From an uncultured virus (IMG/VR IMGVR_UViG_3300047094_002559) (taxonomy: Duplodnaviria > Heunggongvirae > Uroviricota > Caudoviricetes): 62,297 bases of DNA. Position 1 is the stretch's first letter. Each line of letters opens with the position of its first letter. Below the pieces are notes generated by a model. The model was given only the letters and a program-made list of their open reading frames with translations, was not told where the DNA came from and searched no databases. This document shows, piece after piece, positions 1 to 62,297 of the stretch. The position numbers and the translations under genes are program-made. Location: the IMG/VR virus record IMGVR_UViG_3300047094_002559. One strand, written 5' to 3'.

Positions 1-350
1 AGTTTCGTCGCCAACGGATCGGCGCTGTAGCCGCCAGCCCCGGACCGGTAGCCGGCGTAGATCGGCGTGCCGTCCGGCATGACGACGCGCCGGTGGCTAT
101 ACTCCCGCTGCTTCTTGCCGATGACTGCGAATTCGCCGTCCGTAAATTGGAAGTAGACATCCTCCACGAGCACGCGCTCGCTGTTCAGCGCGGCGGCCGC
201 CGCCTGATCCAGCTGGGCAAGCAGCGATGCGCCGCCTGCCGCGCTCACGATGGCGCGGATGATCTGACGGGTGGGCCCGTCGACCTGGCTCTCCCAGAGC
301 GAACCCTGCCCGCCGTATAATTTGTGCCGCAGATCGTAGTCGGCTTTCAT
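1..350 (-). CDS. Partial CDS running off the window edge; probable baseplate wedge/tail protein (MKADYDLRHKLYGGQGSLWESQ...)
   Basis: Translated by hand: ATG at 348-350, adjacent to the baseplate-J-like stop, open to position 1. It is missing from the ORF track because there is no stop in the window. Confidence 0.6.
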   Translation of the reverse strand, partial: MKADYDLRHKLYGGQGSLWESQVDGPTRQIIRAIVSAAGGASLLAQLDQAAAAALNSERVLVEDVYFQFTDGEFAVIGKKQREYSHRRVVMPDGTPIYAGYRSGAGGYSADPLATK

Positions 351-351
351 G

Positions 352-2106
352 TCAGGCGGTTTCGACGAAGCTCACGTTCTCAGGATCGACAGCGTAACGC
401 ACGGTGCGGTTGGTTGCTGCCCAGGCGTCGGCAGGTCCTCCCGGTGAGATCTCCCCGTCGACGATCTCATACGGATTGTTGACCGTCGCGATGTCCGTAA
501 ACGTGGGGATGTAGAGCGCGTCCGATTCCGTCGCCCAGTCCGCCGTGATGTCCGCATCACCAGGATCAGCGATCGCGACGCGCAGCAAGCGTGAAGCTGC
601 CGAGACCAGTATGCGCCCAGCGACGCCCACCGCGATGATTTTGTCCGCTCCGGCGTTGCGCATGATGTCGTAGATCTCCGTCACGCGAAAATCATCCGGG
701 TGGCCAGCGGTGCGGAGATACTCCACGATCTTGTCCCTGGCCACGCTGAGCAGCGTCTTCACTCCCTGCTTCTTCACATACGTGATTTCGAGATCATCGA
801 GGACAAGCAGCGGGCCGGACTTCACGAGCACGTCCACGCCGGCCGGTCGATACTCCGGCGACTCGAGCAACGACGACACCGTTTCGAGCAGCGGATCAGC
901 GTCGTAGGTGATGGTGAAAATGGCATACTGATCGCCGTCATCCTCGCTCAGCGGAATCAGCGGCACGTCCAAACCGTCCACGATCGGCACCAGCGACAAG
1001 TAGAGCGACTCGAACCGCGTTCCGCAGTGCAGGCTGCCGTAGAGATCGGCGCGATCGGTTTTGCTGAACACCGCATAAGAACTCACCAGCGACTCGGTCG
1101 TGGTGCCGGACCACTCGATGCTGACGATCCGCGACGCGCGGTGAAGCAACGGCAGCAGGCCGCGGAACACTTTGTCCCCGACCGACGGTTGCACGTAGTC
1201 CAGGCGGACGCTCTGCGTGATGCGCTGCATGTCCCGAGCCGACCGGAAGTAGACGTCGACGGAGGGCGCCGTCAGCGCGAGCGCCGAACCTGCGGCGATT
1301 CGCTGCATCTCAGCGTCGCTCGGGACGATAGGTGAGACCATGTTGGACTCCGGCCAGTTGCGATACACCAGCGCCTTCGTGGACGCGCGCGACCCGGACG
1401 TCAGCGAGCAGGCGATCTTGCGCGCCGTGCGCGCCAAGTCAGACAGTGTAGCTGACGGCACGCCCGACGTGAAAGTGATGGCCGCCGCAATGCCGACGAG
1501 CGTCGTCGCGATCTCAGTGGCTGCGCCTTCCGTGCCGATTTCGATTGGCGCGCTCAGTGTGCCTTCCACCGGCAAGTCCACCGCCCAAGTGTTGGCGGTC
1601 GTCTGCGCCAGAATGTAGGTGTCAGCCGCCCCGGTGTGCGTGCTGCCGGCGGCCAGTATCTGGACGTAGGTGGCGTCCGGGTTGACCGCCTTCAGAACCC
1701 AATCGTCGTCAGCGGCGAAGCGGAAGCGAATCGTGCGATCCAAACTGACGGCGTTTGGACTCGAGAAGGTCAGACGCACCAGACCAAACGCCCGCAGGTT
1801 CTCCACGTCGTAGACCCCGAAATTCCCGAGGTAGGCCTTCACAAACTCGCATGAGTAGATCAGCCCTTCGGCGACGTTGCCCAGGTCCAGGTCGCTCATG
1901 AACCTGCTGTGCGCTTCGTTCGTGGCTGCCCTGCGCAGTGCCAGCGGGGTGATGACGAGATCGCCGGTCGGCGTACCTGGCGCCAGGTCCACGTCGGGCA
2001 TGGCGGGACGCAACTCGGCCACCTCTTCCGCGCGCGCAGCAGCGATCTGCTCCGGCGTCAGTTCCGCCACGGATGGGTAATACTCTTTGGTGAAGCTCAG
2101 GTTCAT
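352..2106 (-). CDS. Baseplate J-like (wedge) protein
   Basis: 584 aa. N-terminal PDVDLAPGTPTGDLVITP motif, LGNFGV...AFGLVRLTFSSP segment, C-terminal 'EIYDIMRNAGAD'. Lies directly downstream of a gp25-like gene. Confidence 0.75.
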   Translation of the reverse strand: MNLSFTKEYYPSVAELTPEQIAAARAEEVAELRPAMPDVDLAPGTPTGDLVITPLALRRAATNEAHSRFMSDLDLGNVAEGLIYSCEFVKAYLGNFGVYDVENLRAFGLVRLTFSSPNAVSLDRTIRFRFAADDDWVLKAVNPDATYVQILAAGSTHTGAADTYILAQTTANTWAVDLPVEGTLSAPIEIGTEGAATEIATTLVGIAAAITFTSGVPSATLSDLARTARKIACSLTSGSRASTKALVYRNWPESNMVSPIVPSDAEMQRIAAGSALALTAPSVDVYFRSARDMQRITQSVRLDYVQPSVGDKVFRGLLPLLHRASRIVSIEWSGTTTESLVSSYAVFSKTDRADLYGSLHCGTRFESLYLSLVPIVDGLDVPLIPLSEDDGDQYAIFTITYDADPLLETVSSLLESPEYRPAGVDVLVKSGPLLVLDDLEITYVKKQGVKTLLSVARDKIVEYLRTAGHPDDFRVTEIYDIMRNAGADKIIAVGVAGRILVSAASRLLRVAIADPGDADITADWATESDALYIPTFTDIATVNNPYEIVDGEISPGGPADAWAATNRTVRYAVDPENVSFVETA

Positions 2107-2504
2107 TCGATGGATTTGATTTCCTGCGTGGTTTGTCCAGCGCGATTGGTCACGGTGATACCCACCTGCGCCACGTTGTCTTTGACGGTGATCAGCGTGG
2201 TTTTTATGCTGGCTACGCTGTCGGCCGCCGCGCGCGCAGGTTCGTCGTAGAGCAGCATGTCGCTGCGCGCCTTCAGCGCGCCGAAGTTCAGGATGTGCTG
2301 CAGGCCCAGCATGTCAAACGCGCCGTAGCTGAAAAGCGTGCGCGCCACTTCCGTGCCTCGGTCCGGCAGCAGCTTGTCGGACCCGAGCTGAGTCAGCAGC
2401 GAAACGCTGACGCGCTGCGCGACCGCAGCCATCCCATCCACTGAGCTGCCCCAGTCGATCGCCACTTTATTGGCTCCGCCGAAATTGATCTTGAGTGCTC
2501 TCAT
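2103..2504 (-). CDS. gp25/GPW-like baseplate wedge protein
   Basis: 'AQRVSVSLLTQLGSDKLLPDRGT' matches the gp25-type pattern. Start moved to the ATG at 2504, which forms an ATGA overlap with the upstream stop. Confidence 0.65.
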   Translation of the reverse strand: MRALKINFGGANKVAIDWGSSVDGMAAVAQRVSVSLLTQLGSDKLLPDRGTEVARTLFSYGAFDMLGLQHILNFGALKARSDMLLYDEPARAAADSVASIKTTLITVKDNVAQVGITVTNRAGQTTQEIKSIE

Positions 2505-2827
2505 GCGTAGTTGTTGCCGTCCTGGATCTGACCGCCCCCGTCGTAGATGGATCTCAGGCATTGGCTCATGCCGAAAATCTGCAGGTAAGGAGCGGAAGCC
2601 ACAGCGTAGCGCGCGTCCCGCGCGACCGCCAGCTTGAAGCGCCGGACCATCGAAGAGTCGCCGTCGGCCGGCTTCACGTCAGCGAAACTGAGTCGCTCCT
2701 GCATCGTCGCGCCGCCGCTGCCTGAGAACTCGAAAGGACCGCTTGGCAGGCGACCCTGCAGTTCCTGCCGGTGCTCTTGGAATGCGCGCGTGCGTGCGCG
2801 TTCATCTGCGAGCGCGTGCCCTTTCAT
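2501..2827 (-). CDS. Hypothetical protein (108 aa)
   Basis: ATGA overlaps with both neighbours. Confidence 0.65.
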   Translation of the reverse strand: MKGHALADERARTRAFQEHRQELQGRLPSGPFEFSGSGGATMQERLSFADVKPADGDSSMVRRFKLAVARDARYAVASAPYLQIFGMSQCLRSIYDGGGQIQDGNNYA

Positions 2828-3552
2828 GCGTGTGCGCCCTCGATTTGACCTTCCATGTCCTGCATCTTCAGGCCGATGCGGTCCGAGCGGCGGGTCACCT
2901 GAGACGGCGAGATCCCGAGCTGCGCGGCGATGACATTCTTCGCCAGCAGCGGCGATCCGCCGTAGCCAGTCGTGTGCTCGATAATCTTGCGGTCGACGCG
3001 GTCGGACGTGTCGTAGACATACTCCAGAGCCTCACCCAGGAAGTCCGGCATGTCGTGCCCTTCGTCATACATCTGCGAGGACGCCGCCACCGGCCTGGTG
3101 ATCTTGCGCACCGCGGCGATGCGCTTCACGGACAGCCCGGAGCGGTCCGCCAGCTGCTTCACGTCCGGGTCGAACCCGAGCTCGTCCTGCAGTTCCCTCG
3201 ATGAGCGTTCGATTGCCCAGGCATCGATCGCGGCGCGATCCGGAACCTTCACCGGCCCCTGACTCTCGCGGCGGTAGCGCTGCAGCGACTGCAGCTGGTT
3301 CTGCGTCCATGTGCGCAGGTTGACGCCAGCGCCCGGACTGAATTTCCGAACGGCGTCCGCCGCATACAGCCGCGCCTGGTGCCGCATCTGCGGGTTCACG
3401 CTCACGCCCATGGAGGACAGCTTGAAGCTGATCGTAGGGTCGAGCGAGCGCACCACGCGGTTCATGTTGTCCGGCGTCGGATCCTTGCGCCACGCGCCGT
3501 AGAGCGCCTCTGACGAAGTCGGCAGCGGGGACGTTGGAATATCTGGAGTCAC
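2824..3552 (-). CDS. Phage-encoded sigma-70 family factor (FliA/SigF-like layout, regions 2-4)
   Basis: Region 2-like 'ADAVRKFSPGAGVNLRTW', 'VKVP', region 3 'ELQDELGFDPDVKQLADRSGLS', region 4 HTH 'IAAQLGISPSQVTR'. GTG start at 3552 chosen from promoter spacing. Confidence 0.8.
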   Translation of the reverse strand: MTPDIPTSPLPTSSEALYGAWRKDPTPDNMNRVVRSLDPTISFKLSSMGVSVNPQMRHQARLYAADAVRKFSPGAGVNLRTWTQNQLQSLQRYRRESQGPVKVPDRAAIDAWAIERSSRELQDELGFDPDVKQLADRSGLSVKRIAAVRKITRPVAASSQMYDEGHDMPDFLGEALEYVYDTSDRVDRKIIEHTTGYGGSPLLAKNVIAAQLGISPSQVTRRSDRIGLKMQDMEGQIEGAHA

Positions 3553-3559
3553 GGGTATC

Positions 3560-3588
3560 AGTCTATACGCTTTGCTGCGGCTTGTCAC
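3560..3588 (-). promoter_or_regulatory. sigma70-like promoter GTGACA-N17-TAGACT, 7 nt before GTG
   Basis: Read directly on the minus strand. Confidence 0.55.
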
Positions 3589-3745
3589 GCTTGAGCCGCT
3601 CGCTCAGCATGTAGCGAAATCGCTCATGCACTTTGCGCACGGCGCACTTGCTGCATCCCCCTCCTCGGGAATGCAAGGCGGACTGCAGCTCCGCGTGGTA
3701 GCGTTTCTCAAGTTCCGGGTAGCGCGCGATACCCGGAACGCTCAC
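3563..3745 (-). CDS. Small CxxC protein (60 aa)
   Basis: GGCSKC motif. Start overlaps the upstream stop. Resembles the C-terminus of the neighbouring gene. Confidence 0.55.
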   Translation of the reverse strand: MSVPGIARYPELEKRYHAELQSALHSRGGGCSKCAVRKVHERFRYMLSERLKRDKPQQSV

Positions 3746-4119
3746 AGCAGGCCCTTCGCCTCGAGCTTCCCCCGGAACGCGCGGATCAACTTTCCGACCT
3801 CGCAGCTGGGGCAGGGTGCGCCGCCGTAGCTCGACACGAGCTTCCGCTTCGCGGCGAAGAATTCCTCGCGAAGTTCCTCGCTTCCAGGAATCGGATTGAC
3901 GTCCACTTGTTCCGTCACCCAGCGTCCGACAACCTGCGCCTTGCGGCGCTCAGGCGACGTCTCCTGCGTGGGGGTCGCGCGCCCTTCGGCGACGTGATCG
4001 AGCGCGGTCATGTCGGCATACTCCGCGATGACGGTGAGTTCCGCGTCGAGCTCGATCGTGTAGGGCACGCGCTGGTCGCCCTTCATCCGGAATATCCTCA
4101 GTTTGCGTGGTGCTGGCAT
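3742..4119 (-). CDS. CxxC protein (MPAPRKLRIF...GGAPCPSCEVG...)
   Basis: Start trimmed to ATG 4119, because the longer ORF overlaps the next gene. Confidence 0.65.
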   Translation of the reverse strand: MPAPRKLRIFRMKGDQRVPYTIELDAELTVIAEYADMTALDHVAEGRATPTQETSPERRKAQVVGRWVTEQVDVNPIPGSEELREEFFAAKRKLVSSYGGAPCPSCEVGKLIRAFRGKLEAKGLL

Positions 4120-4124
4120 GGGTG

Positions 4125-4493
4125 TTAGATGTGGTGGAACAGGCGGTGGCCGATCCAGGCTGCGGTCGCCCATATCAGCGGCACGAGAAAGATTGGCAAG
4201 AAGAAACCGGCGACGCCGAACAGCGTCCCGACCGCGGCGACATGCGCGGACAGGCAGCCTGGACATCCGAGGACGCCACGAATGAACCCGGGGGCGTTGG
4301 ACTCGGCCGCCAGGAACATCTCGAAGTCCTCCGTGTTGAGCGTCAGGATGTCCTCGCGCGTCCGGTCCGCGCGCCACGATTTCGGAAACACGTAGGCGAA
4401 CAGCGCGTGACGCAGCTCGCCCTTGAAGAACCAGTGGAGCCAGGCGGCGGTCCAGCCGGCGACGAGGAACAGAATGAAGACGATGGTGAGCAT
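4125..4493 (-). CDS. Small membrane protein with LxCPxCLS motif (DUF1360-like)
   Basis: Hydrophobic helices flank 'VLGCPGCLSAHVAA'. Start ATG 4493 lies 6 nt after a -10-like box. Confidence 0.6.
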   Translation of the reverse strand: MLTIVFILFLVAGWTAAWLHWFFKGELRHALFAYVFPKSWRADRTREDILTLNTEDFEMFLAAESNAPGFIRGVLGCPGCLSAHVAAVGTLFGVAGFFLPIFLVPLIWATAAWIGHRLFHHI

Positions 4494-4499
4494 GGGGAA

Positions 4500-4528
4500 A
4501 GATTTACCGGATGCGCGGAGCGACGCAA
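4500..4528 (-). promoter_or_regulatory. sigma70-like promoter TTGCGT-N17-AAATCT, 6 nt before ATG
   Basis: Same spacing as the other promoters; the -10 box is weak. Confidence 0.35.
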
Positions 4529-4557
4529 GCACGATTATGACCAGCGACTAGAGCTCT

Positions 4558-5166
4558 TTATGTTAAACTTTCAAATTCCTCACATATTCTTCTTATGTCT
4601 TCTTCTGTGAATTGCTTTTTCAAATGCGTGTTCTCCTTCAGGCATCGCGGCGGTGTCCCAACATACAAACCGAAGCATTTTGGGTTCACCTTTTTGGTGA
4701 TGACAGTACCCATTCCTATCATACTCCCGCTGCCTATCCTTGAGTATTGGTGACACATGCTACCAATTCCCATATTAACGTAACGCCCGATCATGGAGTG
4801 CCCGGCTATTATGACATTACACGACAGTATGGCATTACTCATTATTGTTGAGTCATGCCCTACGTGGCTGGCTTTAAGCATGAGTATGTGATCCATCAGC
4901 TTTGTTGGTTTTTCACAACCCGCGTTTATAGTCACATACTCTCTAAAGATGTTGTCATCTCCTATGATGACCCCTTTGTTGGGCTTGCCAAAATAAGCCT
5001 TGTGTTCTGGCTCGGTGCCGACAGAACAAAAGGCTTCAAATCTGTTGTTGTGACCAATCAAGGTATCTCCGGTGATATAACAAAAAGCGCCAACGTAATT
5101 ACCGTGACCCAATTTCACACCATCGCCGATCACAGCGGTCGGGTGTATGTAGTTTGCTTTGTCCAT
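4558..5166 (-). CDS. LpxA-like hexapeptide-repeat acyltransferase
   Basis: 'IHPTAVIG', 'IGDDNIFREYVTINAG', 'HVGHDS', 'HQYSRIG' follow the LpxA left-handed beta-helix. Shorter than cellular LpxA and AT-rich. Confidence 0.85.
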   Translation of the reverse strand: MDKANYIHPTAVIGDGVKLGHGNYVGAFCYITGDTLIGHNNRFEAFCSVGTEPEHKAYFGKPNKGVIIGDDNIFREYVTINAGCEKPTKLMDHILMLKASHVGHDSTIMSNAILSCNVIIAGHSMIGRYVNMGIGSMCHQYSRIGSGSMIGMGTVITKKVNPKCFGLYVGTPPRCLKENTHLKKQFTEEDIRRICEEFESLT

Positions 5167-5209
5167 CGTGTTCAGGTCTTTATATTACGCATTATTGGTA
5201 AAGGAGCAG

Positions 5210-6538
5210 TCACAACCACCTAATACGATCATGATACGTGAGCGCCTTGTCAACAAAAGAGCACACTGTCGGATCTGCATCGTGTATGCGTCGAAAAAGA
5301 TTTCCCTCCTCACCAAACTCAGAGTAGGACCATCCGAAAGAATTGTAGTAGTCCGCATCAAATGCAATTTGTCCTCCGTCGACGTGCCCTCCTGTAAGAT
5401 GGCTTAACCCAGCCGCGCGAAAGTGACCATGATTCACTTCCTGTCGAAAGTGAATCATCTTGACCACGGGATTCTCTCTTACGTGAGCAACGAGGCTAGA
5501 CACAAATTCCGGGTGAAGCAGATTGTCGTCTGACAGTATCAGCACCCAGGTCTTACTGAGGCTGCGGAGTGTGTCGTCCCATATACGAAGGTGGTCGCAA
5601 AACTGCATTCTCTCGGGTCTGTTCATTTTGACCAGCCACCGCAGATCCACACCGTCCGGAACCTGCGCGCTAGTAACTGAAGCAGCTACGCAAGGTAGCA
5701 ACTGCGGACGACTACAGAAGGTCAGAAGTGTCACGCGCAGGGTGGTGTCTGCGGGTTGTTTGATATGAGGTGCCAACTCGCCTTTGATGTTGTTCCAATG
5801 CGTGTGCACGCGTGAACCGCTCCAGAAATTTTCGTTTTCACACAGTAGACTGACCATGTGATGCCACGGCTTGCTACCTAACCACAGTTCTGCGTGCATG
5901 CGCGCCCATGGATTGCCGGCTATGTGAGGTCCTCCGCGCTCTCTGTAACTCGACACAGAATCAAGGCTGTTAATCCAGTCCGCTCTCGCCATCCAGAAAT
6001 TACCACTGTAGTGCGGATGCTGTGGATTGTGCTGCCAGTTCACGCCGACCATATCCGCCGATTGGAGAAGCTGTAGGTTGTGCTGCCATCCGGTAACGAT
6101 GTAATGCATCATCACGCGACGCCAAGCGCCTTTGCAGGAATCGTGCGGCGCACTAACACCTTTCGTGTGTAGATACATCACGACACCGGACGGATGCTCT
6201 TCGCACCACACATCCAGCGCAGCCAATGTAGGAGTTTCGTAATTATGGAAGTCGGGAGCGCTACCAACGATATCGAGATCGAATTGACGAAGCCACGCAA
6301 CATCATCAGACGTCCCCAGCACGAAAGACTTCGGCCTGCCTAACCCGGCGGCTGTCAAGTGCGCCATCTGTTCCGTTACAACTTCTTTCCAGTTACCCAT
6401 ACACGCTATGTGATAGAACACCTGCAAATCTTCCAAGGTATATGACACAGCAGATTCTCGCACGCCGCGCCTGAGATCGTAACCTGCTTTGCTGTGATAA
6501 TCGATCAGTGTAGTCGTAGCGAATTGATCTACTGCCAT
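5210..6538 (-). CDS. Putative two-domain glycosyltransferase-like protein
   Basis: N domain 'YHIACMGNW...YLHTKGVS...HYSGNFWMARADWI' is a motif set seen in viral glycosyltransferase-like proteins. C domain is GT2/GT-A-like 'WVLILSDDNLLHP'. Start trimmed to ATG 6538, which overlaps the upstream stop. Confidence 0.6.
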   Translation of the reverse strand: MAVDQFATTTLIDYHSKAGYDLRRGVRESAVSYTLEDLQVFYHIACMGNWKEVVTEQMAHLTAAGLGRPKSFVLGTSDDVAWLRQFDLDIVGSAPDFHNYETPTLAALDVWCEEHPSGVVMYLHTKGVSAPHDSCKGAWRRVMMHYIVTGWQHNLQLLQSADMVGVNWQHNPQHPHYSGNFWMARADWINSLDSVSSYRERGGPHIAGNPWARMHAELWLGSKPWHHMVSLLCENENFWSGSRVHTHWNNIKGELAPHIKQPADTTLRVTLLTFCSRPQLLPCVAASVTSAQVPDGVDLRWLVKMNRPERMQFCDHLRIWDDTLRSLSKTWVLILSDDNLLHPEFVSSLVAHVRENPVVKMIHFRQEVNHGHFRAAGLSHLTGGHVDGGQIAFDADYYNSFGWSYSEFGEEGNLFRRIHDADPTVCSFVDKALTYHDRIRWL

Positions 6539-7296
6539 GTCATCGCCTCCAGTTTTTTTCCACTCACGTTGGAGGTGTTGGCACGTTGCCCGCAAATCCA
6601 TTTCGCAGGGCAGTAGACTGGCCAGTCCGCGCGCTGATGCGCCAACTCCAGCTGGTGGTCGATGTGCTTGTTCGTGCCGACGTAATCCGGCATGTAGGAC
6701 ACGTGGTTGTAGATCTTCTGGATGTAGGCGGCGCTGACTGCATAAGCGTGCGTCCTGTTCACCGACTTGCCGACGATGACATCCGGGTTTGGCGTCTTGC
6801 CGATCGGTCTCCTGTGCTGCCCGCCCAGGTAGATCTGGCCCCAATCGGCAGGCACGCTCGTCATGAAGCGTTTGAGATCCTCCAGCGCGTTGTCCAGGAA
6901 GAACACGTCGTCCTCCAGGATCAGGGCGCTGCCCCAGGTCAGCGCCTCGCGCTCGTCCCGGATGTGCATCAGGTCCTCGCATATGCGCCTGTGGCTCTGC
7001 AGGCAACCCCAAGCTCCGCGGCCGCCGCCCCACCCGGCAGGGTGCGACGTGTAGTCTCCGATGATCGCCGGGTAGACGGTGATCTTGTCGATATCCGCGA
7101 GCCCCTTGCTCGTGATCTCTTCCTTGAATTCCGCCAGGCGGTCGGGCCGGTGCTGGCAGTTGATTACGAACACGCGGTCGAACCAGTCGGTCAGCTTCGC
7201 GGGCGCGGCGATCACCGGCTGCGGCGCCTCCGCGAGGCTGACCGTCGCGCCGTTCTTGCTGTGCGGTCTGCCCTTTGTGCTAGGTTTTAGGCTCAT
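6529..7296 (-). CDS. Glycosyltransferase family 25-like
   Basis: 'VFVINCQHRPDR', 'GAWGCLQSH', 'LILEDD', 'IYLGG', 'THAYAV', 'ID' are the GT25 motif series. Confidence 0.85.
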   Translation of the reverse strand: MSLKPSTKGRPHSKNGATVSLAEAPQPVIAAPAKLTDWFDRVFVINCQHRPDRLAEFKEEITSKGLADIDKITVYPAIIGDYTSHPAGWGGGRGAWGCLQSHRRICEDLMHIRDEREALTWGSALILEDDVFFLDNALEDLKRFMTSVPADWGQIYLGGQHRRPIGKTPNPDVIVGKSVNRTHAYAVSAAYIQKIYNHVSYMPDYVGTNKHIDHQLELAHQRADWPVYCPAKWICGQRANTSNVSGKKLEAMTWQ

Positions 7297-7324
7297 GCTC
7301 TGTATGGGTGTCTGCTGTTGATTT

Positions 7325-7353
7325 ACACTGCTGCGTGCCGCGGGTGTCGTCAA
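7325..7353 (-). promoter_or_regulatory. sigma70-like promoter TTGACG-N17-CAGTGT upstream of the GT cluster
   Basis: Intergenic, with a 17-nt spacer. Confidence 0.4.
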
Positions 7354-7456
7354 CGCGAACGTCATTCAGCGCCGTGGATGCTTTTGCAATTCGGGCGACA
7401 GCGCAAGCGATTTCGCAGTCCTCTCCCGGCTTCCGGTTGGTCCGCAGCACGCAGCA

Positions 7457-8635
7457 TCAGATCAGTGTGAACGTCCCGTTGTCGAACACGGTAACGGTAG
7501 CGACAGTCTTTGCGGCAGGCACGGCCGTGATGTTCGGGTTGAAGCCGGGAGTGATGGTCAGCGGAGGCGATGTGACGCCGTTATATGTGACGGTCACGGT
7601 TGCGGTCGAACCCCTCCTGAACCACCAGTCCGCCTTGAGGTCCAGCACGGTTGACGTGGTCCACGCTCCGGCCGTAAGGGCGTCCTCGGCGCTGATGTAA
7701 TAGTCCTCGTGCCCGCCGGTCCATGGTACAGAGAAGTCCTGCCAGAGCATATACGCGGCAGAAATACCGTTAGCATACCAGCCTAGTGTGTTACCCAGAA
7801 ACGCAGTGCTGGTGATCAGGTCGTACCCGCCGGTCCATTCGTATTTAATCACCATGACTTCGCCGCAGTCCGTGCAGGGAGTGCAGCCCATCTCATTGTC
7901 ACACCAGATGCCGCCGCCTGCGAAGACTGAACCTGCGTCCAACCATGCTCGACAGTCGTCGTACGTCACCTCGATGTGCGCTAGAGATGTTACCGAAGGG
8001 CCTGGATCTGATGCAGTGACGGCGATGTTGCCCGAAAACACCAGCATCCCGCACGCATCTACGGCCTGCACTTCAAGCGACGTGTAAAGCCGGTCGAAGA
8101 TGGTGTGAGTCCCGGACTGTGTACCGCTTGTATTTATGGCAGCGCCTCCCAACGTCGCGGATAATTCAAAGGTATTTGCCGTCTTGTTCTTTACATAGTA
8201 CCCTACATTTGCGGCCAAACCCGTTGGCAAAGAACCCGTGGTCTCGAAGGAGACGCGCCGGTTATTGGCGTAGCCGTGACTGGCCTTTGATACCACGCAT
8301 GGAGATGCGATGGTCATTGTGACCGTTCCTCCGGCGACCGCCGCGCCGTATACGTCTACCGTTGAACCGGCACCTAACACTGTGGTGATTTGCTCTGGTG
8401 CGCCTACTGGCGCTAGCACTGGCTCACAGCCATCGCCCGTAACAGGGTCGCTGAGGTTGGCTGGTAAGTAGCCGGGGGTTCCGGTGTATCCGCCAGTGAT
8501 ATACACATCGATCGGAAGCAGGATCGCAGGACCGCAGCAGCAACAGCCGGAGCTGCCGGAACCAGAGCCGCTACCAGAGCCGGAGCCGCTACTTGAGCTG
8601 ACTGAACCGGATGACTTGGAGCTGCCGTAGCTCAT
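7457..8635 (-). CDS. Putative tail fibre/virion appendage protein
   Basis: Ser/Gly N-terminus then CCCC. Contains the beta-rich module 'TIASPCVV..SHGY...V.F.TTGSLPTGL...YYV....NTFELS...GG..I' common in phage tail proteins. Confidence 0.55.
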   Translation of the reverse strand: MSYGSSKSSGSVSSSSGSGSGSGSGSGSSGCCCCGPAILLPIDVYITGGYTGTPGYLPANLSDPVTGDGCEPVLAPVGAPEQITTVLGAGSTVDVYGAAVAGGTVTMTIASPCVVSKASHGYANNRRVSFETTGSLPTGLAANVGYYVKNKTANTFELSATLGGAAINTSGTQSGTHTIFDRLYTSLEVQAVDACGMLVFSGNIAVTASDPGPSVTSLAHIEVTYDDCRAWLDAGSVFAGGGIWCDNEMGCTPCTDCGEVMVIKYEWTGGYDLITSTAFLGNTLGWYANGISAAYMLWQDFSVPWTGGHEDYYISAEDALTAGAWTTSTVLDLKADWWFRRGSTATVTVTYNGVTSPPLTITPGFNPNITAVPAAKTVATVTVFDNGTFTLI

Positions 8636-11600
8636 TCAGGAGGGTAGATGGAGTTCAGGAAGTTTTCGTTGGCGTTAAACTGAGCCACGCTGCGCTCGGG
8701 CATGTTCATCCCGGCGAATCCGCGGCGAACGCCTGTCAGCTTCAATGTCACTTTGCTGGGTAACTTTTTGTGCCACGGCTTCCACCAGCACGCAGTCGGC
8801 TCCGCCTCAATCACCAGATAAGCTCCTTCGATTCTCGCAGACATGTTCGCCGGGACATCAGGATTGGGCTGTCCAGCGACTACGAGGCTGTTCGGCTCGC
8901 ACACGAAACGATACCGGTGGTCCAGTTCGTATCTCGTGCGGCGACCAGTCAGGGGGATGTCCCGCAGCACGAACTCGAAGAGCACCTCGTTACTCTCCAT
9001 GGTGAACAGCGCACCAAACTTCTTGGCGTGCCACGGCATCGGCACGATGGCGGTGGATTTGTCCGAGCCGCTGCCGCCAGTGCTGCCACCACCACCAGAG
9101 CCGCTGCCGCTGCCGCCAGTGCTGCCACCACCACCAGAGCCGACGCCGCTCCCTCCGCCGCTACCAGAGTCGCCGCCGCCGGAGTCGCTGCCAGAGTCGC
9201 CGCCGCCGGAGTCGCTGCCAGAGTCGCCGCTGCCCACGCCGCTACCAGAGTCGCCGCTGCCGGAGTCGCTACCAGAGTCGCCGCTGCCGGAGTCGCTGCT
9301 GCTGCCATCAGGGCAGCATGTGTCGTGCAGGATGATCGGACCAGAGTGAGCCTGGCTTGTGATGCTGCGCCATTTTCCAGCGCCCATGTCCGTGACATGA
9401 TACGACCCGATGTAATACACCTCTGCCACGCCGGTTTGCCGCAGCGTTCCCACGAAATCAGTGCCCTTTTCGATGCCGAGGCGTCCCTTCTGGTTGGCGC
9501 CGCGAATGCTCTCGTAAGTCACGCCGGGATCTGCGGAGACGGTCAGGATCAATTTCTTCGCGCCGGACCCGCCTGAGCCGCTGGTAAACGATCCGTCGGG
9601 AGTGCACACCGCGTAAACGACGACGTGGCCACCGCCGGCCGCAATCGCCCGGTCCGTGACTTTCGCCGGTGTGATGCCATCGGGATCGTAGAGCGTGGCC
9701 TGGCTGAGCCCCAGCGGATGACACTCCGTCTCCGACTTGCCGACGACAGCCATCGCTGGCCCCGGCAACGAGAGGAGGTTGTCCGTGAACGTCAGCATGA
9801 AGTTGTGCGTGTCGCGGCATTCCAGCAGCGTCAGCAGCATCGTCTCCAGCGTCTGATCGGCATCCCCAGTCGTCGCACCTTCCGTGATGACATCCAGAGC
9901 GGCGCTGCCTCCCCACGGTTTCTGGTTGGGCTGCGCGCAGGTTACGATGTGACGCGGCCACGCGATGTGTGTGCAGTCCAGCTGGCCTACCGCGGCGTTC
10001 CTGGCCTGCTCCGCCAGTCCGTGCGGATCGAAGGATTCCGCGACTCCCTCCGCGCAGTGATAGAATCCCCACGGGTCAGGCGCAGCCACAGTGTCGCCCT
10101 CCGCCGCTTTGTGGCAGGCCTTCACTGTCCCAGGCAGCCAGAGCGTGTCCGGATCTTCCTGGACGCCGTCCGAAGCGGGTTCCGCCCACTGCTGCCCCCA
10201 CTTCAACAGTCCGCCGTATTTGAACCTGGCGGGCATGCCTGGGCCGTGCCCGTCGTTCGGACCTGGATGCACGATGGCCGCAGCTGTGCCCATGTCTCCG
10301 TCAGGGTCGATCACGTTGTCACCGAGCACCGTCAGCTCGCAGTCATCAAACTGATCCGGCGAGAACACGATGGTGCCGCCTGACAGCGCGCACGCGTCGA
10401 TGGACCGCGTGCTCAATTCGAGGAACCACTGATCCATGAACAGTTCGTGCTGCGTCTGATTCGATTGCGTGCCGGCCAGATAAGAGGCGGTCGTGGAAGC
10501 GAAGTTCGGCGCCTCGTTGATCAGGTTCGGACGATCATCCGGACGCGGCTCGCAGCAGGCCATCTTGCACGCGACGAACATGCACGACAGCGCGGACTGA
10601 CACAGCGTTGCGAGATCCGGCCACTGAAAATCTCCCTCGTAACCGTTCGCGACGTTCGGATACTCCAGGCTGCTGATGAGTCCGCGCGGAAGCACGTTCG
10701 TGTGGACGGACCGCGTCAGGTCCAGCTTGACGGCCAGCGGACTTCCGCCAGGCGCATCCAGAATCGACTGCGCGTCATCGGGGTCCGTTTGGTATTTGCC
10801 GGAGATGTCGACATCCGACACGGCGCCGCCCTGCTGGGACAGCAGCCCGTAAGTCTGCTCGGCGTCGCCCTGTTCATCCACGGAGCACGCGCACTGGTGC
10901 TTCGGCGAAATCCAGCTGCACGCCAGAAAACCAGCGCCATGCAGCGCGGCCTGCGCGTCGGCCTCCGCCTCGGTGCTGCCTACGAAAAGACCAGGCCAAA
11001 CCCACACCTCGAACGCGGGGTTCACGTCGAGCGATTCCGTCGCATCCCCCAGATCCTGCAATCCTTTGTTGCAGCGCTCGTAGGCCGGCCCGCCGAAGTC
11101 GACCGGGTCTCCGCCGCGCAGCTCCTCATACATCGCCTGCCTTCCGTCTTCGTCGTTCTCGCGCTCGGGTATCACTGCAGCGGCACGCAGCGCCACGGCC
11201 GCGTTGCCGTAAGTCTCCGTCATGCACGAGATGACCCGCGGACGGTTCGGAAAAAAGCAGTCGAGTCGCGCCGCGGCCAAGTTGTAGGCGATGGCATTCG
11301 CTTCGTCCTGCGTGCGCGCCGCGGCGGTCGGCGTGTTCGCCGGCGTGACGGCGGTCGTGCGCAGGACGCGCAGCAGGTTACTCCCGACCTGAGACCGCAA
11401 TTTGAACTCCTGCCCGTTCAGGTCGTTCAACGCGATCGATACCAAGTCGAACTCGAACGACTGCCACGCGTCCGGACTGTTCTCGCCACCCGCGGTGCCG
11501 ATGGCCCCGGCCAGCGTCTGCATGTCGCTCGTTGTTGGATCGATGTTCGGAAGTGGCCACTCGGTCGGCCAGTCGATCAGCGTCGTCTCGTCGAGTATCT

Positions 11601-12465
11601 CCTCGGTGCCGCAGGTCGCCGTCTGCTCCGTGTTGCCGACCAGACATTGCAGATCAAAGGCAGCGTAAATGGCAGCCAGATTGTCCGCGTCTACCTGGCT
11701 GACCGTGGACTGATGCACTCCCGCAGCCACATACTCAAACTCATCGCCCGGCTCGGCGTAGAGAATCGCGTAGCCGGGATCCTCGGTGTCGCACACGACC
11801 CACATCTCACGGTTCCTCCATCCGCACACGATGCTTGCTTCAGCAGTCGCCTGGGCGATGTCGTCAGCCACGCCTTGCGCAATTACCAGCGCCTCCCGGA
11901 TTTTCGTGGCGAGCAGCAGCGGCACTCCGACGAGGGCGACCAGTCCGTCGTCGAAATCCCCGAGGGTCGCGCCGCCGGTGCCGTTGATCGAGTCGATCAG
12001 ATTTGCCGTCACGTAGGCCTGCAGAGCCTCGCTGTATGTTGCCAGCCGGAACAATTCGGACTGCGCGATCGCAGGCACGAGATCGTCGGGCGGCGGCAGC
12101 ATGATGTCATCCAGGAACACCTCCTGAACCGCAGCGCCGGCGTCCACGACAAACGGATACGCGGCCCCGCTCAGCTCGACCTGTCCCTCTGCGCACAGCG
12201 CTGTGGCTTCCTGGCTGTAGATAATAATCGCATCCGGCAGCAGATCAGGATCTGCAGGCACAGCAGGCGGCAGGTTCGGCGGGCTGAATACAGCCTTCGG
12301 CGTCGCCTCCGGCTCGTCGCACTTGCCGGCTGGCGCCGCCGGAGTCGTGTCCGGGGTGAGTGTGACGACGTCCGCTGCGCAAGGCGTCGCGCCGCGGACC
12401 CGTGCCCGCTCTGCGAACAGACGGGCGGCGCTCGATGCTGAAGTGTCCTCGGGTTCCAGTGGCAT
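8632..12465 (-). CDS. Large Cys-rich tail fibre-like protein with DUF5977-like repeats, Gly/Ser linker and C-terminal chaperone-like domain
   Basis: Repeated 'AG...S..SQ.DAD..A...L.C' units, a GS tract, and C-terminal 'DKSTAIVP...LFTMESNEVLFE'. Confidence 0.55.
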   Translation of the reverse strand: MPLEPEDTSASSAARLFAERARVRGATPCAADVVTLTPDTTPAAPAGKCDEPEATPKAVFSPPNLPPAVPADPDLLPDAIIIYSQEATALCAEGQVELSGAAYPFVVDAGAAVQEVFLDDIMLPPPDDLVPAIAQSELFRLATYSEALQAYVTANLIDSINGTGGATLGDFDDGLVALVGVPLLLATKIREALVIAQGVADDIAQATAEASIVCGWRNREMWVVCDTEDPGYAILYAEPGDEFEYVAAGVHQSTVSQVDADNLAAIYAAFDLQCLVGNTEQTATCGTEEILDETTLIDWPTEWPLPNIDPTTSDMQTLAGAIGTAGGENSPDAWQSFEFDLVSIALNDLNGQEFKLRSQVGSNLLRVLRTTAVTPANTPTAAARTQDEANAIAYNLAAARLDCFFPNRPRVISCMTETYGNAAVALRAAAVIPERENDEDGRQAMYEELRGGDPVDFGGPAYERCNKGLQDLGDATESLDVNPAFEVWVWPGLFVGSTEAEADAQAALHGAGFLACSWISPKHQCACSVDEQGDAEQTYGLLSQQGGAVSDVDISGKYQTDPDDAQSILDAPGGSPLAVKLDLTRSVHTNVLPRGLISSLEYPNVANGYEGDFQWPDLATLCQSALSCMFVACKMACCEPRPDDRPNLINEAPNFASTTASYLAGTQSNQTQHELFMDQWFLELSTRSIDACALSGGTIVFSPDQFDDCELTVLGDNVIDPDGDMGTAAAIVHPGPNDGHGPGMPARFKYGGLLKWGQQWAEPASDGVQEDPDTLWLPGTVKACHKAAEGDTVAAPDPWGFYHCAEGVAESFDPHGLAEQARNAAVGQLDCTHIAWPRHIVTCAQPNQKPWGGSAALDVITEGATTGDADQTLETMLLTLLECRDTHNFMLTFTDNLLSLPGPAMAVVGKSETECHPLGLSQATLYDPDGITPAKVTDRAIAAGGGHVVVYAVCTPDGSFTSGSGGSGAKKLILTVSADPGVTYESIRGANQKGRLGIEKGTDFVGTLRQTGVAEVYYIGSYHVTDMGAGKWRSITSQAHSGPIILHDTCCPDGSSSDSGSGDSGSDSGSGDSGSGVGSGDSGSDSGGGDSGSDSGGGDSGSGGGSGVGSGGGGSTGGSGSGSGGGGSTGGSGSDKSTAIVPMPWHAKKFGALFTMESNEVLFEFVLRDIPLTGRRTRYELDHRYRFVCEPNSLVVAGQPNPDVPANMSARIEGAYLVIEAEPTACWWKPWHKKLPSKVTLKLTGVRRGFAGMNMPERSVAQFNANENFLNSIYPPE
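9062..9310 (-). repeat. Coding low-complexity tandem repeats (SGSDSGGGD / GSGGGGSTGG)
   Basis: Repeated ccagagtcgccgc(c/t)gccggagtcgct and ccgctgccgccagtgctgccaccaccaccagag units. Confidence 0.9.
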
Positions 12466-12466
12466 A

Positions 12467-13948
12467 TCAGCTGAACTTTGCGTGGCTCAGACGCACCTGC
12501 GTGAACGAGTTCATTTGCTTGCCGGCGCGCAAGTCCACGCTGTGCGTAAAGCCCTGCACGAACGCCGTGAATTCGGTTTTCTTTGCTCCCGGCTTTTCGT
12601 CGTCAGCTCCTCGAATTCGAAGTATCACGCGCTTACCTAGATACTTGGTCAGGTTGAAATCCAGCGGAATCGTCATACCGACAGATGAGTGTGCAAGCTG
12701 CAGTTCCTTGAACATGAGCTCGCACATCTCAGTCATGACGCGAGACGACGCCGCATCGACTTTGTTCTTCTGCGCCGCGGCGGCGACCGCGGCCTTCGCG
12801 CGCTGTGCGAGGCTCAGATTCACCTTGGCGCCTGGATCTTTCTTGCCGTCCATTTCGCTACCGAAGATAGGGACGCCGCCGCCGCGCAACAACCAGAACG
12901 GAACTGCTTCGTGCTGGATGAAGCCCTGGAGAAGAGGATCAGGCGCAAAAGCGACCGCAGACGGAGTCCGGCCTCCTTTCTCTTTTCGCGCCCACTCCGG
13001 CGCCATGGCATACATGACCACCCCGCCAGGTTGGAGGATGCGTGCGCTGCCGTCCGACACGCTGAAACCCGACACGCTGACTTCCATGACGTCGGTCGTG
13101 TCAGCCACTTTTTTGTCCACGCGTTCGAAGTGCCCGAAGCCTGCGAACGACGGCACGTAATACATCTGAAAGCTGGACATGAGCGCGCGGACCTTGTTCC
13201 AGAACCCGGGCATGAGGGCGATCAGCACGTCATGCACGCTCTTCGAGAGATGCTTGGCAATTTCGCCGTGCGCCTTGAAAGCGGCCTCCCAGCTCTGGAA
13301 CTTGACGTCGCTGTCTGTGAGCATCTGCCGCCACATCCTGAGCGGTCCGTTCGTGTTGATGCTGTGCTGCCTGACGATCTGCTGCCTCTCCATCGCGCGA
13401 TGCTGAATGCTGGCGATGGTCGCCGCGTAGTTCGAGACGAGAAGGTCCGTGATCGCCAGTATGGTCCCCGGCGCGTCCCCATTTCTCGCTGCCGGAACAG
13501 GCTTCAGCAATGGTCCGGATTCTACACGCGGAGCGCCCGGCGTCTGGGCGGCATACAGCCCGGTTCCGTAGATGCTCAGGTCCATGGCATCCAGCAGCGC
13601 CGCCTGTCCGACAGTCGCGAGCTTTTCAGACGTGCTGACTTTCGTCAGCTCCAAGATCGGGGACGAAATAAAGCCCGAGTAGTTGACGGAGCCGCCGATG
13701 CCGTCTTCGGCGAACACCTCGAAGTCCGGCGTGGTCCGACCAGCCAGACGTGCTGTCTGCAGCTTGCCGATGCGCGCGATGACCTCCGGCGCTATCGGCG
13801 TCTTGACGGATACCTTTCCGGAGGTCTCGGCGACGTTCGCGCTGACCATCGGAAAGCTGTTCACGTCGATCTCGAAAAGTAGTCCCTCGGGGGACACGTT
13901 GTCCCCGTTGATGCTTGCCGAAATTTTCGCCGTGGTCGCCTTAGACAT
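12467..13948 (-). CDS. Putative baseplate hub/tail protein
   Basis: 493 aa, tightly coupled gene downstream of tape measure. Function inferred from position only. Confidence 0.45.
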   Translation of the reverse strand: MSKATTAKISASINGDNVSPEGLLFEIDVNSFPMVSANVAETSGKVSVKTPIAPEVIARIGKLQTARLAGRTTPDFEVFAEDGIGGSVNYSGFISSPILELTKVSTSEKLATVGQAALLDAMDLSIYGTGLYAAQTPGAPRVESGPLLKPVPAARNGDAPGTILAITDLLVSNYAATIASIQHRAMERQQIVRQHSINTNGPLRMWRQMLTDSDVKFQSWEAAFKAHGEIAKHLSKSVHDVLIALMPGFWNKVRALMSSFQMYYVPSFAGFGHFERVDKKVADTTDVMEVSVSGFSVSDGSARILQPGGVVMYAMAPEWARKEKGGRTPSAVAFAPDPLLQGFIQHEAVPFWLLRGGGVPIFGSEMDGKKDPGAKVNLSLAQRAKAAVAAAAQKNKVDAASSRVMTEMCELMFKELQLAHSSVGMTIPLDFNLTKYLGKRVILRIRGADDEKPGAKKTEFTAFVQGFTHSVDLRAGKQMNSFTQVRLSHAKFS

Positions 13949-14846
13949 GGAATCCGATGGGTGAATCAGGATCGACTGGCGCCTCGGTCATCCCGACGAG
14001 CCCCGGAGCGATCGTGTAGAACGTGTCCAACGGCTCGCGCGCGTCGACGCTGTCGTTCGCAGACACGCTGTATCCCGCCTGTTCTTCGGCAGTCCACTTG
14101 AGCATCCGGCGGATAATCGCCAGGCCAGCCATCCCTACCCTCATGGCTGGATTTGCAGGCGAAGATTCAAAAGCGGCCAGCGTGCCTTCGCTGTTCATCA
14201 GCAACACCATGGCGCGGTCCTTGCGAAGTCGCTCCGCGGTGTCGACAAACGGATAGCGGGTCGGCGCCAGGCTCACCGACACGGAGTCGTCCGATGTCCA
14301 CTGCGTCACCTGGAAGTCTGCGAAAATTCCGTATAGCGGCGCGGCGGCGACGCTCAAGCGGAAGTCGCCGCCGTCCAAGCTGGTCAGCGTCGCCGAAGAT
14401 GTCGCACGGATGCCGTTGCTGGTCTGGATATCCACAGCAGTGTCTGACGTCCGGGTGATGGAGAGGCTGTTGAATCCGCGCGCGCCGGCGACCGAGCCGT
14501 CGACGTAGCCATCCGCGCGGTCCGAACGTCCGAGCATCGGGGCCGAGGTAACGATCTTGCGCAGCGCGAGCAGTCCCGGCACGAATACCGCGGCGACGTC
14601 GCGCGGCATCTCGCGCAGCATGGCCTTGGACATCAGCGACGCGGCGTAAACCGACAGCGCGTTGAAGTCGTCACCCAGCGTGTCCAGCTTCAGGAAGCGG
14701 CGCGCGTAGGTCACCTCAGCCGGCGTCGAGTTCACGACGTAGTTGATCGACGTGTTCAGCGCCGAATTGGCAAAGCCGGTCGAGCGTCCGGTGAGCAACC
14801 ACAGGAAAAAATTGGAACGAATGTTGATGTTGGGTAGCGCGCTCAT
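13941..14846 (-). CDS. Hypothetical tail/baseplate protein
   Basis: Overlaps both neighbours within the tail operon. Confidence 0.55.
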   Translation of the reverse strand: MSALPNINIRSNFFLWLLTGRSTGFANSALNTSINYVVNSTPAEVTYARRFLKLDTLGDDFNALSVYAASLMSKAMLREMPRDVAAVFVPGLLALRKIVTSAPMLGRSDRADGYVDGSVAGARGFNSLSITRTSDTAVDIQTSNGIRATSSATLTSLDGGDFRLSVAAAPLYGIFADFQVTQWTSDDSVSVSLAPTRYPFVDTAERLRKDRAMVLLMNSEGTLAAFESSPANPAMRVGMAGLAIIRRMLKWTAEEQAGYSVSANDSVDAREPLDTFYTIAPGLVGMTEAPVDPDSPIGFHV

Positions 14847-15376
14847 GCGACGTCGGCGGTGACCATCTGGATGGAAAACATCTGAGTGTTGACCCTTGGT
14901 TCGGCCGTCTCCAGACGCAGACCGACTACATAGGCGTCGATGGCCGAGGTTCCAAGCGAAACTCTCACCGGCCCCCGCTTCTTGCTGACTCGATTCTTAT
15001 CATACCACTGCAGCAGTTTCGTCAGCTGCAGGCCGCGGGTGCTGGTGTTACCGAGCAGCAGGATACCAGCCACGGAAACGTCGTTCCAGGCCGTCCCGAA
15101 GAGATAGAGCACGCGCTTGTCGTCCAGCGTGGTCGTCGGCTGCACGATCTCCACGAAGTTCAGCGGTACTCCCAGCACCAGAGCCCTGGAACCGGGGGCG
15201 TCGTCGATCTTCGGGTCCAGCCTGTAGAACCCGTTGGACGGTCCATCGAACGCGTGGACCCACCCCTTGCAGTCTGCCAGCGTCGTCGAGGATGAACCTC
15301 CCGTGAACGCGTTCCCGGTGAGCAACGACGCGCCTTGCAGACTTCCGATTTGAAGAGATCCGGTGAGTAGTGCCAT
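14843..15376 (-). CDS. Putative tail tube-initiator-like protein
   Basis: 177 aa, beta-rich, immediately after tape measure ('LYLFGTAWNDVSVAG'). Confidence 0.45.
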   Translation of the reverse strand: MALLTGSLQIGSLQGASLLTGNAFTGGSSSTTLADCKGWVHAFDGPSNGFYRLDPKIDDAPGSRALVLGVPLNFVEIVQPTTTLDDKRVLYLFGTAWNDVSVAGILLLGNTSTRGLQLTKLLQWYDKNRVSKKRGPVRVSLGTSAIDAYVVGLRLETAEPRVNTQMFSIQMVTADVA

Positions 15377-15380
15377 GATT

Positions 15381-18300
15381 TTATTTGGGACTTTTTTCGA
15401 CGTTGCCGGTTACCAAGATGTTGCCGTTTACGACAATCTGCGTCGTGGTTGTGCCGCCGTTTTCCTCGACAGCCTGATTCATGAATTTGCGCTTGGCAGC
15501 CTCCAGCTGCCTTTTTGCGTCAGCGATGAGCACGTCGTGAGGCTTACCTTTATCATCCTTGAGATCGAAGGTCGTCTTCCCGGCATCTTCTGCCTTCTGG
15601 AGTTGCTTCAGCTGCGCGTCGATCTTGTTGACCATCTCCCCGCCCTCGTTCAGATGTCCAAGTGCTTTCATTTCATCTTTGGTGGCCATACCGATCCGCT
15701 TGGTCATCGTCATCATATTGTGGAGTCCGCCGCCTTCAAACTCGGCCTTCTTCCCGCTGAACCACCCGCCCGGTTTGAAGTTGACCGCCTCAAACGCTGA
15801 CAAATTCGGCGCTTCGCCTTTCGCGATTGATGTCATGAGGGAAGTCTGCAAGTCGTCGTCCAGACCCATGGCCTGAGCGAGCATTTTTGCGGCGCCCTGA
15901 CGCTGCCCAATCTTGTTGAGCTCTGCGGCGCCGGACTCCTTGGCAGAATCCGTTATGGCTGTCATTCCGCCCCTGCCGTCCGCGTCGAGCCCCAGCGTAG
16001 GATCACCAGTCAGATTCATCCCCAGGTATTTTTTGTCTGTCTGCATCAGCTTGATGGCGTCGGCCCGCAGATTCTTATCCGTCACGGTGGCAGCCATCAG
16101 ATCCTTCATATTCTCAAACCCCATCGCCTTGGAAATATCGATCTCCTTGCCGTGCACCTTGGACAGCTGCGCCATTCCTTTTTCGGTCAGTCCATTGCTG
16201 AAATCAATGCCGGTCTCGTATTGCGAATCCGCAGCGACGAGCTTGCCGTCCTTGTCCAGCACTTGCGGCATCTTTATGCCTTCTTTTTTCATGGCTTCGA
16301 GCATCAGCACCATCGATTCGGGATCGCTGACGCCGCCCTTCATGCCCCCAGTCGCAAGCGCCGTCGCGATGCTGTTGAACGAGATGCCGCCATCTGCAGC
16401 AGAGAGCCGCCGACGGGAGGACGCCGCTCCAAGCATTTCGAGTCTGTTCTGTCCCGACTCGGCCTGCTCAAATACGGACATGCCGGGCTCGTAGTTGGCG
16501 TCGTTCAGCATGCTCACGGCCTGGCCGAATGCCTTCTCGTCCTTCACCTGCCCGTTCTTGTCGAAGAACTGGCTCATGAACTTATCCGCCGCGGCGCCAG
16601 TCACGCCGGCCTTCTTCAGGACGTCGCGCTGCATACTCGCACGGTCCGCCCCGGTGATCAGATCCGTTTTGGACGGCTTTCCGTCCGGGCCGATTCTGGC
16701 GGTCTGCTTGGACAGGTTCAGCATCTGCCCCAACCCGCCGGTCCCCAGGTTCTTCAACATGGTCTCGCTGACGGCGTCCGCGTCTTTTACTCCGCTGCCC
16801 TCCAGGTAATTGGTCAGCATATCTGTGTCGATGGCATCCAACCGTTCCGCGGCTGCCTGTTTTTCCATGGCGCGAGCTTTCGCAGGGTCCTTGTATGCCT
16901 TCGCCAGCATGCGTTTCCCGGTGAGCGAGGATGTCAGCTCATCGAAGCCCGCTTCATTCCCGGGACGTCCGGCGGCTGATGCCAGCAGGCTTCGCATCTG
17001 CTGCTCCAGATTGTAGCGCGTCCCTGGGTCCTTTTCGCTGTCGAATTGCTGCAGCAGATCCTCGGCGTCCTTGCGTCTCGCTCCAGACAGATTGTCCATC
17101 CCGCCCCTGGCCATAGTCATCCCCTGATACTTGTCCAGGTATTGCAAGCGGCCCTCCTTCTTGTCTTCGTAAATTTCCTCGAAGGTCTGCGAGTCGGCCA
17201 TATCCACGCCGAGCGATCTGCCCAGCATCACAGCACGGTTGGACTGCTGGTAGGCGATGGCCGAGTCGCCCATGATCTGGTTGTGGATGTTCGCGTTTAT
17301 TCCGGTGACCAACGAGCTGTGCCGCCCGTCCGCTCCGATGACGCCAGCCACTTGCCCGCGCATGGACGCCTGCATGTCGCTAGACCAGTCCATGAACGCA
17401 CGAGGATCCATGCCGCTGATCACTGCTGCGCCGCGCAGTTGCGCCACCTGGGCGGATGCTTGCGCCGCCTGCTCTCGGTTGGTAATTTTCATGCCGGAGA
17501 TGGACTCCAACTTCTGCTGCAGCTCCGGCGCCGACATCTCCTGGTAGACGTCCGCGAGTCCCGCCAGTCCGGCAGTGATGTCCTTCACGACTTGTCCGAC
17601 GCGTCTGACCTCGTCCTTGTTCCCGATGAGCGCGTCGGGCGACTTGATCACCGCCTTGACTTCTTTCTGCAGCTTTTTGTCCCCTGTGGCGTCTGCCATC
17701 GCCTGCAGTTCTTCGGCCTGCTTTTCCGGTGAGAGGTCCTTGTTGACGCTGAGCTTGGCCAGCCCAGCCCGCAGGTCGGGACTCACGGCGTTGTCGGCCG
17801 CGGCAGACAACCGGGTCTGCAGGTCGGCGTTCTGCTGCAGGTGCGCGACGTGTCCGATGCCGCCGCGCTGTGCGAGCGTCTTGAACACGCCGGAAACTTC
17901 CTGCGAGTTGAAGCCGTGCATGCGGCTGGTGTCCCCGGTGCCGCCATACATGTCGCTCATGATCTTCTTCATGAACGTCGCCGAGACATGCTCAGCGACG
18001 GCCCCGGAACCGCCTACGCGCCCGATCCCGTATTCTCTGCCCCCGGATCGTCCGGTGCCGCCGATCGACATACCAAAGCCGCCGCCAGCCACGCCTTGCG
18101 CAATGTTGGCCGCTGCGGTGATCGGATCCCCTTGGCCAATCATGCCGGTGGTGCGCATCAGCATGGCAGCATCCATCGCCATCTGCCCAGATGTGGACTG
18201 GAACATTGCGCGACGCACCTGGTCGGGGCCGGCGCCGGACATGCCATGCTGGAGGCGCACGATCCTCTCGGCTGCGGCCAGCGCGACTGGGTCGGTGAGC

Positions 18301-18437
18301 GCCGCGGCGCGCGCCATCTGCGCGGTCATGTGCAGGTTGCGCTGCCGCTGCTGATGCTCCGCGGCCGTCGGCGCTCCGCCGGTGCCGGTAGGTCCGTAAC
18401 CAGTCCAGTCTATTGGGTTGCGGTCGTAAGGGTTCAA
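15381..18437 (-). CDS. Tape measure protein
   Basis: 1018 aa, Ala/Gly/Met-rich and helical. Follows the chaperone pair. TTG start overlaps the upstream TGA. Confidence 0.7.
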   Translation of the reverse strand: MNPYDRNPIDWTGYGPTGTGGAPTAAEHQQRQRNLHMTAQMARAAALTDPVALAAAERIVRLQHGMSGAGPDQVRRAMFQSTSGQMAMDAAMLMRTTGMIGQGDPITAAANIAQGVAGGGFGMSIGGTGRSGGREYGIGRVGGSGAVAEHVSATFMKKIMSDMYGGTGDTSRMHGFNSQEVSGVFKTLAQRGGIGHVAHLQQNADLQTRLSAAADNAVSPDLRAGLAKLSVNKDLSPEKQAEELQAMADATGDKKLQKEVKAVIKSPDALIGNKDEVRRVGQVVKDITAGLAGLADVYQEMSAPELQQKLESISGMKITNREQAAQASAQVAQLRGAAVISGMDPRAFMDWSSDMQASMRGQVAGVIGADGRHSSLVTGINANIHNQIMGDSAIAYQQSNRAVMLGRSLGVDMADSQTFEEIYEDKKEGRLQYLDKYQGMTMARGGMDNLSGARRKDAEDLLQQFDSEKDPGTRYNLEQQMRSLLASAAGRPGNEAGFDELTSSLTGKRMLAKAYKDPAKARAMEKQAAAERLDAIDTDMLTNYLEGSGVKDADAVSETMLKNLGTGGLGQMLNLSKQTARIGPDGKPSKTDLITGADRASMQRDVLKKAGVTGAAADKFMSQFFDKNGQVKDEKAFGQAVSMLNDANYEPGMSVFEQAESGQNRLEMLGAASSRRRLSAADGGISFNSIATALATGGMKGGVSDPESMVLMLEAMKKEGIKMPQVLDKDGKLVAADSQYETGIDFSNGLTEKGMAQLSKVHGKEIDISKAMGFENMKDLMAATVTDKNLRADAIKLMQTDKKYLGMNLTGDPTLGLDADGRGGMTAITDSAKESGAAELNKIGQRQGAAKMLAQAMGLDDDLQTSLMTSIAKGEAPNLSAFEAVNFKPGGWFSGKKAEFEGGGLHNMMTMTKRIGMATKDEMKALGHLNEGGEMVNKIDAQLKQLQKAEDAGKTTFDLKDDKGKPHDVLIADAKRQLEAAKRKFMNQAVEENGGTTTTQIVVNGNILVTGNVEKSPK

Positions 18438-18829
18438 AATAGCGGTTTGGATTTCTCCTCGGTGTAGTGAGCGTCGAGCGCGGAGAAGATACCAGACTTC
18501 TCTGCAATTTGGTAGAGCTGATAAAGGGACACCTCGTCTTTCGTGCTGCGCTTGAGTTTTCCGGCGATTTGATCAGCCACTTTGTAGATGTCGAACATCC
18601 GCAATTCGCTCGCGCGCACCAGCCGCGTGTTCGACTTGTTGATCGCATCGTTCAGCCCCTTCTGGTTGAGCACCGGGATCAGTGCCAGGTCCGCCGCGAT
18701 GGACGCCTGCATGTTGCTGGCGATCATCTCGGACGTGAGCACCTCGATCACGATGTCTTCCGTGACGACGGAACGCTGACCGAATTTATGAGCAGGACGA
18801 AGAAGGCCGCGCAGATACGCGACTACCAT
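18434..18829 (-). CDS. Tail assembly chaperone, downstream (T-like) part
   Basis: In the -1 frame relative to the upstream ORF and directly before tape measure. Confidence 0.6.
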   Translation of the reverse strand: MVVAYLRGLLRPAHKFGQRSVVTEDIVIEVLTSEMIASNMQASIAADLALIPVLNQKGLNDAINKSNTRLVRASELRMFDIYKVADQIAGKLKRSTKDEVSLYQLYQIAEKSGIFSALDAHYTEEKSKPLF

Positions 18830-19686
18830 CAGTCGGTAGCGGCCCCAGTAAAAAAAGATCGGTTTTTCCAGTTCTGCAGGCAGACCTTGTATTTGAATTC
18901 CGCCGTGCGGACCGCATCCAGCAGCATGCGCCAGCGCGCCGCGCTCATGCGAAAGAAAGGCTCAAACGAGTCGTGCTCGCGCATCCGCTTCCGTATCGCG
19001 CTCAGTGGAGGCATGCCATCCACCCAGAAATCCGACCACGCAGTGGGCTCCCCATTGATCGCCCGCACTTGGTACCACGCGTGCATCTGCTGGAACGCCA
19101 GCAGCCATTGCAGGTCGCTGTCCTTGTCAATGTGCCCGTCGCGGCCCCACTGGTTGACCGCGGCTGATGCGCTGGTGGTGAATTCGTCCGGCGCCATGGC
19201 GATCTGCACCGTCGCCTGCAAGCCGTCCAGTTGGATGTCGAAAATCAACTCGGTGTCGTGCATGGCTGCGCGGACGAACGCATCCCGGTCTGCGCCCGTG
19301 ACCTGCACCTTCATGTCCCCCACTTCCAGCTGGAACCTGCGCTCCATCTCATCCTGCAGCCGGTCCGTCGCGCTCATCATCATGTTCGGATTCCGCAACT
19401 GCGTGACATCGTCTGTCGGCATCGGAGGCGGCGCCACGCCGTCCTCTTTCTTCTTCGCGTCGATCGCGTCCTGTTCTGGCTTGTGATCGAACGGATCCAC
19501 ACCGCCGAGCGGGAGGGTTGCCTTCAGTTGCCCTCCGTCGACGACCACTTTGGGCGCGGTCGGATCTTCTGCCTCGTCGACGCGCTGAGCGTCCGGAGCC
19601 GGATCCTCTACGACGGTTCCGAAGATACTCTGAAATGGTGGCGATTTAGGATCTGCTGGTTTGGTGTCTGCTGGTTTGTCGGACAT
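18829..19686 (-). CDS. Tail assembly chaperone (G-like)
   Basis: Position upstream of tape measure and a slippery T TTT TTT six sense codons before its stop. Confidence 0.6.
   Translation of the reverse strand: MSDKPADTKPADPKSPPFQSIFGTVVEDPAPDAQRVDEAEDPTAPKVVVDGGQLKATLPLGGVDPFDHKPEQDAIDAKKKEDGVAPPPMPTDDVTQLRNPNMMMSATDRLQDEMERRFQLEVGDMKVQVTGADRDAFVRAAMHDTELIFDIQLDGLQATVQIAMAPDEFTTSASAAVNQWGRDGHIDKDSDLQWLLAFQQMHAWYQVRAINGEPTAWSDFWVDGMPPLSAIRKRMREHDSFEPFFRMSAARWRMLLDAVRTAEFKYKVCLQNWKNRSFFTGAATD
18850..18856 (-). other. Putative programmed -1 frameshift slippery site (T TTT TTT)
   Basis: Reads TCT TTT TTT ACT in frame. The -1 frame continues TAC TGG GGC CGC TAC CGA CTG ATG without a stop into the 18434-18829 ORF. 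Confidence 0.7.
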
Positions 19687-19698
19687 GCGGTTTTGTGT

Positions 19699-22296
19699 TT
19701 AGGGTTGGACTTCTTCCTGACGCTTGAGAGCCTTCATGACAGCATTCGTCGTGGGGCGCCACTCAATGTTGACGTCGTCGAACGATGACGCCGCGCTGGA
19801 GGACGGCACGTGCAGATTCTCGCCCGTGTCCGATGCGCGGTAAAGAATCTCGTGATACCCGAACCCGCCCGACTCGCGGATGCGCGTTCCGGTCACAGAC
19901 AGGCGCAATCTCCAGTCCGCGTAGCCAGGACCTCCCCATCGGTCAGGCGGTCCCATGTCGGCATCGAGGCGCAGATACTGTTGCGTCAGCGTCTCAGGCA
20001 CCCCTGCGGCGGTTTTCTCGCGGTTGTTCCAGACATACTCATCCCGAGACGGGAAGCCCCACAGCGGGCCGCCTGCGGAGCTAGTCCACGCCAAGTCCGG
20101 CGCTGCGGATGAAAGGGCAGCAGCCTCAGCCAGCAGTATCCGCTGCGCCGCCGACGCTCCAGCAGGCGTCGCCGGCGGCGTGTCGTCCACGAACGCGTCA
20201 ATGTGATTCAGATGGTTCTTGAGCTGCAGCGTGGGCTGCGAATCCGGGATCGGAATGATGGGTCCGCGCTTGGGTCCAGTGATGCGATTGCCTTTGATGT
20301 CGTCCGCTTGCAGATTATTGCACCACACCAGTCCATTGCGCAGCACCAGGTCCGGGATGGTCGGGTTCGGTCCCACGATGACCTCGCTGGAACTCGCCAG
20401 GAGCGTCTGCGTTGCGATGACCACCTGACTGCCGCCTGCCACCCTCACTGTCGACGAAGACCGTAAGTCAGCGCCCGTCTTGCCCCGCAAATCGAGAGCG
20501 CCGTTCGTGGAGACCACCAAGCCGTCCGAGCCGTCCACGACGACAGCCATCCCCAGTTCCGAGCGATACGCGGAACGGCCGGCCGCCGCTTCGCTCAGGA
20601 TGGCGAACCCGTGCTTCTCGCCCTGCACCCTCCCAGCTACTTCCGGCGCAGGCATGCCGAGCGACGCCGGCTCTGGCGCGTCCCCATCCTTGTCGGTGAC
20701 CGCATTCGAGCGGAGCCACAGCGTCCCTTTCTCGCAGAGCATCTTCAGCCAGGCGTAGCTGTGCAAAATGAGTCCTCCAAACGTCGCAGAAATCTCGATG
20801 CAGCGGCGGGCTTTCATGTAGATGCTGCCGCCGCTCACCATGCGAATGTCGCCGGCCGCTTCGAGGTCGATGTGCTTCGCCGCGCTGATCTGCACGTTGC
20901 CGTTGCTCATCACGACAGACGACCCGTAGCCGTCGTGCATCACAATGGAGCCGTCGCGCATGATCGTGAAGCAGGCGTAGGCATCGTAGTAGAGAACCTT
21001 CTGCTCCGGGTCTTCGCCCTCGCCCTCCGGCGTGTAATTGGCACGTCCGTTCGCCTCGTCGCGATCGCTCTCGAGATTTCGCCAGTCGGGCGTGGGCGAC
21101 GCAGCCTCCGAGGGGATCGCATACTCAGTGTCCTGCTGCAGCATCCGCGCGAACGCGTGATACCGACTCAGCCACCTCGAATAGCTGCGGATGTGGTAGG
21201 CAGCCTGGTACATGTCCTTCTCGTCGACAGGCTGAATGGCGGACGGCAGCTTCAAAAATGCCGCCGTCAGTTTGTCATACTCGCGCTCCTTGGTAATCGC
21301 AGGGTCTTCGTGGTGGGCGATTCTGACAGGCACCGGGATGCGCGTGGTGCGCTCGATGCGGATGTCTGCGACCGACTGGATGATGAGCGATCCGTCGCTG
21401 TTCCGGTGTATCCAGTTTTTGCCTGCGCCGGATTTGGCTGTGCTTGCACCGAGCGACACAATCGCCCGCGGCGGGTCAGACACGAAGCTGTGAATGAAGT
21501 CACCGGCGAACCCCAGAAATTCCTTGAAGCGCATGCGCCCGAGTCCGGTGACGCGACGCTCTTCCAGCTTCGTCCGGTCAACCTCGTCGCCGTTCATCTC
21601 CGCGAACGGTTCCTTCTCTTTTTCGATCCCGAGCACCTCGTGCCTGTAGGATGACCAGGACCGTTCCATGGTGGGGCGTCCGTGATCGTAAATCAGATCC
21701 TCGCCGAGCCCGCTGATGTGGCGATACTGCGCGGAGATGACGCGTACCATGTCGTTGATCAGATGACACTCGACGACCGCTCTGTCGCTCGCCTTCATGC
21801 GGATCAGCGTGGTCAGGAATTCCAGCGCGATGCCGAACATGTTGGAAATCTCAACCTCGCCCTCGATCATGTCCTCCGCGTGATCGGACACGACGTTCCC
21901 GGTGACTCCCTCCGCTGCGTCTGTCGCCGGCCCCCACAGCAGCGAGCGGCTGCGTGCATTCAACCAGTCGACGCTGTGCTCCGGCAGCACTTGCGTGATG
22001 AACGTCGGGGCGCCGTAAGCGATCTTCACGCGAGTCAGCGGCGGCAGGTTGCACCGGAGCTGAAGGCCGAACAACCCTCCCAGCACTGGCAGCGCCAAGC
22101 GCACGCCGCTGATCTCCTGTCTTGGATCCTCTGTCGTGACGTGATACGTACCGTCGATCTCCCTAGCCCGCACCGTGGCCGTGTAAAGCGCGCCGGGGGT
22201 GAGACGCTCGGACATGATGGCGCCAGTGGCCTGCGCGGTCCTCGAAGGATCTACGTCTGGAAACCCGTCCCCCGGTTTTTCTGTGCTTATGGCCAT
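19699..22296 (-). CDS. Baseplate central spike (gp5/VgrG-like)
   Basis: N-terminal OB-like region plus beta-helix repeats 'DGSIVMHDGYGSSVVMSNGNVQISAAKHIDLEAAGDIRMVSGGSIYMKA'. Confidence 0.7.
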   Translation of the reverse strand: MAISTEKPGDGFPDVDPSRTAQATGAIMSERLTPGALYTATVRAREIDGTYHVTTEDPRQEISGVRLALPVLGGLFGLQLRCNLPPLTRVKIAYGAPTFITQVLPEHSVDWLNARSRSLLWGPATDAAEGVTGNVVSDHAEDMIEGEVEISNMFGIALEFLTTLIRMKASDRAVVECHLINDMVRVISAQYRHISGLGEDLIYDHGRPTMERSWSSYRHEVLGIEKEKEPFAEMNGDEVDRTKLEERRVTGLGRMRFKEFLGFAGDFIHSFVSDPPRAIVSLGASTAKSGAGKNWIHRNSDGSLIIQSVADIRIERTTRIPVPVRIAHHEDPAITKEREYDKLTAAFLKLPSAIQPVDEKDMYQAAYHIRSYSRWLSRYHAFARMLQQDTEYAIPSEAASPTPDWRNLESDRDEANGRANYTPEGEGEDPEQKVLYYDAYACFTIMRDGSIVMHDGYGSSVVMSNGNVQISAAKHIDLEAAGDIRMVSGGSIYMKARRCIEISATFGGLILHSYAWLKMLCEKGTLWLRSNAVTDKDGDAPEPASLGMPAPEVAGRVQGEKHGFAILSEAAAGRSAYRSELGMAVVVDGSDGLVVSTNGALDLRGKTGADLRSSSTVRVAGGSQVVIATQTLLASSSEVIVGPNPTIPDLVLRNGLVWCNNLQADDIKGNRITGPKRGPIIPIPDSQPTLQLKNHLNHIDAFVDDTPPATPAGASAAQRILLAEAAALSSAAPDLAWTSSAGGPLWGFPSRDEYVWNNREKTAAGVPETLTQQYLRLDADMGPPDRWGGPGYADWRLRLSVTGTRIRESGGFGYHEILYRASDTGENLHVPSSSAASSFDDVNIEWRPTTNAVMKALKRQEEVQP

Positions 22297-22302
22297 GCTG
22301 CG

Positions 22303-22332
22303 AATCTACGCGTGCCGCGCGCTTTTGTGCAA
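22303..22332 (-). promoter_or_regulatory. sigma70-like promoter TTGCAC-N18-TAGATT, 6 nt before ATG
   Basis: Intergenic, immediately downstream of a terminator. Confidence 0.6.
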
Positions 22333-22338
22333 GCACGC

Positions 22339-22369
22339 AAAAGCGCGCGGCCCCCGACCGCGCGCTTTT
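22339..22369. terminator. Intrinsic terminator hairpin after tail tube gene
   Basis: AAAAGCGCGCGG-loop-CCGCGCGCTTTT perfect inverted repeat. Confidence 0.75.
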
Positions 22370-22392
22370 CCCTTGCTTCCAGCCTAGATTGA

Positions 22393-22836
22393 TCAGGCCG
22401 TGCGCATGCTGGCGGTCCTGATGGTCGCGCCCTGCGTGATTGTCTGTCGTCCTGTGGAGAGGTTTGCAGTGAGCTGCTCGACGATGGCGCCGCTGAAGAA
22501 CAGCGAGCCCTTGCCCTCGAACTGGCACTGCCCGCCTTGAATCTGGATGCTGGCTGTGTCGATCTTGCCGCACGCGGCTTGCCAGTCGCGGAAGAATCCT
22601 TCGGAGCCGACGAGCGAGCCCATGGTGATGCTGCCTTGCGGGCGACCCGGCAGCCAGAAGATCTGCGTTGATCCCACCTGGGTGATCTCCTCGATCTGCT
22701 GCCTGTATGAGACGTCCACCGACTGAACGAGCGAGTTCTTGCCGCCGCCCGCCTTTACGGAGATTCGGGCGAAGTCGGAGGACGCGATCTGTCCGCTGGT
22801 TTTGATGTTGTTGTCGTAGCTGAAGACATCCTTCAT
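22393..22836 (-). CDS. Tail tube protein
   Basis: 147 aa, directly after sheath. 'LVQSVDVSYRQQIEEITQVGS...GRPQGSITM'. Confidence 0.75.
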   Translation of the reverse strand: MKDVFSYDNNIKTSGQIASSDFARISVKAGGGKNSLVQSVDVSYRQQIEEITQVGSTQIFWLPGRPQGSITMGSLVGSEGFFRDWQAACGKIDTASIQIQGGQCQFEGKGSLFFSGAIVEQLTANLSTGRQTITQGATIRTASMRTA

Positions 22837-22869
22837 GGTATGGTGTGGTGGTTGAGTTGCTGGCTGGGT

Positions 22870-25713
22870 TTAGGTATTGTCGGCGCTGGCGAGCACCTCG
22901 GCCACGCCCACGTCGATGTAGTGGTTGATGCCGTTGAGCGGCAGCGGCACGCGCAGCTTGACGTAGGTCATCAGCGTGTCGGCCAAGTCGCCGTCCTGGC
23001 GCACGGTCACTTCGCCTTCGTTGCCCTTCTCGTCGAAAAATGTCATCACGGGCGGTCCGATGTCGACGTTGGCGAGCTCGACCTGCGTGAAGTCGGTGGC
23101 CAGTGCCTTGAGCTTGTCGTCGATTTCCGCGATGGTGTCCGGAGTGGCATTGCGGCGTCCGACATAGCGCTTGAAGGCGTCCTTCTCAGCGTAGCCGAAC
23201 TCGTCCACGATGACGCCGACGTTGTCCTCGTATGCCAGCGCGCCCTCTTCGGTGCCGGTGGTGAGCTGATGGCGGATGAAGACGTCGCCGCCTTCGGATT
23301 CCTGCGTGACGATGAAGGTGCCAGCCGATGCGACTCCGTCGAGATCCGCGGGGTCGAATGACGTGAACATGGACGGCGCGGCTTCCACGGAGGTCACTTC
23401 GGTCATCGTCAGGCCCTGCTGCGGCAACAGCGCGCAGCGGAGGCCGGCGATTTCGGCCGCCAGGAATTTGGCAGGAAGAACAACGGTGACGCCGTTCTCG
23501 GTGACAGTCGGATTGTCGCACCAGACGTTGCTGATGCGGCGCGAGCCGAGTTTCACACTGCGCGCCTGCACGTAAAGCGCAGTGTTAGCCGGCGTGTCCG
23601 CGCGCGTCAGGATGAGGTTCGAGTTCGACACCGTCAGCACATCCGCGGCATCAGTCAGCACTTCGAAGTCGGACAGCACTTCCAGAATTGTGTAAGTCTG
23701 CCCCACGGATTGCAGCGTGATCGTGGAGCCCACGTCCGTCGCTGCAAACTTCCACGCGCTGCGGAATGCCGCATCCAGAGTCACTACCGAGGATGCTAGG
23801 TCGCCGGTGCGGTAACCGCCGCCGGTGAGTGCGCCCCACTGGACGTAAGTGCCGGGTGAGTCGGTGCCGATGTAGGCACGCCGGAAGTTCTTGTTGAACT
23901 TGTTCGACATGGTCGTGCAGTGGTCGCGCAGCAACTCCATGACGGCTTCGCTGTCGGTCATGCCGGCGAGTGCGTAGACGCGGTCCGTAGTCTGGATCTT
24001 GCGCAGCGCTGTCGTGAAATCCGCCACGGTGTCGCCACCGGTGCGCAGCGCGTAGACCACGCGATTCTGATTTCCGGTAAACGCTTCGAGCGTGCCGCGT
24101 CCGAGCCAGTTCTCGATGCTTGTCTCGCCGACCTTCGTGACGATATCCACGTCGCGGTTGATCTCGATCATTGTCTCCCCGGCGAGCGGGATCACCAGTG
24201 CCTTGAAGGACAGGTAGACGGATCCGTAGCCGCCGGCAAACAGGCTGAAGTCTGAGCCGTTGCGTCCTGTCGCGGTGCTCGGCAGTCCCAAGTCTGCGGC
24301 ATAGTCCCAGTCTGCCGCGTTCGCAACGAGCGCAGCGTCAACGCCCGCTGTGTTGGTGTCGTCCAGCAGCCCGCTGTAGGGTTGGAACACCGTAGTGGAG
24401 GTGAACGTGATGCTACTCGCGCCGCCGGCCGCTGCGACTTCCGCAGACGGCACCGCGGGTCCGTCCAGCAGCAGGCCGTCGAATTCCGTGGTGGACGCCG
24501 CGGCTGCGACGCAGTCGATGTAGAAAATCTGACCCTTCGCGAAGCCGCCGATCGTTGTCGGGTTAAAAATCAACCCCGAGGTCCCGATGTCCAAAGCCGA
24601 GCCCGCGATGGCGTCCGTGTATGCCACTGTCGGGTCTCCGCCGGTCACGTCGTAGACTTCCACGTCGATATCCGTGGCGCCGCGCTCCGTCACCTCGATC
24701 GCGTATCGGCGGTCCACGGTGCCCGTGTAGGTGCCGGTGACAGCGAGTTGTGTGTCGGTGTTTGGTGCGAACACTGGCTGCAGGATCACGCGGATTTTAT
24801 TGCCGGCGACCATGGCGGATGCCTTCGTGAGAATCACGTCAGTCGCGCCTGCGTAGCCAGCGGTGGTCAGGTCGATGGAAAATTCAGTCCCGCCGCCGCC
24901 CGCCGCAGACGTCACCGGACTCGGCGTGGTGATGCCGGTCGCCAGGGAGGTGACATTGAACGTAGCGACGGTGTTGGCGCCGCCTACGACACAGGTGAAG
25001 TCCAGCACATCGCAGAGCTGGTAATCGCTGCCCACGAGATACACCTTGCCGGCGCCCTTGAGCATCGCGACGTCGGTGGCGTGAATCGTCGGCGGTGTCA
25101 CCACGTCCAGCCCGGATGTGGTGTTCGCGCTGACTTTGACCGCCGCCGCGGTGGCGAGGGCGACCGGGTTCAGCAAGCCGACAGCCGTGTCGTCATACGA
25201 GGACGCCGTCACTTTGCCAAGAAGGCCGACCACCTTGCGGCGTGTCGTACCGGTGGGTGTGCCACCATCCCAATCGCTGGAGATGATGTCGCCGATGCTG
25301 ATCGGGCGCCCGTCCAGCCCGGTGTTCAGCGTGCCAGCGCCAGCGAGATCGTCAGCCGGACTGCGCAGGGTGCGGAAAGTGGTGTCGTTCTCGTCCAGCG
25401 TCCAACCGTTCGGTGCGCCGGTGAACGTGGCCACCAGAGCCTGCAGCCCGGAGCCATACAACGCCGCTGTGGCGTTCTGCGGCTTGAGCTCAGTCAAATC
25501 CAGCGCCACACCTTTCGTGTCAGTGTAGAGGTTGTCTGTCGCGCCGGCAGAATCGAAGTCGAGATACGCACCGGAGAGATCGCGCCCGTCGTTGAGGTAA
25601 AGGTTGAACTGCGGACCGATGACGATTGGATTCCTGCGTGACGTGGTGCGCACAGCAGTCTGCCTCAGGATCTGAGTGATGGTGTCTTGAGGACGAACGT
25701 ATGGAGTGATCAT
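22870..25713 (-). CDS. Contractile tail sheath protein
   Basis: Sheath-type C-terminus 'AAEIAGL...GTFIVTQ...IRHQLTT...VIVDEF...VKLRVPLPLNGI'. Large beta-rich insertions give 947 aa. Confidence 0.85.
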   Translation of the reverse strand: MITPYVRPQDTITQILRQTAVRTTSRRNPIVIGPQFNLYLNDGRDLSGAYLDFDSAGATDNLYTDTKGVALDLTELKPQNATAALYGSGLQALVATFTGAPNGWTLDENDTTFRTLRSPADDLAGAGTLNTGLDGRPISIGDIISSDWDGGTPTGTTRRKVVGLLGKVTASSYDDTAVGLLNPVALATAAAVKVSANTTSGLDVVTPPTIHATDVAMLKGAGKVYLVGSDYQLCDVLDFTCVVGGANTVATFNVTSLATGITTPSPVTSAAGGGGTEFSIDLTTAGYAGATDVILTKASAMVAGNKIRVILQPVFAPNTDTQLAVTGTYTGTVDRRYAIEVTERGATDIDVEVYDVTGGDPTVAYTDAIAGSALDIGTSGLIFNPTTIGGFAKGQIFYIDCVAAAASTTEFDGLLLDGPAVPSAEVAAAGGASSITFTSTTVFQPYSGLLDDTNTAGVDAALVANAADWDYAADLGLPSTATGRNGSDFSLFAGGYGSVYLSFKALVIPLAGETMIEINRDVDIVTKVGETSIENWLGRGTLEAFTGNQNRVVYALRTGGDTVADFTTALRKIQTTDRVYALAGMTDSEAVMELLRDHCTTMSNKFNKNFRRAYIGTDSPGTYVQWGALTGGGYRTGDLASSVVTLDAAFRSAWKFAATDVGSTITLQSVGQTYTILEVLSDFEVLTDAADVLTVSNSNLILTRADTPANTALYVQARSVKLGSRRISNVWCDNPTVTENGVTVVLPAKFLAAEIAGLRCALLPQQGLTMTEVTSVEAAPSMFTSFDPADLDGVASAGTFIVTQESEGGDVFIRHQLTTGTEEGALAYEDNVGVIVDEFGYAEKDAFKRYVGRRNATPDTIAEIDDKLKALATDFTQVELANVDIGPPVMTFFDEKGNEGEVTVRQDGDLADTLMTYVKLRVPLPLNGINHYIDVGVAEVLASADNT

Positions 25714-25731
25714 GGATTGTCGGCTTGGTGG

Positions 25732-26400
25732 TTATTTCTCGGCGGTTAAAATTTGCGAAATCATTCGAATGCGATGCGATTCCAAAGTGCGAGTGACGGC
25801 CATACTGTAGGTGATCCGCACGGCGATGGCAACTGTGTAATGGTCTTTCGGCGCAGGTTTCTTCTCCTTCGGTCGCTGCATACTCACGACTTCGAATCCG
25901 GTGGCGCCTCCGTTGCGCGCCATCACCGACCCCATGGCCAGCAGCACGCGTGCAGTCAGATCGGCCAAGTCGTAAGCGTCCGACGCGTTCTTGGCCATGT
26001 GATGCACCTCGTAGTCAGCAACGGCTTCCTTCGTCACATGCGACCCGGCCAGGTCCTGCGTATTGCCTGCGTGATTGCCGATGCCGACCTTGTTGAAAGT
26101 TGCCTCGGCGAAGCCGATGAACACACCGGGATAATTGTCGGCTTTGCGATCGTCCGCGCTGTGCGTGAACTCCACCGCCAGCTTGGACTGCTTTTCGTCC
26201 GGATGCCACACGAAGCACTGCAGATGATCGAAGCCCATGTAGTTGGCGGACGACGCGTAGTGTCCACGCAGGAACAGCAGCAGCATACGCCGGAACGCAT
26301 CCGCAGTGGGAGGTCCCGACAGGCAGTGCAGCAGCGACTCCGTCGTCTCGACTTCGTGCCCTGAGAATGAGCTGAGCAATTCGGATTGGCGATCGTTCAT
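25732..26400 (-). CDS. Putative tail terminator/completion protein
   Basis: Position upstream of sheath; 'YPGVFIG' pattern. Confidence 0.5.
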   Translation of the reverse strand: MNDRQSELLSSFSGHEVETTESLLHCLSGPPTADAFRRMLLLFLRGHYASSANYMGFDHLQCFVWHPDEKQSKLAVEFTHSADDRKADNYPGVFIGFAEATFNKVGIGNHAGNTQDLAGSHVTKEAVADYEVHHMAKNASDAYDLADLTARVLLAMGSVMARNGGATGFEVVSMQRPKEKKPAPKDHYTVAIAVRITYSMAVTRTLESHRIRMISQILTAEK

Positions 26401-27257
26401 GGGAGTGTGTCCGGCGTCCAGTGAGCAATGCGGCGATATGCCTTGGTGTCGATGACCGGCAGCGGAAACTGGTATCGCTCGTCCGACTGATTCAGGTGCT
26501 CGAGCGTCGCGTCGTAAGCGACCGGCAGCACACTGCGGAAGCGATACGGCTTGATCTCGTCGCTGATCAAGTAACGCACGTCTGTCGTGGGATCCACGAG
26601 CATGTGCCCGCGGGCCGGATGCGGAAATGCCATGAGCCGGGCAGAGACCCTGAGCGTGTCTGCCGGCGAGAATTCCTCCGGATCATCCTTCAGCCCCTCG
26701 CCGTGCGCCGTGATGCTCATCCACGTGAGCACCGGCCGGTAAAAGCCGCCCTGAAATGCCATGCCGTAGGAACGCAGCGCGGGGTCCTCGACCGCGCACT
26801 CGCCTCCCTCCTTCTTGCCGGTGTCCGGGTCTGTCGCCAAGGACGGCGTGCCGAACTCGCGCGGGATGCAGTGCCACACAGGGAACCCGTTCACGACTCT
26901 CATCTGCGTGAATTCCTGGTGGATCATGGCGCGGATGATGCCGTATTCGCGCCGCGTGATGTCGCCCATGATCTGGAACGGCTCGGACAAAAAATCGCCG
27001 ACCGACGCGATCAGCAGCAGCCGGTAAAATCCCTCGGCCGAGCCTTTGTTCATGAACAGCGTCGCGTCCTGATACACTCCCACGCCGGAGGCAACGGGCG
27101 CGTCCGGATTGAGTTCTTTCCATGTCCCCTGCGTGCCGGTGGTCGAGAACGCGGCATACACGTTCCCCGCGGGCGCGTCGGACGCCATCTCCCAGGTGAT
27201 CGCAGCGTTACGCGTTCCGTGGTTCGGATAAATGCGGACGTTGCGGAATACGCTCAT
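26397..27257 (-). CDS. Putative neck/head-closure protein
   Basis: FN3-like N-terminus and 'YGMAFQGGFYRP' segment. Lies between head and tail genes. Confidence 0.45.
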   Translation of the reverse strand: MSVFRNVRIYPNHGTRNAAITWEMASDAPAGNVYAAFSTTGTQGTWKELNPDAPVASGVGVYQDATLFMNKGSAEGFYRLLLIASVGDFLSEPFQIMGDITRREYGIIRAMIHQEFTQMRVVNGFPVWHCIPREFGTPSLATDPDTGKKEGGECAVEDPALRSYGMAFQGGFYRPVLTWMSITAHGEGLKDDPEEFSPADTLRVSARLMAFPHPARGHMLVDPTTDVRYLISDEIKPYRFRSVLPVAYDATLEHLNQSDERYQFPLPVIDTKAYRRIAHWTPDTLP

Positions 27258-27856
27258 TGCGACTTAGGCAAGCCGAGGCTGTCGATGTGTTGCGCGGCCT
27301 GTTCGTATGGGTCAGATGACGTCTGCGCTGCGGTCGCGGCAGGCGCCCCTGTCGGAGCTGGCTTCTCACCCTCTCCCGTTAGATAGCCGCCAGCCATACC
27401 TCCGAACCCGGCAGTCATACCGCCGGCAAGGAGTTTACCGCCTACCCCGGCTCGCTCCACGGCTTTTCCGGTTTGCATGGCTTTGATCACGCGGGGAGTT
27501 GCATTGGCCGCAAGACGAGAAGCTCCTCCGAAGAAGCCTTTGGCGGTTGACGCGACGCCTGGCAGAAACGACAGCGCCCCCCATCCGAGGTTGCTGACGC
27601 CCGACCAGAAGTTGCCGTTCGAAAAATCCTTGACCGCCTTGTAGCCGTAGTAAGGGACGCCGGTGACAGGATTCGAACCGGCGGCTATATCCAGCGCCAA
27701 CTCGCCAGTGTCACCCCATGTCCACCCTTTGCTGGGTGCGCCCGGCGCGACGGGCTGCGGCGCGCGGCCAGGCTGATACATCGGCGCGAACGGAAACGGC
27801 TCCGTGTTTGCGGCTTTCACCATCGGATCCAATAGAGCAAATGGCGTCGGTGTCAT
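27254..27856 (-). CDS. Glycine-rich putative virion protein with TPFA/KxA leader
   Basis: True start at ATG 27856 (ATGA overlap): MTPTPFALLDPMVKAA. Contains GxxxG hydrophobic segments. Confidence 0.65.
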   Translation of the reverse strand: MTPTPFALLDPMVKAANTEPFPFAPMYQPGRAPQPVAPGAPSKGWTWGDTGELALDIAAGSNPVTGVPYYGYKAVKDFSNGNFWSGVSNLGWGALSFLPGVASTAKGFFGGASRLAANATPRVIKAMQTGKAVERAGVGGKLLAGGMTAGFGGMAGGYLTGEGEKPAPTGAPAATAAQTSSDPYEQAAQHIDSLGLPKSQ

Positions 27857-28275
27857 CCTACGGCCCCCCATGCGCCTTCGAGGTTGGCGGTGACCTTCAA
27901 GTTCGTTGCAGCTTCCATAAATTCCGCCTCCAGTTTGTCGCGCAGGCGTTCGAGGTTCCTGAGCAGCGATCCCTGCACGCTGGCGTTGACGCCGCCGGCA
28001 GCGTAATCGAAATCGTTGATGCTCACGTTGCCGTGCCACCGGCGGTAGAGCGCCCACGCGATACCGTCGAAGAACACCGAGGAGTTGATCGGCAGTTTGT
28101 CCGACGTCACCTCGAAGCCCAGCGGTCGGATGGAGTTAAATTTTCGCGCACACTTGCTCATCGCCCACTCGATGTCAGGATCAGTGAACGCCAAGTCTGC
28201 GAGCACCAGGTGGTCCTCCGCCTGGCGATCCATCATGTCCTCTCGGACGTCAGCGATAGCGATGTAGCTAGCCAT
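27853..28275 (-). CDS. Putative head-tail adaptor
   Basis: 140 aa helical protein ('FTDPDIEWAM') downstream of capsid genes. Confidence 0.5.
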   Translation of the reverse strand: MASYIAIADVREDMMDRQAEDHLVLADLAFTDPDIEWAMSKCARKFNSIRPLGFEVTSDKLPINSSVFFDGIAWALYRRWHGNVSINDFDYAAGGVNASVQGSLLRNLERLRDKLEAEFMEAATNLKVTANLEGAWGAVG

Positions 28276-28278
28276 GCG

Positions 28279-29373
28279 TCAGTAGGTCGGGAAGAAGTCC
28301 CTGGTCAGTTGCTCACCGGAGCGCGGCGGGTGAGTTCGCCCGGTGGCGCCACCGCGCAGCAGCTTGGCTCTGTCTCGCGCCAGCCTGGAGTTTAACTCGT
28401 GACGTGCGAGACTTTCCTGGAGCGGCCCGATCCGGCGGTCCATTCCGCGCTGCACAGCGCCTGAATCGGCGAAAGGACCACGCCAATCACCTTCGCTCGC
28501 GGCCGCGGCCCACCGCCTCGGCGCGGCCCACCACGCCGTGCGTTGGTTCTCCAGATCCGCCTTACGCTTGGCGATCTGATCCATCATGCTTCGGCTGTGA
28601 TCCTCCTGCATGTCCAGGCGGTCCACGGTCTTGTTGAATTTTTTATCGTAACCTTCGTGAGACCGCTCAAGTTCCTTCAAGTCGTAGTAGTCGTTTGAGC
28701 CGGCCCGGATCGTTCCTCCGTCGAGCGCCTCGCGCAGTTTTGCCATGCGAGCGACAGAACTGTCGCGATTCTTGTTCATGTCGAAAATGCTAGGCTCGTG
28801 CTCGCCAAGGCGGTTCGCATACATCTTCTCGTATTCGCTCGAGCTGAGACCGCCGGGGGGCAGGAACGAGTCTGCGCCATATCCGCCATATCCGCCCGTC
28901 AGCATGTCGTCCTTGTTCCACCACTTGGTGCCTGCGTATGTGCCGCCAATACCTCCCGCGAGGAGGCCCATACCGCCGATGAACGGATGCTTGGTCAGGA
29001 ACGAAGGTTTGACTTTTGACGGGCCGACCGCCGCCGCAGTCGCCCGACCCACGCCGCTCAGGGCGCCCCAGCCGGCTGTGGCGGCTGCCCGTGGCGCATC
29101 CCAAAGCACCGCTTTACCCAGGCGTCCCAGACCGCCCCAAAATGGACCTGCCGCCTTCTCCATATCCGCGTGCGGAATCAGCATCGCACGCATCTGCCCG
29201 GGGAACGAGGCAACCTTCGCCAGATATCCGACGGCGAATGCAGGCCGGGCATCTAGCTCCTGGTCGAGCGACTCGCGCTGCAACAGCTGCGCGGCGGCCT
29301 CCTTGCTTAGTCCGTTCTCGAAGCAAGTCGTCAAAAATGCAGTAACAAATCGCTGAGTCATGGGCTCTCTCAT
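28279..29373 (-). CDS. Putative internal head protein (KxA motifs, one glycine-zipper helix)
   Basis: SKEAA, AKVAS, EKAAG motifs; 'GGMGLLAGGIGG'. Confidence 0.65.
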   Translation of the reverse strand: MREPMTQRFVTAFLTTCFENGLSKEAAAQLLQRESLDQELDARPAFAVGYLAKVASFPGQMRAMLIPHADMEKAAGPFWGGLGRLGKAVLWDAPRAAATAGWGALSGVGRATAAAVGPSKVKPSFLTKHPFIGGMGLLAGGIGGTYAGTKWWNKDDMLTGGYGGYGADSFLPPGGLSSSEYEKMYANRLGEHEPSIFDMNKNRDSSVARMAKLREALDGGTIRAGSNDYYDLKELERSHEGYDKKFNKTVDRLDMQEDHSRSMMDQIAKRKADLENQRTAWWAAPRRWAAAASEGDWRGPFADSGAVQRGMDRRIGPLQESLARHELNSRLARDRAKLLRGGATGRTHPPRSGEQLTRDFFPTY

Positions 29374-29379
29374 GTGGGA

Positions 29380-29408
29380 AGGCTACTTTGAAAATCGGCG
29401 CGTGGCAA
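29380..29408 (-). promoter_or_regulatory. sigma70-like promoter TTGCCA-N17-TAGCCT, 6 nt before ATG
   Basis: Intergenic, after the capsid terminator. Confidence 0.6.
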
Positions 29409-29430
29409 TGCGAAAGGAACTTCGACGCAC

Positions 29431-29464
29431 AAAAAGAAAGCGCCGGCTGTTTCCAGCCGGCGCT
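29431..29464 (-). terminator. Intrinsic terminator after major capsid gene
   Basis: AGCGCCGGCTG-GAAA-CAGCCGGCGCT followed by TTCTTTTT on the minus strand. Confidence 0.85.
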
Positions 29465-29489
29465 CCTTGTTGAATGGTGGAGGCGATCC

Positions 29490-30458
29490 TTACGCGATGC
29501 CAGTCATCGTGTAGGTCAGCTTCTGCACGCCGAGGGTGTTGCCGATCGTGAGACCGACCTGCTCCTGGGCACGCATGCGGATGATGTCGTACTCCTTCTT
29601 GATGGTGACGGTGATGTCTTCGAGCATCAGCGCGTTGCCAAGGAATTCCTTGGGCGCGAACTGATACATGACGCCGTTTGCGACGAGTCCGTTCTTGATG
29701 GTGCTGACGAACGGGACGCCGAACATCTCGAACTTCTCGAGGGCCTTGAGACCCTTGCGGGCCACGTCCTGCGACAAGTCGCCGCCCATCTCCAAACGCT
29801 CCCAACCGAGAAACTCGTTGGCAGTGCGTTGATTGACGAGGACGACACCGATCGGCAGCTGGCGCTCAATGAGGTAGCTGACGGCGCGCTTCAGGCCCTT
29901 GCGGGAGAAGGTAGCGCTGGTCATCGTGACGTTCTGGTAGGCGCCCGGAGAGGCACTTTCCACCGTCGCGTAGGCCGTGGCACCACCCACGATGCGGTCG
30001 ATCTCCGTAAGGAACGAAGTGTCTTCCGCCGTGTGGATGTCACGCAGCATGTTGTCGTTGACGATCTGCCGAAGGTCCGTCTTGTAGGTCCGGAGCTGGT
30101 TGATGTTCTTCGTCGCTTCCTCGGTCGTGATCACCGACAGGAGCACCACATACTTCTCCGCGCGATACGAGAAGGAGTTCGGGGTGTCGTTGTAGGGGAT
30201 GACGCGAGCAGGCGGCGAGTCCGGTTCGAGTTCGTACCAAACTCCGGGGAGTTCCGAGTCCCCGAAATAATCGAGGTCCTCGTTGGTAATCATGTCGAAT
30301 GACAGAATCGCGCGCTGGAAGCCCTCCTCCCGGATTTGTGTCCGGGTGGCCTTCGAGGTCGCGGTGGATGCTTTCTTCACAACGCCGTCGTCCGATGAGA
30401 GGACGTCGTCGATGAGTTGCTTCTTGATGAGCAGGTCTTTTGCAGCTTGTTCGTTCAT
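29490..30458 (-). CDS. Major capsid protein (HK97-fold predicted)
   Basis: 322 aa in protease-scaffold-decoration-capsid order with a strong terminator. 'DIHTAEDTSFL', 'FGVPFVSTIK', 'RAQEQVGLTIGN..GV'. Confidence 0.8.
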   Translation of the reverse strand: MNEQAAKDLLIKKQLIDDVLSSDDGVVKKASTATSKATRTQIREEGFQRAILSFDMITNEDLDYFGDSELPGVWYELEPDSPPARVIPYNDTPNSFSYRAEKYVVLLSVITTEEATKNINQLRTYKTDLRQIVNDNMLRDIHTAEDTSFLTEIDRIVGGATAYATVESASPGAYQNVTMTSATFSRKGLKRAVSYLIERQLPIGVVLVNQRTANEFLGWERLEMGGDLSQDVARKGLKALEKFEMFGVPFVSTIKNGLVANGVMYQFAPKEFLGNALMLEDITVTIKKEYDIIRMRAQEQVGLTIGNTLGVQKLTYTMTGIA

Positions 30459-30480
30459 GGTCGTTTGTTACCGGTTAGAG

Positions 30481-31050
30481 TTAGGCTGCTTTGATCTGTC
30501 CATGGCGGGCCGTCTTGAACTGGAGCACTTCGGCGTCTGCTGCTGTCGCCGTAGGCAAAGTCTTGCCCACATACGGGAGCGAAGCATCCGAGCCCGTGCC
30601 GATCTTGGTCACGTAGCCGATGATGTAGTCGCCCTCGGTCGCGTGCGTCACGAGGCCGCCGACCTTGATGGCGAGGGGCTCGTTCAACACGTAAGCGCCG
30701 CCGCTCTTGTCGAAATATCCAGTTTGGACTTCGTAATCGTCGGAGCAATCAAGCCCAACGATTCCGCCGGCCGCCTGCACGTCGTGAGAATCCTGGTCGT
30801 GGGTGGCGATAAAGACGGACAGGGCTTCGACGACTGCATCAGCGTCGACTCCCTTACGGAACGCGCCGGCGGTCGAAACCGCGTTGACGAGTCCTGTGTC
30901 CTTCACTATCACCATTCCAGACCGGATCGCTTCACCGTCGATAGGCGGGGCGAGAGACGACAACTTGACAGGTTCCGTGGGTTGATTCCCGCGGATGATC
31001 TGTAGGGGCACTCGATCGCGCGAATAGCGCCGATTAGTTCCGTATAACAT
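30481..31050 (-). CDS. Capsid decoration/cement-like protein
   Basis: 189 aa, beta-rich, immediately upstream of the major capsid gene. Confidence 0.55.
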   Translation of the reverse strand: MLYGTNRRYSRDRVPLQIIRGNQPTEPVKLSSLAPPIDGEAIRSGMVIVKDTGLVNAVSTAGAFRKGVDADAVVEALSVFIATHDQDSHDVQAAGGIVGLDCSDDYEVQTGYFDKSGGAYVLNEPLAIKVGGLVTHATEGDYIIGYVTKIGTGSDASLPYVGKTLPTATAADAEVLQFKTARHGQIKAA

Positions 31051-31089
31051 GTTGTTGTTTCAGGTATGTGGTGTTTTTGATCCGGCACC

Positions 31090-31503
31090 TTAGCCAAGAC
31101 CAGCCTCAGTGCAGCACCGTTCCCAAAGGTCGGTTCTGCTTTCGGATGATCCGGCTTCAGTCCGGGTTGCGGCTGGCTTATCGACCAGGTCCCCGTCCTT
31201 GCCGAACAAGTCGACGTAGAGCGGAAACACGGCCCTGGAGGCCAGCTTCTCCAGAAACTCGAGCAGTTCAGCAGGGCCGGCCTGCTCGAGAGATTTTGCG
31301 AGGTCCTTTCCAGTGTTGTCCTGGAAGGCGCCTGTCTTCATGAGTTCCTTGGCGACTGCAGCGCAGCGAACGGACGCCACTTTCACCAGGGTCACTGGCT
31401 CGGGGCGGCGGTGCGCGAGTTCTGCAGATTTCACGGCTGTTTCAGCGAGGTCGATGGCATCATCGATCACACTGAGCATCTCCGTGAACGCCTTGTTGTT
31501 CAT
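31090..31503 (-). CDS. Hypothetical head protein with KxA motifs
   Basis: VKSAE, VKVAS, EKLAS. Confidence 0.65.
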   Translation of the reverse strand: MNNKAFTEMLSVIDDAIDLAETAVKSAELAHRRPEPVTLVKVASVRCAAVAKELMKTGAFQDNTGKDLAKSLEQAGPAELLEFLEKLASRAVFPLYVDLFGKDGDLVDKPAATRTEAGSSESRTDLWERCCTEAGLG

Positions 31504-31527
31504 GTCGTAAATGAGTTGCGAATGGGT

Positions 31528-32649
31528 TTAGACTGCTGCTTCCTCCGGCATGCCTTCGGGCGCGGCACCTTCGCCGCCGGACGTCGCTTGAACAGCTTCG
31601 AGGATGTCCTCCTCGGTGATCTGACCGCTGGCGAGCATTTCCTGCAGCAGCGCCATGATCTCTTCCTCGCTGAGGGATTCGCCGCCCATCGGCAATGCTT
31701 CGTCGGCTGGCGAGGCGCCATCGGCTGGCGGCTCAGCACCTTCCGGGGCTCCGGCTTCGTCGGCCGCGGCCATGAGCGCCGCATCGTCCATGCCCTGCGC
31801 GTAGGCTGCCTTGAGCAGCGGATGATCGAGTGACGCGAGCGTCTCCTGATGCAGCGCGGCCTGCTTGATGATGGCGTCCGCGTGCGCCTCGGTCACGCCA
31901 GCTTCCAGCAGGCTCTCATGAATTTCGTGCACCTTGCGTCCGAGATCGTCGTAAGCGGCCTGCTTGATCTGTTCACCCTCGCCGAAGACGTGCGAGGCGT
32001 CGATGGCCTCGAGAATCTGCGCGCGGGCTGCGTCCTCGCCTGCCTGCTTCTCTAGGAGGTCATGCGCCATGCGGATGCCCTCGTCAGTGCTCACGAACAC
32101 GCGGGCGATTTTGCACAGCACTTCCGTGCTGAGGTCCAGCGTGGAAGCCCCGGTGCCGGCCTGCTTCTCAGTCTGCCGTGCGGGCTGTCTTGCGGGAGCG
32201 GACGCAGCGAAGCGCTGAGCGAGCGCGGGATTCGACTGCACCAGCGCTGCGCGGATACTCGCGGCGCGTTTGGAAAGGTTTGCGGCTTTCAGCGTCGTGC
32301 CGTCTGCGGGCTGGTCCGCCTTCAACTCCGCTTCACCCGGATCCTTGGGAATGCTGGCCTTGCTCGCGGTGATACCGCCCTGGCCGTCGGCGACGGTCAT
32401 ACGATCGGGTCTGCCGGCCGGAACCTGGGCCCCTTTGCGCGCCGTGCCGTCTGCCGGCTGCAGGCGCTTCAGTTCAGCTTCGCCGACATCCTTGGGAATG
32501 CTGGCCTTGCTCGCGGTGATACCGCCCTGGCCGTCGGCGACGGTCATACGGTCTGGTGCGCCTTCTCCGGCTGCGGATTTCTCGGCTGCGATCTTTTCCG
32601 CATACTGGCGAAGCGCGGCAGCCACTCGGTGTTGATTGGGTTTGGACAT
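31528..32649 (-). CDS. Scaffold-like head protein
   Basis: Acidic and helical with many KxA motifs. Lies between protease and capsid. Start set at MSKPNQ after an AC-rich leader. Confidence 0.6.
   Translation of the reverse strand: MSKPNQHRVAAALRQYAEKIAAEKSAAGEGAPDRMTVADGQGGITASKASIPKDVGEAELKRLQPADGTARKGAQVPAGRPDRMTVADGQGGITASKASIPKDPGEAELKADQPADGTTLKAANLSKRAASIRAALVQSNPALAQRFAASAPARQPARQTEKQAGTGASTLDLSTEVLCKIARVFVSTDEGIRMAHDLLEKQAGEDAARAQILEAIDASHVFGEGEQIKQAAYDDLGRKVHEIHESLLEAGVTEAHADAIIKQAALHQETLASLDHPLLKAAYAQGMDDAALMAAADEAGAPEGAEPPADGASPADEALPMGGESLSEEEIMALLQEMLASGQITEEDILEAVQATSGGEGAAPEGMPEEAAV
32341..32550. repeat. Intragenic direct repeat: 63 bp identical (32341-32403, 32488-32550), 147-bp period
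   Basis: Encodes RMTVADGQGGITASKASIPKD twice. Confidence 0.95.
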
Positions 32650-32706
32650 GTTAGTCGTGGGTTTGTTGGTGTGGAGGCTTTCGCCAGTGGATGTGATCTT
32701 GTGGTG

Positions 32707-32735
32707 AGTATGTATCAAAAATGGGCGGATGGCAA
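32707..32735 (-). promoter_or_regulatory. sigma70-like promoter TTGCCA-N17-CATACT for the scaffold-capsid operon
   Basis: Intergenic; followed by an approximately 50-nt AC-rich leader. Confidence 0.6.
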
Positions 32736-32738
32736 TCT

Positions 32739-34205
32739 TTATGCGCGACGAATCATCAAACTCGCGGCGAGCCCTCGAAACAGTGTGCCGGCGTTGACGT
32801 CCGGCAGGTCTTTGATCTGGTGTGCGGCTTTCACTAAGTAGTGTCCGTAAGCTTCTATCAGACCGCCGTAGTAGTCGTCGATATTTTTTTTGAGGCCCGG
32901 ACGCGCAGCGATGCTGCCGCTCTTGATGATCACCACGCGCATCGCACGATCAGACGCCTGACCTGTGCCCATTCCAAGGTCGCCGCCAACCTCGTCCATG
33001 AGACGATCGATGTTGTCCTTGCCGGGCGAGAAGGAGCAGCCTGTTTCGTCCGGCGCCACAGCGTCAGCGACATCCTCGCCGCACGCGCAGCCGCCGCTGT
33101 GCATCATCCCCGCCAGCAGCGAAGGCAGCTTGATTTCAGCAGCGTCGCACAGTGCCGCGTTCTTCTCGATGTCGGCTATCTTCTGTCCGGTCACGAGCGA
33201 AGCGAACGTGTAAAAATTGATGACCATGGCGCGCTTGGCCAGCTCGCCTCCGGCGTTGCGGAAGTCCACCTCGGCCAGTGTGTCTATCTGGTCGGCTGAA
33301 AGATCTTGCGGCGCCAGCTTGCACAGCACTTCCCGCGTCACCGCGTCAGCACGCTTCACGAATTCATCAGCCGCGGCGAGCTTCTGCAGTGTGAGATTTT
33401 CCCACTCGCTGAACGGCACGACGCGCGCATTGCCGAACTGAAACGCGGCCCATTGTGCGCCGGTAATGATCGCGTCGCCCGACGCAGCCTTCGCCATCTC
33501 GCCCTCCGGAAATGTGTAGCTCAGGAAAGTGGCGATGCGGTCAGCGCGTCGTTTGACTTCGCTGATGTCGAAGAACTTCACGTCGTCCTCGTTGCGGGCG
33601 TAGGCATACTTCTCAAACCCATCCACGAACCGCAGCATGTTGTTCTTCAGATGGCTGCAGTAGTCCGTTGTGCGCTTGCTCTTTTTCTTGCAGCACGAGC
33701 ACTCGTCATGCGGGAGGCGCATGGACATCGACCAAGACAGCTCCTCGCCGGCCTTCGCCTTCTTATACATGTCCGGCGCCTTGTCCTTTTCCACCCAGGC
33801 GATCAACTCGCCGCGGTGCATCTTCGGATTCACCCGGGCCAGTCGGACGGTGCCGATGCCCTGAGTCACGGGGTTGCGATTTTTGTGTTCGCGGAATACG
33901 CATCCAAATTTTTCGAACGTGCCGTGGTGACGGTCCAGCGATCGCCGGCTGGCTGAGTCGCCGTTGCGGTTCGGCCCAAAAGTTTCTTCCTCGCCCATCG
34001 TGATCAGATGCACGCCAAACTGATCATCCGGAGGCATGTGCTCCTGCAGATCCAGGCGCGAGATGACGTCCGATGCCGACTTCGTAAATCCACTGCGGCC
34101 CCGGTCGCGCTCGAAGAATGTGAAAGCCTTGCCGTCAGCCGCCCGCAGCAGCTCCGCGTGGTCGTCCGTGGCGAATGATTTTTCGAGTTCGCGTTCGATG
34201 TGCAT
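32739..34205 (-). CDS. Prohead maturation protease (HK97/herpes-assemblin-like) with Zn-finger insertion
   Basis: 'GPNRNGD', 'FREH', 'SWSMSM..PHDECSCC...CSHL', 'FFDISEV..RADRIA'. Upstream of scaffold and capsid. Confidence 0.75.
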   Translation of the reverse strand: MHIERELEKSFATDDHAELLRAADGKAFTFFERDRGRSGFTKSASDVISRLDLQEHMPPDDQFGVHLITMGEEETFGPNRNGDSASRRSLDRHHGTFEKFGCVFREHKNRNPVTQGIGTVRLARVNPKMHRGELIAWVEKDKAPDMYKKAKAGEELSWSMSMRLPHDECSCCKKKSKRTTDYCSHLKNNMLRFVDGFEKYAYARNEDDVKFFDISEVKRRADRIATFLSYTFPEGEMAKAASGDAIITGAQWAAFQFGNARVVPFSEWENLTLQKLAAADEFVKRADAVTREVLCKLAPQDLSADQIDTLAEVDFRNAGGELAKRAMVINFYTFASLVTGQKIADIEKNAALCDAAEIKLPSLLAGMMHSGGCACGEDVADAVAPDETGCSFSPGKDNIDRLMDEVGGDLGMGTGQASDRAMRVVIIKSGSIAARPGLKKNIDDYYGGLIEAYGHYLVKAAHQIKDLPDVNAGTLFRGLAASLMIRRA

Positions 34206-34207
34206 GG

Positions 34208-35017
34208 TCAGGCTTCGGAAGTCTTGTTGGTGATCAGCGCGCCGATGATCGCCGGAATGCCGGCGGCCGCCAGTCCTATCGCGCCGCGTCCGATCGCGCG
34301 CGGCGTCGACTGGCCCAGGATGCCCAGTCCACGGCGTCGCACGGTCGACAGAGCGCCTTGCGCACTCTGCGCCTTCTCAGACGAGAGTCCGGCGCGCTCC
34401 AGTAGTTTGCCCACGCTGCCCTCCGCGACGTTGGAGGATGGAAGACCGGCCATGCGGCGAAGCTGGTCAGCTTGCGGTTGCTGCGCGGTCGGGAGAGCGC
34501 GGATGGCATCCGCGATTTCGTCCGCGCTCGCGGTGTTCGCCCAAGCAGTGTCCTTGTTCAGCAGCGGAAGCAGACGCTTGCTGTAGTCATCCGTCGAGCC
34601 GGCCCCGATGACAGAGCGACCGCGCGTCGCCGCCAGTGCGCCCAGGCCAGACGAAGCGGCGGTGATCGGCGAGAACGCCACGTTCTTCACTGTGGTGGAC
34701 AGCGGCCCTTCGTCGTTGGGTGCTCCTGACAAAACCTTGGAACTGTCGGACATGTTGCCCACGGTTTTCTCCAGCCCTTTCGCTCCCAGGTAATGCGCGC
34801 CGCCGGCCAGGCCTCCCGCGATCAGCGCGTTGCGCAGGATGCGGCCCAAGTAGCCCACGCGGCTCTCGCCCGAATCAGCGCGCCGCCGGCCCGACAGCGC
34901 ACCGCCCGCGATCGCGCCGACGCCGCCGGACATGAGGTAGGGAACCAGCGATTTGAAGGCGTCCGAGTTCAGGTAGCTCGCAGCCTGATCGCGCAGATTG
35001 GTAGGTTTGTCAGTCAT
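34208..35017 (-). CDS. Glycine-zipper putative virion protein
   Basis: Several GxxxG hydrophobic helices. Confidence 0.65.
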   Translation of the reverse strand: MTDKPTNLRDQAASYLNSDAFKSLVPYLMSGGVGAIAGGALSGRRRADSGESRVGYLGRILRNALIAGGLAGGAHYLGAKGLEKTVGNMSDSSKVLSGAPNDEGPLSTTVKNVAFSPITAASSGLGALAATRGRSVIGAGSTDDYSKRLLPLLNKDTAWANTASADEIADAIRALPTAQQPQADQLRRMAGLPSSNVAEGSVGKLLERAGLSSEKAQSAQGALSTVRRRGLGILGQSTPRAIGRGAIGLAAAGIPAIIGALITNKTSEA

Positions 35018-35024
35018 TGAAATG

Positions 35025-36593
35025 TTACGCTCGCTTGTTGCTGTCGGAACGCACCAGCGACAGCGGACCGGCGCCGCCGACAGTGTAGCGCGATTTCTCG
35101 TTGATGTCGGAAAGTTCGTCCGCCTGTTCGCTGTTGCGGCGGATTTCAGAAAGCAGCTTCTGCGAGTCCAAGGTGAGCCCTTCGTAACTCACTGCCTCGC
35201 GCAGGATCAAGCGCAAAGCAGCCATGTCGCCCGCGAGTTGCGGGTTCCTGGCGGTGACCGAGTTGTAGATCTCCAGCACGACTTTCGGGTCCGCTTCCTT
35301 CAGCACGGGATCTGTGCCGATCAGTCGGCGAATGGCCATTGCGCGCTTGATGTCCTCCACGGACACATCAGCGGAAATCTGCGCCTTGTTCAGCCGCGGC
35401 TTGGACGTGATGCCGGTGATCACTCCTTCGGCTTTGTCCGCGGCAGCCTGCGTTGCTCCGGCTACTGCGGCGACTGGCTTTCCGAGCAGATCCATCAGGC
35501 TGATGGACTCCTGCTTGTTCTCGGGATCGCTGGTGCTGCGCTTGTCTCCAGTCGACTTGTCGCCGCCGCCGCCCACGGGCGGTCCGCTGGCGCGCGGCGG
35601 ACCACCAGATCCAGCGGCGGGCTGTGCTGTTGTCGAGATCGAATCGACATTATCCAGCGACTTCTGCGCGTCGTCCACCTTGGCCTTGTCCGCCTTCTCA
35701 GGTTTAGGGACGTTGAATATATCGCTGACGTCTGCATCATTGTCCACCTGGTGGACCTCGACCGCGGTGCCGTCGCTGGCCTTGGCGGCCATCTTGATCA
35801 GCACTTCCAGCGTGCTGGCGGCCTTCGCCAGTTCTGCAAATTTCTGCCCGAGCGCGTGTCCGATGTCGTAGGCCCGCTGCGGCACGCGGACGTCATAAGC
35901 AAACCGCAGCAGCTTCGTGCGATGCGGCGCTGCGAACTTCTCCATGAACGCGCCGGCCGCTTTGACCGCGGCGGGCGGCTGATACTGCAGCGCCTCTTGT
36001 TCGAACTCGGAAATGTCGCGCTGGAAATGCCAGTCGCCAACACGCGGCGCCGCTGTAAAAATCTCACTGGCGAGTTTGGACATCTCGTCTTCGAGATCAA
36101 CTTCGAGCGTCAGCAGCGCATCCTGCAACTGCTCGCGCGACACCGCCTGCTTGAATGTTTCGTGCACCTTCGCCGGCTGGTCAGTCACCTGCGCGGCTGC
36201 CTTTTCCAGATTCGCCTCACGCCTCATTGCGGCGGCCAAGTCGACGGTGCGCGGATCGTGCGTCGAAAAAGAATGCGGACCGGCCGCTGCCTTCTCGTGA
36301 TTGAGTCCGGTGGCGTAGCCGACCACAAGCGTCGGAACATCCACCAGCGGCACCGTCTGACCGCGCGCGTCGTCCGCAGCGTGATCGATGTAACTGACGG
36401 TGCGGAGAGTGTTGTAAACCTGGGCGAGCTTCTCGAGCTGCGCAGGCGGCAGATCCTCGCGAGCGGCATACTCTGTGAGGACAACCTCGGCCCCGCGCTT
36501 CTCGATGTCGGGCACGAGATTCACCACGGTTCGAACAGCGGAATCATGCGTCATGCTGTAACCATATCCGTTCTCTTGCTGCGTGTCCATCAC
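35025..36593 (-). CDS. Putative head/core protein rich in KxA motifs
   Basis: EKAAA twice, FKQAV, SKLAS, VKAAG, EKFAA, AKAAS, IKMAA. C-terminal 'DPVLKEADP..V..IYN' domain. Confidence 0.7.
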   Translation of the reverse strand: MMDTQQENGYGYSMTHDSAVRTVVNLVPDIEKRGAEVVLTEYAAREDLPPAQLEKLAQVYNTLRTVSYIDHAADDARGQTVPLVDVPTLVVGYATGLNHEKAAAGPHSFSTHDPRTVDLAAAMRREANLEKAAAQVTDQPAKVHETFKQAVSREQLQDALLTLEVDLEDEMSKLASEIFTAAPRVGDWHFQRDISEFEQEALQYQPPAAVKAAGAFMEKFAAPHRTKLLRFAYDVRVPQRAYDIGHALGQKFAELAKAASTLEVLIKMAAKASDGTAVEVHQVDNDADVSDIFNVPKPEKADKAKVDDAQKSLDNVDSISTTAQPAAGSGGPPRASGPPVGGGGDKSTGDKRSTSDPENKQESISLMDLLGKPVAAVAGATQAAADKAEGVITGITSKPRLNKAQISADVSVEDIKRAMAIRRLIGTDPVLKEADPKVVLEIYNSVTARNPQLAGDMAALRLILREAVSYEGLTLDSQKLLSEIRRNSEQADELSDINEKSRYTVGGAGPLSLVRSDSNKRA

Positions 36594-36602
36594 AATGGAG
36601 GG

Positions 36603-37550
36603 CTAGACATCCACGTAACCGCCGCCGCTGTCCGCGACCAGCTGGTCCAATACCATCTCCTTGTTCATCGACAGCGCCTGGCGGAACGCCTCGCTGTAGA
36701 TCGGGACGATGCCTGTGAGTGTCGGCTCCTCCTTGTCCGCGCCGCTTTGGCGGGACGCCGCGAGCAACGTCAGCGCGCGGCTCACGCCGACGTTGCGCTG
36801 ATTCAGCAGACTCGTGTGCGCCAAGATGAGACCGTTACCCATCAGGAACCGGGTCAGCTCGGATTCGCGATCGTTGCTGGCCGCCAGCTTCCGCAGATAC
36901 GTGTGGTCGCCGATCCCGGACAGATAGGCCGTCAGGTCCATGTCGCGGTGGTTGTAAGCCACCCGCTTGATGAGGTCCTCGTGAGTCGAGTTGCGCAGGT
37001 AGTGCTCGTCGAACTCAACCAGGCGCGTGTTGGGATACACCTCCTGGGCGAGATACAGCGCGTCAGACCTGCGATCGATGACGTTGAAAAACAGGACCTC
37101 AAACGCGTCCAGCGTGCCCACCGACACCCCGGTCTTCAGCGAGACCTCCCTGAGATGTGTTTCGGCGTTGCCATCCGGGCGGAACGCCAGCAGCATCGCC
37201 TTGAGGTGCTGGCGCAGGTTTGGGGCACCGTTCACGAACTGTGCGAGATGGTAGGCTTCGACGACGTGTTGGTCGTAGTTTTTCCACGGATCCATGCGCA
37301 GCAGATACGCCTTGTGCACCCAAAGATCGCGCCCTTGCAGCATGAGCGGAAACTCCATGCCCCGGTTCGCGAACTGCAGCGCGATATACCAGCCGTAGTT
37401 GGTCTGGATGTATTTCGCCAGGAACCGATCTCGCGCGGTATCGTGCAGCGGAGAGAAGCGCCGCTGTTGTCCCAGCAGCCCAGCCCGCTCGATCTTCGTC
37501 GTCCACTCCGGACTCATCGACGCAAGCAAATCAATCGTGTAGGCGTTCAC
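36603..37550 (-). CDS. Hypothetical protein (315 aa)
   Basis: Typical codon pattern; tightly packed between neighbours. Confidence 0.7.
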   Translation of the reverse strand: MNAYTIDLLASMSPEWTTKIERAGLLGQQRRFSPLHDTARDRFLAKYIQTNYGWYIALQFANRGMEFPLMLQGRDLWVHKAYLLRMDPWKNYDQHVVEAYHLAQFVNGAPNLRQHLKAMLLAFRPDGNAETHLREVSLKTGVSVGTLDAFEVLFFNVIDRRSDALYLAQEVYPNTRLVEFDEHYLRNSTHEDLIKRVAYNHRDMDLTAYLSGIGDHTYLRKLAASNDRESELTRFLMGNGLILAHTSLLNQRNVGVSRALTLLAASRQSGADKEEPTLTGIVPIYSEAFRQALSMNKEMVLDQLVADSGGGYVDV

Positions 37551-37554
37551 GGTG

Positions 37555-40125
37555 TCAGTTTTCCTGCGCCGAATACTGATCCGGTTTGAACTGCTGCAGC
37601 ATGCGCAGCAGATTTTCGCCAGCGCGGGTCGCGAGTTCCGCGAGTTCCTGCTCGAAGTCGATCAGGTCTTCCTTGCCGTAGATCTCCTCGAAGTCCGCCG
37701 GCCGGTAGCGCAGCAGAAACAGAGTGCGGAAGTAGCGGTCCACGCCGGCCTCGAAGTCCGGGATGTAGAGCTTGATCTGATCGACAATGCCGTGACTGGT
37801 GGTGGCCATCTGCGACACAGCGCCGTGGTCCAGGATGTGCGGCATACCATACTGACTCGACATCTGCGCCAGTTCCTCGGGCGAACTGTTCATGATCATG
37901 TCCATCGGCAGCAGCGACTCGGCGGTCTCAGAATTCCTACCGCGCGGTCCCTGATAGGTGTCGCCGTAGCGTGACTGCTGGTCCGGGCGTCGCGGTGTGT
38001 GCGTGGAGAGAATCTGCTGCTGAGGCGCGTCCAGCCGGACGTTCAGCTCGGGATCAAAGCTCTGCACCCACTGCTCCATGCCCTCCGGCCTGGTCAGGTA
38101 TGCCTGCTTGGTGACGGAGTCGAAGATGCGGTAGGTCACGTCGCCGTCGACAGCCTTGTTGAGAATCTTGCCTGCGACATCGGTGCGCAGCGAGAAGTCT
38201 TCCGCCAGTGCGAGATGCGCCTCCAGCCACCCGAGGTTGCGAGCCGCCTTGAGCAGCGTGCCGTCCTCGCGATGCTCCACGTCGAATGTGGGCCCGGCCT
38301 TCGGACGCACCGTCACCTCGTTGGCGGTCGTGATGCCGCCGGCCGTGCGCATCCACTGCTCGACGCCGGCTGACGACATCGGGAACCGTGTGCACTTGGG
38401 CTCGACCTTGCGGACTCCGTCGTCGTCGTCACGCTTCACGTCACAGTCCACTTCCAGGAAGAACGTCTCATCGCTGAGGTATCGACCGGACGTCTCACCG
38501 CGACCAGGCGCGTAGAACAGCTTGGTCTGGTCGCCGTAGCCGATGGAGATCGTGATCACGGAGCACTCACCGTCCTTCGCAATGTCGGCCACGTGAAATG
38601 GGCGCGAGATGCTGAGGTCCCGGGTGTCGAGCGCGACGTAGCACTTCCCGGTCGAAATGGCGTCGCCAGTCACTGCCTTGGCATTTGTGTCCTGGTCGAT
38701 CGTTTCATCGCCGAACACATCCTCGCCCGAGGGCAGCCTGAACAACTGCTTGTCGCTCGGGAAGTAGGCATACTCGATTTTGCTGGGCGAGCCGCTGCCG
38801 CCGCAGGGCGACGGTCCGCTGTTGTCGAAAAGCAGGTGGTCGCTCTCGCGCAGCAGGAGTGCTTCCTCCGTGTCACCATTTGCCATGAGCAGTTGCACCT
38901 TGCCCGGGGACGACAGTTCCTTGATGGTGCCGGCGCCGACTTCCTCGATGACGGTGTTGACGCTGTCGGCGAGCCGGTGGTCGACCAGGTCGTAGCCTTT
39001 GTCGAAGATGCGCTCGCGCTGGGCCGCGGATTTGGCCAGCTCCGGCGACAGGATGATGGAGATCGCAGGACGCGGGCCGGACGCCTCTTTGGCCAGCCAG
39101 CCGTTCACCGTCTCGAGATCCTCCTTCGTGTAATTGGATGCGACGGCCGCGGCGACGCCCGGACTGTTGCCGATGAATGCGGCGAGCTTCTCCAGTGCCT
39201 CGGGGCCGTGCGCGTCGATCACCAGCGGCAGCAGCTTGCGCATCGGCGCGTCGTCCGCGCTGTGCAGCATGAGCTCCCTCCAGATCGAACCGTCGGCCGC
39301 GGCCTTCTTGAAAGCTTCCGCGTGCGGCGCGTTCTCTTTCTTCTGCGTCGTAACGCGAAGAGCGTGGTGGCGCATCAAATCGCGCAGCTGTTCGCGAGTA
39401 AGTAGATTTTTCTCTTCGATGTGATCCAGCTTCAGGCCAGTGATGGCTTTGTCGGCCAATTCGTCCGACATGAGATGGCGGTTCTGCTTGCCGCTTGCGA
39501 TTGCTTCATGCACCTCGTCATCAGACTCGTAAATTTCCGCGTCAGCATGCGTCTCGACATCCTCCGCGCCGGGCTTCTTGCTCTGTTTGTCCCCAGCATA
39601 CTTCTCGGCGAGATACTCGCGCGTCTCAGCGTCCGCCTTCTCATTGATATCGGCTAATGTCAGACGATCAGCCGCATACTTGACGCGCTGCGGATAGGCC
39701 AGCCGGTCCATGTAGGCATCCGCCTGTCGATACCGGTTGCGGTCGACGGGCTCGCCGGCGCTCTCGTGATTGCCGCGCACCAGGTATGCGCACCAGTCCT
39801 CGGTGAGTGGGACGAAGCGTTTGACGTCCGTGCGGTAGAGCATGTCGGCCGCCTTGATCTCGCCGTTGACGAAAAACACCGGGGCGTAGAGCAGGTTGCT
39901 GTTCACCCGGAACGCGAAGATGCCGACCATCTTGGTCGCCTTCTCGTTGCGATGCACGATCTCGAAGCCGAGCCGGAACGGATCCTGGAACAGAATCTTG
40001 GCCTTGTTGGCGACGATTGCGTAGCTCTGGTCCATGAAGGACTTCTGGACAGCGCCGTAGTCGACGCCCTCCTGCGAGGCCGCCTGCTTCCACTGGTAGT
40101 TGGGGTCGATGATTTCGGTGGTCAT
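37555..40125 (-). CDS. Large putative head protein with KxA motifs
   Basis: 856 aa. WKQAAS, VKYAA, FKKAAA, EKLAA, AKEAS, AKSAA, LKAAR, TKQAY. Confidence 0.75.
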   Translation of the reverse strand: MTTEIIDPNYQWKQAASQEGVDYGAVQKSFMDQSYAIVANKAKILFQDPFRLGFEIVHRNEKATKMVGIFAFRVNSNLLYAPVFFVNGEIKAADMLYRTDVKRFVPLTEDWCAYLVRGNHESAGEPVDRNRYRQADAYMDRLAYPQRVKYAADRLTLADINEKADAETREYLAEKYAGDKQSKKPGAEDVETHADAEIYESDDEVHEAIASGKQNRHLMSDELADKAITGLKLDHIEEKNLLTREQLRDLMRHHALRVTTQKKENAPHAEAFKKAAADGSIWRELMLHSADDAPMRKLLPLVIDAHGPEALEKLAAFIGNSPGVAAAVASNYTKEDLETVNGWLAKEASGPRPAISIILSPELAKSAAQRERIFDKGYDLVDHRLADSVNTVIEEVGAGTIKELSSPGKVQLLMANGDTEEALLLRESDHLLFDNSGPSPCGGSGSPSKIEYAYFPSDKQLFRLPSGEDVFGDETIDQDTNAKAVTGDAISTGKCYVALDTRDLSISRPFHVADIAKDGECSVITISIGYGDQTKLFYAPGRGETSGRYLSDETFFLEVDCDVKRDDDDGVRKVEPKCTRFPMSSAGVEQWMRTAGGITTANEVTVRPKAGPTFDVEHREDGTLLKAARNLGWLEAHLALAEDFSLRTDVAGKILNKAVDGDVTYRIFDSVTKQAYLTRPEGMEQWVQSFDPELNVRLDAPQQQILSTHTPRRPDQQSRYGDTYQGPRGRNSETAESLLPMDMIMNSSPEELAQMSSQYGMPHILDHGAVSQMATTSHGIVDQIKLYIPDFEAGVDRYFRTLFLLRYRPADFEEIYGKEDLIDFEQELAELATRAGENLLRMLQQFKPDQYSAQEN

Positions 40126-40142
40126 GGTGTGTAATTGGCGGG

Positions 40143-40823
40143 TCAGAACAAATTGGTGCTCCCGGGGTGCTTCTCTCGATGCTTCCTTGCTGCCTCGATT
40201 ATTGCGTGCTGCTTGTCGGACATCTGAGCACCTCCGTTTCCTTGCTGTTCCTGCTGTTTGAATAATTTGCTTCTCAACTGCTCCAATCCGGTGACCCCGC
40301 CGACGCCAATCGCGCCCATACCGGCCAGATTACCAGCCTGTCCTGCGCGACCAAGCGCCGTCGGCAACGGTGTCATTTGCGTTCCGTGCAGCAGATGGGA
40401 ACCGCTTTCTATCATATCCCTAGGAGCGCGCAAAGCGCCGCGTCCAAAGTTGAGAAGCGCCTTGAGGATGTTGCTTCCTGCGCCTGCACTTTTACCCATT
40501 CGCCGATGCTCCATGCCGACGGTCGGCACCAGCGGATCCAGGTCCGCGTAATCCGAGATCGCGTTGCTTACGGCCGCGCCGCCAACACCGACCCCGCCGC
40601 CGATCAGCGCGCCGACCAGTGCGCGCAGCAGGACGGACTTCTGATCCTTGCCGCCCAGCGCAGAAGGCGCTCCAACAGCTGAAGCCGCACCCAACATCGC
40701 GCCTGGTATCGCGCCGGCCAGTCCACCCGCCGCGAGTTTTAGGTTTTTCCTTCGCTGCCTTACTTCGTCGTAGGAGCGTGCGGATGCTGATTTTTCGAGC
40801 AGTGCGAAAGGTGTCATGATCAT
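40143..40823 (-). CDS. Two-module glycine-zipper protein
   Basis: MTPFALLEKSASA leader; second module begins at MGKSAG. Confidence 0.7.
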   Translation of the reverse strand: MIMTPFALLEKSASARSYDEVRQRRKNLKLAAGGLAGAIPGAMLGAASAVGAPSALGGKDQKSVLLRALVGALIGGGVGVGGAAVSNAISDYADLDPLVPTVGMEHRRMGKSAGAGSNILKALLNFGRGALRAPRDMIESGSHLLHGTQMTPLPTALGRAGQAGNLAGMGAIGVGGVTGLEQLRSKLFKQQEQQGNGGAQMSDKQHAIIEAARKHREKHPGSTNLF

Positions 40824-40865
40824 GGATGGTAGTCGGTTTTGCGGCGAAGGGAAGGTTGACGTTGA

Positions 40866-41909
40866 TCAAATGTAGTGACGGTTCTCGTTCGCGTCATACT
40901 CGTAGTAGTTGGTGTCGCCGCCTTTTTTCCAACTGCGTGCGATCCCACTGAGGAACCCAGGCTGAAACCGGCGGCTGTTCTGTTGCTCCCACGTTCCGAT
41001 GGTGCCGGGCAGTTGTTTCTCGATTCGGTCAGCCAGCAGCGTTGGGTCCATCTTCAGCGCCATGCGCTCGAGTCCCGTCATCTTGTCCAGCCCCTGCTGT
41101 ATCTTGGCCTGGGCGCCGGCGTAGCCGCGCGTGCGGACGCTCTGCTCGTCGTAGGGCTTGTCGCGTAAAATGGAGTGCCCCAGCATTCCTGCTCCAATCG
41201 TTGGAAACAGCCACGGAAACACGTTGGAGAAAACCTTGCCGAAACTGCCGGACTTCAGCATCGCTTGCGGCAGCATCAGTCCGTGCATGCGCCGGTCCAC
41301 GCGGTCGTTGATCAGCGTGTCAGGATCCTCGAACAGCGACTGGATATACTTCAATTTGGACAGCGGCTTGTAGGGCTTGCTGGAGTATTGATCCGCCAGG
41401 TCCGCAGTCGCCGCGTCGTTCTGGCGAAGATACTGCCGCGCCAGTCCGGGGCGAGTGAGATAGTTAGAATCCATCTGCCCAAGGGACATCATGTCGGCCC
41501 CGGCCCCGCGCGCGCCGATGAGCACGTCCTCCTGCAACCTAGCCCGGTTTCCCGGGCGGTTCGCGCGATACGCGCTGATCAGGCTCGGCGCCGTCATCAG
41601 TGCCCCCAGCACTGGCATGGAGGCATTCATCGCAAGGTTCGATCCCGGCACGTCGTATCCGGCGAGTCCCGCCGCCATCCCGCCAAGGCCGTAGCCCATC
41701 AGCCCCTTGTTGAGCGTGGTCATCTTGTCCGTGACCGGGTCGTGAAACAGGCGCGACGCTTTCCCCCAGAAGCTGCCTGGTTGTGTCTTCGTCGCTACGC
41801 GCTTCCAGAGACCGTCGCGCACCAGACTGTGCAGGCCTCGCAGAATTGTTCCGCCGGAGGACGACTTGGTCATGTCAGCCTCGCTCGCGAGTTGGGCGAA
41901 AGCAGTCAT
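40866..41909 (-). CDS. Two-module membrane-helix protein
   Basis: MTAFAQL...TKSS leader; second module begins at MLKSGS. Hydrophobic helices in each module. Confidence 0.7.
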   Translation of the reverse strand: MTAFAQLASEADMTKSSSGGTILRGLHSLVRDGLWKRVATKTQPGSFWGKASRLFHDPVTDKMTTLNKGLMGYGLGGMAAGLAGYDVPGSNLAMNASMPVLGALMTAPSLISAYRANRPGNRARLQEDVLIGARGAGADMMSLGQMDSNYLTRPGLARQYLRQNDAATADLADQYSSKPYKPLSKLKYIQSLFEDPDTLINDRVDRRMHGLMLPQAMLKSGSFGKVFSNVFPWLFPTIGAGMLGHSILRDKPYDEQSVRTRGYAGAQAKIQQGLDKMTGLERMALKMDPTLLADRIEKQLPGTIGTWEQQNSRRFQPGFLSGIARSWKKGGDTNYYEYDANENRHYI

Positions 41910-41920
41910 ACCCGGATGGC

Positions 41921-43582
41921 TCAGATGGTCTGGCGCAGTCGGGCCAAGATGGATGCCTTGTTCTGCTCGAGCATCGCCTGCAGCGCTGCGGCCGACGGCT
42001 GCTCGCCCTGTCCCCTGAACACATTCAAGATCCTTCCCAGGATGCCGGGATCTTGCGGCGCGTTCTGCAGCGCTGCCTGAATGCCGTAGTCGACGCCGGT
42101 GTTGTAGCCTTTATCGAGACCTTCGGTCAGCCCGCTGTTGCGGCCCATGCGGTTGCTGCCGTAGAGCGCGACGCCGCCTGCGCCGGCGCCGAGTCCCAGT
42201 TTAACACCCGGCGAAAGGCCTTCCCTCTCTATCTTGTTCAGAATTTCACGAGCTTCCGGCGACGCCTTCGCAGTAGCAGTCCCTGGCAGCGCCTTCGTCA
42301 CAGGATTCGGAAGCATCGTCATCTTAATCTCGGGTCCTGCACGTCTCGTCGCGGCGCTTACGGCGGGTTGCCCACGTTTCGCAACTGCCGACCCCACCCG
42401 TTTCAACACCTCCAGCCCGCCTGCTTCCTTCTGCATGTCGAAGCACGCGAAGGGCGTCAGGCTGGCGCGCTTCGTTTGCCAGGGAGCATTCGCAGCCGCC
42501 AGCACGCTGCCGCCGCTACGCTGAGCATTTTGCATGTTCGTCCACTTGGCGACGTCCATTTTACTATTTGGATTATAAGCGTTCGCTTTGCCTTTGCCGT
42601 GATATTTGGCCCACATTGCAGGATCTGGAGCGCCACTAGGTGCTGGCGCAGCGCCCGGCCGGGCCGCTGTCGTTCCCGCCCACGCCGGTGCGGCTGCTGG
42701 GGGACTGCCCGCTCCAAGGGCCGCCATTGCCGGGGGTGCAGGTGTGTCACTCGGTCCGGCTGCCGGGGGCTGGTTCAGCTTACCTTGCCACTGCGGCTTA
42801 CCATACGTATCCGGAGTTCCGTAGGCCCACGACGGCTTGGCTCCGGAATCGCCTCCAAGCGGCGACGAACTCGGCGAAATCGGCGACGGCGAAAGCGGCG
42901 GTGAACCGCCTCCAAGAGTTATCAGCTGCGGCGAACTAGGTTCACTGGTTGCGCCACCCCCAGTTCCGGTCGGCTCATCGAAGCCGCCTGCACTGCCGCC
43001 GCTGGTCATAGGGGCGGCAGCAGGGGCGGCAGCTGGTGCCGCTTTTCCAGAGGTGGCATCGATGAGGCCTTTCCCCATATTCGCAGCCCCATCACCCAAT
43101 GCACCGACGGCCCCGGGAATCAGTCCAGCAGTGTGTCCAACTGCCCCGACTACGCCGCCAGCCGCTTGTAATCCCCCACCCACAGCCTGTCCCACGTTGC
43201 GACCGACAGCCTGCAGGCCATCCCTGCCGCCATTCCATGCACCATCCGCCGCGCCCTGCCCGACCGCTCCCCAGTCGATGTCACCAGGTTGTTGAAATTG
43301 CCGCTTCAGCGCGTTCGCGCCGCCCGATATCATACCGCCAGCAGCGCGAAAAGGAGTCGCTATCCCTTGAGCGGCGGCACCTAGAGCGCCTGACGCCGCA
43401 TTACCCACGCCTGATACGGTGTTACCGATCGCGTTACCGATCGGTTTGATATTGTTGTTCCAAAAATTGTCGAACGCCGGTCCCGCCTGTTTCACGAGCG
43501 GATTCAGATGTCGTGCGTGCCGTCTGCCGGCACTTTTTGGCATGAGTTCGAGCTTAGCAAACGGCGTGATGTAGCGATTCAT
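41921..43582 (-). CDS. Gly/Pro/Ala-rich multi-module protein
   Basis: ITPFAKL..PKSA, VKQAG, TKRAS-LTPFA..QKEAG. Start 43582 chosen from promoter spacing. Confidence 0.7.
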   Translation of the reverse strand: MNRYITPFAKLELMPKSAGRRHARHLNPLVKQAGPAFDNFWNNNIKPIGNAIGNTVSGVGNAASGALGAAAQGIATPFRAAGGMISGGANALKRQFQQPGDIDWGAVGQGAADGAWNGGRDGLQAVGRNVGQAVGGGLQAAGGVVGAVGHTAGLIPGAVGALGDGAANMGKGLIDATSGKAAPAAAPAAAPMTSGGSAGGFDEPTGTGGGATSEPSSPQLITLGGGSPPLSPSPISPSSSPLGGDSGAKPSWAYGTPDTYGKPQWQGKLNQPPAAGPSDTPAPPAMAALGAGSPPAAAPAWAGTTAARPGAAPAPSGAPDPAMWAKYHGKGKANAYNPNSKMDVAKWTNMQNAQRSGGSVLAAANAPWQTKRASLTPFACFDMQKEAGGLEVLKRVGSAVAKRGQPAVSAATRRAGPEIKMTMLPNPVTKALPGTATAKASPEAREILNKIEREGLSPGVKLGLGAGAGGVALYGSNRMGRNSGLTEGLDKGYNTGVDYGIQAALQNAPQDPGILGRILNVFRGQGEQPSAAALQAMLEQNKASILARLRQTI

Positions 43583-43589
43583 GCCGGGC

Positions 43590-43618
43590 ATTCTACGCGA
43601 AACCAAACACGCAGGCAA
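43590..43618 (-). promoter_or_regulatory. sigma70-like promoter TTGCCT-N17-TAGAAT, 7 nt before ATG
   Basis: Near-consensus -10 box, intergenic. Confidence 0.7.
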
Positions 43619-43630
43619 TATCAATTACGC

Positions 43631-45484
43631 TCAGAATTTGCCAGTCGTCTGCACGTGTTCGCCGAAGCCGCCCTTGCCTGCGTCTGCTCCGAACGCAAGT
43701 CTGGGCCCGAAGTGATAGTTCTCGGCCACGTTCGTCTCATCGCCGCGCTCCAGCGAGCCGCGCAGCTGACTGGACAGGTAAGACGTGCCCAGCGACGCGA
43801 GCCAGTCATCGGACGCGTGCGAGGCGACGCGCAGCCGCTGCATCTCCGGGCGGAACCACGGCTGTTGCGACGACACCGGCACCTTGGTCACGCCGGCGCT
43901 CTCCAGGTTCTTGGCCATGCTCGGCGTCAGCTTTGTGCCCACCGTGTAGTGCAGCGCCGGCGCCTGCAGAAATTTGCCGACCGCCTTCGCCGCCGGCATC
44001 TCCGCGGTGTCCTCCGGCGGACGATACTTGGCGAGGAACTCGCTCTCGTGCACCAGGTCGTCCGGCAGCCACGGCGAGTCCTCGTCGGGGTCCTCGATGA
44101 GATAGTTGTCCAACGCGGCGCGTGTGATCATCTCCACATTCCTGGCATCTGGACTCTGTCCGGAATCACGCAGCATTTGGGATAGGCGCGTCGCGTAATA
44201 CTTGCGCCCTTCGCCGAGCCCGCGCAGCCGGACGATGTCGGCAGGATTCACCAGCCCGTCAGACAGGGTGTCGCCGGCCTCCACGCGCTGTCCCACTTTC
44301 ACAGTCGGCTGAAATCCAGGCAGGGCAAAATGCTGCGTGCCGTTCACGTTGATAAACGTGCCGCCCTGCGGAGCGTCTTCGATCTTGTCCACGGTCCCCT
44401 CGTTCTCCGCAACGGTCGCGCGGTCTTTGAACTCCTCCGGGATCGACAGGAACTGCGTGATGTAGTTGAGGCCGGAGAATGACTTCCTTCCCTTGGCTAC
44501 GCCCGCTTCGTGTTTTACATTTAAGGCCCCCTGTACGATGGGCTCGTTGATTGCGGCGGAGGCGGTGACGACAGCAGACTCACCGATGGACGGGAACTGT
44601 CCGTCGGCTTTGACGCCGGCACACTTGGCGCACAGCCCGTGCGGCGCGCGGCAAGTCAGCGCGCTGCGCACCATGATCGGTTTCTTCTGCCGCCGCAGCT
44701 GCGCGAGCAGGTGCTTGTCGATGACAGTGCCGCCCGGGATGTCACCGACGCCGCGAGCCAGCACGCGTCCTGTCAGGTCGTCGTCGGTAGCCTCGGCGGC
44801 CAGTCCGTTCGTCACGCCGCAGTCCTGCGTGGTGATGTTAAAATCCAGACCTGCCTGTGTGGTAATCTTGAGCAGGTCGCCGCCCTTTGCGGTCGCTTTT
44901 TTCGTCGATACGACCGATGCGCGCGCGCCGTAGGTGCCGGCCAGCGTCTCCGCGGGCCGGACGCCGTCGCCGTAACTGCTGCGCACGAACAGCGGGATGA
45001 CGCGTCCTTTGGCGTCCTGGAACACACCCGGCGTGGAAAGGATTGCCTTGAGATTGCTGGCCTTGCCGCGCGCGCCGGAGGCCACGGCCAGCGCGAACGC
45101 GTTGCGACTCTTCATCGCCGCCGTCATTGTGTCCTTCTCGATCAGGTCAGAATAGCGGGTGAGGATCTCGCCGCGCTGCGCTTCGAAGTCCTCGGTCGGC
45201 AGCTTCTGCTTGCGCAGTCCAGCAAGCTCCGCGTCCATCTTGGCGTAGTAGGATGAGGTGTCGATGACCTGCCGCGTATCAGAGGGGCCGGTGGTGTAGC
45301 CCTGCCGCCAGCTCGCGCGACGTCCAAGGTCGCCCAGTTGTTTTACGATGCGCGGGAATTCATACGGGTGGTGCGCGGCGACCTCGGCCATGATCTCCGA
45401 CATGCCGCGCTTCCCCAGGTCGTAGGTGTCCTTCTGCATCTCCGGAGGTAGGATTCGTGAAACGGCGAAATCGACAGCGCGCAT
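43631..45484 (-). CDS. rpoC: Phage multi-subunit RNA polymerase beta' subunit, C-terminal half (split gene)
   Basis: 'SGARG'; bridge helix 'GARASVVSTKKATAKGGDL'; 'DCG'; Zn site 'RSALTC...GLCAKCAG'; trigger loop 'INEPIVQGALNVKH'; 'V..GQRVEAGD.LSDG..NP'. No NADFDGD. Confidence 0.9.
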   Translation of the reverse strand: MRAVDFAVSRILPPEMQKDTYDLGKRGMSEIMAEVAAHHPYEFPRIVKQLGDLGRRASWRQGYTTGPSDTRQVIDTSSYYAKMDAELAGLRKQKLPTEDFEAQRGEILTRYSDLIEKDTMTAAMKSRNAFALAVASGARGKASNLKAILSTPGVFQDAKGRVIPLFVRSSYGDGVRPAETLAGTYGARASVVSTKKATAKGGDLLKITTQAGLDFNITTQDCGVTNGLAAEATDDDLTGRVLARGVGDIPGGTVIDKHLLAQLRRQKKPIMVRSALTCRAPHGLCAKCAGVKADGQFPSIGESAVVTASAAINEPIVQGALNVKHEAGVAKGRKSFSGLNYITQFLSIPEEFKDRATVAENEGTVDKIEDAPQGGTFINVNGTQHFALPGFQPTVKVGQRVEAGDTLSDGLVNPADIVRLRGLGEGRKYYATRLSQMLRDSGQSPDARNVEMITRAALDNYLIEDPDEDSPWLPDDLVHESEFLAKYRPPEDTAEMPAAKAVGKFLQAPALHYTVGTKLTPSMAKNLESAGVTKVPVSSQQPWFRPEMQRLRVASHASDDWLASLGTSYLSSQLRGSLERGDETNVAENYHFGPRLAFGADAGKGGFGEHVQTTGKF

Positions 45485-45490
45485 CCCGGA

Positions 45491-45519
45491 ACGATACCCG
45501 CGAATGTCGCAAGCGGCAA
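45491..45519 (-). promoter_or_regulatory. sigma70-like promoter TTGCCG-N17-TATCGT, 6 nt before the RNAP ATG
   Basis: Lies in the divergent intergenic region. Confidence 0.65.
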
Positions 45520-45555
45520 GCTCAGAACGCTATTCAATCAATTGAACGAAAAACC

Positions 45556-45584
45556 TTGCTGGGCGGTATTGCATCTGACAAGCT
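45556..45584 (+). promoter_or_regulatory. Candidate promoter TTGCTG-N17-CAAGCT for the MarR-like gene
   Basis: 17-nt spacer; 13 nt before ATG. Confidence 0.35.
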
Positions 45585-45597
45585 GCTCCGTCGAAAC

Positions 45598-46008
45598 ATG
45601 AAAACCATCACCGCCATCCTGCGTAAGATCACAGCCTGCAAACTCATCAAAATGCCGCAGTTGATGTTGCTGCTCATGGCCAGCAAGGACAAGACTGGCT
45701 GGAACGTGGCAGACATCGCTGACGCCACCGGAGCCAAGCCGTCCGTGATCACGATGGCCAAGAACAAGCTGATCCGCGACGCGCTGATCATCGAGCATGT
45801 TCCGCATCGAGACCGGCGAAGAACGAAAGTCTACCTCACAGACGCTGGGCGATATTCGACCAGATTCATGTGGAAGGCTCTGCGCGACCTGGTCGACGCC
45901 GAAGAGATCATTCGACCCGCACTCGGCGGGCTACGGCGCAATCTGCGCGACCTGCAATCTACGCTGCCCAAAGCCTGTTGCGTTCTTAGAAATCCTCCCC
46001 GTCAATGA
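45598..46008 (+). CDS. MarR-like winged-helix regulator
   Basis: 'VADIADATG...SVITMAKNKL...LI.....DRRRTKVYLTDAG' is the MarR signature. The only convincing plus-strand gene. Confidence 0.8.
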   Translation: MKTITAILRKITACKLIKMPQLMLLLMASKDKTGWNVADIADATGAKPSVITMAKNKLIRDALIIEHVPHRDRRRTKVYLTDAGRYSTRFMWKALRDLVDAEEIIRPALGGLRRNLRDLQSTLPKACCVLRNPPRQ

Positions 46009-46267
46009 CCGAGAGAAAGTAAGGAGACGCAGGAGCGCCGGCGAAGTTCAACCGCATCGTGCCTGAGATGCAGCGCAATTCCTGAATCACCACGCCATTG
46101 GTGATCGTCCCGCTGAAGCCTGGATGCTCGCGCCAAGTCGTGTCGCCCGCGTGTTTGAATTCCAGCTTCGGAATATCGGCCACGTTCGTCAGCACGATGG
46201 TCATGAGATGACCCTGCTCCAGGTAGGTGAGGTTGATCTGCTGCAGCTGGCCGGTGTATTGCATCAT
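45986..46267 (-). CDS. Small beta-rich hypothetical protein
   Basis: Has its own promoter; overlaps the MarR-like gene 3' end convergently. Confidence 0.6.
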   Translation of the reverse strand: MMQYTGQLQQINLTYLEQGHLMTIVLTNVADIPKLEFKHAGDTTWREHPGFSGTITNGVVIQELRCISGTMRLNFAGAPASPYFLSVIDGEDF

Positions 46268-46276
46268 GGCTTTGAA

Positions 46277-46305
46277 AGTGTAGGGACAACCGGTAAAATA
46301 TGCAA
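46277..46305 (-). promoter_or_regulatory. sigma70-like promoter TTGCAT-N17-TACACT, 9 nt before ATG
   Basis: Intergenic. Confidence 0.65.
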
Positions 46306-46313
46306 CCGCAGAT

Positions 46314-46562
46314 TCACCGACCCTCCGAGCCCAGGCTGTGCTGCACCTCGAGTTCGTCGTGTCGTTGGACGCGCGCGGCGCCCAGGCCGTGAGCGTGACA
46401 ATAGGCGGTGAAAACCGGGTCGCCCGGAATCATGGCGCGGATGAGGTTGCGATGATCGGTGAACACGACCATCGCGAGACGACCGTCACCGTCCAGAACC
46501 TCGACTGCTGCCGTCGCGGGCACAGCCTGCGACGTCCCGTCCCGGTTGCGGATGCGCACCAT
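46314..46562 (-). CDS. Hypothetical protein (MVRIRNRDG...)
   Basis: Start trimmed to ATG 46562, 1 nt after the upstream stop. Confidence 0.6.
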   Translation of the reverse strand: MVRIRNRDGTSQAVPATAAVEVLDGDGRLAMVVFTDHRNLIRAMIPGDPVFTAYCHAHGLGAARVQRHDELEVQHSLGSEGR

Positions 46563-46563
46563 G

Positions 46564-47205
46564 TTACATTCCCTGCTGCGGGCCGCTGAACATCTGCGCG
46601 AGGCGCTGCTCGAGTTCGTCGAAGTTCGCCATGACATCTTCCAGCTGCTGCTTCATTCCCTGCATCTCTTTCTCGTGTTGCTCGCTGCCGGCCGCCAGTT
46701 GCTCGATCACGCCGATGATCTCTTCGAGCATCTCGGGCGTAATCGGAGACGCCGGAGGAGGCTGCTGCTGCGGAGGCATCCCGCCCTGCATCATCGAAGG
46801 GTCCATCGGCATGCCGGTGTTCGGATCGACTGGCATACCCTGCGGAGGCATGCCGCCCTGCATCATTGACGGGTCCATTCCTGGAGGCATCCCCTGCGGA
46901 GGCATACCCTGCGGAGGCATACCACCTTGCATCATCGATGGGTCCATTCCTGGAGGCATCCCCTGCGGAGGCATACCACCTTGCATCATCGACGGGTACA
47001 TCGGCATGCCGGTGTTCGGATCGACTGGCATACCCTGCGGAGGCATGCCGCCCTGCATCATTGACGGGTCCATGCCTGGAGGCATGCCGCCGCCAGGCAT
47101 CGGCGGCGCGGCCATGAATGCTTCTTTGCGAATGGTTTCGAGGTCGGCCCGCTCCTGGCGCAAACGGGCGAGGCTTTGTTTCATGCTGGCGAGATCTGCG
47201 GACAT
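46564..47205 (-). CDS. Met/Pro/Gly/Gln-repeat protein with flanking coiled coils
   Basis: RKEAF, then repeated MDPSMMQGGMPPQG. Start chosen from promoter spacing. Confidence 0.7.
   Translation of the reverse strand: MSADLASMKQSLARLRQERADLETIRKEAFMAAPPMPGGGMPPGMDPSMMQGGMPPQGMPVDPNTGMPMYPSMMQGGMPPQGMPPGMDPSMMQGGMPPQGMPPQGMPPGMDPSMMQGGMPPQGMPVDPNTGMPMDPSMMQGGMPPQQQPPPASPITPEMLEEIIGVIEQLAAGSEQHEKEMQGMKQQLEDVMANFDELEQRLAQMFSGPQQGM
46765..47100 (-). repeat. Coding tandem repeats (GMDPSMMQGGMPPQ; GMPVDPNTGMPM x2)
   Basis: Repeated ccctgcggaggcat and tgcatcat units. Confidence 0.9.
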
Positions 47206-47212
47206 GAGTGGG

Positions 47213-47241
47213 AGTTTGGCAGAATCAGCGGCGCTCGTCAA
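47213..47241 (-). promoter_or_regulatory. sigma70-like promoter TTGACG-N17-CAAACT, 7 nt before ATG
   Basis: Directly after a terminator. Confidence 0.6.
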
Positions 47242-47248
47242 TCGAAGT

Positions 47249-47295
47249 AAAAAATCGGAGCACCGGCGCGGAGTTGCCCCCGCGCCGGTGTCGAT
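47249..47295 (-). terminator. Intrinsic terminator
   Basis: CACCGGCGCGG...CCGCGCCGGTG stem with a downstream T-tract on the minus strand. Confidence 0.75.
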
Positions 47296-47300
47296 GATTT

Positions 47301-47627
47301 TTACGGGACCACTGCCGGATCGGGGGCAGCGGCTGCCTCCGCGTTCGTCTGCATCTGCCCCTTGATCGCGACGAGCGCGAGCGCTGCAGCCGCCACCGCG
47401 TCGGGGTCCGCTTGCTGCAGATCTCCGATGGCGTCGACGAGCGCCTCGCGCTCGTCGCGTTGCTTCGCGATGTGATCGGCGCCGGAGATCATCTCCGCGC
47501 CGAAGTCCTTCATTTGCTTTTGCCATCCTGTGAAGTTCAGGACCCCGACCGCTTCAAGAGCGTGACCGGCAGCAGCGATGGGAGCGCCGAGGAGCAGACC
47601 TCCGGCGCGTATGATGGAACTAATCAT
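47301..47627 (-). CDS. Small hypothetical protein with hydrophobic N-terminus (monocistronic)
   Basis: AC-rich leader, own promoter-like motif and terminator. Confidence 0.65.
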   Translation of the reverse strand: MISSIIRAGGLLLGAPIAAAGHALEAVGVLNFTGWQKQMKDFGAEMISGADHIAKQRDEREALVDAIGDLQQADPDAVAAAALALVAIKGQMQTNAEAAAAPDPAVVP

Positions 47628-47685
47628 TTAGTATTGGTGTTGTTGTTGGTGTTCGTGCGTTGGGCGGTATGCCCTCAGCAACATA

Positions 47686-47713
47686 TTATGACACCGCAAC
47701 ACCCCGAATTGCA
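47686..47713 (-). promoter_or_regulatory. TGCAATTC-N13-GTCATAA motif, copy 1
   Basis: Identical boxes and spacing at 55165-55192. Confidence 0.55.
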
Positions 47714-47719
47714 GACTGC

Positions 47720-50257
47720 TCAGTCCTTGTTCAGCTTGCTGGAGATACCAGCGCCGGCAGTCCCCAAGCCGGCGAGTCCAAGCAGGGCCCCGACTGTTTT
47801 CAGTTTGGGCGACAGCTTCGTGCTGACCGCCGAAAGCAGCGAGCCGTAACCTCTGACGCTGTTTGCCTGCAGAAATTTCCGCAGCCCTTTGCCCGCCATA
47901 AACGGAGCATCGTCGGCATTGACGCCGCGCATCATCCGCCGCTCGCGGTAGAAAAACGGAGCCAGCTTATCGAAAGTGCTCCCTTGGACTTTACCCTCTT
48001 CCAGTCGCTTGAGATAAGGCTCGAACCGCTGAAGCATAGACACGTCTTCCGGCGCGCGGGCAATACGCAGCGCCTCGTCGGCCCCCATGACTCTCGATAC
48101 TTCCGGAGTCAGGCGCAGTTGCGGATCTGCGGCGTGCGACAACATCTCGCGCGACAGCAGCGCACGAGGCGTCTTTGCCCCTTCAGCGTAGTGCGTCTGG
48201 TTGTCCATGATTGCCCAGCGCTTCTTCTGATCCACTATGTCTCCCATACCGAGTCCAACCTTCAGCGTAGTCTTCCAGTCATCCGACAACGACGTCAGCG
48301 GAAACCTGGAAGTAAGCACGTGCGCCGGGACGCCCATGATCCGCAAGTTCGACATGGCCTTCGCGGCGTCAGCATACTTGTCCACGATGCCCAGGTATTC
48401 CCGGATTCTGGGCGCGTCGGCAGTCCAAAGATGATCCGGATATTTCTGCGCGTAACGTCGCGTCGCGTTGACGTAGTCACGAGCCAGCGGTCGAATTTTC
48501 GCAAAAGAACGTCCAGTGTCGTAGATGCCTGCGCCGAGCACGGCGGCGCCGCCACCTGCGCCGATGGCGACGTTGTCTCGAGTATTCGTCGCAGCCGCCT
48601 TGTTCAGCCGCAAGTCAATGGGCGCCTGCGCCGTCTGGTTGCCTCCGAACAGTTTCGACAGCAATGCTCCACCACCTGCCAGCGCGCCGGCGCCGAGTGC
48701 CAGTTTACCGGCGCCATGCCGCAGCGCCGCGCTCCGGCCGGCGCGCAGCTGGCCCTCCAGCAGCGACTTGAACATGCCGCGACCGCCTTGAATGTCCTGC
48801 AGCGTCAGCGCGGCCTGCTGCGCGCGTCCGCCTTGGAGCTGCGGCAGTTCTTTCAGCAGATTGGCGAACCCGTCGTAATCGCCAGACTGCAGCGTCTTTA
48901 CACCGCGCAGTTCGAGATAGTCACGAATACCATCCAGTCCGCGGCGGACGACGCTCTCCCCTTTTGCGTCCTGGAACACCGAAGGGTTCATCCAGTTCCT
49001 TGCCGCCGATTCAGCCAGATGCTGGTCCGCGGGAAGTCCCTGGTTGATCGTCGCCCGCAGTTTATTCTCGAACCCATGAATGCCTCGGTCTGCGATCAGA
49101 TCCGACTCCGACCACGGAACATTTTGGCGGGCCTTGAAAACCTGCTCATCGTCGATCAGCGCGATCGGTGCGCCGCCGTGAGCCAGAGCTTCGAACGGAC
49201 TAGACCCGCCCATCCCCATGACGTGCAAGTCGGAGTTACCGATCAGCGAGTTGAACCCGGACGGCCCTCCAGTCTTTGCAGTCGTACCTGGAACGATGAA
49301 AATGTTCTTCTGCGGTCCGCCTGCGTGTGCGATCGCCGTTTCGCGCGCCAGATTTGGACCCTGGCCTCCGACTCCGAGAATGACGTAATCGTCGAGGTTG
49401 TGACCTTTGGCCTTCAGCGCTTCGGCAACCCACCGCGCGCGGGCGCCGACAGTATCGCCGCGGGTCGCGCCGGAGACTGTGATGATCTTCTTGCCGCGGA
49501 AGGTGTCGGGCGTGATCCCCTGGAACCCGCCGTGTTGCGTCATGTGCTGCGCCAGAAATTTCGAGTAGGCGTCGCGGTCCATGAGCGGGCTGAGATTTTT
49601 CGTCTCCACCAGCGGGTGTGCGCGCCCCATGTAGTGCAGCTTGCCGCCGGACAGCACATGCGACGGCCCTGGGTCGAAGTTGCCGTAAGTCGCCGCGTGC
49701 GTGTCGCGCAGCCCGGAAATCCGGCGCGCATCCCCAGTCGCCATGTAGCCCGTCGCGTCGTTGCGTCCATCCGGTTGGAATTGCAGAAAGTTTTCGAACC
49801 GCTGCCGAAAATGAGGATCCTGCTGTCGCACATTCTCCCCGCGCATGCGATCCATCCAGCTCGCGCGCGTCGGCGTGACATCGTGTGCGCGTTCCGGATC
49901 CAGCAGCCCCCATCCCGTGTCGACGCCAGTCAAGAACCGCTTCCCTTTCATGGCCTTCGCCGCCTCGTCTGATATCTTGCCCTCGTAGGAAATCACCGGG
50001 GCGTCGTTGACGTTCATTCGTCCCAAAAAGTTGTCGCGATTTTGCGCCTTCAGTTCCTCCAGGATGCGGCGGATCTGCGCCGCCGGCTCTTTGTGCCCGC
50101 CTCCCATAGGAGCTGCGGCGCCGTAAGTCAGCAGCACGTTGCGGTTGTTCAGGTCCGCCAATCCAGAACGACCCAGCGCGCCACCGAGCCCGAGCATGCC
50201 AGCGCCAGCGATTCCGGACGGCCATGGATTCTCGGAGGTTGAAGCTTGCTTGCTCAT
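47720..50257 (-). CDS. Modular protein with GT28/MGDG-synthase-like glycosyltransferase module
   Basis: 'VLLTY...MGGGH..PA', 'ITVSGATRG', 'SDLHVMGMGGSSPFEALAHG.P'. Modules open at SKQAS and NKAAA and are bounded by glycine-zipper helices. Confidence 0.7.
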   Translation of the reverse strand: MSKQASTSENPWPSGIAGAGMLGLGGALGRSGLADLNNRNVLLTYGAAAPMGGGHKEPAAQIRRILEELKAQNRDNFLGRMNVNDAPVISYEGKISDEAAKAMKGKRFLTGVDTGWGLLDPERAHDVTPTRASWMDRMRGENVRQQDPHFRQRFENFLQFQPDGRNDATGYMATGDARRISGLRDTHAATYGNFDPGPSHVLSGGKLHYMGRAHPLVETKNLSPLMDRDAYSKFLAQHMTQHGGFQGITPDTFRGKKIITVSGATRGDTVGARARWVAEALKAKGHNLDDYVILGVGGQGPNLARETAIAHAGGPQKNIFIVPGTTAKTGGPSGFNSLIGNSDLHVMGMGGSSPFEALAHGGAPIALIDDEQVFKARQNVPWSESDLIADRGIHGFENKLRATINQGLPADQHLAESAARNWMNPSVFQDAKGESVVRRGLDGIRDYLELRGVKTLQSGDYDGFANLLKELPQLQGGRAQQAALTLQDIQGGRGMFKSLLEGQLRAGRSAALRHGAGKLALGAGALAGGGALLSKLFGGNQTAQAPIDLRLNKAAATNTRDNVAIGAGGGAAVLGAGIYDTGRSFAKIRPLARDYVNATRRYAQKYPDHLWTADAPRIREYLGIVDKYADAAKAMSNLRIMGVPAHVLTSRFPLTSLSDDWKTTLKVGLGMGDIVDQKKRWAIMDNQTHYAEGAKTPRALLSREMLSHAADPQLRLTPEVSRVMGADEALRIARAPEDVSMLQRFEPYLKRLEEGKVQGSTFDKLAPFFYRERRMMRGVNADDAPFMAGKGLRKFLQANSVRGYGSLLSAVSTKLSPKLKTVGALLGLAGLGTAGAGISSKLNKD

Positions 50258-53200
50258 CGGTTTCGGTTGTGCGGCATCTGCGCGGCATTATGATACCTGA
50301 GCACGTCGGGATCGACAACTCCTTTCGGCATGTGCAGCCGGAAGCCGGTCGGGATGTGCGTCACACCCACGATGCCTTTGCCGTCGTCCGAGTCGATCGA
50401 CCAGTCCTCCGCGTGCCGACGCATGTTCTGCCGAATCAGCTTGTGCTTCATCGAGTAGTCGCCGGCGTCCGAGTGCTCCTTGGCGGCTCTCAGCGCCGGG
50501 AGCGCCGGATGCGCCTGGCCCTGCTTGAACAGGTCCAGCATTCCCTGTATCGGCGCCGCGGGAGGCGGAGGCGGAGGCAGCGCCGGGATTGCCGGTGGCG
50601 TGACCAGCCCTTTGAGCATGTCCTGGATCTTCTGCGACGGCATGCGCGACTTTATTCCCAGCCGCATGACATCTGGATGCTTAAAGAAGTATCGACGCAG
50701 AACTTCGGGCGTGGAGTCGAATGCCGCAGCGAACGACTCTGCGCCGCCCACGCCTGACTTCCGAACATTCCGGATATTCTCCAACGCCTGTGCGATGCTC
50801 TGCAGACGCTTGGCGCTCGCCTGCTTGGCGAACTTCTCCTGCACGGGGGCAGCCTGCTGCACGATGCCTGGAATGACGCGACGCTGCCACTGCTTCAGCG
50901 ACTTCAGGTAGGCAGGATCGGCGGCTGGATCACGCATCCCGCGCAGCATACGCTGCGCATCTACCGGCACCGATTTAATCGAATTCTCGAACACCGCCGG
51001 GTCTGCGTGATGCACATTCATGGATTCCAACCATTTGTCGTAAGCCTCCGGACTGGTGATTCGACTACCTGTATCCTTGAACTGCTGCGCCTGGATCGTC
51101 GACATGTAACCGCGATGCTCACCGGGCTTCAAATCGTGCGGAAGCTTGTCCATAAAGTTCTGACGCTCCACGTATCCCGGGTCTTTGGCTGGTCCTACAA
51201 AATAAGCGTCGTCATGCTCACCAACCGCCCAGTTATCACCCGCAGCGTGGTTGACTTCGTGGGCCAGCACGTCCGCCGGCTTGGCCCCTGCTGCCGCCAT
51301 CTCTGGCGACTCGTCGCGTAAAAATTTACCCGCATCCGCAGGCATGAAAACAGCGCTGCCGTGTATGCCTTGCTGCACAAACGGAGCGTATTGACTGTTT
51401 GATGTCGGATTGCTAGTGACCACGGTCACCGGACGCTGCCAGCCGTCCGTCGTGTTCGGCAGCTTGTTCTTCAGATTGTATTGCGCTGCCTGTTCCAGCT
51501 GCGCCGGAAATTGATCCCCGTAATATGGCGTTTTGAAATCGGCTGGATTTACAGTCGATTTTGAATCCATCAGGTTTACCTCGGCACCTGGCGGCTTTCC
51601 CGGCGCGGTAGGCCGTGGCTTGGCGTTCCAGTTCATGGGAATTTTACCCGTAACAGTCCGCGGACGCCTTACCGGCTCCAGCATTCCGACAGTTCCTGCC
51701 TTGTGCATCTCCTGCCACGCTGTCGCGGCTTTTTCGAATGCGTTTTCCACGGGGACGTAAGCGGCGGATTTCTCGACGCCTTCCTCCTCATCTTTCTGGC
51801 GTCGCCGGCCGGAGATCCAGCCGCCTGCCATGCCCGACAGCACGCTGGGCAACACCCCGCCCGCAAGGTAGGTCGACAGCGCACTCAGCAGGTCCTTCTT
51901 CCCCTCGGCGCTCAGCGACCCGTCGCCAAGACCCTTCAGGTGCCGCAGCGCGTGGTAGCTGGCGCCCGCTTCGGGGCCGACCGTTCCCAGACTGGACAGC
52001 AGGCCGATGCCGGTGCCATACAACCCGCCCTTCAGCGTGCTGCCGCTCGCCAGGCCGGCCGCCATCGAACCAGCGGCCGCCATCGGCGCCACCCATCCCT
52101 GGTGAGGGTAGATGTGCCGCTGTAGGAAGCGCAGCATGCCCGGGGTCTCCTCGATCTTCGCATGCCCTGCCTCGTGTCCGATGACCGGCGCTCCGGCGCG
52201 CTCGTTCGCCACCATGACTCCGCTGCGCATCAGCCGCTGCAGCTTCTCCATGGTGCGTCCGTATTCCCCCTTCGTCGTCGGGGTGCGCGGCGTGACATCC
52301 CGCAACCCGGAGAATTGCCGCATGAACTGCAGCCCTTCCTTCTCGGTGTTGGGCTTGTAAAAAAATGCGTTGGCCGTCCCATCGGCGTTCGACGCCAGCA
52401 TCAGCGGCTCGGTACCTGAGATGCTTGCGATCGTGCCTGGCCACTTGTCGACACCAAGCGGCGGAGTATTCGACACCTCGCGCACCGCCCAGTTCTGCGA
52501 GGCGCTGCGTCCGAGCGATCCAAGCAGCGCAGCAGCGATAGTGAGCGGGATGACCGGGGAGTTGCGCTGTTCGGCGAATTCGGCCTGCTTGTACAAATCC
52601 GGCAGCCCCTTGTATCCCGGCGTGAAGCCGTGCGGTCCGGCGGCCAGGATACGCTGCTGCACCGGGTTGCCAGTCTGCGGAAGATTGCGGACGTATGACG
52701 AAAACGATGGCGCTCTGGCTCCCTTGAAGTATGCCATCGCTTCCGGCCTCGCTCCTGCTTGCTGCAGAAATTGCAGGGCTGAGTTGTTGGCCCCCAGTTC
52801 GTTCATCACCTTGTCCATGTGCGGCAGCCCCGGCACTTCGTGTCCGCCCATGCTGTCACCGATTCCAGCGCGGCGCATCGCCCGGTGGTTCATGTGGTGT
52901 CCGCCCTCATGGAGGAGCGAAGCGATTGGCGACGGGTTGGTGCCGCCAGGCGTCCCTTGCCCGTATGTGAAGCGGAAGGCGCCGGCGTCTGGCTGCATGG
53001 TCATCGTGTTTCTTGGTCGACCTTTTCCGACGTCGAGAACAGTGTCCCGGAACGCCTGCTGCGTGGGGTCCCAGGATCCTCGCGAATAGCCGGACGTTCC
53101 AACCGGAAGCTTCGCGCCGGTGTTCGGCAGTCGCGCTCCGACCGTTTCCGGAATCACCCGCCGCACCGCTGCGCCTTCGTTTCGCAACTGCCGAAGGAAT

Positions 53201-53835
53201 GCCTTGATCGGTCCGGTGTGTCCGGTGAGCGCCTTGAATCCAAGCACCGCCTTCTTGTGCATCTGGCGGCGGGCCTGTGCCTCCTCGTTGTCCAGTGCGC
53301 TCACAATCCCTGACATCGACACGCCCAGGAGCGGGTGCAGTCCGGACGCGGCGAGATGAAACGCGTCGCCCGCTTCGGCGATCGAACTGTAGCCCTTGTA
53401 TTTGCGGTCCCGCATCGTCTCGTAGGCGTTGACCGCGCCGAGCCGGTTGCTGCCGCCGAACCAGCCCGGGTTGTCCAGCAGCGCCTTGTCGTCCAGCTCG
53501 CGCAGCCGCTTGCGCTTCTCCGTGTCGTAGGACTTCTGGATGCTCCGCAGCTCCAGGTGTCGCAGCAACTGCACGATCGCGAGCGGGCCGAGCATTGCCG
53601 CGGCGCGCACCGGTTTGGACTGGTCTGCCGTGTAGGCCCCGCCGACGGCACCGAGGCCCATGGCCAGCAGCTGCGTGACCCGAGGATTGTCGACAAGCAC
53701 CGAGGGATCGCGACCCACCCGCGCAGCCATCACCTGGGCTGCGCCGGCACGACGGGCCCCCGAAGGCATCAGCGGAATAAAGTCCGCGAGCAACGGGCCG
53801 ATTCCTGTTCCTAGCGATTCGGGAGTTTGCGACAC
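50254..53835 (-). CDS. Modular polyprotein-like protein with three HExxH metallopeptidase-like modules
   Basis: HEGGH, HEAGH, HEVNH. Boundaries HKKAV, YKQAE, EKSAA, EKAAT, AKQAS, FKQGQ. GTG start at 53835 chosen from promoter spacing. Confidence 0.7.
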   Translation of the reverse strand: MSQTPESLGTGIGPLLADFIPLMPSGARRAGAAQVMAARVGRDPSVLVDNPRVTQLLAMGLGAVGGAYTADQSKPVRAAAMLGPLAIVQLLRHLELRSIQKSYDTEKRKRLRELDDKALLDNPGWFGGSNRLGAVNAYETMRDRKYKGYSSIAEAGDAFHLAASGLHPLLGVSMSGIVSALDNEEAQARRQMHKKAVLGFKALTGHTGPIKAFLRQLRNEGAAVRRVIPETVGARLPNTGAKLPVGTSGYSRGSWDPTQQAFRDTVLDVGKGRPRNTMTMQPDAGAFRFTYGQGTPGGTNPSPIASLLHEGGHHMNHRAMRRAGIGDSMGGHEVPGLPHMDKVMNELGANNSALQFLQQAGARPEAMAYFKGARAPSFSSYVRNLPQTGNPVQQRILAAGPHGFTPGYKGLPDLYKQAEFAEQRNSPVIPLTIAAALLGSLGRSASQNWAVREVSNTPPLGVDKWPGTIASISGTEPLMLASNADGTANAFFYKPNTEKEGLQFMRQFSGLRDVTPRTPTTKGEYGRTMEKLQRLMRSGVMVANERAGAPVIGHEAGHAKIEETPGMLRFLQRHIYPHQGWVAPMAAAGSMAAGLASGSTLKGGLYGTGIGLLSSLGTVGPEAGASYHALRHLKGLGDGSLSAEGKKDLLSALSTYLAGGVLPSVLSGMAGGWISGRRRQKDEEEGVEKSAAYVPVENAFEKAATAWQEMHKAGTVGMLEPVRRPRTVTGKIPMNWNAKPRPTAPGKPPGAEVNLMDSKSTVNPADFKTPYYGDQFPAQLEQAAQYNLKNKLPNTTDGWQRPVTVVTSNPTSNSQYAPFVQQGIHGSAVFMPADAGKFLRDESPEMAAAGAKPADVLAHEVNHAAGDNWAVGEHDDAYFVGPAKDPGYVERQNFMDKLPHDLKPGEHRGYMSTIQAQQFKDTGSRITSPEAYDKWLESMNVHHADPAVFENSIKSVPVDAQRMLRGMRDPAADPAYLKSLKQWQRRVIPGIVQQAAPVQEKFAKQASAKRLQSIAQALENIRNVRKSGVGGAESFAAAFDSTPEVLRRYFFKHPDVMRLGIKSRMPSQKIQDMLKGLVTPPAIPALPPPPPPAAPIQGMLDLFKQGQAHPALPALRAAKEHSDAGDYSMKHKLIRQNMRRHAEDWSIDSDDGKGIVGVTHIPTGFRLHMPKGVVDPDVLRYHNAAQMPHNRNR

Positions 53836-53841
53836 TCCGGG

Positions 53842-53870
53842 AGAGTAGCGGGATTGTGCAACGAGTTCAA
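53842..53870 (-). promoter_or_regulatory. sigma70-like promoter TTGAAC-N17-TACTCT, 6 nt before GTG
   Basis: Follows a hairpin. Confidence 0.6.
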
Positions 53871-53879
53871 CCACGTAAA

Positions 53880-53920
53880 GAAGAGCGACCACCGCCGGCT
53901 CCCAGGGCGGGAGCCGGCGG
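53880..53920 (-). terminator. Probable terminator hairpin
   Basis: 12-bp stem CCGCCGGCTCCC/GGGAGCCGGCGG after the 53937 stop; T-tract is imperfect. Confidence 0.55.
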
Positions 53921-53936
53921 GCGCGGCGGAAGCGGC

Positions 53937-54446
53937 TCAATAGCCACGCGGATGAGGCGGCGGCTCCCCGCGCTTCCACCAATCCTCGTCTGTTGGGTCC
54001 ATGTCGCGCATGTCGCGCATGCCGTCCTGCAGCATTTCCGGGTGGTTCTTCGCGATCTCGTCGTATGCTGTCCGCGCCTCCTTCTTGAGCGCGATCTCCT
54101 GCGTGTCGGAGATGTAGCCGCCGTAAGAGGCGAACCACAGTGCCCCGGCGACGTCCACGCCGACGACGTGGGTCGATCCAAACGCCATACGGCCTTGCGG
54201 CGTCGTGACCACCAGGTGCAGGAACACCTGCTCCGGCTGCTCCGGATCGGTCAAGTGCCTCGTCGCCGTGATGTCATACTCGAGCGTGCAGAACTCGGCG
54301 TGATCCGGCGACGGGCCGTCCACAAACTGGAGCGGGCGCAGCGCGGTCATGTGGTCCTCGACACGGGTGATGTCTCGCGCGGCGTCGAACGGGCGCAGCG
54401 CGTCAGGGGGCGATGGACTGACGTATTTGGCGATGATGTTGATCAT
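53937..54446 (-). CDS. Hypothetical protein (MINIIAKY...)
   Basis: Start trimmed to ATG 54446. High-GC3 codon pattern; no KxA organisation. Confidence 0.6.
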   Translation of the reverse strand: MINIIAKYVSPSPPDALRPFDAARDITRVEDHMTALRPLQFVDGPSPDHAEFCTLEYDITATRHLTDPEQPEQVFLHLVVTTPQGRMAFGSTHVVGVDVAGALWFASYGGYISDTQEIALKKEARTAYDEIAKNHPEMLQDGMRDMRDMDPTDEDWWKRGEPPPHPRGY

Positions 54447-54495
54447 GTGGTAATTGTAGGCCGATGCTCGGCGTTGGAAACATAAAATGAGGGTT

Positions 54496-54529
54496 GCAGC
54501 GGGGCCGATGTCACCACCGGCCCCGCTGC
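54496..54529. terminator. Stem-loop after the 54535 gene
   Basis: GCAGCGGGGCCG...CGGCCCCGCTGC. Confidence 0.5.
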
Positions 54530-54534
54530 GTTGA

Positions 54535-55158
54535 TTACCTCTCGATGAGACTGAGATGGTAGGCCATCTCTTCCATCGCCACAGTGACGCTGCCGCCACT
54601 GAATTGGTCGAATGCGGGGCGGAAGAAACCAGTGCGCCGGTTGACGCCGAAGCGCCCGCCGGGGCAGACCTCTGCCCACACCGTGTAGGTGCCGGCGAAG
54701 ACTCCGCGCCGCACGCGTGTGGTCATCTCCACCCGCTCGCGCGCGTGGTTGACGACCGGTTCGCCGTCCTGGCGGATGTCCGCCTTCCGGTCGCGCCGGT
54801 CGACGAATGTCGTCAGGCCGGCCGTGACGAACCGCACGGCCTCGCGCGCCTTCGACACTCGGCGGCGAACGTCGAGATCCGCCGCGGTGTAGACCTCGGC
54901 GAATGCGACGGCGCCGCGTTCCTCGGGGGTGCGCCGGAGCAGCTCTTCTTCGACGCGGCCGCGCAGCGCTTCGAGCTGGATGTCGTCCAGCTCGCGCACG
55001 CCGCCGCCGAGTGGCGACGGCGTCGACGGGTCGGCGCCGTCGCGCGGCGGGTTGTCTTCGCCCGGACGTTCGTCCGGGTCGAAGTCGTTATCTTCAGGGT
55101 GGACCGGCGGGTTCATGACCCCCGGCTTTTTGGATTTGTGAGTAGTGGACGTGTTCAC
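54535..55158 (-). CDS. Hypothetical protein
   Basis: Clean ORF after the promoter-like motif. Start uncertain (55158 or 55116). Confidence 0.6.
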   Translation of the reverse strand: MNTSTTHKSKKPGVMNPPVHPEDNDFDPDERPGEDNPPRDGADPSTPSPLGGGVRELDDIQLEALRGRVEEELLRRTPEERGAVAFAEVYTAADLDVRRRVSKAREAVRFVTAGLTTFVDRRDRKADIRQDGEPVVNHARERVEMTTRVRRGVFAGTYTVWAEVCPGGRFGVNRRTGFFRPAFDQFSGGSVTVAMEEMAYHLSLIER

Positions 55159-55164
55159 AATTTC

Positions 55165-55192
55165 TTATGACGCACCACGCCTCGGAATTGCA
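55165..55192 (-). promoter_or_regulatory. TGCAATTC-N13-GTCATAA motif, copy 2
   Basis: See 47686-47713. Confidence 0.55.
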
Positions 55193-55197
55193 CCGGA

Positions 55198-58100
55198 TCA
55201 GCCGAAACGGCTCGCCGCTTGTCCCGTCTGGCTCGGCGCAGCAGGAAGTGGCGTCGCGGCTGACCCAGCTGGGTCAGCAGGAAGTGGCGTCGCGGCTGAC
55301 CCAGCTGGCGCTGCGGGTTTGTCGTAGCCGCCCATCCATTTTTTGGCGTAGTGACCAACCAGCGGCATCGCAGCAGCCATCAGATAGGTAGGCAGACCCG
55401 CGAAAGATTTCAGCGCCGGGAGGCGCTTACTGCCGAGCGCGCGAAGACTCTTGTATCCGCGACGACCAGCGTCCAGCTCACTCGCCAGTGTCGCACCACC
55501 GAAAGCAGTGCCTGCCAGCGCGATGTTGCGCCCAGTTGTCTCGTCCTTCGCAAACAGCCCTGCCTGTCCCAGTCCCAGCATTCCGCGCGCGCCGATTAAG
55601 TTGGCACGAAATAGCGCGCGCCCACCTTGTGCGTGCCCGAGCTCATGCGCCAGCGCACCCGGGCGCATCATTCGTTCGGACAGGCCAATTTGTGGTCTGC
55701 CGTTTGGTTCGTGGTAAAATGCCTCTGGCGCCGCTGGCTTAAAGAAATTCGCCGCGGAATAACGAGGCTGTTCGACACGCCCCAGCCTGACTCCGCTGCT
55801 GACGGCTTGATTGGACAGACGATTAAAAATTTTCTGCTCCGCCCGTGTGTTCTCCGCTCCGTGAATCCACGGCGCTACGCGCGTCGCGTAGGCGAGGCTC
55901 GCCGCAGCCGCTGGCACCTGCACCATCGAACCGCCGAGTAATCCCCAACGCCAATCCAGTCCCTCGTTGTCCCCCTTCAGAAACTCGCCGACTGCCGCCG
56001 CCTTCACCATCTGCCCCGCAAACGGCTTCTTGTGGTCCCCGTCCTTCAGCCACTCCTTGAACTGCGCAAAGGTGCACGTGCTCGCCGGCATCTCCGGCCA
56101 TCCCCGCTGGTAGTTGCTGCGATACAACCGGACACCCTCGTCCTGGCTGTCGCACCCGAGTAAAAATTTCGACTCGTCGTATTTACCCCCGAGATGCTGA
56201 TCGATCACGACCACCAGCTCGCTCGCCTTGTTGGGACCGACGAACACGTCGAGGTGATCCCCGTCGATGGCTTTCGGTCGCACGCGCTCGCCCGACTTCC
56301 CGCCGGCCGCGGAGCGAATGTATCCGTAGGGGCACGTCAGCACCGACTCCCATTTTTTACCTTCCTTGGTGGTGCCACGGCGAATGCTGCCTTTCTCGTT
56401 CTCGATCGTGATGTCGATACCATGGAAGTCCACGTGGCCCATCTTGAAATTTTGAGACTCGATTTGAGCCTGGCTGGGATTCGGGCGCGCGTGGTCGATC
56501 CGACGATACCGGGCCAGCTTCTCGAACGGTGTGATTGCGGCGATGGCCGCAGACTTGAGCATACTCCCCGGACGTTGAAATGGCACCGCATAATTCGCCG
56601 CCGCATGTGCCCGCGCAGACAATACGCGACCAAGCAACCCGTTCGACATGCCAGGATACTGCTGCCGCAGAAAGTCACGCGTCGCCGTCAATCCTTCGCG
56701 ATCTTTTTCCAGCATGTAGGCAATCGGTAACCTCTTAGCCTGCATACCGCCGAGCGAAGCAGGCAACCCCGTAGCTCTCAGATGTCCAACCAGTTCTCCA
56801 GGGACTTCATCCAACGAGCCAATTACCGGGCCCATAGTAGGACTCAACATGGCCGACAGGCGCCGGCGAAGATAGTTTGAAAACTGCGGCTCCAGATTTT
56901 CTTTTTGATGCCCCAGCTCGTGCGCGAGAACTCCCATGATTCCAGGTCTCGCCGGCGCTCCAGGGTCTATGGCTCCTCCGCTTACGACCACGCGGGCGCG
57001 GGGTCCGGCGACCCTGTAAGACACCCGACCGCGATGGATGCGCCGCGGTCCAAGTCCTTCAAAATAAGAATGCGCAGAGTCGAAATTGCCGCGGCTTGCC
57101 CACCCTCCACTCTGGTCGTATTTCCGGGACGCCAGCAGCTTGATCTTCGGCGGTAAAAGCTGCACATCTCGCAGATCTTTTGTCGACTTGTTTGCTACGC
57201 GCAGCAGAGGATGTGGCGGCGTTCCTTGCAGCTTAAACCGAAGCTCTTGCAAGGGCGCGACGCCTGCCGTCTCCTGCAGCTTAAACAACTGCGCAGGAGA
57301 AATTCCGATTCCTGGTTCGTATTTCCGCGCCCCATTGTAAAGTCTCCACAGTCCCGGCGCTTGCGGACTGAACGCATCCTGCATCACTGGGGACAGATTC
57401 TGATGCACAGCCGCACGCAGGTTGTGCGAAGTCTGCACAACCGAAGGCAGAGCAAGTTCGGGCATTCCGAGTCTTTGTAGCGAGTCCTTGCCGAGCTTTC
57501 CGGCGCGCAGCAGATCAGTCAGACGGTTGGCCGACTTCGTCCTCGGCGGTCCGTAACGCTCGCAGACCTCGCACATCTCGACGTCTGGTAACGGCTCGCC
57601 CTTGGGCAATTCATTGCCGCATCCTGGGCATTTGGCTGCTGCGCTTTTGGTCCTCACCGAATCGGCGATGTCGTCTGCCCATTTATCCACGGTATCGTAG
57701 CGGGCGTCGAATCCTGGTAGAGCCGCAATCTCACTGTCGAGGCTGGCGGCGGACTTCTCCTGTGTCAGTTTGTCCGCCGTTCGCTTCCCCGTGCGGACGG
57801 CATCCAGTCCTGCCAGGCCGGCGACGCCCAGGGCTCCGAGGCCGAATGCTGCTCTGAATGCGCCGTTGGCCTTCAAATTCTTCAGTATCTCAGGACTGCG
57901 ACCGCGGATCAGCGCCCACAAACTGGGTGTGCCTTTGTAAACACGACGACTGGGAATCGTCCAATCCACGGAAAAATTATGTATGTCCGGTTTGTTCCAG
58001 GCTCCAGGCCGTGACGTTATTACATCCGGGACTGCGCGCCGTAACTCGTCGGGTGTCAGCGTAGTTGACAAAACGACACCTTGACTTCCGGGAGTAGCAT

Positions 58101-58971
58101 GAGCCGCTGATTCTGCGTAGCTCTTCGCCTCTGTCTTCCCCCCAAAAAATCCTTTTGAGAGAAATGTCTTCGGTGTTGATAGGTTTTGCTTAATCTTTTC
58201 CAGTCTCGTCAGCTCTTCCGCCACGTCGCGCTGAATAAGGTTTTCAGGGACGCCGTTTCTCTTTGAGGCATCCTGAAGCCTGCCGATTTCTTCAGCCTTC
58301 AAAGCGACCCACTTGTCTACGTTGTTGTGCGGCTTTAGACCGTCCCGTATGATGCCAGGCAGATGTTCGGTCGACGTGCCGTGATACATCTCCGATGGAT
58401 TCAACAGTGTGCGCGCCGCGCCCTTCAAAGCCTTGTAGCCGACGAACGAGTCTGCGCCGATGCGCAGCGGATTGACGACGCCCTCAGATACGGAGAGACC
58501 ATCGTGTTCCGCAGCGGACTGCTTCTCCATAGACGCTATTTTTTCCGCAAGCGTCGCCGCGCCGCGCACAGCTGCGGTTCCCAGTGTTCCGACCGCCTGG
58601 CGGACATCTGGGTTGAGCAAGCCGCGCATCATGTCCGTTACAAACTGCCGGCGGTCCACGGGTCTATTGCTCATGCCTTTGACCGCCGCCTCGCGGGAAC
58701 GCATCTGCAGCAGACGCAGCGGGTCGTGCGCCTTCGCTGCGTGATCGACTTTGGACGCCACGCCCATCACGCCAAGGGCCGGCGCGAGCACTGGGGCGGC
58801 CACTGCCTTGCCAATATTTTCAACGGCGCTTCGGCGCCCCATCGCGACAGGATTGGTTAGGGCATGCTCGACTTTGCCCAGGCCGACGCCGCGCAGAGAG
58901 CGCATAGTGCGCAGAAGATCGCCCACCGCCAAAAATACGTTGGCCGACTTGGTATGCGCCGTTTTGTTCAC
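55198..58971 (-). CDS. Modular polyprotein-like protein: ART-like, Zn-ribbon, HExxH, pyrophosphatase-like and membrane Zn-peptidase modules
   Basis: 'YHGT...I...GL...A..YA', CPGC/CEVC, HELGH twice, 'ITIEN.KGS.R...YGYI...DGDHLDVFVGP...DE.K'. Boundaries TKSAN, EKIAS/EKQSAA, EKSAA, TKSAA, TKSAN, LKSAA, VKAAA. GTG start 58971 (GTGA overlap). Confidence 0.75.
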   Translation of the reverse strand: MNKTAHTKSANVFLAVGDLLRTMRSLRGVGLGKVEHALTNPVAMGRRSAVENIGKAVAAPVLAPALGVMGVASKVDHAAKAHDPLRLLQMRSREAAVKGMSNRPVDRRQFVTDMMRGLLNPDVRQAVGTLGTAAVRGAATLAEKIASMEKQSAAEHDGLSVSEGVVNPLRIGADSFVGYKALKGAARTLLNPSEMYHGTSTEHLPGIIRDGLKPHNNVDKWVALKAEEIGRLQDASKRNGVPENLIQRDVAEELTRLEKIKQNLSTPKTFLSKGFFGGKTEAKSYAESAAHATPGSQGVVLSTTLTPDELRRAVPDVITSRPGAWNKPDIHNFSVDWTIPSRRVYKGTPSLWALIRGRSPEILKNLKANGAFRAAFGLGALGVAGLAGLDAVRTGKRTADKLTQEKSAASLDSEIAALPGFDARYDTVDKWADDIADSVRTKSAAAKCPGCGNELPKGEPLPDVEMCEVCERYGPPRTKSANRLTDLLRAGKLGKDSLQRLGMPELALPSVVQTSHNLRAAVHQNLSPVMQDAFSPQAPGLWRLYNGARKYEPGIGISPAQLFKLQETAGVAPLQELRFKLQGTPPHPLLRVANKSTKDLRDVQLLPPKIKLLASRKYDQSGGWASRGNFDSAHSYFEGLGPRRIHRGRVSYRVAGPRARVVVSGGAIDPGAPARPGIMGVLAHELGHQKENLEPQFSNYLRRRLSAMLSPTMGPVIGSLDEVPGELVGHLRATGLPASLGGMQAKRLPIAYMLEKDREGLTATRDFLRQQYPGMSNGLLGRVLSARAHAAANYAVPFQRPGSMLKSAAIAAITPFEKLARYRRIDHARPNPSQAQIESQNFKMGHVDFHGIDITIENEKGSIRRGTTKEGKKWESVLTCPYGYIRSAAGGKSGERVRPKAIDGDHLDVFVGPNKASELVVVIDQHLGGKYDESKFLLGCDSQDEGVRLYRSNYQRGWPEMPASTCTFAQFKEWLKDGDHKKPFAGQMVKAAAVGEFLKGDNEGLDWRWGLLGGSMVQVPAAAASLAYATRVAPWIHGAENTRAEQKIFNRLSNQAVSSGVRLGRVEQPRYSAANFFKPAAPEAFYHEPNGRPQIGLSERMMRPGALAHELGHAQGGRALFRANLIGARGMLGLGQAGLFAKDETTGRNIALAGTAFGGATLASELDAGRRGYKSLRALGSKRLPALKSFAGLPTYLMAAAMPLVGHYAKKWMGGYDKPAAPAGSAATPLPADPAGSAATPLPAAPSQTGQAASRFG
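55239..55308. repeat. 34-bp direct repeat, 36-bp period (PAGSAATPLPA x2)
   Basis: cagcaggaagtggcgtcgcggctgacccagctgg twice. Confidence 0.9.
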
Positions 58972-60890
58972 AGTCCGTAAAAACGATTCAGGACTTCTTG
59001 TGCAGCCTCCAGGTGCGACGGCAGCGCATTCTTCGACCATTTTCCATGTCCAGCCGCGACGGCGCGAGTGTGTGCAAGATTCTCACGGATCAGATTGCCC
59101 TGCGCGTCCACCATGTTCACATGTTTTCCTAGCCACGACGCATCGTTCGAGGCGCCTGGAATCGCCGGAGCGACCGGCAACCGGGCGGCAAGACGCGGGT
59201 CGGACGCGTGCAGGCGTCTGACAGCCGTCGCTGCGTTGGCTGGTGCGTGCACCTTACTGAACGGCACCCAGCGACCCGCTGATTCGGCGCCGCTGCCAGT
59301 GCCGCTGGACACATACATCGGCTGCTTCATGACATCCACGTTGGCTTTGTCGTATATCGCTTTGCCGCTCGGGTCATACCCGGTGCGGTAGCGCTGCCGC
59401 ATTACCATCGGGGACATCTGACGCCCGCCAGCGGTTCCCACGTCGTCGACCCCAGCTTGAAAGTAATCGACCAAACCGACGCCGTGCTGCTTGGCACCGG
59501 GCAGCCTGGCTTCGGCAGACCCCATGTAGCGCAGGTTCGGATTGCGACGCGTGACGTCATCCACGCTGTTGATCATCCCAAGCCCTCGGCGCCCGATGAG
59601 GCGGCTGTTCGTCGCAAGCGCATCCTCGACGGCGCCTACGAACTGGTTTGGGATACCGTGGTTCTTGGGAAGTCTGGATGTCGCGCGCGCCAAACCAGCC
59701 CCGGCAGCTCGCAGGCCACTGCCTGCAGCCCGCAGAAGGGCGGTCGCGGACTTCTCCATCGGCGCCGCGATTCCGCCGAGCCGTTCGATCGTGCTGCCGG
59801 ACTTGAACATCAACGCGGGATCCGGTCCGAGGATACGATCGGCACGGCGCGACATCAGTTCCCGGAGAGCCTCCGGGTTCTCAGCATGCATGCGCATCAT
59901 GCGAGGATTCCGCCTGATCGAGTCCGTCCACGGCGTCGTGTTCAGTCCCGATACCTGCTCGAACTGTGTTGCAGCCGGACCGCCCTGCGTCCACCGCACC
60001 GACTGAGCTGTCTGGTTCCTGTAGTTCTGCGCGGCGCGTGAGGCGCGACCGGCAGGGAAGTATCCGTGCTGCTTGGACAGCCAAAGCGGTTCACGATCGA
60101 AGCCGGACGCACGCAACTCGGTACCGAGAAACGGATTGTGCCGCGGCATGACAGTCGTCTCCGCATTACCGAGCATCTGCGAGTAGTTTTGACTGGCGTT
60201 GCGCGCGCGGTTGCGGGCAGTCCCTGTGACCGCTTCCTCGGGACCCCAGGGTCTCCAGACCTTCTGTCCTGGCGCCGACCCGTAGTGGTGGATCGCCTCC
60301 ATCGTGTTGGCGGAATACAGCGGCGACCGCGCTAACCGCTTCTCGGGCTCCAGAAACGGCGTGTGCAGCCGCCCATACAAGCTCGCTGTTGCTTTGTCAG
60401 GCGCTGCGTAATGGAACGCGCCGCCAAAAGATCCACCTCCCCAGGGGTCGCCGCCGACGGTGCCGCGAAAGAGTCGCCCATCCGCTGCAGGCACCGGCTG
60501 CCCGTGGCGCCGGAACAGCTTTTCGTGTGTGGACGGCACGTGCATACGGTCGAGCTCTGCCAGCCAGGCACTGTCGCCCTGTGCCTTGAACGGAGCGAGG
60601 CGAGTCTGCTTCGCGTCTGCTGCGATGTTGGCCACCCGCCTACTGATCAAATCCCGGCCCGGCTCGCGCAGCGTGGTACCCACGGCTTGCTTGAGCGCGG
60701 ACAGATTCGTCCAATGCGGCTTAGCTTCAATTCCCATGCGTCCGAGAAGCTCAGGCAAATGACTCAGCATCCGCCATTTCTTCTGCGCCTCCTTCTCCAT
60801 CTCAGGCGACGCACCGAACACCCGCAAATCTCGCGGCATCGCCTGCGCGAGCGCTGTGCTGTAAGCGTGTGAGTTTCGTGTCAGTCCCAT
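58968..60890 (-). CDS. Modular protein with possible ART-like module
   Basis: Boundaries EKEAQ, FKSGS, EKSAT; 'LFRG...YAAPDKATASLYG'. Start likely ATG 60890. Confidence 0.65.
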   Translation of the reverse strand: MGLTRNSHAYSTALAQAMPRDLRVFGASPEMEKEAQKKWRMLSHLPELLGRMGIEAKPHWTNLSALKQAVGTTLREPGRDLISRRVANIAADAKQTRLAPFKAQGDSAWLAELDRMHVPSTHEKLFRRHGQPVPAADGRLFRGTVGGDPWGGGSFGGAFHYAAPDKATASLYGRLHTPFLEPEKRLARSPLYSANTMEAIHHYGSAPGQKVWRPWGPEEAVTGTARNRARNASQNYSQMLGNAETTVMPRHNPFLGTELRASGFDREPLWLSKQHGYFPAGRASRAAQNYRNQTAQSVRWTQGGPAATQFEQVSGLNTTPWTDSIRRNPRMMRMHAENPEALRELMSRRADRILGPDPALMFKSGSTIERLGGIAAPMEKSATALLRAAGSGLRAAGAGLARATSRLPKNHGIPNQFVGAVEDALATNSRLIGRRGLGMINSVDDVTRRNPNLRYMGSAEARLPGAKQHGVGLVDYFQAGVDDVGTAGGRQMSPMVMRQRYRTGYDPSGKAIYDKANVDVMKQPMYVSSGTGSGAESAGRWVPFSKVHAPANAATAVRRLHASDPRLAARLPVAPAIPGASNDASWLGKHVNMVDAQGNLIRENLAHTRAVAAGHGKWSKNALPSHLEAAQEVLNRFYGL

Positions 60891-60986
60891 TTGCCGAACG
60901 TGTAACAGACAATGCCGATGATTGCCACACCTGAAACACACGCAATGATCAGGCACGCCGCTTGCACGCTCGCGATCATGAGTGGT

Positions 60987-61331
60987 TTATTTGGGGGCGG
61001 GGGTTGGGGCGGCGGGCGGCAACGTCATCGCGTCGCGCCATTTCTTCAGTGCCTCCATGTCCAGCCAGAGCTTCCCGTAATCCGCGTCGAGCCGCACCAG
61101 CGCTGTCCGACTCTCCTTCATCAGGTTGACCATGCCGGGCTCCTTGTCAGTGCCGAGCAGCATCTCCTTGAACTGCCGGTGCTCATTCTGCCAGTCGCGC
61201 TTCGCCACGGCATTGTCGATGGTCCAATTCCAGGTCTTGTATCCGATGACCACGGCGGCCGCAATGGTCGAGACCACCTTGAAGGTTTTGTCGGTGACGG
61301 TGAAGCGGAATTGCGACGTCTCCTCGGGCAT
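60987..61331 (-). CDS. Small single-TM protein, holin/lysis-accessory candidate
   Basis: One hydrophobic helix plus coiled coil, directly after the endolysin. Confidence 0.45.
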   Translation of the reverse strand: MPEETSQFRFTVTDKTFKVVSTIAAAVVIGYKTWNWTIDNAVAKRDWQNEHRQFKEMLLGTDKEPGMVNLMKESRTALVRLDADYGKLWLDMEALKKWRDAMTLPPAAPTPAPK

Positions 61332-61337
61332 TTGGAT

Positions 61338-62270
61338 TTACAACGGTGAGCGGTGGACGGCGGGCATGCCGACAAATCCACACGCCTCACGGATGGCGAG
61401 CAGATGCTCCTCAAATGCCGGACCAGGGTCGTTCTTGCGCTGTGTGATTCGGTCGTGGCCGGTCACGTCATGCAGTTCGTAGCGGGCGACCAGCAGCTTG
61501 CTGAGCGCCAGCACCGAGGCGATCTGTGCCGGGTAGAAAATCTCCCACTCATCTCCGCCGTTTTGTTTTCCCGACCAGTGCGGTGCGAGCACGGTGGCGA
61601 ATCCGGGGACGTTTTTGCGTCCCCATCCGAACGCGCCTTTCGAGTCGCCCAAGTTCGCAATCTCAATTCCGATGGCTTCGTCGTTTCCGCCTTTACCATT
61701 GGCGGAACTGTAAAGTATGCCGGTTGCGGGATCGACCCACTGGCTCCTGCCTGCGTGAAATGCTTTTTGATTGCAGGGAACGTGCTGCACGATTGTTCCG
61801 TCCCGATCGATCGTGAAGTGCGCCGAGACGCCTCGCGCCTTCATAACGTCCACAGCACCGTCAACGTCCTTGATGCAGTCGCCGTTCAGATCCCCGTCCC
61901 CATCCGCACCTCCGGTGAAGTGCTCGACAAGGTAGCGCGGCTTGAGAGGGCCTCCACTGGAAAGCGGCTGCCGCCACACACCAACGAGCCAGTGATCCGA
62001 CCCCATGTTCAGCCCACCGGGAATCAGGACGTCGATCTTGGGGGCTTCCTTCCCTGCAATTGCAGCCTGAAGGCGACCCTCGGACTTCACGCCCCAGCGT
62101 CCGTCCACATCGTCACCCTCGAATCCGAGGACGGCCTGCACGAGCTTGATTGTCGCCCCGTCCGCCTGGGTGAGGGCCGTGCGTGACTTCCGTCCGAAGT
62201 CGTTGTCGATTTTGAATGCGTAAAAACCCGCGTCCTTCAGGGTCTGTTGGATGCGTTCGATCTTGGTCAT
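61338..62270 (-). CDS. Endolysin: N-acetylmuramoyl-L-alanine amidase (Amidase_2/AmpD-like) with N-terminal peptidoglycan-binding repeats
   Basis: 'EHFT', 'SAHFTIDRDG', 'AFHAG', 'IGIE', 'GH....RKNDPG'. N-terminal 'IDNDFGRKS' and 'VDGRWGVKS' repeats. Confidence 0.9.
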   Translation of the reverse strand: MTKIERIQQTLKDAGFYAFKIDNDFGRKSRTALTQADGATIKLVQAVLGFEGDDVDGRWGVKSEGRLQAAIAGKEAPKIDVLIPGGLNMGSDHWLVGVWRQPLSSGGPLKPRYLVEHFTGGADGDGDLNGDCIKDVDGAVDVMKARGVSAHFTIDRDGTIVQHVPCNQKAFHAGRSQWVDPATGILYSSANGKGGNDEAIGIEIANLGDSKGAFGWGRKNVPGFATVLAPHWSGKQNGGDEWEIFYPAQIASVLALSKLLVARYELHDVTGHDRITQRKNDPGPAFEEHLLAIREACGFVGMPAVHRSPL

Positions 62271-62297
62271 GATTTTTTTTCGGTGACTTTTTGAGCG

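Follow-up and report, generated by a model that had tools for sequence, protein, structure and literature searches.

A K-x-A motif in the head module of an uncultured tailed phage as a putative recognition signal of its prohead protease

Many head-module proteins of an uncultured tailed phage carry a short motif, [L/M]-x-K-x-A-[A/S/G], which is probably (at roughly 70%) what the phage's own prohead protease recognizes and cuts. The phage has a genome of 184 kb, and the window analyzed here is a stretch of 62,297 nucleotides in which all genes lie on the minus strand. A sequence-only reading of this DNA had proposed K-x-A as a putative prohead protease recognition site, and the proposal is supported by the enrichment of the motif, the fold of the protease, the placement of the motif in the capsid protein, its recurrence in relatives and the constraint on its residues.

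Distribution and form of the motif

A blind scan of 2,000 residue pairs with gaps of 0 to 4 compared a head set with a tail set and the remaining genome. K.A ranked first of the 2,000 gapped pairs in the head-module set (67 occurrences versus 34.4 expected, z = 6.4) and occurred at chance both in the tail set (28 versus 33.9) and in the genome outside the two sets (149 versus 148). None of the pairs KA, K..A, K...A, A.K, and A..K was comparable to K.A in the head set. Composition-preserving shuffles of each protein (1,000 in the head-protein test and 2,000 genome-wide) corrected for Lys and Ala content, and the excess noticed by eye stood up strongly; 10 overlapping ORFs judged spurious were excluded from the 1,000-shuffle test. 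Taken together, 15 head-module proteins have 41 K.A[ASG] motifs versus 10.9 expected (z = 9.2). Lys is strictly needed and Arg is no substitute, as R.A (46 versus 39.7), K.S, and K.G show no enrichment in head-module proteins. The sequence logo gives the motif its full form, with L or M at position -2 in 32 of the 67 K.A sites (12% background) and A, S, or G at position +3 in 41 of them (29% background). Cleavage motifs of other systems are not enriched in the head set, whether of the T4 type ([LI].E, 47 versus 39.7, z = 1.3), the phiKZ type ([ASG].E, 79 versus 83.6, z = -0.6), or the herpesvirus type ([VLI].AS, 8 versus 8.1).

The extended motif [LMIVF].K.A[ASG] occurs 59 times across 176 proteins versus 16.4 expected, and 29 of these occurrences fall in ten head-module proteins with a summed expectation of about 2. 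The K.A-enriched genes extend over positions 28279-43624, which covers much of the range first proposed for the motif (27254-47205), but positions 43631-47205 show no K.A enrichment. Outside that range, a protein at 55198-59040 is enriched as well, as are two proteins beyond the window, at genome positions 72827-74068 (K.A[ASG] 5 versus 0.56 expected) and 126996-128471 (6 versus 1.09). The motif had been described as sparse in tail proteins; it is indeed not enriched there, but its frequency is at chance level rather than depleted, and the tail gene names used in that description (sheath, tube, and baseplate J) were confirmed only in part. Two head-module proteins, at 34208-35017 and 40866-41909, have no K.A motif at all. 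A lone K.A does not identify a head protein, since outside the head set the pair is no more frequent than chance predicts; the idea that the motif marks head proteins holds only for multiple or extended motifs. No paralogy was detectable among the motif-bearing proteins by BLASTP (E ≤ 0.01).

Motif-bearing proteins of the head module

All K-x-A peptides listed in the sequence-only reading are present in the proteins to which they were assigned. The putative prohead protease (32739..34205, minus strand, 488 aa) matches PHROG 18299, head maturation protease (E = 1.6e-4). In its AlphaFold model (pLDDT 80.8), a gp21-fold catalytic domain at about residues 46 to 230 leads into a helical extension of about 250 aa at the C terminus. 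The model aligns with T4 gp21 (PDB 5jbl) over 147 of 165 residues (Z = 11.8, rmsd 2.8 Å; Foldseek probability 1.0), compared with Z = 5.8 for the varicella-zoster virus (VZV) protease and Z = 4.4 for the human cytomegalovirus (HCMV) protease; by this predicted fold, the gene product is a capsid-maturation protease. His107, Ser157, Ser159, and Ser161 are invariant, and the putative catalytic His and Ser are assigned only from invariance, because sequence searches with the protease found neither a Pfam family (E ≤ 0.01) nor a PDB chain.

The protease itself is rich in the motif (K.A[ASG] 4 versus 1.0 expected; plain K.A 11 versus 3.9), with conserved K.A sites at residues 42, 239, 275, 324, and 459 and a conserved position 428 that reads K-S-G in the window copy. 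All 40 homologues have K.A[ASG] ahead of the catalytic domain (residue 42, TKSAS), and 39 of 40 have it immediately behind the domain (residue 239, AKAAS); residue 275 is kept in 36 of 40 and residues 324 and 428 in 32 of 40 each. Residues 234-257, which hold site 239, and residues 424-434 are low-confidence linkers of the model. Conserved K.A pairs cannot all be sites: K199-Y-A, inside the catalytic domain and present in 40 of 40 homologues, is followed by Tyr, and sites 275, 324, and 459 are located in confidently modelled helices.

The major capsid protein (29490..30458, minus strand, 322 aa; PHROG 2522, E = 4e-6) has the HK97 fold, with a Foldseek E value of 6e-8 to HK97 gp5 and 209 PDB matches at E ≤ 0.001. 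Its VKKAS site at residue 28 (V-K-K-A-S, residues 27-31, about positions 30366-30380) closes an N-terminal leader that varies in length and is less conserved, just before the conserved HK97-fold body, in a stretch modelled with low confidence. The site is conserved across 33 aligned homologues, with K-x-S-A in the most divergent.

Between the protease and capsid genes lies an Ala/Glu-rich ORF (31528..32718, minus strand; probable start Met24, near 32649), whose product is a putative scaffold by position and composition and has no protein family match. It contains the peptides EKSAA, LKAAN, SKRAA, EKQAG (twice), IKQAA (twice), and LKAAY. Seven of its 11 K.A sites are followed by A, S, or G (K.A[ASG] 7 versus 1.4 expected), and five of these seven sites are shared by four or more of five orthologues. 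The protein also has an internal repeat.

Four further proteins for which K-x-A had been noted each have several K.A sites. The 137-aa protein at 31090..31503 (minus strand) has four (K.A[ASG] 3 versus 0.38, P = 0.003), two of them kept in 4 of 4 orthologues, and the 522-aa protein at 35025..36593 (minus strand) has 13 versus 4.3 expected (K.A[ASG] 7 versus 1.1; 4 of 7 sites kept in 4 of 4 orthologues). Directly downstream of the capsid gene, a 364-aa protein (28279..29373, minus strand; K.A[ASG] 3 versus 0.75, P = 0.037) carries three extended motifs within residues 1-75, and these are partly conserved (in 2 of 3, 0 of 3, and 2 of 3 orthologues). The 856-aa protein at 37555..40125 (minus strand; K.A[ASG] 8 versus 1.1) is the orthologue of gp218 of phage Arash, to which, as to its D69 orthologue, it has a weak BLAST match; it matches nothing in Pfam, PHROGs, PDB sequences, or the Atlas. 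Nearly all of its K.A sites lie in the N-terminal ~370 residues, with large indels between sites in the alignment, and its C-terminal ~480 residues are conserved. The enriched protein at 55198..59040 (minus strand, 1,280 aa), beyond the range first proposed, contains an InPase domain (PF18823, E = 3.7e-35) and has PHROG matches that include minor head protein, virion structural protein, and DarB-like; its motifs (K.A[ASG] 8 versus 2.7, P = 0.007) are spread along its length, making it a candidate for packaged cargo.

Four proteins of the window that are otherwise unrelated, all encoded on the minus strand, begin with a TPFAxL leader that closes with K-x-A or K-x-S. The leader reads M-I-M-TPFALLE-K-S-A-S in a 226-aa Gly/Ala-rich protein (40143..40823; K.A[ASG] 3 versus 0.65) and M-TAFAQL...M-T-K-S-S in a 347-aa protein (40866..41909), whose K-S-S is replaced by K-A-A-S in the orthologue of relative G001. 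In a Gly/Ala/Pro-rich protein (41921..43624, a 567-aa ORF with its probable start at Met12 or Met15), ..I-TPFAKLELMP-K-S-A-G is followed by V-K-Q-A-G; the extended motif occurs 3 times versus 0.36 expected, and weak PHROG tape-measure matches fall on the Gly-rich part. The fourth, a 200-aa protein (27254..27856), begins with M-TP-TPFALLDPMV-K-A-A, a leader also found on its orthologues in L005, L008, L009, L015, L017, and L018; a 267-aa ORF reaching 28057 was rejected for this protein as its start is set too early. TPFAxL leaders recur on the corresponding genes of relatives, and a pattern search found none in Arash, D69, L006 (including its upstream stretch L049), L033, or L029.

Recurrence and constraint in relatives

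K.A is enriched in the head modules of 10 of 10 relatives, ranking first in 8 and second in 2 (z = 5.4 to 8.0). Nine downstream (tail) sets could be assembled, and in these K.A ranks 322 to 1,953 of 2,000. These relatives span a GC content of 44 to 63% and capsid identities down to 28%, and K.A is still the top pair in independent lineages at 28 to 32% capsid identity. The logo tends toward the same residues in five distant lineages, with a clear preference in Arash and D69 and a weaker one in L006, L033, and L029. Residues of the motif are under stronger constraint than the remaining Lys and Ala of the same proteins: of 145 orthologue comparisons, 115 (79%) retain the motif Lys and 121 (83%) the motif Ala, versus 361 of 743 (49%) for other Lys and 932 of 1,900 (49%) for other Ala.

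A nucleotide search of a phage collection at near-identity sensitivity gave no match, and the only cultured relatives found are Salmonella phage Arash (OQ632216) and Vibrio phages D69, D181, and D148. They have the same gene order as the window phage and homologous proteases (36 to 37% identity over about 210 residues) and capsid proteins (28% identity, the figure for the annotated capsid protein of Arash). Arash and D69 share the K.A enrichment and the logo with the window phage, although GC content differs (62% in the window genome, 53% in Arash, and 44% in D69). Genome-wide, 6 of 214 Arash ORFs stand out (gp220, gp221, gp222, which is the protease, gp223, gp225, and gp242), holding 27 of 41 extended motifs. 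All six are in the virion proteome table of the Arash paper, with 95 to 100% coverage of gp220, gp221, gp223, and gp242 and 84.9% of the protease, so peptides from the supposed propeptide regions are present in the preparation, a point against the cleavage reading. This preparation comprised 116 proteins, including metabolic enzymes (Arash paper), and was therefore probably not pure virions; RNA polymerase subunits of Arash were also detected in it. A word search of the paper for "protease" or "cleav-" gave no occurrence.

Alternative readings and comparison with known systems

Could the motif serve something other than cleavage by the prohead protease? It might be a docking signal that secures the incorporation of head proteins by anchoring them to the protease, the inside of the capsid wall, or the scaffold core, with cutting elsewhere or none. 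Confinement to head-module and candidate packaged proteins, placement in N-terminal leaders, conserved copies in confident helices, and the almost full coverage of several motif-rich Arash proteins in the virion proteome would all fit docking, but 7 to 13 copies per protein would be unnecessary for it, as would sites that bracket the catalytic domain in flexible linkers or lie at the junction of variable leader and conserved capsid body. The small residue after Ala is typical of a scissile bond, and in known gp21-type systems targeting leader and cut site form one element, as in the capsid-targeting leaders of T4 internal proteins. We consider docking without cleavage unlikely.

Reading of the motif by a host protease, or by a Lys-modifying or cross-linking enzyme, is very unlikely. 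Arg does not replace Lys, so Lys chemistry could matter; however, a shared host enzyme is improbable because the motif is common to phages that differ widely in host and GC content (Arash, D69, and uncultured phages), no candidate modifying enzyme was found in the head module, and the motif always co-occurs with the conserved phage protease, which itself bears the most conserved copies. Strongly disfavoured, with very little probability left to it, is a motif of no recognition function, a by-product of Ala/Lys-rich helices or of a spread small repeated domain. Many motif proteins are Ala-rich and helical, the scaffold is internally repetitive, and per-protein shuffles leave local composition uncontrolled, but such an origin would not account for enrichment limited to the i, i+2 spacing, the preferences at -2 and +3, the selective retention of motif residues, the same top pair in independent lineages, the lack of paralogy, or the conserved copies in loops and low-confidence linkers rather than helices.

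Cleavage by the phage's own prohead protease would have parallels. Herpesvirus assemblin proteases, which share the fold class of the window protease with a weaker structural match than gp21, cut at Ala|Ser with a hydrophobic P3. The small P1 and P1' here would resemble that bond if the cut falls after Ala, whereas P3 would be Lys and the herpesvirus-type motif is unenriched. T4 gp21, which matches the window protease in fold, is described as cutting after I/L-x-E with catalytic H85 and S140 (PMC12991175). Both systems reuse a three-residue motif of P3-x-P1 style in the capsid N terminus, scaffold-like proteins, and protease, and both have short N-terminal leaders ending in the motif; unlike T4, the window phage has K-x-A-[ASG] without enrichment of [LI].E, and its protease has the helical extension with further sites. 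Salmonella phage SPN3US is a giant phage of the phiKZ type. Its gp21-type protease, gp245, is described as cutting after A-X-E, as cleaving itself, and as processing capsid, portal, and abundant ejection proteins, and a single propeptide can hold several copies of the motif (PMC10052503). Multisubunit RNA polymerase genes are found in both phiKZ-type phages and the group of the window phage, but in the latter phage [ASG].E is unenriched and the capsid protein is small and of the HK97 type.

The most likely cut, by analogy, would fall after Ala, with Lys at P3, Ala at P1, and a small P1'; the P3-x-P1 spacing would then be the one known from I/L-x-E in T4 and A-x-E in phiKZ-type phages. Inside the assembled procapsid, the protease would free its own catalytic domain through the flanking sites, take about 30 N-terminal residues off the capsid protein, and fragment the scaffold along with several head-module proteins. 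The short TPFAxL...K-x-A leaders would be removed from a family of Gly-rich proteins and may act like the capsid-targeting sequences of T4. The phage would probably have a prohead-protease code of the same kind as those of T4 and phiKZ, with a different specificity.

Lys-x-Ala enrichment and its genome setting

The window corresponds to the reverse strand of bases 5896-68192 in one 184,016-bp phage contig, has a GC content of ~62%, and carries every credible gene on its minus strand. Family searches left most of its genes without a name; those named, all on the minus strand, are a major capsid protein (29490-30458; PHROG 2522, E = 4e-6), a head maturation protease (32739-34205), a piece of an RNA polymerase large subunit (43631-45484), a 1,280-aa protein with an InPase domain (55198-59040), and an amidase (61338-62270). 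Terminase, DNA polymerase, and more polymerase pieces are encoded elsewhere in the genome. In the window and its relatives alike, the protease gene is followed by an Ala/Glu-rich open reading frame (ORF), two small ORFs, and an HK97-fold capsid gene. The large-subunit pieces of the multisubunit RNA polymerase are dispersed (window 43631-45484; genome 131912-136210 and 178250-181384), one sits immediately upstream of the head module, an arrangement also seen in the Salmonella phage Arash (gp216), and all of them are without enrichment of the Lys-x-Ala motif (K.A).

A low-GC island (4001-7400; 0.52 versus ~0.62) lies within the tail region. A transferase of the hexapeptide-repeat type (4558-5166; PF00132, E = 3e-15) is encoded there, as is a protein that weakly matches glycosyltransferases (6529-7365), and the island may be a cassette for surface or DNA modification that was acquired. 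At 7457-8635, a 392-aa protein that weakly matches tail fibres has a long N-terminal Ser/Gly run, then four consecutive Cys. Among the tail-side structural genes there is also one for a protein of 254 aa that contains sigma-70 region 3 (2824-3588; PF04539, E = 4.4e-7); the Arash sigma factor, gp10, likewise sits amid structural genes and was detected in the virion preparation.

A sequence-only reading had listed K.A peptides in head-region proteins and described tail proteins as sparse in them. All the listed peptides were found in the sequence, and both K.A and K.A[ASG] exceed composition-preserving shuffles, run without 10 overlapping ORFs judged spurious, in the putative scaffold ORF (31528-32718), the protease, and the 137-, 522-, 856-, 364-, and 226-aa proteins (31090-31503, 35025-36593, 37555-40125, 28279-29373, and 40143-40823). 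Tail-side proteins stand at chance for K.A (28 versus 33.9 expected in the 19 with 100 aa or more), and the shuffle test found no K.A[ASG] enrichment in any protein between 352 and 27257. The 1,280-aa protein (55198-59040), outside the range given in that reading, is also enriched.

Because cherry-picking had to be guarded against, all 2000 residue pairs at gaps 0-4 were scored in a blind scan, in which K.A ranked first in 14 head-module proteins (67 versus 34.4 expected; z = 6.4), with L.K and EK also among the top five; the other 104 proteins of the genome have 149 K.A versus 148 expected. Within the head set, no other K/A spacing is comparably enriched, R.A, K.S, K.G, and the herpes-type [VLI].AS are flat, and neither the T4-type [LI].E (47 versus 39.7) nor the phiKZ-type [ASG].E (79 versus 83.6) is enriched, as against 41 K.A[ASG] versus 10.9. 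The logo of the 67 sites reads L or M at -2 (32/67), favoured E at -1, then K, x, and A, followed by A, S, or G in 41/67. The extended form [LMIVF].K.A[ASG] occurs 59 times versus 16.4 expected in 176 proteins, and 29 of these occurrences fall in ten head-module proteins with a summed expectation of ~2.

Two unannotated proteins distant from the head module and outside the window are as motif rich as head proteins (K.A[ASG]: 5 versus 0.56 for genome 72827-74068 and 6 versus 1.09 for genome 126996-128471) and may be packaged proteins; Arash gp242 and an ORF of the Vibrio phage D69 (26466-27317) are outliers with like enrichment. An 845-aa protein (window 47720-50257), not enriched as a whole, opens with M-S-K-Q-A-S-T, a motif copy at the extreme N terminus. 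Within the scaffold ORF, a unit of ~48 residues is repeated in tandem (PDRMTVADGQGGITASKASIPKD...; window 32320-32556, scaffold residues about 55-133).

Protease, capsid protein, and shared leader

The protease (488 aa) has 346 homologues at E <= 0.001. An AlphaFold model built from 40 sequences (mean pLDDT, 80.8) matches T4 gp21 in its N-terminal domain (5jbl_A; Z = 11.8, 147 residues aligned at an rmsd of 2.8 A); the proteases of VZV (Z = 5.8) and HCMV (Z = 4.4) come after it, and Foldseek supports the gp21 match (probability 1.0, E = 3.5e-3). No Pfam family was found at E <= 0.01 and a profile of the 40 homologues matched no PDB chain at E <= 10; the protease is therefore classed as a structural homologue outside the curated sequence family, its sole sequence-family match being a weak one to PHROG 18299, head maturation protease (E = 1.6e-4). 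His107, Ser157, Ser159, and Ser161 are invariant across the 40 homologues. Compared by spacing alone, His107 and Ser161 are 54 residues apart, near the 55 of the T4 gp21 catalytic residues H85 and S140 (PMC12991175).

K.A recurs around the catalytic domain of these 40 proteases, each of which contains 8-17 copies versus 2.7-4.9 expected. The copy at residue 42, ahead of the domain, is present in 40/40 and is always followed by A, S, or G; that at residue 239, directly past the domain, is present in 39/40, that at residue 275 in 36/40, those at residues 324 and 428 in 32/40 each, and that at residue 459 in 25/40. In the model, residue 42 lies in a loop, and residues 234-257 and 424-434 form low-confidence linkers. 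Not all K.A copies would be sites: K199-Y-A inside the fold, invariant and followed by Tyr, probably has a structural role. Two homologues are far longer, P0177 and P0234 (852 and 834 aa), and have Pfam domains typical of inteins or homing endonucleases (PF05203, PF14890), suggesting that inteins have inserted into the head protease gene of some relatives.

The capsid model, with a pLDDT of only 66.5, has the HK97 fold: HK97 gp5 chains are the best of its Foldseek matches (E = 6e-8, probability 1.0, about 240 columns), which number 209 at E <= 0.001, and the capsid profile returned nothing useful from PDB sequences. The homologue search listed 128 capsid homologues. In an alignment of 33 homologues, V-K-x-A-S at residues 27-31 of the 322-aa protein closes a less conserved N-terminal leader of variable length, and the segment that follows is strongly conserved and runs into the body; the most divergent homologues have K-x-S-A in place of V-K-x-A-S, and the Arash capsid protein, gp226, has L-V-K-E-A.

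Four window proteins, all on the minus strand and without paralogy to one another by BLASTP, begin with (T/S)(P/A)FAxL and then K-x-A or K-x-S within 2-7 residues. They are encoded at 40143-40823, 40866-41909, 41921-43624 (counted from Met12 or Met15), and 27254-27856 (200 aa; mis-started in the ORF list as 27254-28057). T4 capsid-targeting leaders have a like arrangement, a short N-terminal peptide common to unrelated proteins that ends in the cleavage motif of the protease. Six relatives have the leader on their orthologue of this 200-aa protein. A direct reading of upstream DNA showed that it also heads four consecutive genes there in a further genome, that of relative G001. The pattern was not found in Arash, D69, L033, L029, or L006 (its upstream stretch L049 included), and a search for the 226-aa leader protein in two relatives gave no match.

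Recurrence across relatives

The only cultured relatives found are Arash and the Vibrio phages D69, D181, and D148, whose capsid proteins have 28% identity to that of the window; megablast of window 29000-46000 against the phage collection gave no match. Head modules of relatives were gathered via capsid alignment from IMG/VR and metagenome contigs, plus D69 and Arash (in L033, for instance, the protease homologue is at 6553-7344), and the 2000-pair scan was repeated in each of 10 relatives on the ORFs up to and including the capsid gene. K.A ranked first in Arash and seven uncultured relatives (L005, L012, L017, L018, L021, L006, and L029) and second in L033 and D69, below Cys pairs with counts of 2-6, with z values of 5.4-8.0 across the 10. 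Nine downstream (tail) sets could be formed, and its rank there was 322-1953. The GC content ranges from 44% to 63%, and five of the 10 lineages have only 28-32% capsid identity to the window; the logos of these five lean like that of the window, a tendency that is clear for Arash and D69 and weaker for L006, L033, and L029.

Among the 214 ORFs of the whole Arash genome, just six stand out (gp220, gp221, gp222, gp223, gp225, and gp242). These carry 27 of the 41 extended motifs, the remaining 208 ORFs having 14 versus about 15 expected, and the Arash paper lists all six in its table of the virion proteome.

A predicted cleavage code

The best reading, to which we give a probability of about 0.7, is that the prohead protease uses the motif as its cleavage code. 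The protease would trim itself at motif sites, about 30 residues would be removed from the capsid protein, the leaders would be cut off their proteins, and the scaffold and several head proteins would be fragmented, above all the first ~370 residues of the 856-aa protein. In that stretch the sites are kept and the segments between them differ by up to about 120 residues; a profile of this protein returned nothing useful from PDB sequences, and an Atlas search with its C-terminal part gave no usable match. The cut is tentatively placed after Ala, with Lys at P3, by analogy with the motifs I/L-x-E of T4 (PMC12991175) and A-X-E of SPN3US (PMC10052503), and a small residue kept at +3 would fit such a cut.

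The motif could instead be a docking signal only, without cutting, which we consider unlikely. Counted against cleavage is the Arash proteome, with 95-100% coverage of gp220, gp221, gp223, and gp242; the preparation contained 116 proteins, metabolic enzymes among them. For the Arash capsid protein, the paper gives 86.64% coverage, without positions. Less likely still is that another enzyme recognises the motif or that its Lys is modified; the motif recurs within the protease itself. A complex prediction that paired the capsid N terminus (residues 1-60) with the protease domain (46-238) scored 0.10 (mark, 0.32) and carries no weight for either side.

That the motif is a compositional or structural by-product appears very improbable. 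Against it stands conservation in ten window head-module families, each aligned with 3-5 orthologues at 33-75% identity after some ORFs had been trimmed to their likely start. Lys within K.A[ASG] is kept in 115/145 comparisons versus 361/743 for other Lys, and the motif Ala in 121/145 versus 932/1900 for other Ala. BLASTP found no paralogy among motif-bearing proteins at E <= 0.01, and thus the recurrence of the motif is not inherited from a common domain. Two proteins end exactly in K-x-A (KRA in 35025-36593 and KAA in 30481-31050), and a product-mimic idea built on them was rejected, these C termini not being conserved in orthologues.

As a cleavage code, the motif belongs to a system of a familiar kind, in which a gp21-type maturation protease is combined with targeting leaders and a short motif used repeatedly. 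Glu occupies P1 in the T4 (I/L-x-E) and phiKZ (A-x-E) types, whereas the code read here from sequence appears to be K.A[ASG], with Glu motifs not enriched; the proposed Ala at P1 and small residue at P1' would be close to the Ala|Ser bond cut by herpesvirus assemblin. To our knowledge, prohead protease cleavage codes have been established experimentally in few phage groups only, such as I/L-x-E in T4 and A-x-E in phiKZ/SPN3US. Our searches, with subscription journals outside their coverage, turned up no description of a Lys-x-Ala code; on the cleavage motifs or specificity of prohead proteases, all the work they found concerned T4 or phiKZ/SPN3US. Neither "protease" nor "cleav" occurs in the Arash paper. 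At somewhat less than even odds, a whole clade of ~180- to 220-kb multisubunit-RNA-polymerase phages may possess a gp21-fold protease whose specificity has shifted away from a P1 Glu towards a P3 Lys, a P1 Ala, and a small P1' residue, plus a removable TPFAxL...K-x-A address label that loads Gly-rich proteins into the capsid.

This clade is large, almost unstudied, and mostly uncultured. If the cleavage reading is true, a third code on one protease fold would give a view of how specificity evolves in the gp21/assemblin fold, and the leader peptide would be a ready tag for packaging foreign proteins or loading cargo into capsids. Host "tripwire" defences sense phage protease activity (PMC12991175), and the code would tell which of them would be able to react to these phages. 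Where about 90% of structural genes are unannotated, sequence would suffice to predict the mature forms of capsid, scaffold, and cargo proteins, and the motif alone would map the processed head proteome throughout the clade.

Follow-up and report, generated by a model that had tools for sequence, protein, structure and literature searches.

Here we describe a gene of an uncultured tailed phage whose product is most probably beta'C, the C-terminal half of the beta' subunit of a phage multi-subunit RNA polymerase, and which would work with four separately encoded partner polypeptides. The gene is a genuine open reading frame of 617 aa with an ATG start, located on the minus strand at 43631..45484 of the window (the whole stretch of DNA that was analysed, 62,297 nt), which is itself part of a complete 184,016-bp phage genome with terminal repeats. 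We place the probability of this best explanation at roughly 0.8.

Homology and motifs of the predicted beta' C-terminal half

The product aligns with residues ~590-1100 of bacterial RNA polymerase beta' (E 7.6e-36) at an identity of ~25-29%. At E<=1 a phmmer search of PDB sequences retrieved 78 distinct chains, and the best 60 of these 78 are RNA polymerase beta' chains without exception (60/60); the top match is 8i23_D (E 7.6e-36), with query residues 23-484 placed on chain residues 614-1098, and residues 706-944 of E. coli beta' match query residues 114-333. With a profile of 22 family sequences the beta' match improves to E 7e-85 over profile positions 3-490. Some 490 residues, including the bridge helix, zinc site and trigger loop, are collinear with the product of bacterial rpoC, while the last ~128 residues (490-617; 43634..44017, minus strand) are specific to the phage family and unrelated by sequence to cellular beta'.

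The sequence-only reading had the ORF begin after the catalytic barrel and lack the DxDGD motif, in agreement with what we observe: on a shared reference chain beta'C starts ~25 residues past the end of the separately encoded N-terminal half (beta'N), it contains no NADFDGD-like motif, and its sole D.D.D, at residue 465, lies within a non-homologous stretch. The bridge helix, zinc site and trigger loop named in that reading are likewise borne out by aligned motifs and conserved cysteines. STKKATAKGG (residues 193-202), within residues 184-216 (44837..44935, minus strand), aligns to DTALRTADSG of beta', and NEPIVQGALNVKH (residues 313-325), within residues 309-340 (44465..44560, minus strand), aligns to GEPGTQLTMRTFH of beta', with Q318, L321, K324 and H325 invariant; we take these regions to be the bridge helix and the trigger loop, respectively, going by E. 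coli coordinates. Exactly four cysteines are present, Cys222 (44819..44821, minus strand) and Cys278, Cys285 and Cys288 (44621..44653, minus strand), which align to the beta' pattern CG...C......C..C as putative zinc ligands and are conserved in 90% or more of 22 relatives. A further motif, SGARGK (residues 136-141; 45062..45079, minus strand), has R139 and G140 invariant in 22 relatives, and active-site residues in general are invariant across the 22-sequence alignment.

For the funnel and jaw, which had also been proposed, the support is divided, in that both regions fall in the aligned span and their backing from Pfam is weaker: Rpb1_4 gives 16.5 bits (E 0.0083) against a cut-off of 24.8 and Rpb1_5 gives 27.8 bits against 28.5. 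The NCBIfam rpoC model (rpoC_TIGR) likewise stays under threshold, at 157 bits against 963.5. Membership in the cellular-type beta' C-terminal module is indicated by collinear homology together with the bridge helix, the trigger loop and a zinc site of four cysteines, and not by a curated score above its cut-off. All 13 longer relatives scanned exceed the Rpb1_5 cut-off, with 45-77 bits.

A large family of phage polymerases

Judged by sequence similarity, beta'C is a member of a large, mostly uncultured phage family in which it is conserved at full length. Of 8000 candidates that were scored, 794 proteins are relatives at E<=1e-5, and matching representative clusters number 4029 at E<=1e-3, 2287 at E<=1e-10 and 1012 at E<=1e-30. 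The family is represented in culture by Salmonella phage Arash and Vibrio phages D69, D148 and D181, in all of which beta'C likewise stands alone (about 606-617 aa) and whose orthologues share 28-29% identity with beta'C over 93% of its length, the family-specific C-terminus included. Comparison with a 77%-identical orthologue points to purifying selection (dN 0.17, dS 1.35, dN/dS ~0.13). In a tree of 29 rows, which addresses the proposed check for nesting within a host rpoC clade, beta'C groups with phage sequences and apart from the three bacterial beta' sequences; Rhizobium phage Y65, with its long unsplit beta', falls outside the beta'C family.

These results bear on whether beta'C might be a functionless, decayed fragment of a captured host rpoC, as the absence of the catalytic half and the scores under curated family cut-offs could suggest. 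Such decay is already contradicted by an intact frame with invariant active-site residues, by the dN/dS ratio, by hundreds of full-length relatives of the same size, by the separation from the three bacterial sequences in the tree and by the presence of partner genes.

The arrangement of these genes was compared across 80 related IMG/VR loci. The beta'C frame is separate from beta'N in all 61 loci that have both, and in 53 of the 80 a single giant open frame encodes both betaC and beta'N; this fused beta~beta'N frame lies just upstream of the separate beta'C and adjoins head genes. Downstream of beta'C, an 856-aa protein is the most conserved neighbour (68/80 loci), and a head protease follows in 49/80. 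In most of the 80 loci the polymerase genes lie between portal and head protease.

Partner subunits and sigma-family proteins in the complete genome

The expectation that ORF 43631..45484 is one half of a split beta' with partners elsewhere in the genome was upheld when the rest of the genome was searched for beta and for a beta'N bearing NADFDGD, as had been suggested. The complete genome encodes one beta'N with this motif (genome 178250-181384) and three beta pieces of 495, 603 and 637 aa (genome 117448-118935, 119475-121286 and 134297-136210); each partner piece occurs once, and beta'C, PF00623 and PF00562 have one match each. Neither alpha nor omega was found in the complete genome by searches in which the control genomes all matched. 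The beta'N polypeptide lacks a counterpart to some 170 N-terminal residues of bacterial beta', and directly after NADFDGD it carries an intein-like insert of 642 aa whose first residue is Glu rather than Cys, Ser or Ala. The beta and beta'N genes lie outside the head module, among replication and small-gene regions, and four separate beta/beta'N genes are present in the closest relative as well. The dispersed five-gene polymerase seen here is a derived form of the common family layout.

The genome also encodes three sigma-like ORFs: a sigma-70-family protein with a Sigma70_r3 match among the tail genes (window 2824..3588, minus strand), which is an orthologue of Arash gp10, and two ORFs with Sigma70_r4 matches (genome 173828-174724 and 167325-167675). 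Orthologues of the gp10-like protein were detected in 5/5 complete relatives tested and in Arash.

With this partner set in view, it is very improbable that beta'C works with the host by replacing or complementing part of host beta' in a hybrid enzyme. That beta'C is nearer to bacterial beta' than to phiKZ-type subunits would be in keeping with such a role, but its identity to bacterial beta' is merely about 25-29%, and a full phage set of beta and beta'N is present and co-occurs with beta'C across the family.

Relationship to known phage and cellular polymerases

The nearest kin of this polymerase, by sequence comparison, are Arash-like phages with a two-polypeptide enzyme and not phages of the phiKZ/AR9 type. 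Likenesses to the former include the stand-alone beta'C of ~610 aa with the family C-terminus, its position in the head module upstream of a gp218-like protein, the protease and the capsid gene, the single polymerase set, and the shared gp10 orthologue. The beta subunit is not fused to beta'N here: in Arash and D69 the two form one ~1525-aa protein adjoining the portal (in Arash gp206, beta occupies residues 30-1028 and beta' 177-552 occupies residues 1139-1519), whereas here they are four separate, distant genes. The 642-aa insert in beta'N is another difference from Arash and D69, and the place directly after beta'C, held in Arash by an SNF2 helicase, is taken here by a 567-aa protein with a leader sequence. 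In the available part of the Arash proteome paper, gp206 and gp216 are labelled merely as beta and beta' (PMC10585845).

Split polymerases of phiKZ/AR9-like phages had been cited in the sequence-only reading. The available parts of two reviews of phage transcription describe polymerases of those phages that are, as here, phage-encoded, split in beta' after the catalytic barrel and without alpha or omega, with a split close to the cyanobacterial one and with one enzyme packaged (PMC7598289, PMC7824862). However, phiKZ/AR9 phages encode a virion and a non-virion set, paralogous to each other, and no sigma-family protein, in contrast to one set and three sigma-like ORFs here, and the family profile matches beta'C of Aeromonas phage ZPAH34 (Chaoshanvirus) at E 5e-16 compared with 1e-71 to 1e-83 for bacterial beta'. 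Relative to the cyanobacterial rpoC1/rpoC2 (gamma/beta') division, the beta'C split falls no more than about 10-17 residues from the RpoC2 start.

The deeply branching mReC group (Weinheimer and Aylward 2020) also consists of uncultured tailed phages with beta/beta' alignable to cellular enzymes. In the accessible text, its definition asks for a beta and a beta' protein that each reach at least 800 aa, together with NADxDGD, and PF07068 was the match of its capsid proteins (PMC7481178). By these published criteria the present phage is set apart, having beta pieces of 495-637 aa and a capsid protein without a Pfam match at E<=0.01. Because of the 800-aa minimum for both subunits, the mReC selection would probably have missed the split form (PMC7481178). 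Phage PaBG resembles this phage in its UDG-PolA polymerase layout and in having a sigma factor, and the available portion of its description mentions no beta/beta' genes.

Upstream region and head-gene neighbourhood

The next upstream gene (45598..45990, plus strand) is on the opposite strand, and so beta'C needs a promoter of its own, which must lie in the divergent intergenic region of 113 bp (45485..45597). The earlier proposal of such a promoter is therefore implied by gene layout, but a scan for sigma-70-like consensus sites upstream of the beta'C start returned no site of at least 9/12; the best site by eye is TTGCCG-17-TATCGT, at 8/12. A k-mer search of the genome revealed a sigma-70-like promoter class, TGCAA-N16-GTCATAAT, which was not found upstream of beta'C. 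The small divergent ORF encodes a regulator-like product of 131 aa. It has a conserved counterpart in one relative (57% identity, E 1e-33), and similarity was also seen to a PHROG of transcriptional regulators (E 7.5e-5).

On its other side, beta'C is followed by the head genes among which it had been placed, all on the minus strand and including orthologues of Arash virion proteins. Directly downstream is the 567-aa protein (41921..43624), a candidate head cargo with a TPFAxL...KxA leader, followed by a 347-aa protein with the variant leader TAFAQL (40866..41909) and a 226-aa protein with a TPFAxL...KSA leader (40143..40823); the leader common to these three genes resembles a capsid-targeting tag. 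Next come an 856-aa orthologue of the Arash virion protein gp218 (37555..40125), for which an atlas search gave no usable match, a head maturation protease-like protein matching Arash gp222 (32739..34205) and an HK97-fold major capsid protein matching Arash gp226 (29490..30458). The leader was also considered for beta'C itself and rejected, there being no K-x-A within its first 60 residues. Scans for tRNA genes and Rfam families found none.

Probable virion packaging

By analogy with Arash, we consider it likely that the polymerase of this phage is packaged in the virion, as the sequence-only reading had suggested from gene position. Packaging is argued for by the location of the beta'C gene within a conserved block of head cargo, protease and capsid genes, and by the abundance in Arash particles of the orthologous subunits, the sigma orthologue and an SNF2 helicase. 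In the accessible Arash data, gp216 (the beta'C orthologue) and gp206 (fused beta~beta'N) are within the five most-detected virion proteins, with spectral counts of 3516 for gp206, 1210 for gp216, 1148 for gp217, 1149 for gp218, 467 for sigma gp10, 1333 for the capsid protein and 877 for the portal (PMC10585845). Per residue these correspond to 2.3 for gp206, 2.0 for gp216 and 1.5 for the portal. Against packaging, neither beta'C nor the remaining polymerase pieces of this phage carry the cargo leader. The argument from co-expression is also weaker here: unlike in most relatives, beta and beta'N are no longer encoded within the head module.

An alternative that we regard as unlikely, though far from negligible, is that the polymerase is real and not packaged: it would be made after infection for middle and late genes, with host polymerase reading the early ones, and the head-gene position would be historical. 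The leaderless polymerase pieces and the location of beta and beta'N among replication and small-gene regions agree with this account, as do the TGCAA-N16-GTCATAAT strings, which the host enzyme could read, and the Arash proteome may include carry-over: it lists 116 proteins, ribonucleotide reductases among them, and its authors allow for carry-over of abundant proteins (PMC10585845). Yet Arash gp206 and gp216 exceed the portal per residue and are near 1:1 to each other, sigma and SNF2 proteins are also detected in the particles, and the placement of polymerase genes between portal and head protease recurs in most of the 80 relatives.

Proposed mechanism and significance

For the packaged enzyme that we favour, we infer the following assembly and activity. 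The beta'C module would supply the secondary-channel rim, bridge helix, second zinc site, trigger loop and jaw, and would pair with beta'N, the bearer of the clamp and the NADFDGD barrel; together with the three beta pieces this would yield a five-polypeptide catalytic core without alpha or omega. Enzyme activity would hinge on putative splicing of the beta'N insert. Since there is a single gene set, this one core must do all phage-directed transcription. Promoter choice would probably come from the phage's own sigma-70-family proteins, which could instead redirect host polymerase. Assembly of the enzyme probably takes place late, after which it would be packaged in the head and enter the next cell along with the injected DNA to start early transcription, and the divergent regulator gene upstream may allow beta'C to be synthesized with its dispersed partners, beyond the late head genes alone.

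More broadly, and as a tentative view that falls somewhat short of probable, a very large, world-wide clade of 150-230-kb phages may inject a ready-made bacterial-type transcription kit. This would consist of a two-polypeptide core (beta~beta'N plus beta'C) that has neither alpha nor omega, a sigma-70-family factor of its own and often an SNF2 motor, all encoded in head and tail modules; in the present phage the core would have become split among five dispersed genes, of which one has gained an intein-like insert in its catalytic loop. If true, a single sigma-dependent enzyme would serve the entire infection, a solution unlike those of phiKZ, N4 and crAss-like phages, and this lake phage lineage would achieve a five-chain assembly without an assembly platform.

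Reviews of phage transcription, in the parts available, describe phiKZ-type phages with two sigma-less split polymerases, and other large phages with sigma factors and no polymerase (PMC7598289, PMC7824862). The beta'C family has one bacterial-like polymerase together with sigma-family proteins, its genes placed among virion genes, and our literature search for this polymerase architecture found no paper describing it. Metagenomes contain the family very commonly, and some of its members are in culture. The minimal core without alpha and omega, fused in most members and shattered here, could be used in studies of multi-subunit polymerase assembly, and the same family could be used to study the loading of a polymerase into a capsid.

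Occurrence and additional observations

Twenty sequencing runs contain the stretch, all of DNA from lake or fresh water, with 9 possible sources; no RNA sequencing runs containing it are listed. A genome-collection scan with a single protein returned one MAG contig, labelled Lysinibacter sp., at 68% identity, which is at most a weak hint of the host.

The C-terminal extensions of 12 longer beta'C relatives are unlike the downstream 567-aa protein, Arash gp217 and gp218. Pfam searches of the longer relatives gave Rpb1_5 only, plus DUF5661 once. One C-terminal extension and the sole N-terminal extension match pieces of a 1294-aa protein encoded at 50254-54138 of the window.

Identification of a C-terminal RNA polymerase beta' subunit

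The ORF at window 43631-45484 (minus strand; genome 22709-24562; ATG start, 617 aa; beta'C) encodes, by sequence homology, the C-terminal beta' subunit of an RNA polymerase of the type found in Salmonella phage Arash, a cultured relative, in a variant dispersed over five genes. Searching PDB sequences with phmmer matched 78 distinct chains at E<=1, the best 60 of which were all RNA polymerase beta'; the top match, 8i23_D (E 7.6e-36), pairs query residues 23-484 with chain residues 614-1098, while residues 114-333 pair with E. coli beta' 706-944. A profile of 22 family members reached PDB beta' chains at E 7e-85, with profile positions 3-338 on E. coli beta' 572-946 and position 490 the furthest aligned in any PDB chain. 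Curated models detect homology rather than membership, with scores under their cut-offs for both Pfam Rpb1_5 (27.8 bits; cut-off 28.5) and NCBIfam rpoC (157 bits; cut-off 963.5). Among PHROGs, positions 616-1106 of the 1216 in phrog_25354 match beta'C (E 1.2e-36).

The sequence-only reading had named two strings for the bridge helix and trigger loop, STKKATAKGG (residues 193-202) and a second at residues 313-325; both align to beta' segments, which we take to be the bridge helix and trigger loop, respectively. Its proposed zinc site also held, as the only four cysteines (222, 278, 285 and 288) fit the beta' zinc pattern, and an NADFDGD-like motif is absent from beta'C, as it had stated for DxDGD.

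The family is large. A word-indexed search (8000 candidates scored) yielded 794 proteins at E<=1e-5, with identities from 97% down to 48% among the best 120, and an exhaustive search of 50%-identity representatives returned 4029 clusters at E<=1e-3, 2287 at E<=1e-10 and 1012 at E<=1e-30, with every one of the top 150 below 1e-95. The 22 members without interruptions align over their full lengths, and R139, G140, G186, R188, K195, G202, K206, Q318, L321, K324 and H325 are invariant; in this alignment, conservation of the last ~128 residues is limited to the family. Comparison with a 77%-identical orthologue gave dN 0.17 and dS 1.35. Beta'C very likely works as a polymerase subunit. E-values from the family profile are 1e-131 to 1e-138 for Arash and Vibrio phage D69, 1e-71 to 1e-83 for three bacterial beta' and 1e-54 to 5e-16 for other phage polymerases. 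A phylogeny, which the earlier reading had proposed as a check, placed 20 metagenomic rows, Arash and D69 in one group (support 93/87), with the three bacterial rows separate from the phage group (99/95); this tree has 29 rows and 327 columns, minimal bacterial sampling (the three rows) and two long-branch rows.

Partner subunits and gene layout across relatives

The window corresponds to bases 5896-68192, read on the reverse strand, of a 184,016-bp virus record with direct terminal repeats of 127 bp and a completeness rating of 100%; nearly all genes lie on the same strand and G+C is ~62%. Twenty DNA runs from lake or fresh water contain this stretch. The remaining subunits had been expected elsewhere, and the complete genome indeed carries an N-terminal beta' (beta'N) and beta in three genes, with exactly one match each. 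Beta'N (genome 178250-181384) matches 8i23_D in two stretches, residues 23-316 on chain residues 193-478 and residues 957-1041 on 477-562, and has NADFDGD at residues 308-314. The beta pieces lie at genome 117448-118935 (residues ~51-213 on beta ~63-260, E 2e-6), 119475-121286 (residues 410-576 on E. coli beta 419-576) and 134297-136210 (betaC; residues 6-528 on beta 646-1171, E 2.7e-46). Models for alpha and omega found no match in the complete genome and matched in 14 of 14 control genomes. The break in beta' falls between the end of beta'N near reference residue 564 and the start of beta'C near 590, and the family profile begins only 10-17 residues before the first residues of beta' chains in three PDB entries that also have a gamma chain. 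A review reports a cut at about the same position in cyanobacteria and in enzymes of the phiKZ type (PMC7598289).

In IMG/VR we identified 154 relatives among 181 candidates and retained 80 loci with 10-kb flanks, on contigs of up to 229 kb; counts refer to loci rather than lineages, and some are near-duplicates. Beta'N was found in 61 of the 80, never sharing a frame with beta'C. It forms a single stop-free frame with betaC in 53 loci, 35 of which also include both N-terminal beta parts (1460-2300 aa); it is separate in eight, and missing within 10 kb in 19, some through contig end. Downstream of beta'C, 68 loci encode a protein homologous to the 856-aa one at window 37555-40125 (minus strand), and 49 encode a head protease. 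Beta and beta'N are likewise fused in Arash and D69 (Arash gp206 residues 30-1028 correspond to beta and 1139-1519 to beta' 177-552), whereas they are separate genes in this phage. In the closest relative (G001; 200 kb), whose beta'C is 77% identical, the genes are dispersed as they are here: betaC lies at 10.3 kb, beta'N at 73.1 kb, and beta'C near 95.6 kb. The five-gene scatter is therefore a derived trait of this sublineage rather than a fault of assembly.

A study of multimeric-RNAP-encoding Caudovirales accepted only genomes in which beta and beta' each reached 800 aa, and reported T4-type capsids, criteria outside which the present beta'C family falls (PMC7481178). The literature searched, supplementary files aside, yielded no description of the architecture combining fused beta and beta'N with beta'C.

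Virion association and sigma factors

Virion packaging of beta'C, by analogy with Arash, is reasonable but unproven. In the portion of the Arash study consulted, particle spectra numbered 3516 for gp206 (the most detected protein), 1333 for the capsid protein, 1210 for gp216 (the beta'C orthologue), 1149 for gp218, 1148 for gp217, 877 for portal and 467 for sigma gp10, in a list of 116 proteins in which, according to the authors, carry-over may have occurred (PMC10585845). From these data we computed spectra per residue of 2.3 for gp206, 2.0 for gp216 and 1.5 for portal. The 856-aa neighbour of beta'C is the orthologue of gp218 (profile E 1.3e-23); gp217 is an SNF2 helicase. A sigma-like ORF (window 2824-3588) is orthologous to gp10 (24% identity over 221 aa, E 9e-17) and has orthologues in all five complete relatives tested. 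Use of sigma by the polymerase is a reasonable proposal, as yet unproven. Reviews, in the parts consulted, describe jumbo-phage polymerases without sigma and sigma-rich phages without polymerases (PMC7598289, PMC7824862).

An N-terminal leader, TPFAxL...KxA, is shared by the otherwise unrelated 567-aa and 226-aa proteins directly downstream of beta'C (window 40143-43624, minus strand) and by one ORF near 27850, with a variant on the neighbouring 347-aa protein; none of this phage's polymerase pieces carries one. The capsid protein has K-K-A near residue 30. A 298-aa protein (genome 173828-174724) contains sigma-70 region 4 only, at its C-terminus; N-terminal to this lie a cysteine cluster and repeats, three in number, that resemble G-[KR]-x-N-P-x-Y-x-x-W-Y. 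A 1280-aa protein (window 55198-59040, minus strand) contains an inorganic pyrophosphatase domain of the polyvalent-protein type (PF18823, E 3.7e-35); an amidase is encoded nearby, at 61338-62270.

Promoter and boundary elements

The suggestion that beta'C has its own promoter stands in part. The gene upstream (window 45598-45990), which has a regulator PHROG match and is kept in a close relative (E 1e-33), lies on the opposite strand, and the beta'C transcript must therefore start within the 113-bp gap; a scan upstream of beta'C for a consensus promoter found no site of at least 9/12. A promoter-like class, TGCAA-N16-GTCATAAT, often has N3-TTGC after it. Allowing up to two mismatches, the genome has seven such sites, each in a gap ahead of a gene and oriented with the coding strand (on the window's minus strand at 47685-47713 and 55164-55192; in the genome also at 74718, 75087, 75557, 109398 and 131101); none precedes beta'C. 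At genome 75078, 75538, 76319, 87642, 109722, 112870, 132163 and 182602, a G+C-rich hairpin precedes (T)CTTC-TTTACCT, a combination that represents a repeated, putatively terminator-like or boundary element.

Inteins and fused pieces

Approximately two thirds of the best 150 beta'C homologues are interrupted (counted by eye), with break points clustering at query ~193-211 and ~310-333, that is, at the bridge helix and trigger loop; some carry two or three inserts, bringing the protein to as much as 1600 aa. Precomputed Hint and LAGLIDADG domains among the proteins from the word-indexed search fit inteins. In the beta'N of this phage, whose gene is not part of the window, a 642-aa insert (genome 179192-181117) sits precisely at the junction of NADFDGD and TMSVHVP, which are contiguous in the closest relative. 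This insert matches LAGLIDADG and intein C-terminal domains and has Asn as its last residue, with Thr next to it; its splicing is in doubt because its first residue is Glu, not Cys, Ser or Ala. Elsewhere, intein-bearing genes encode a DnaB-like helicase (L005:8102-10573; Hint and LAGLIDADG) and a DEAD-box helicase (L006:14756-17404; Intein_splicing), on separate pieces of the genome. In a MAG labelled Lysinibacter sp., one 40-kb contig carries a beta'C of 68% identity that contains an insert. In two distant relatives, pieces of a 1294-aa protein (window 50254-54138, minus strand) are joined to beta'C: one homologue (P0263) shares 43% identity with it over 76 aa, and the other (P0247) has an N-terminal extension that matches it.
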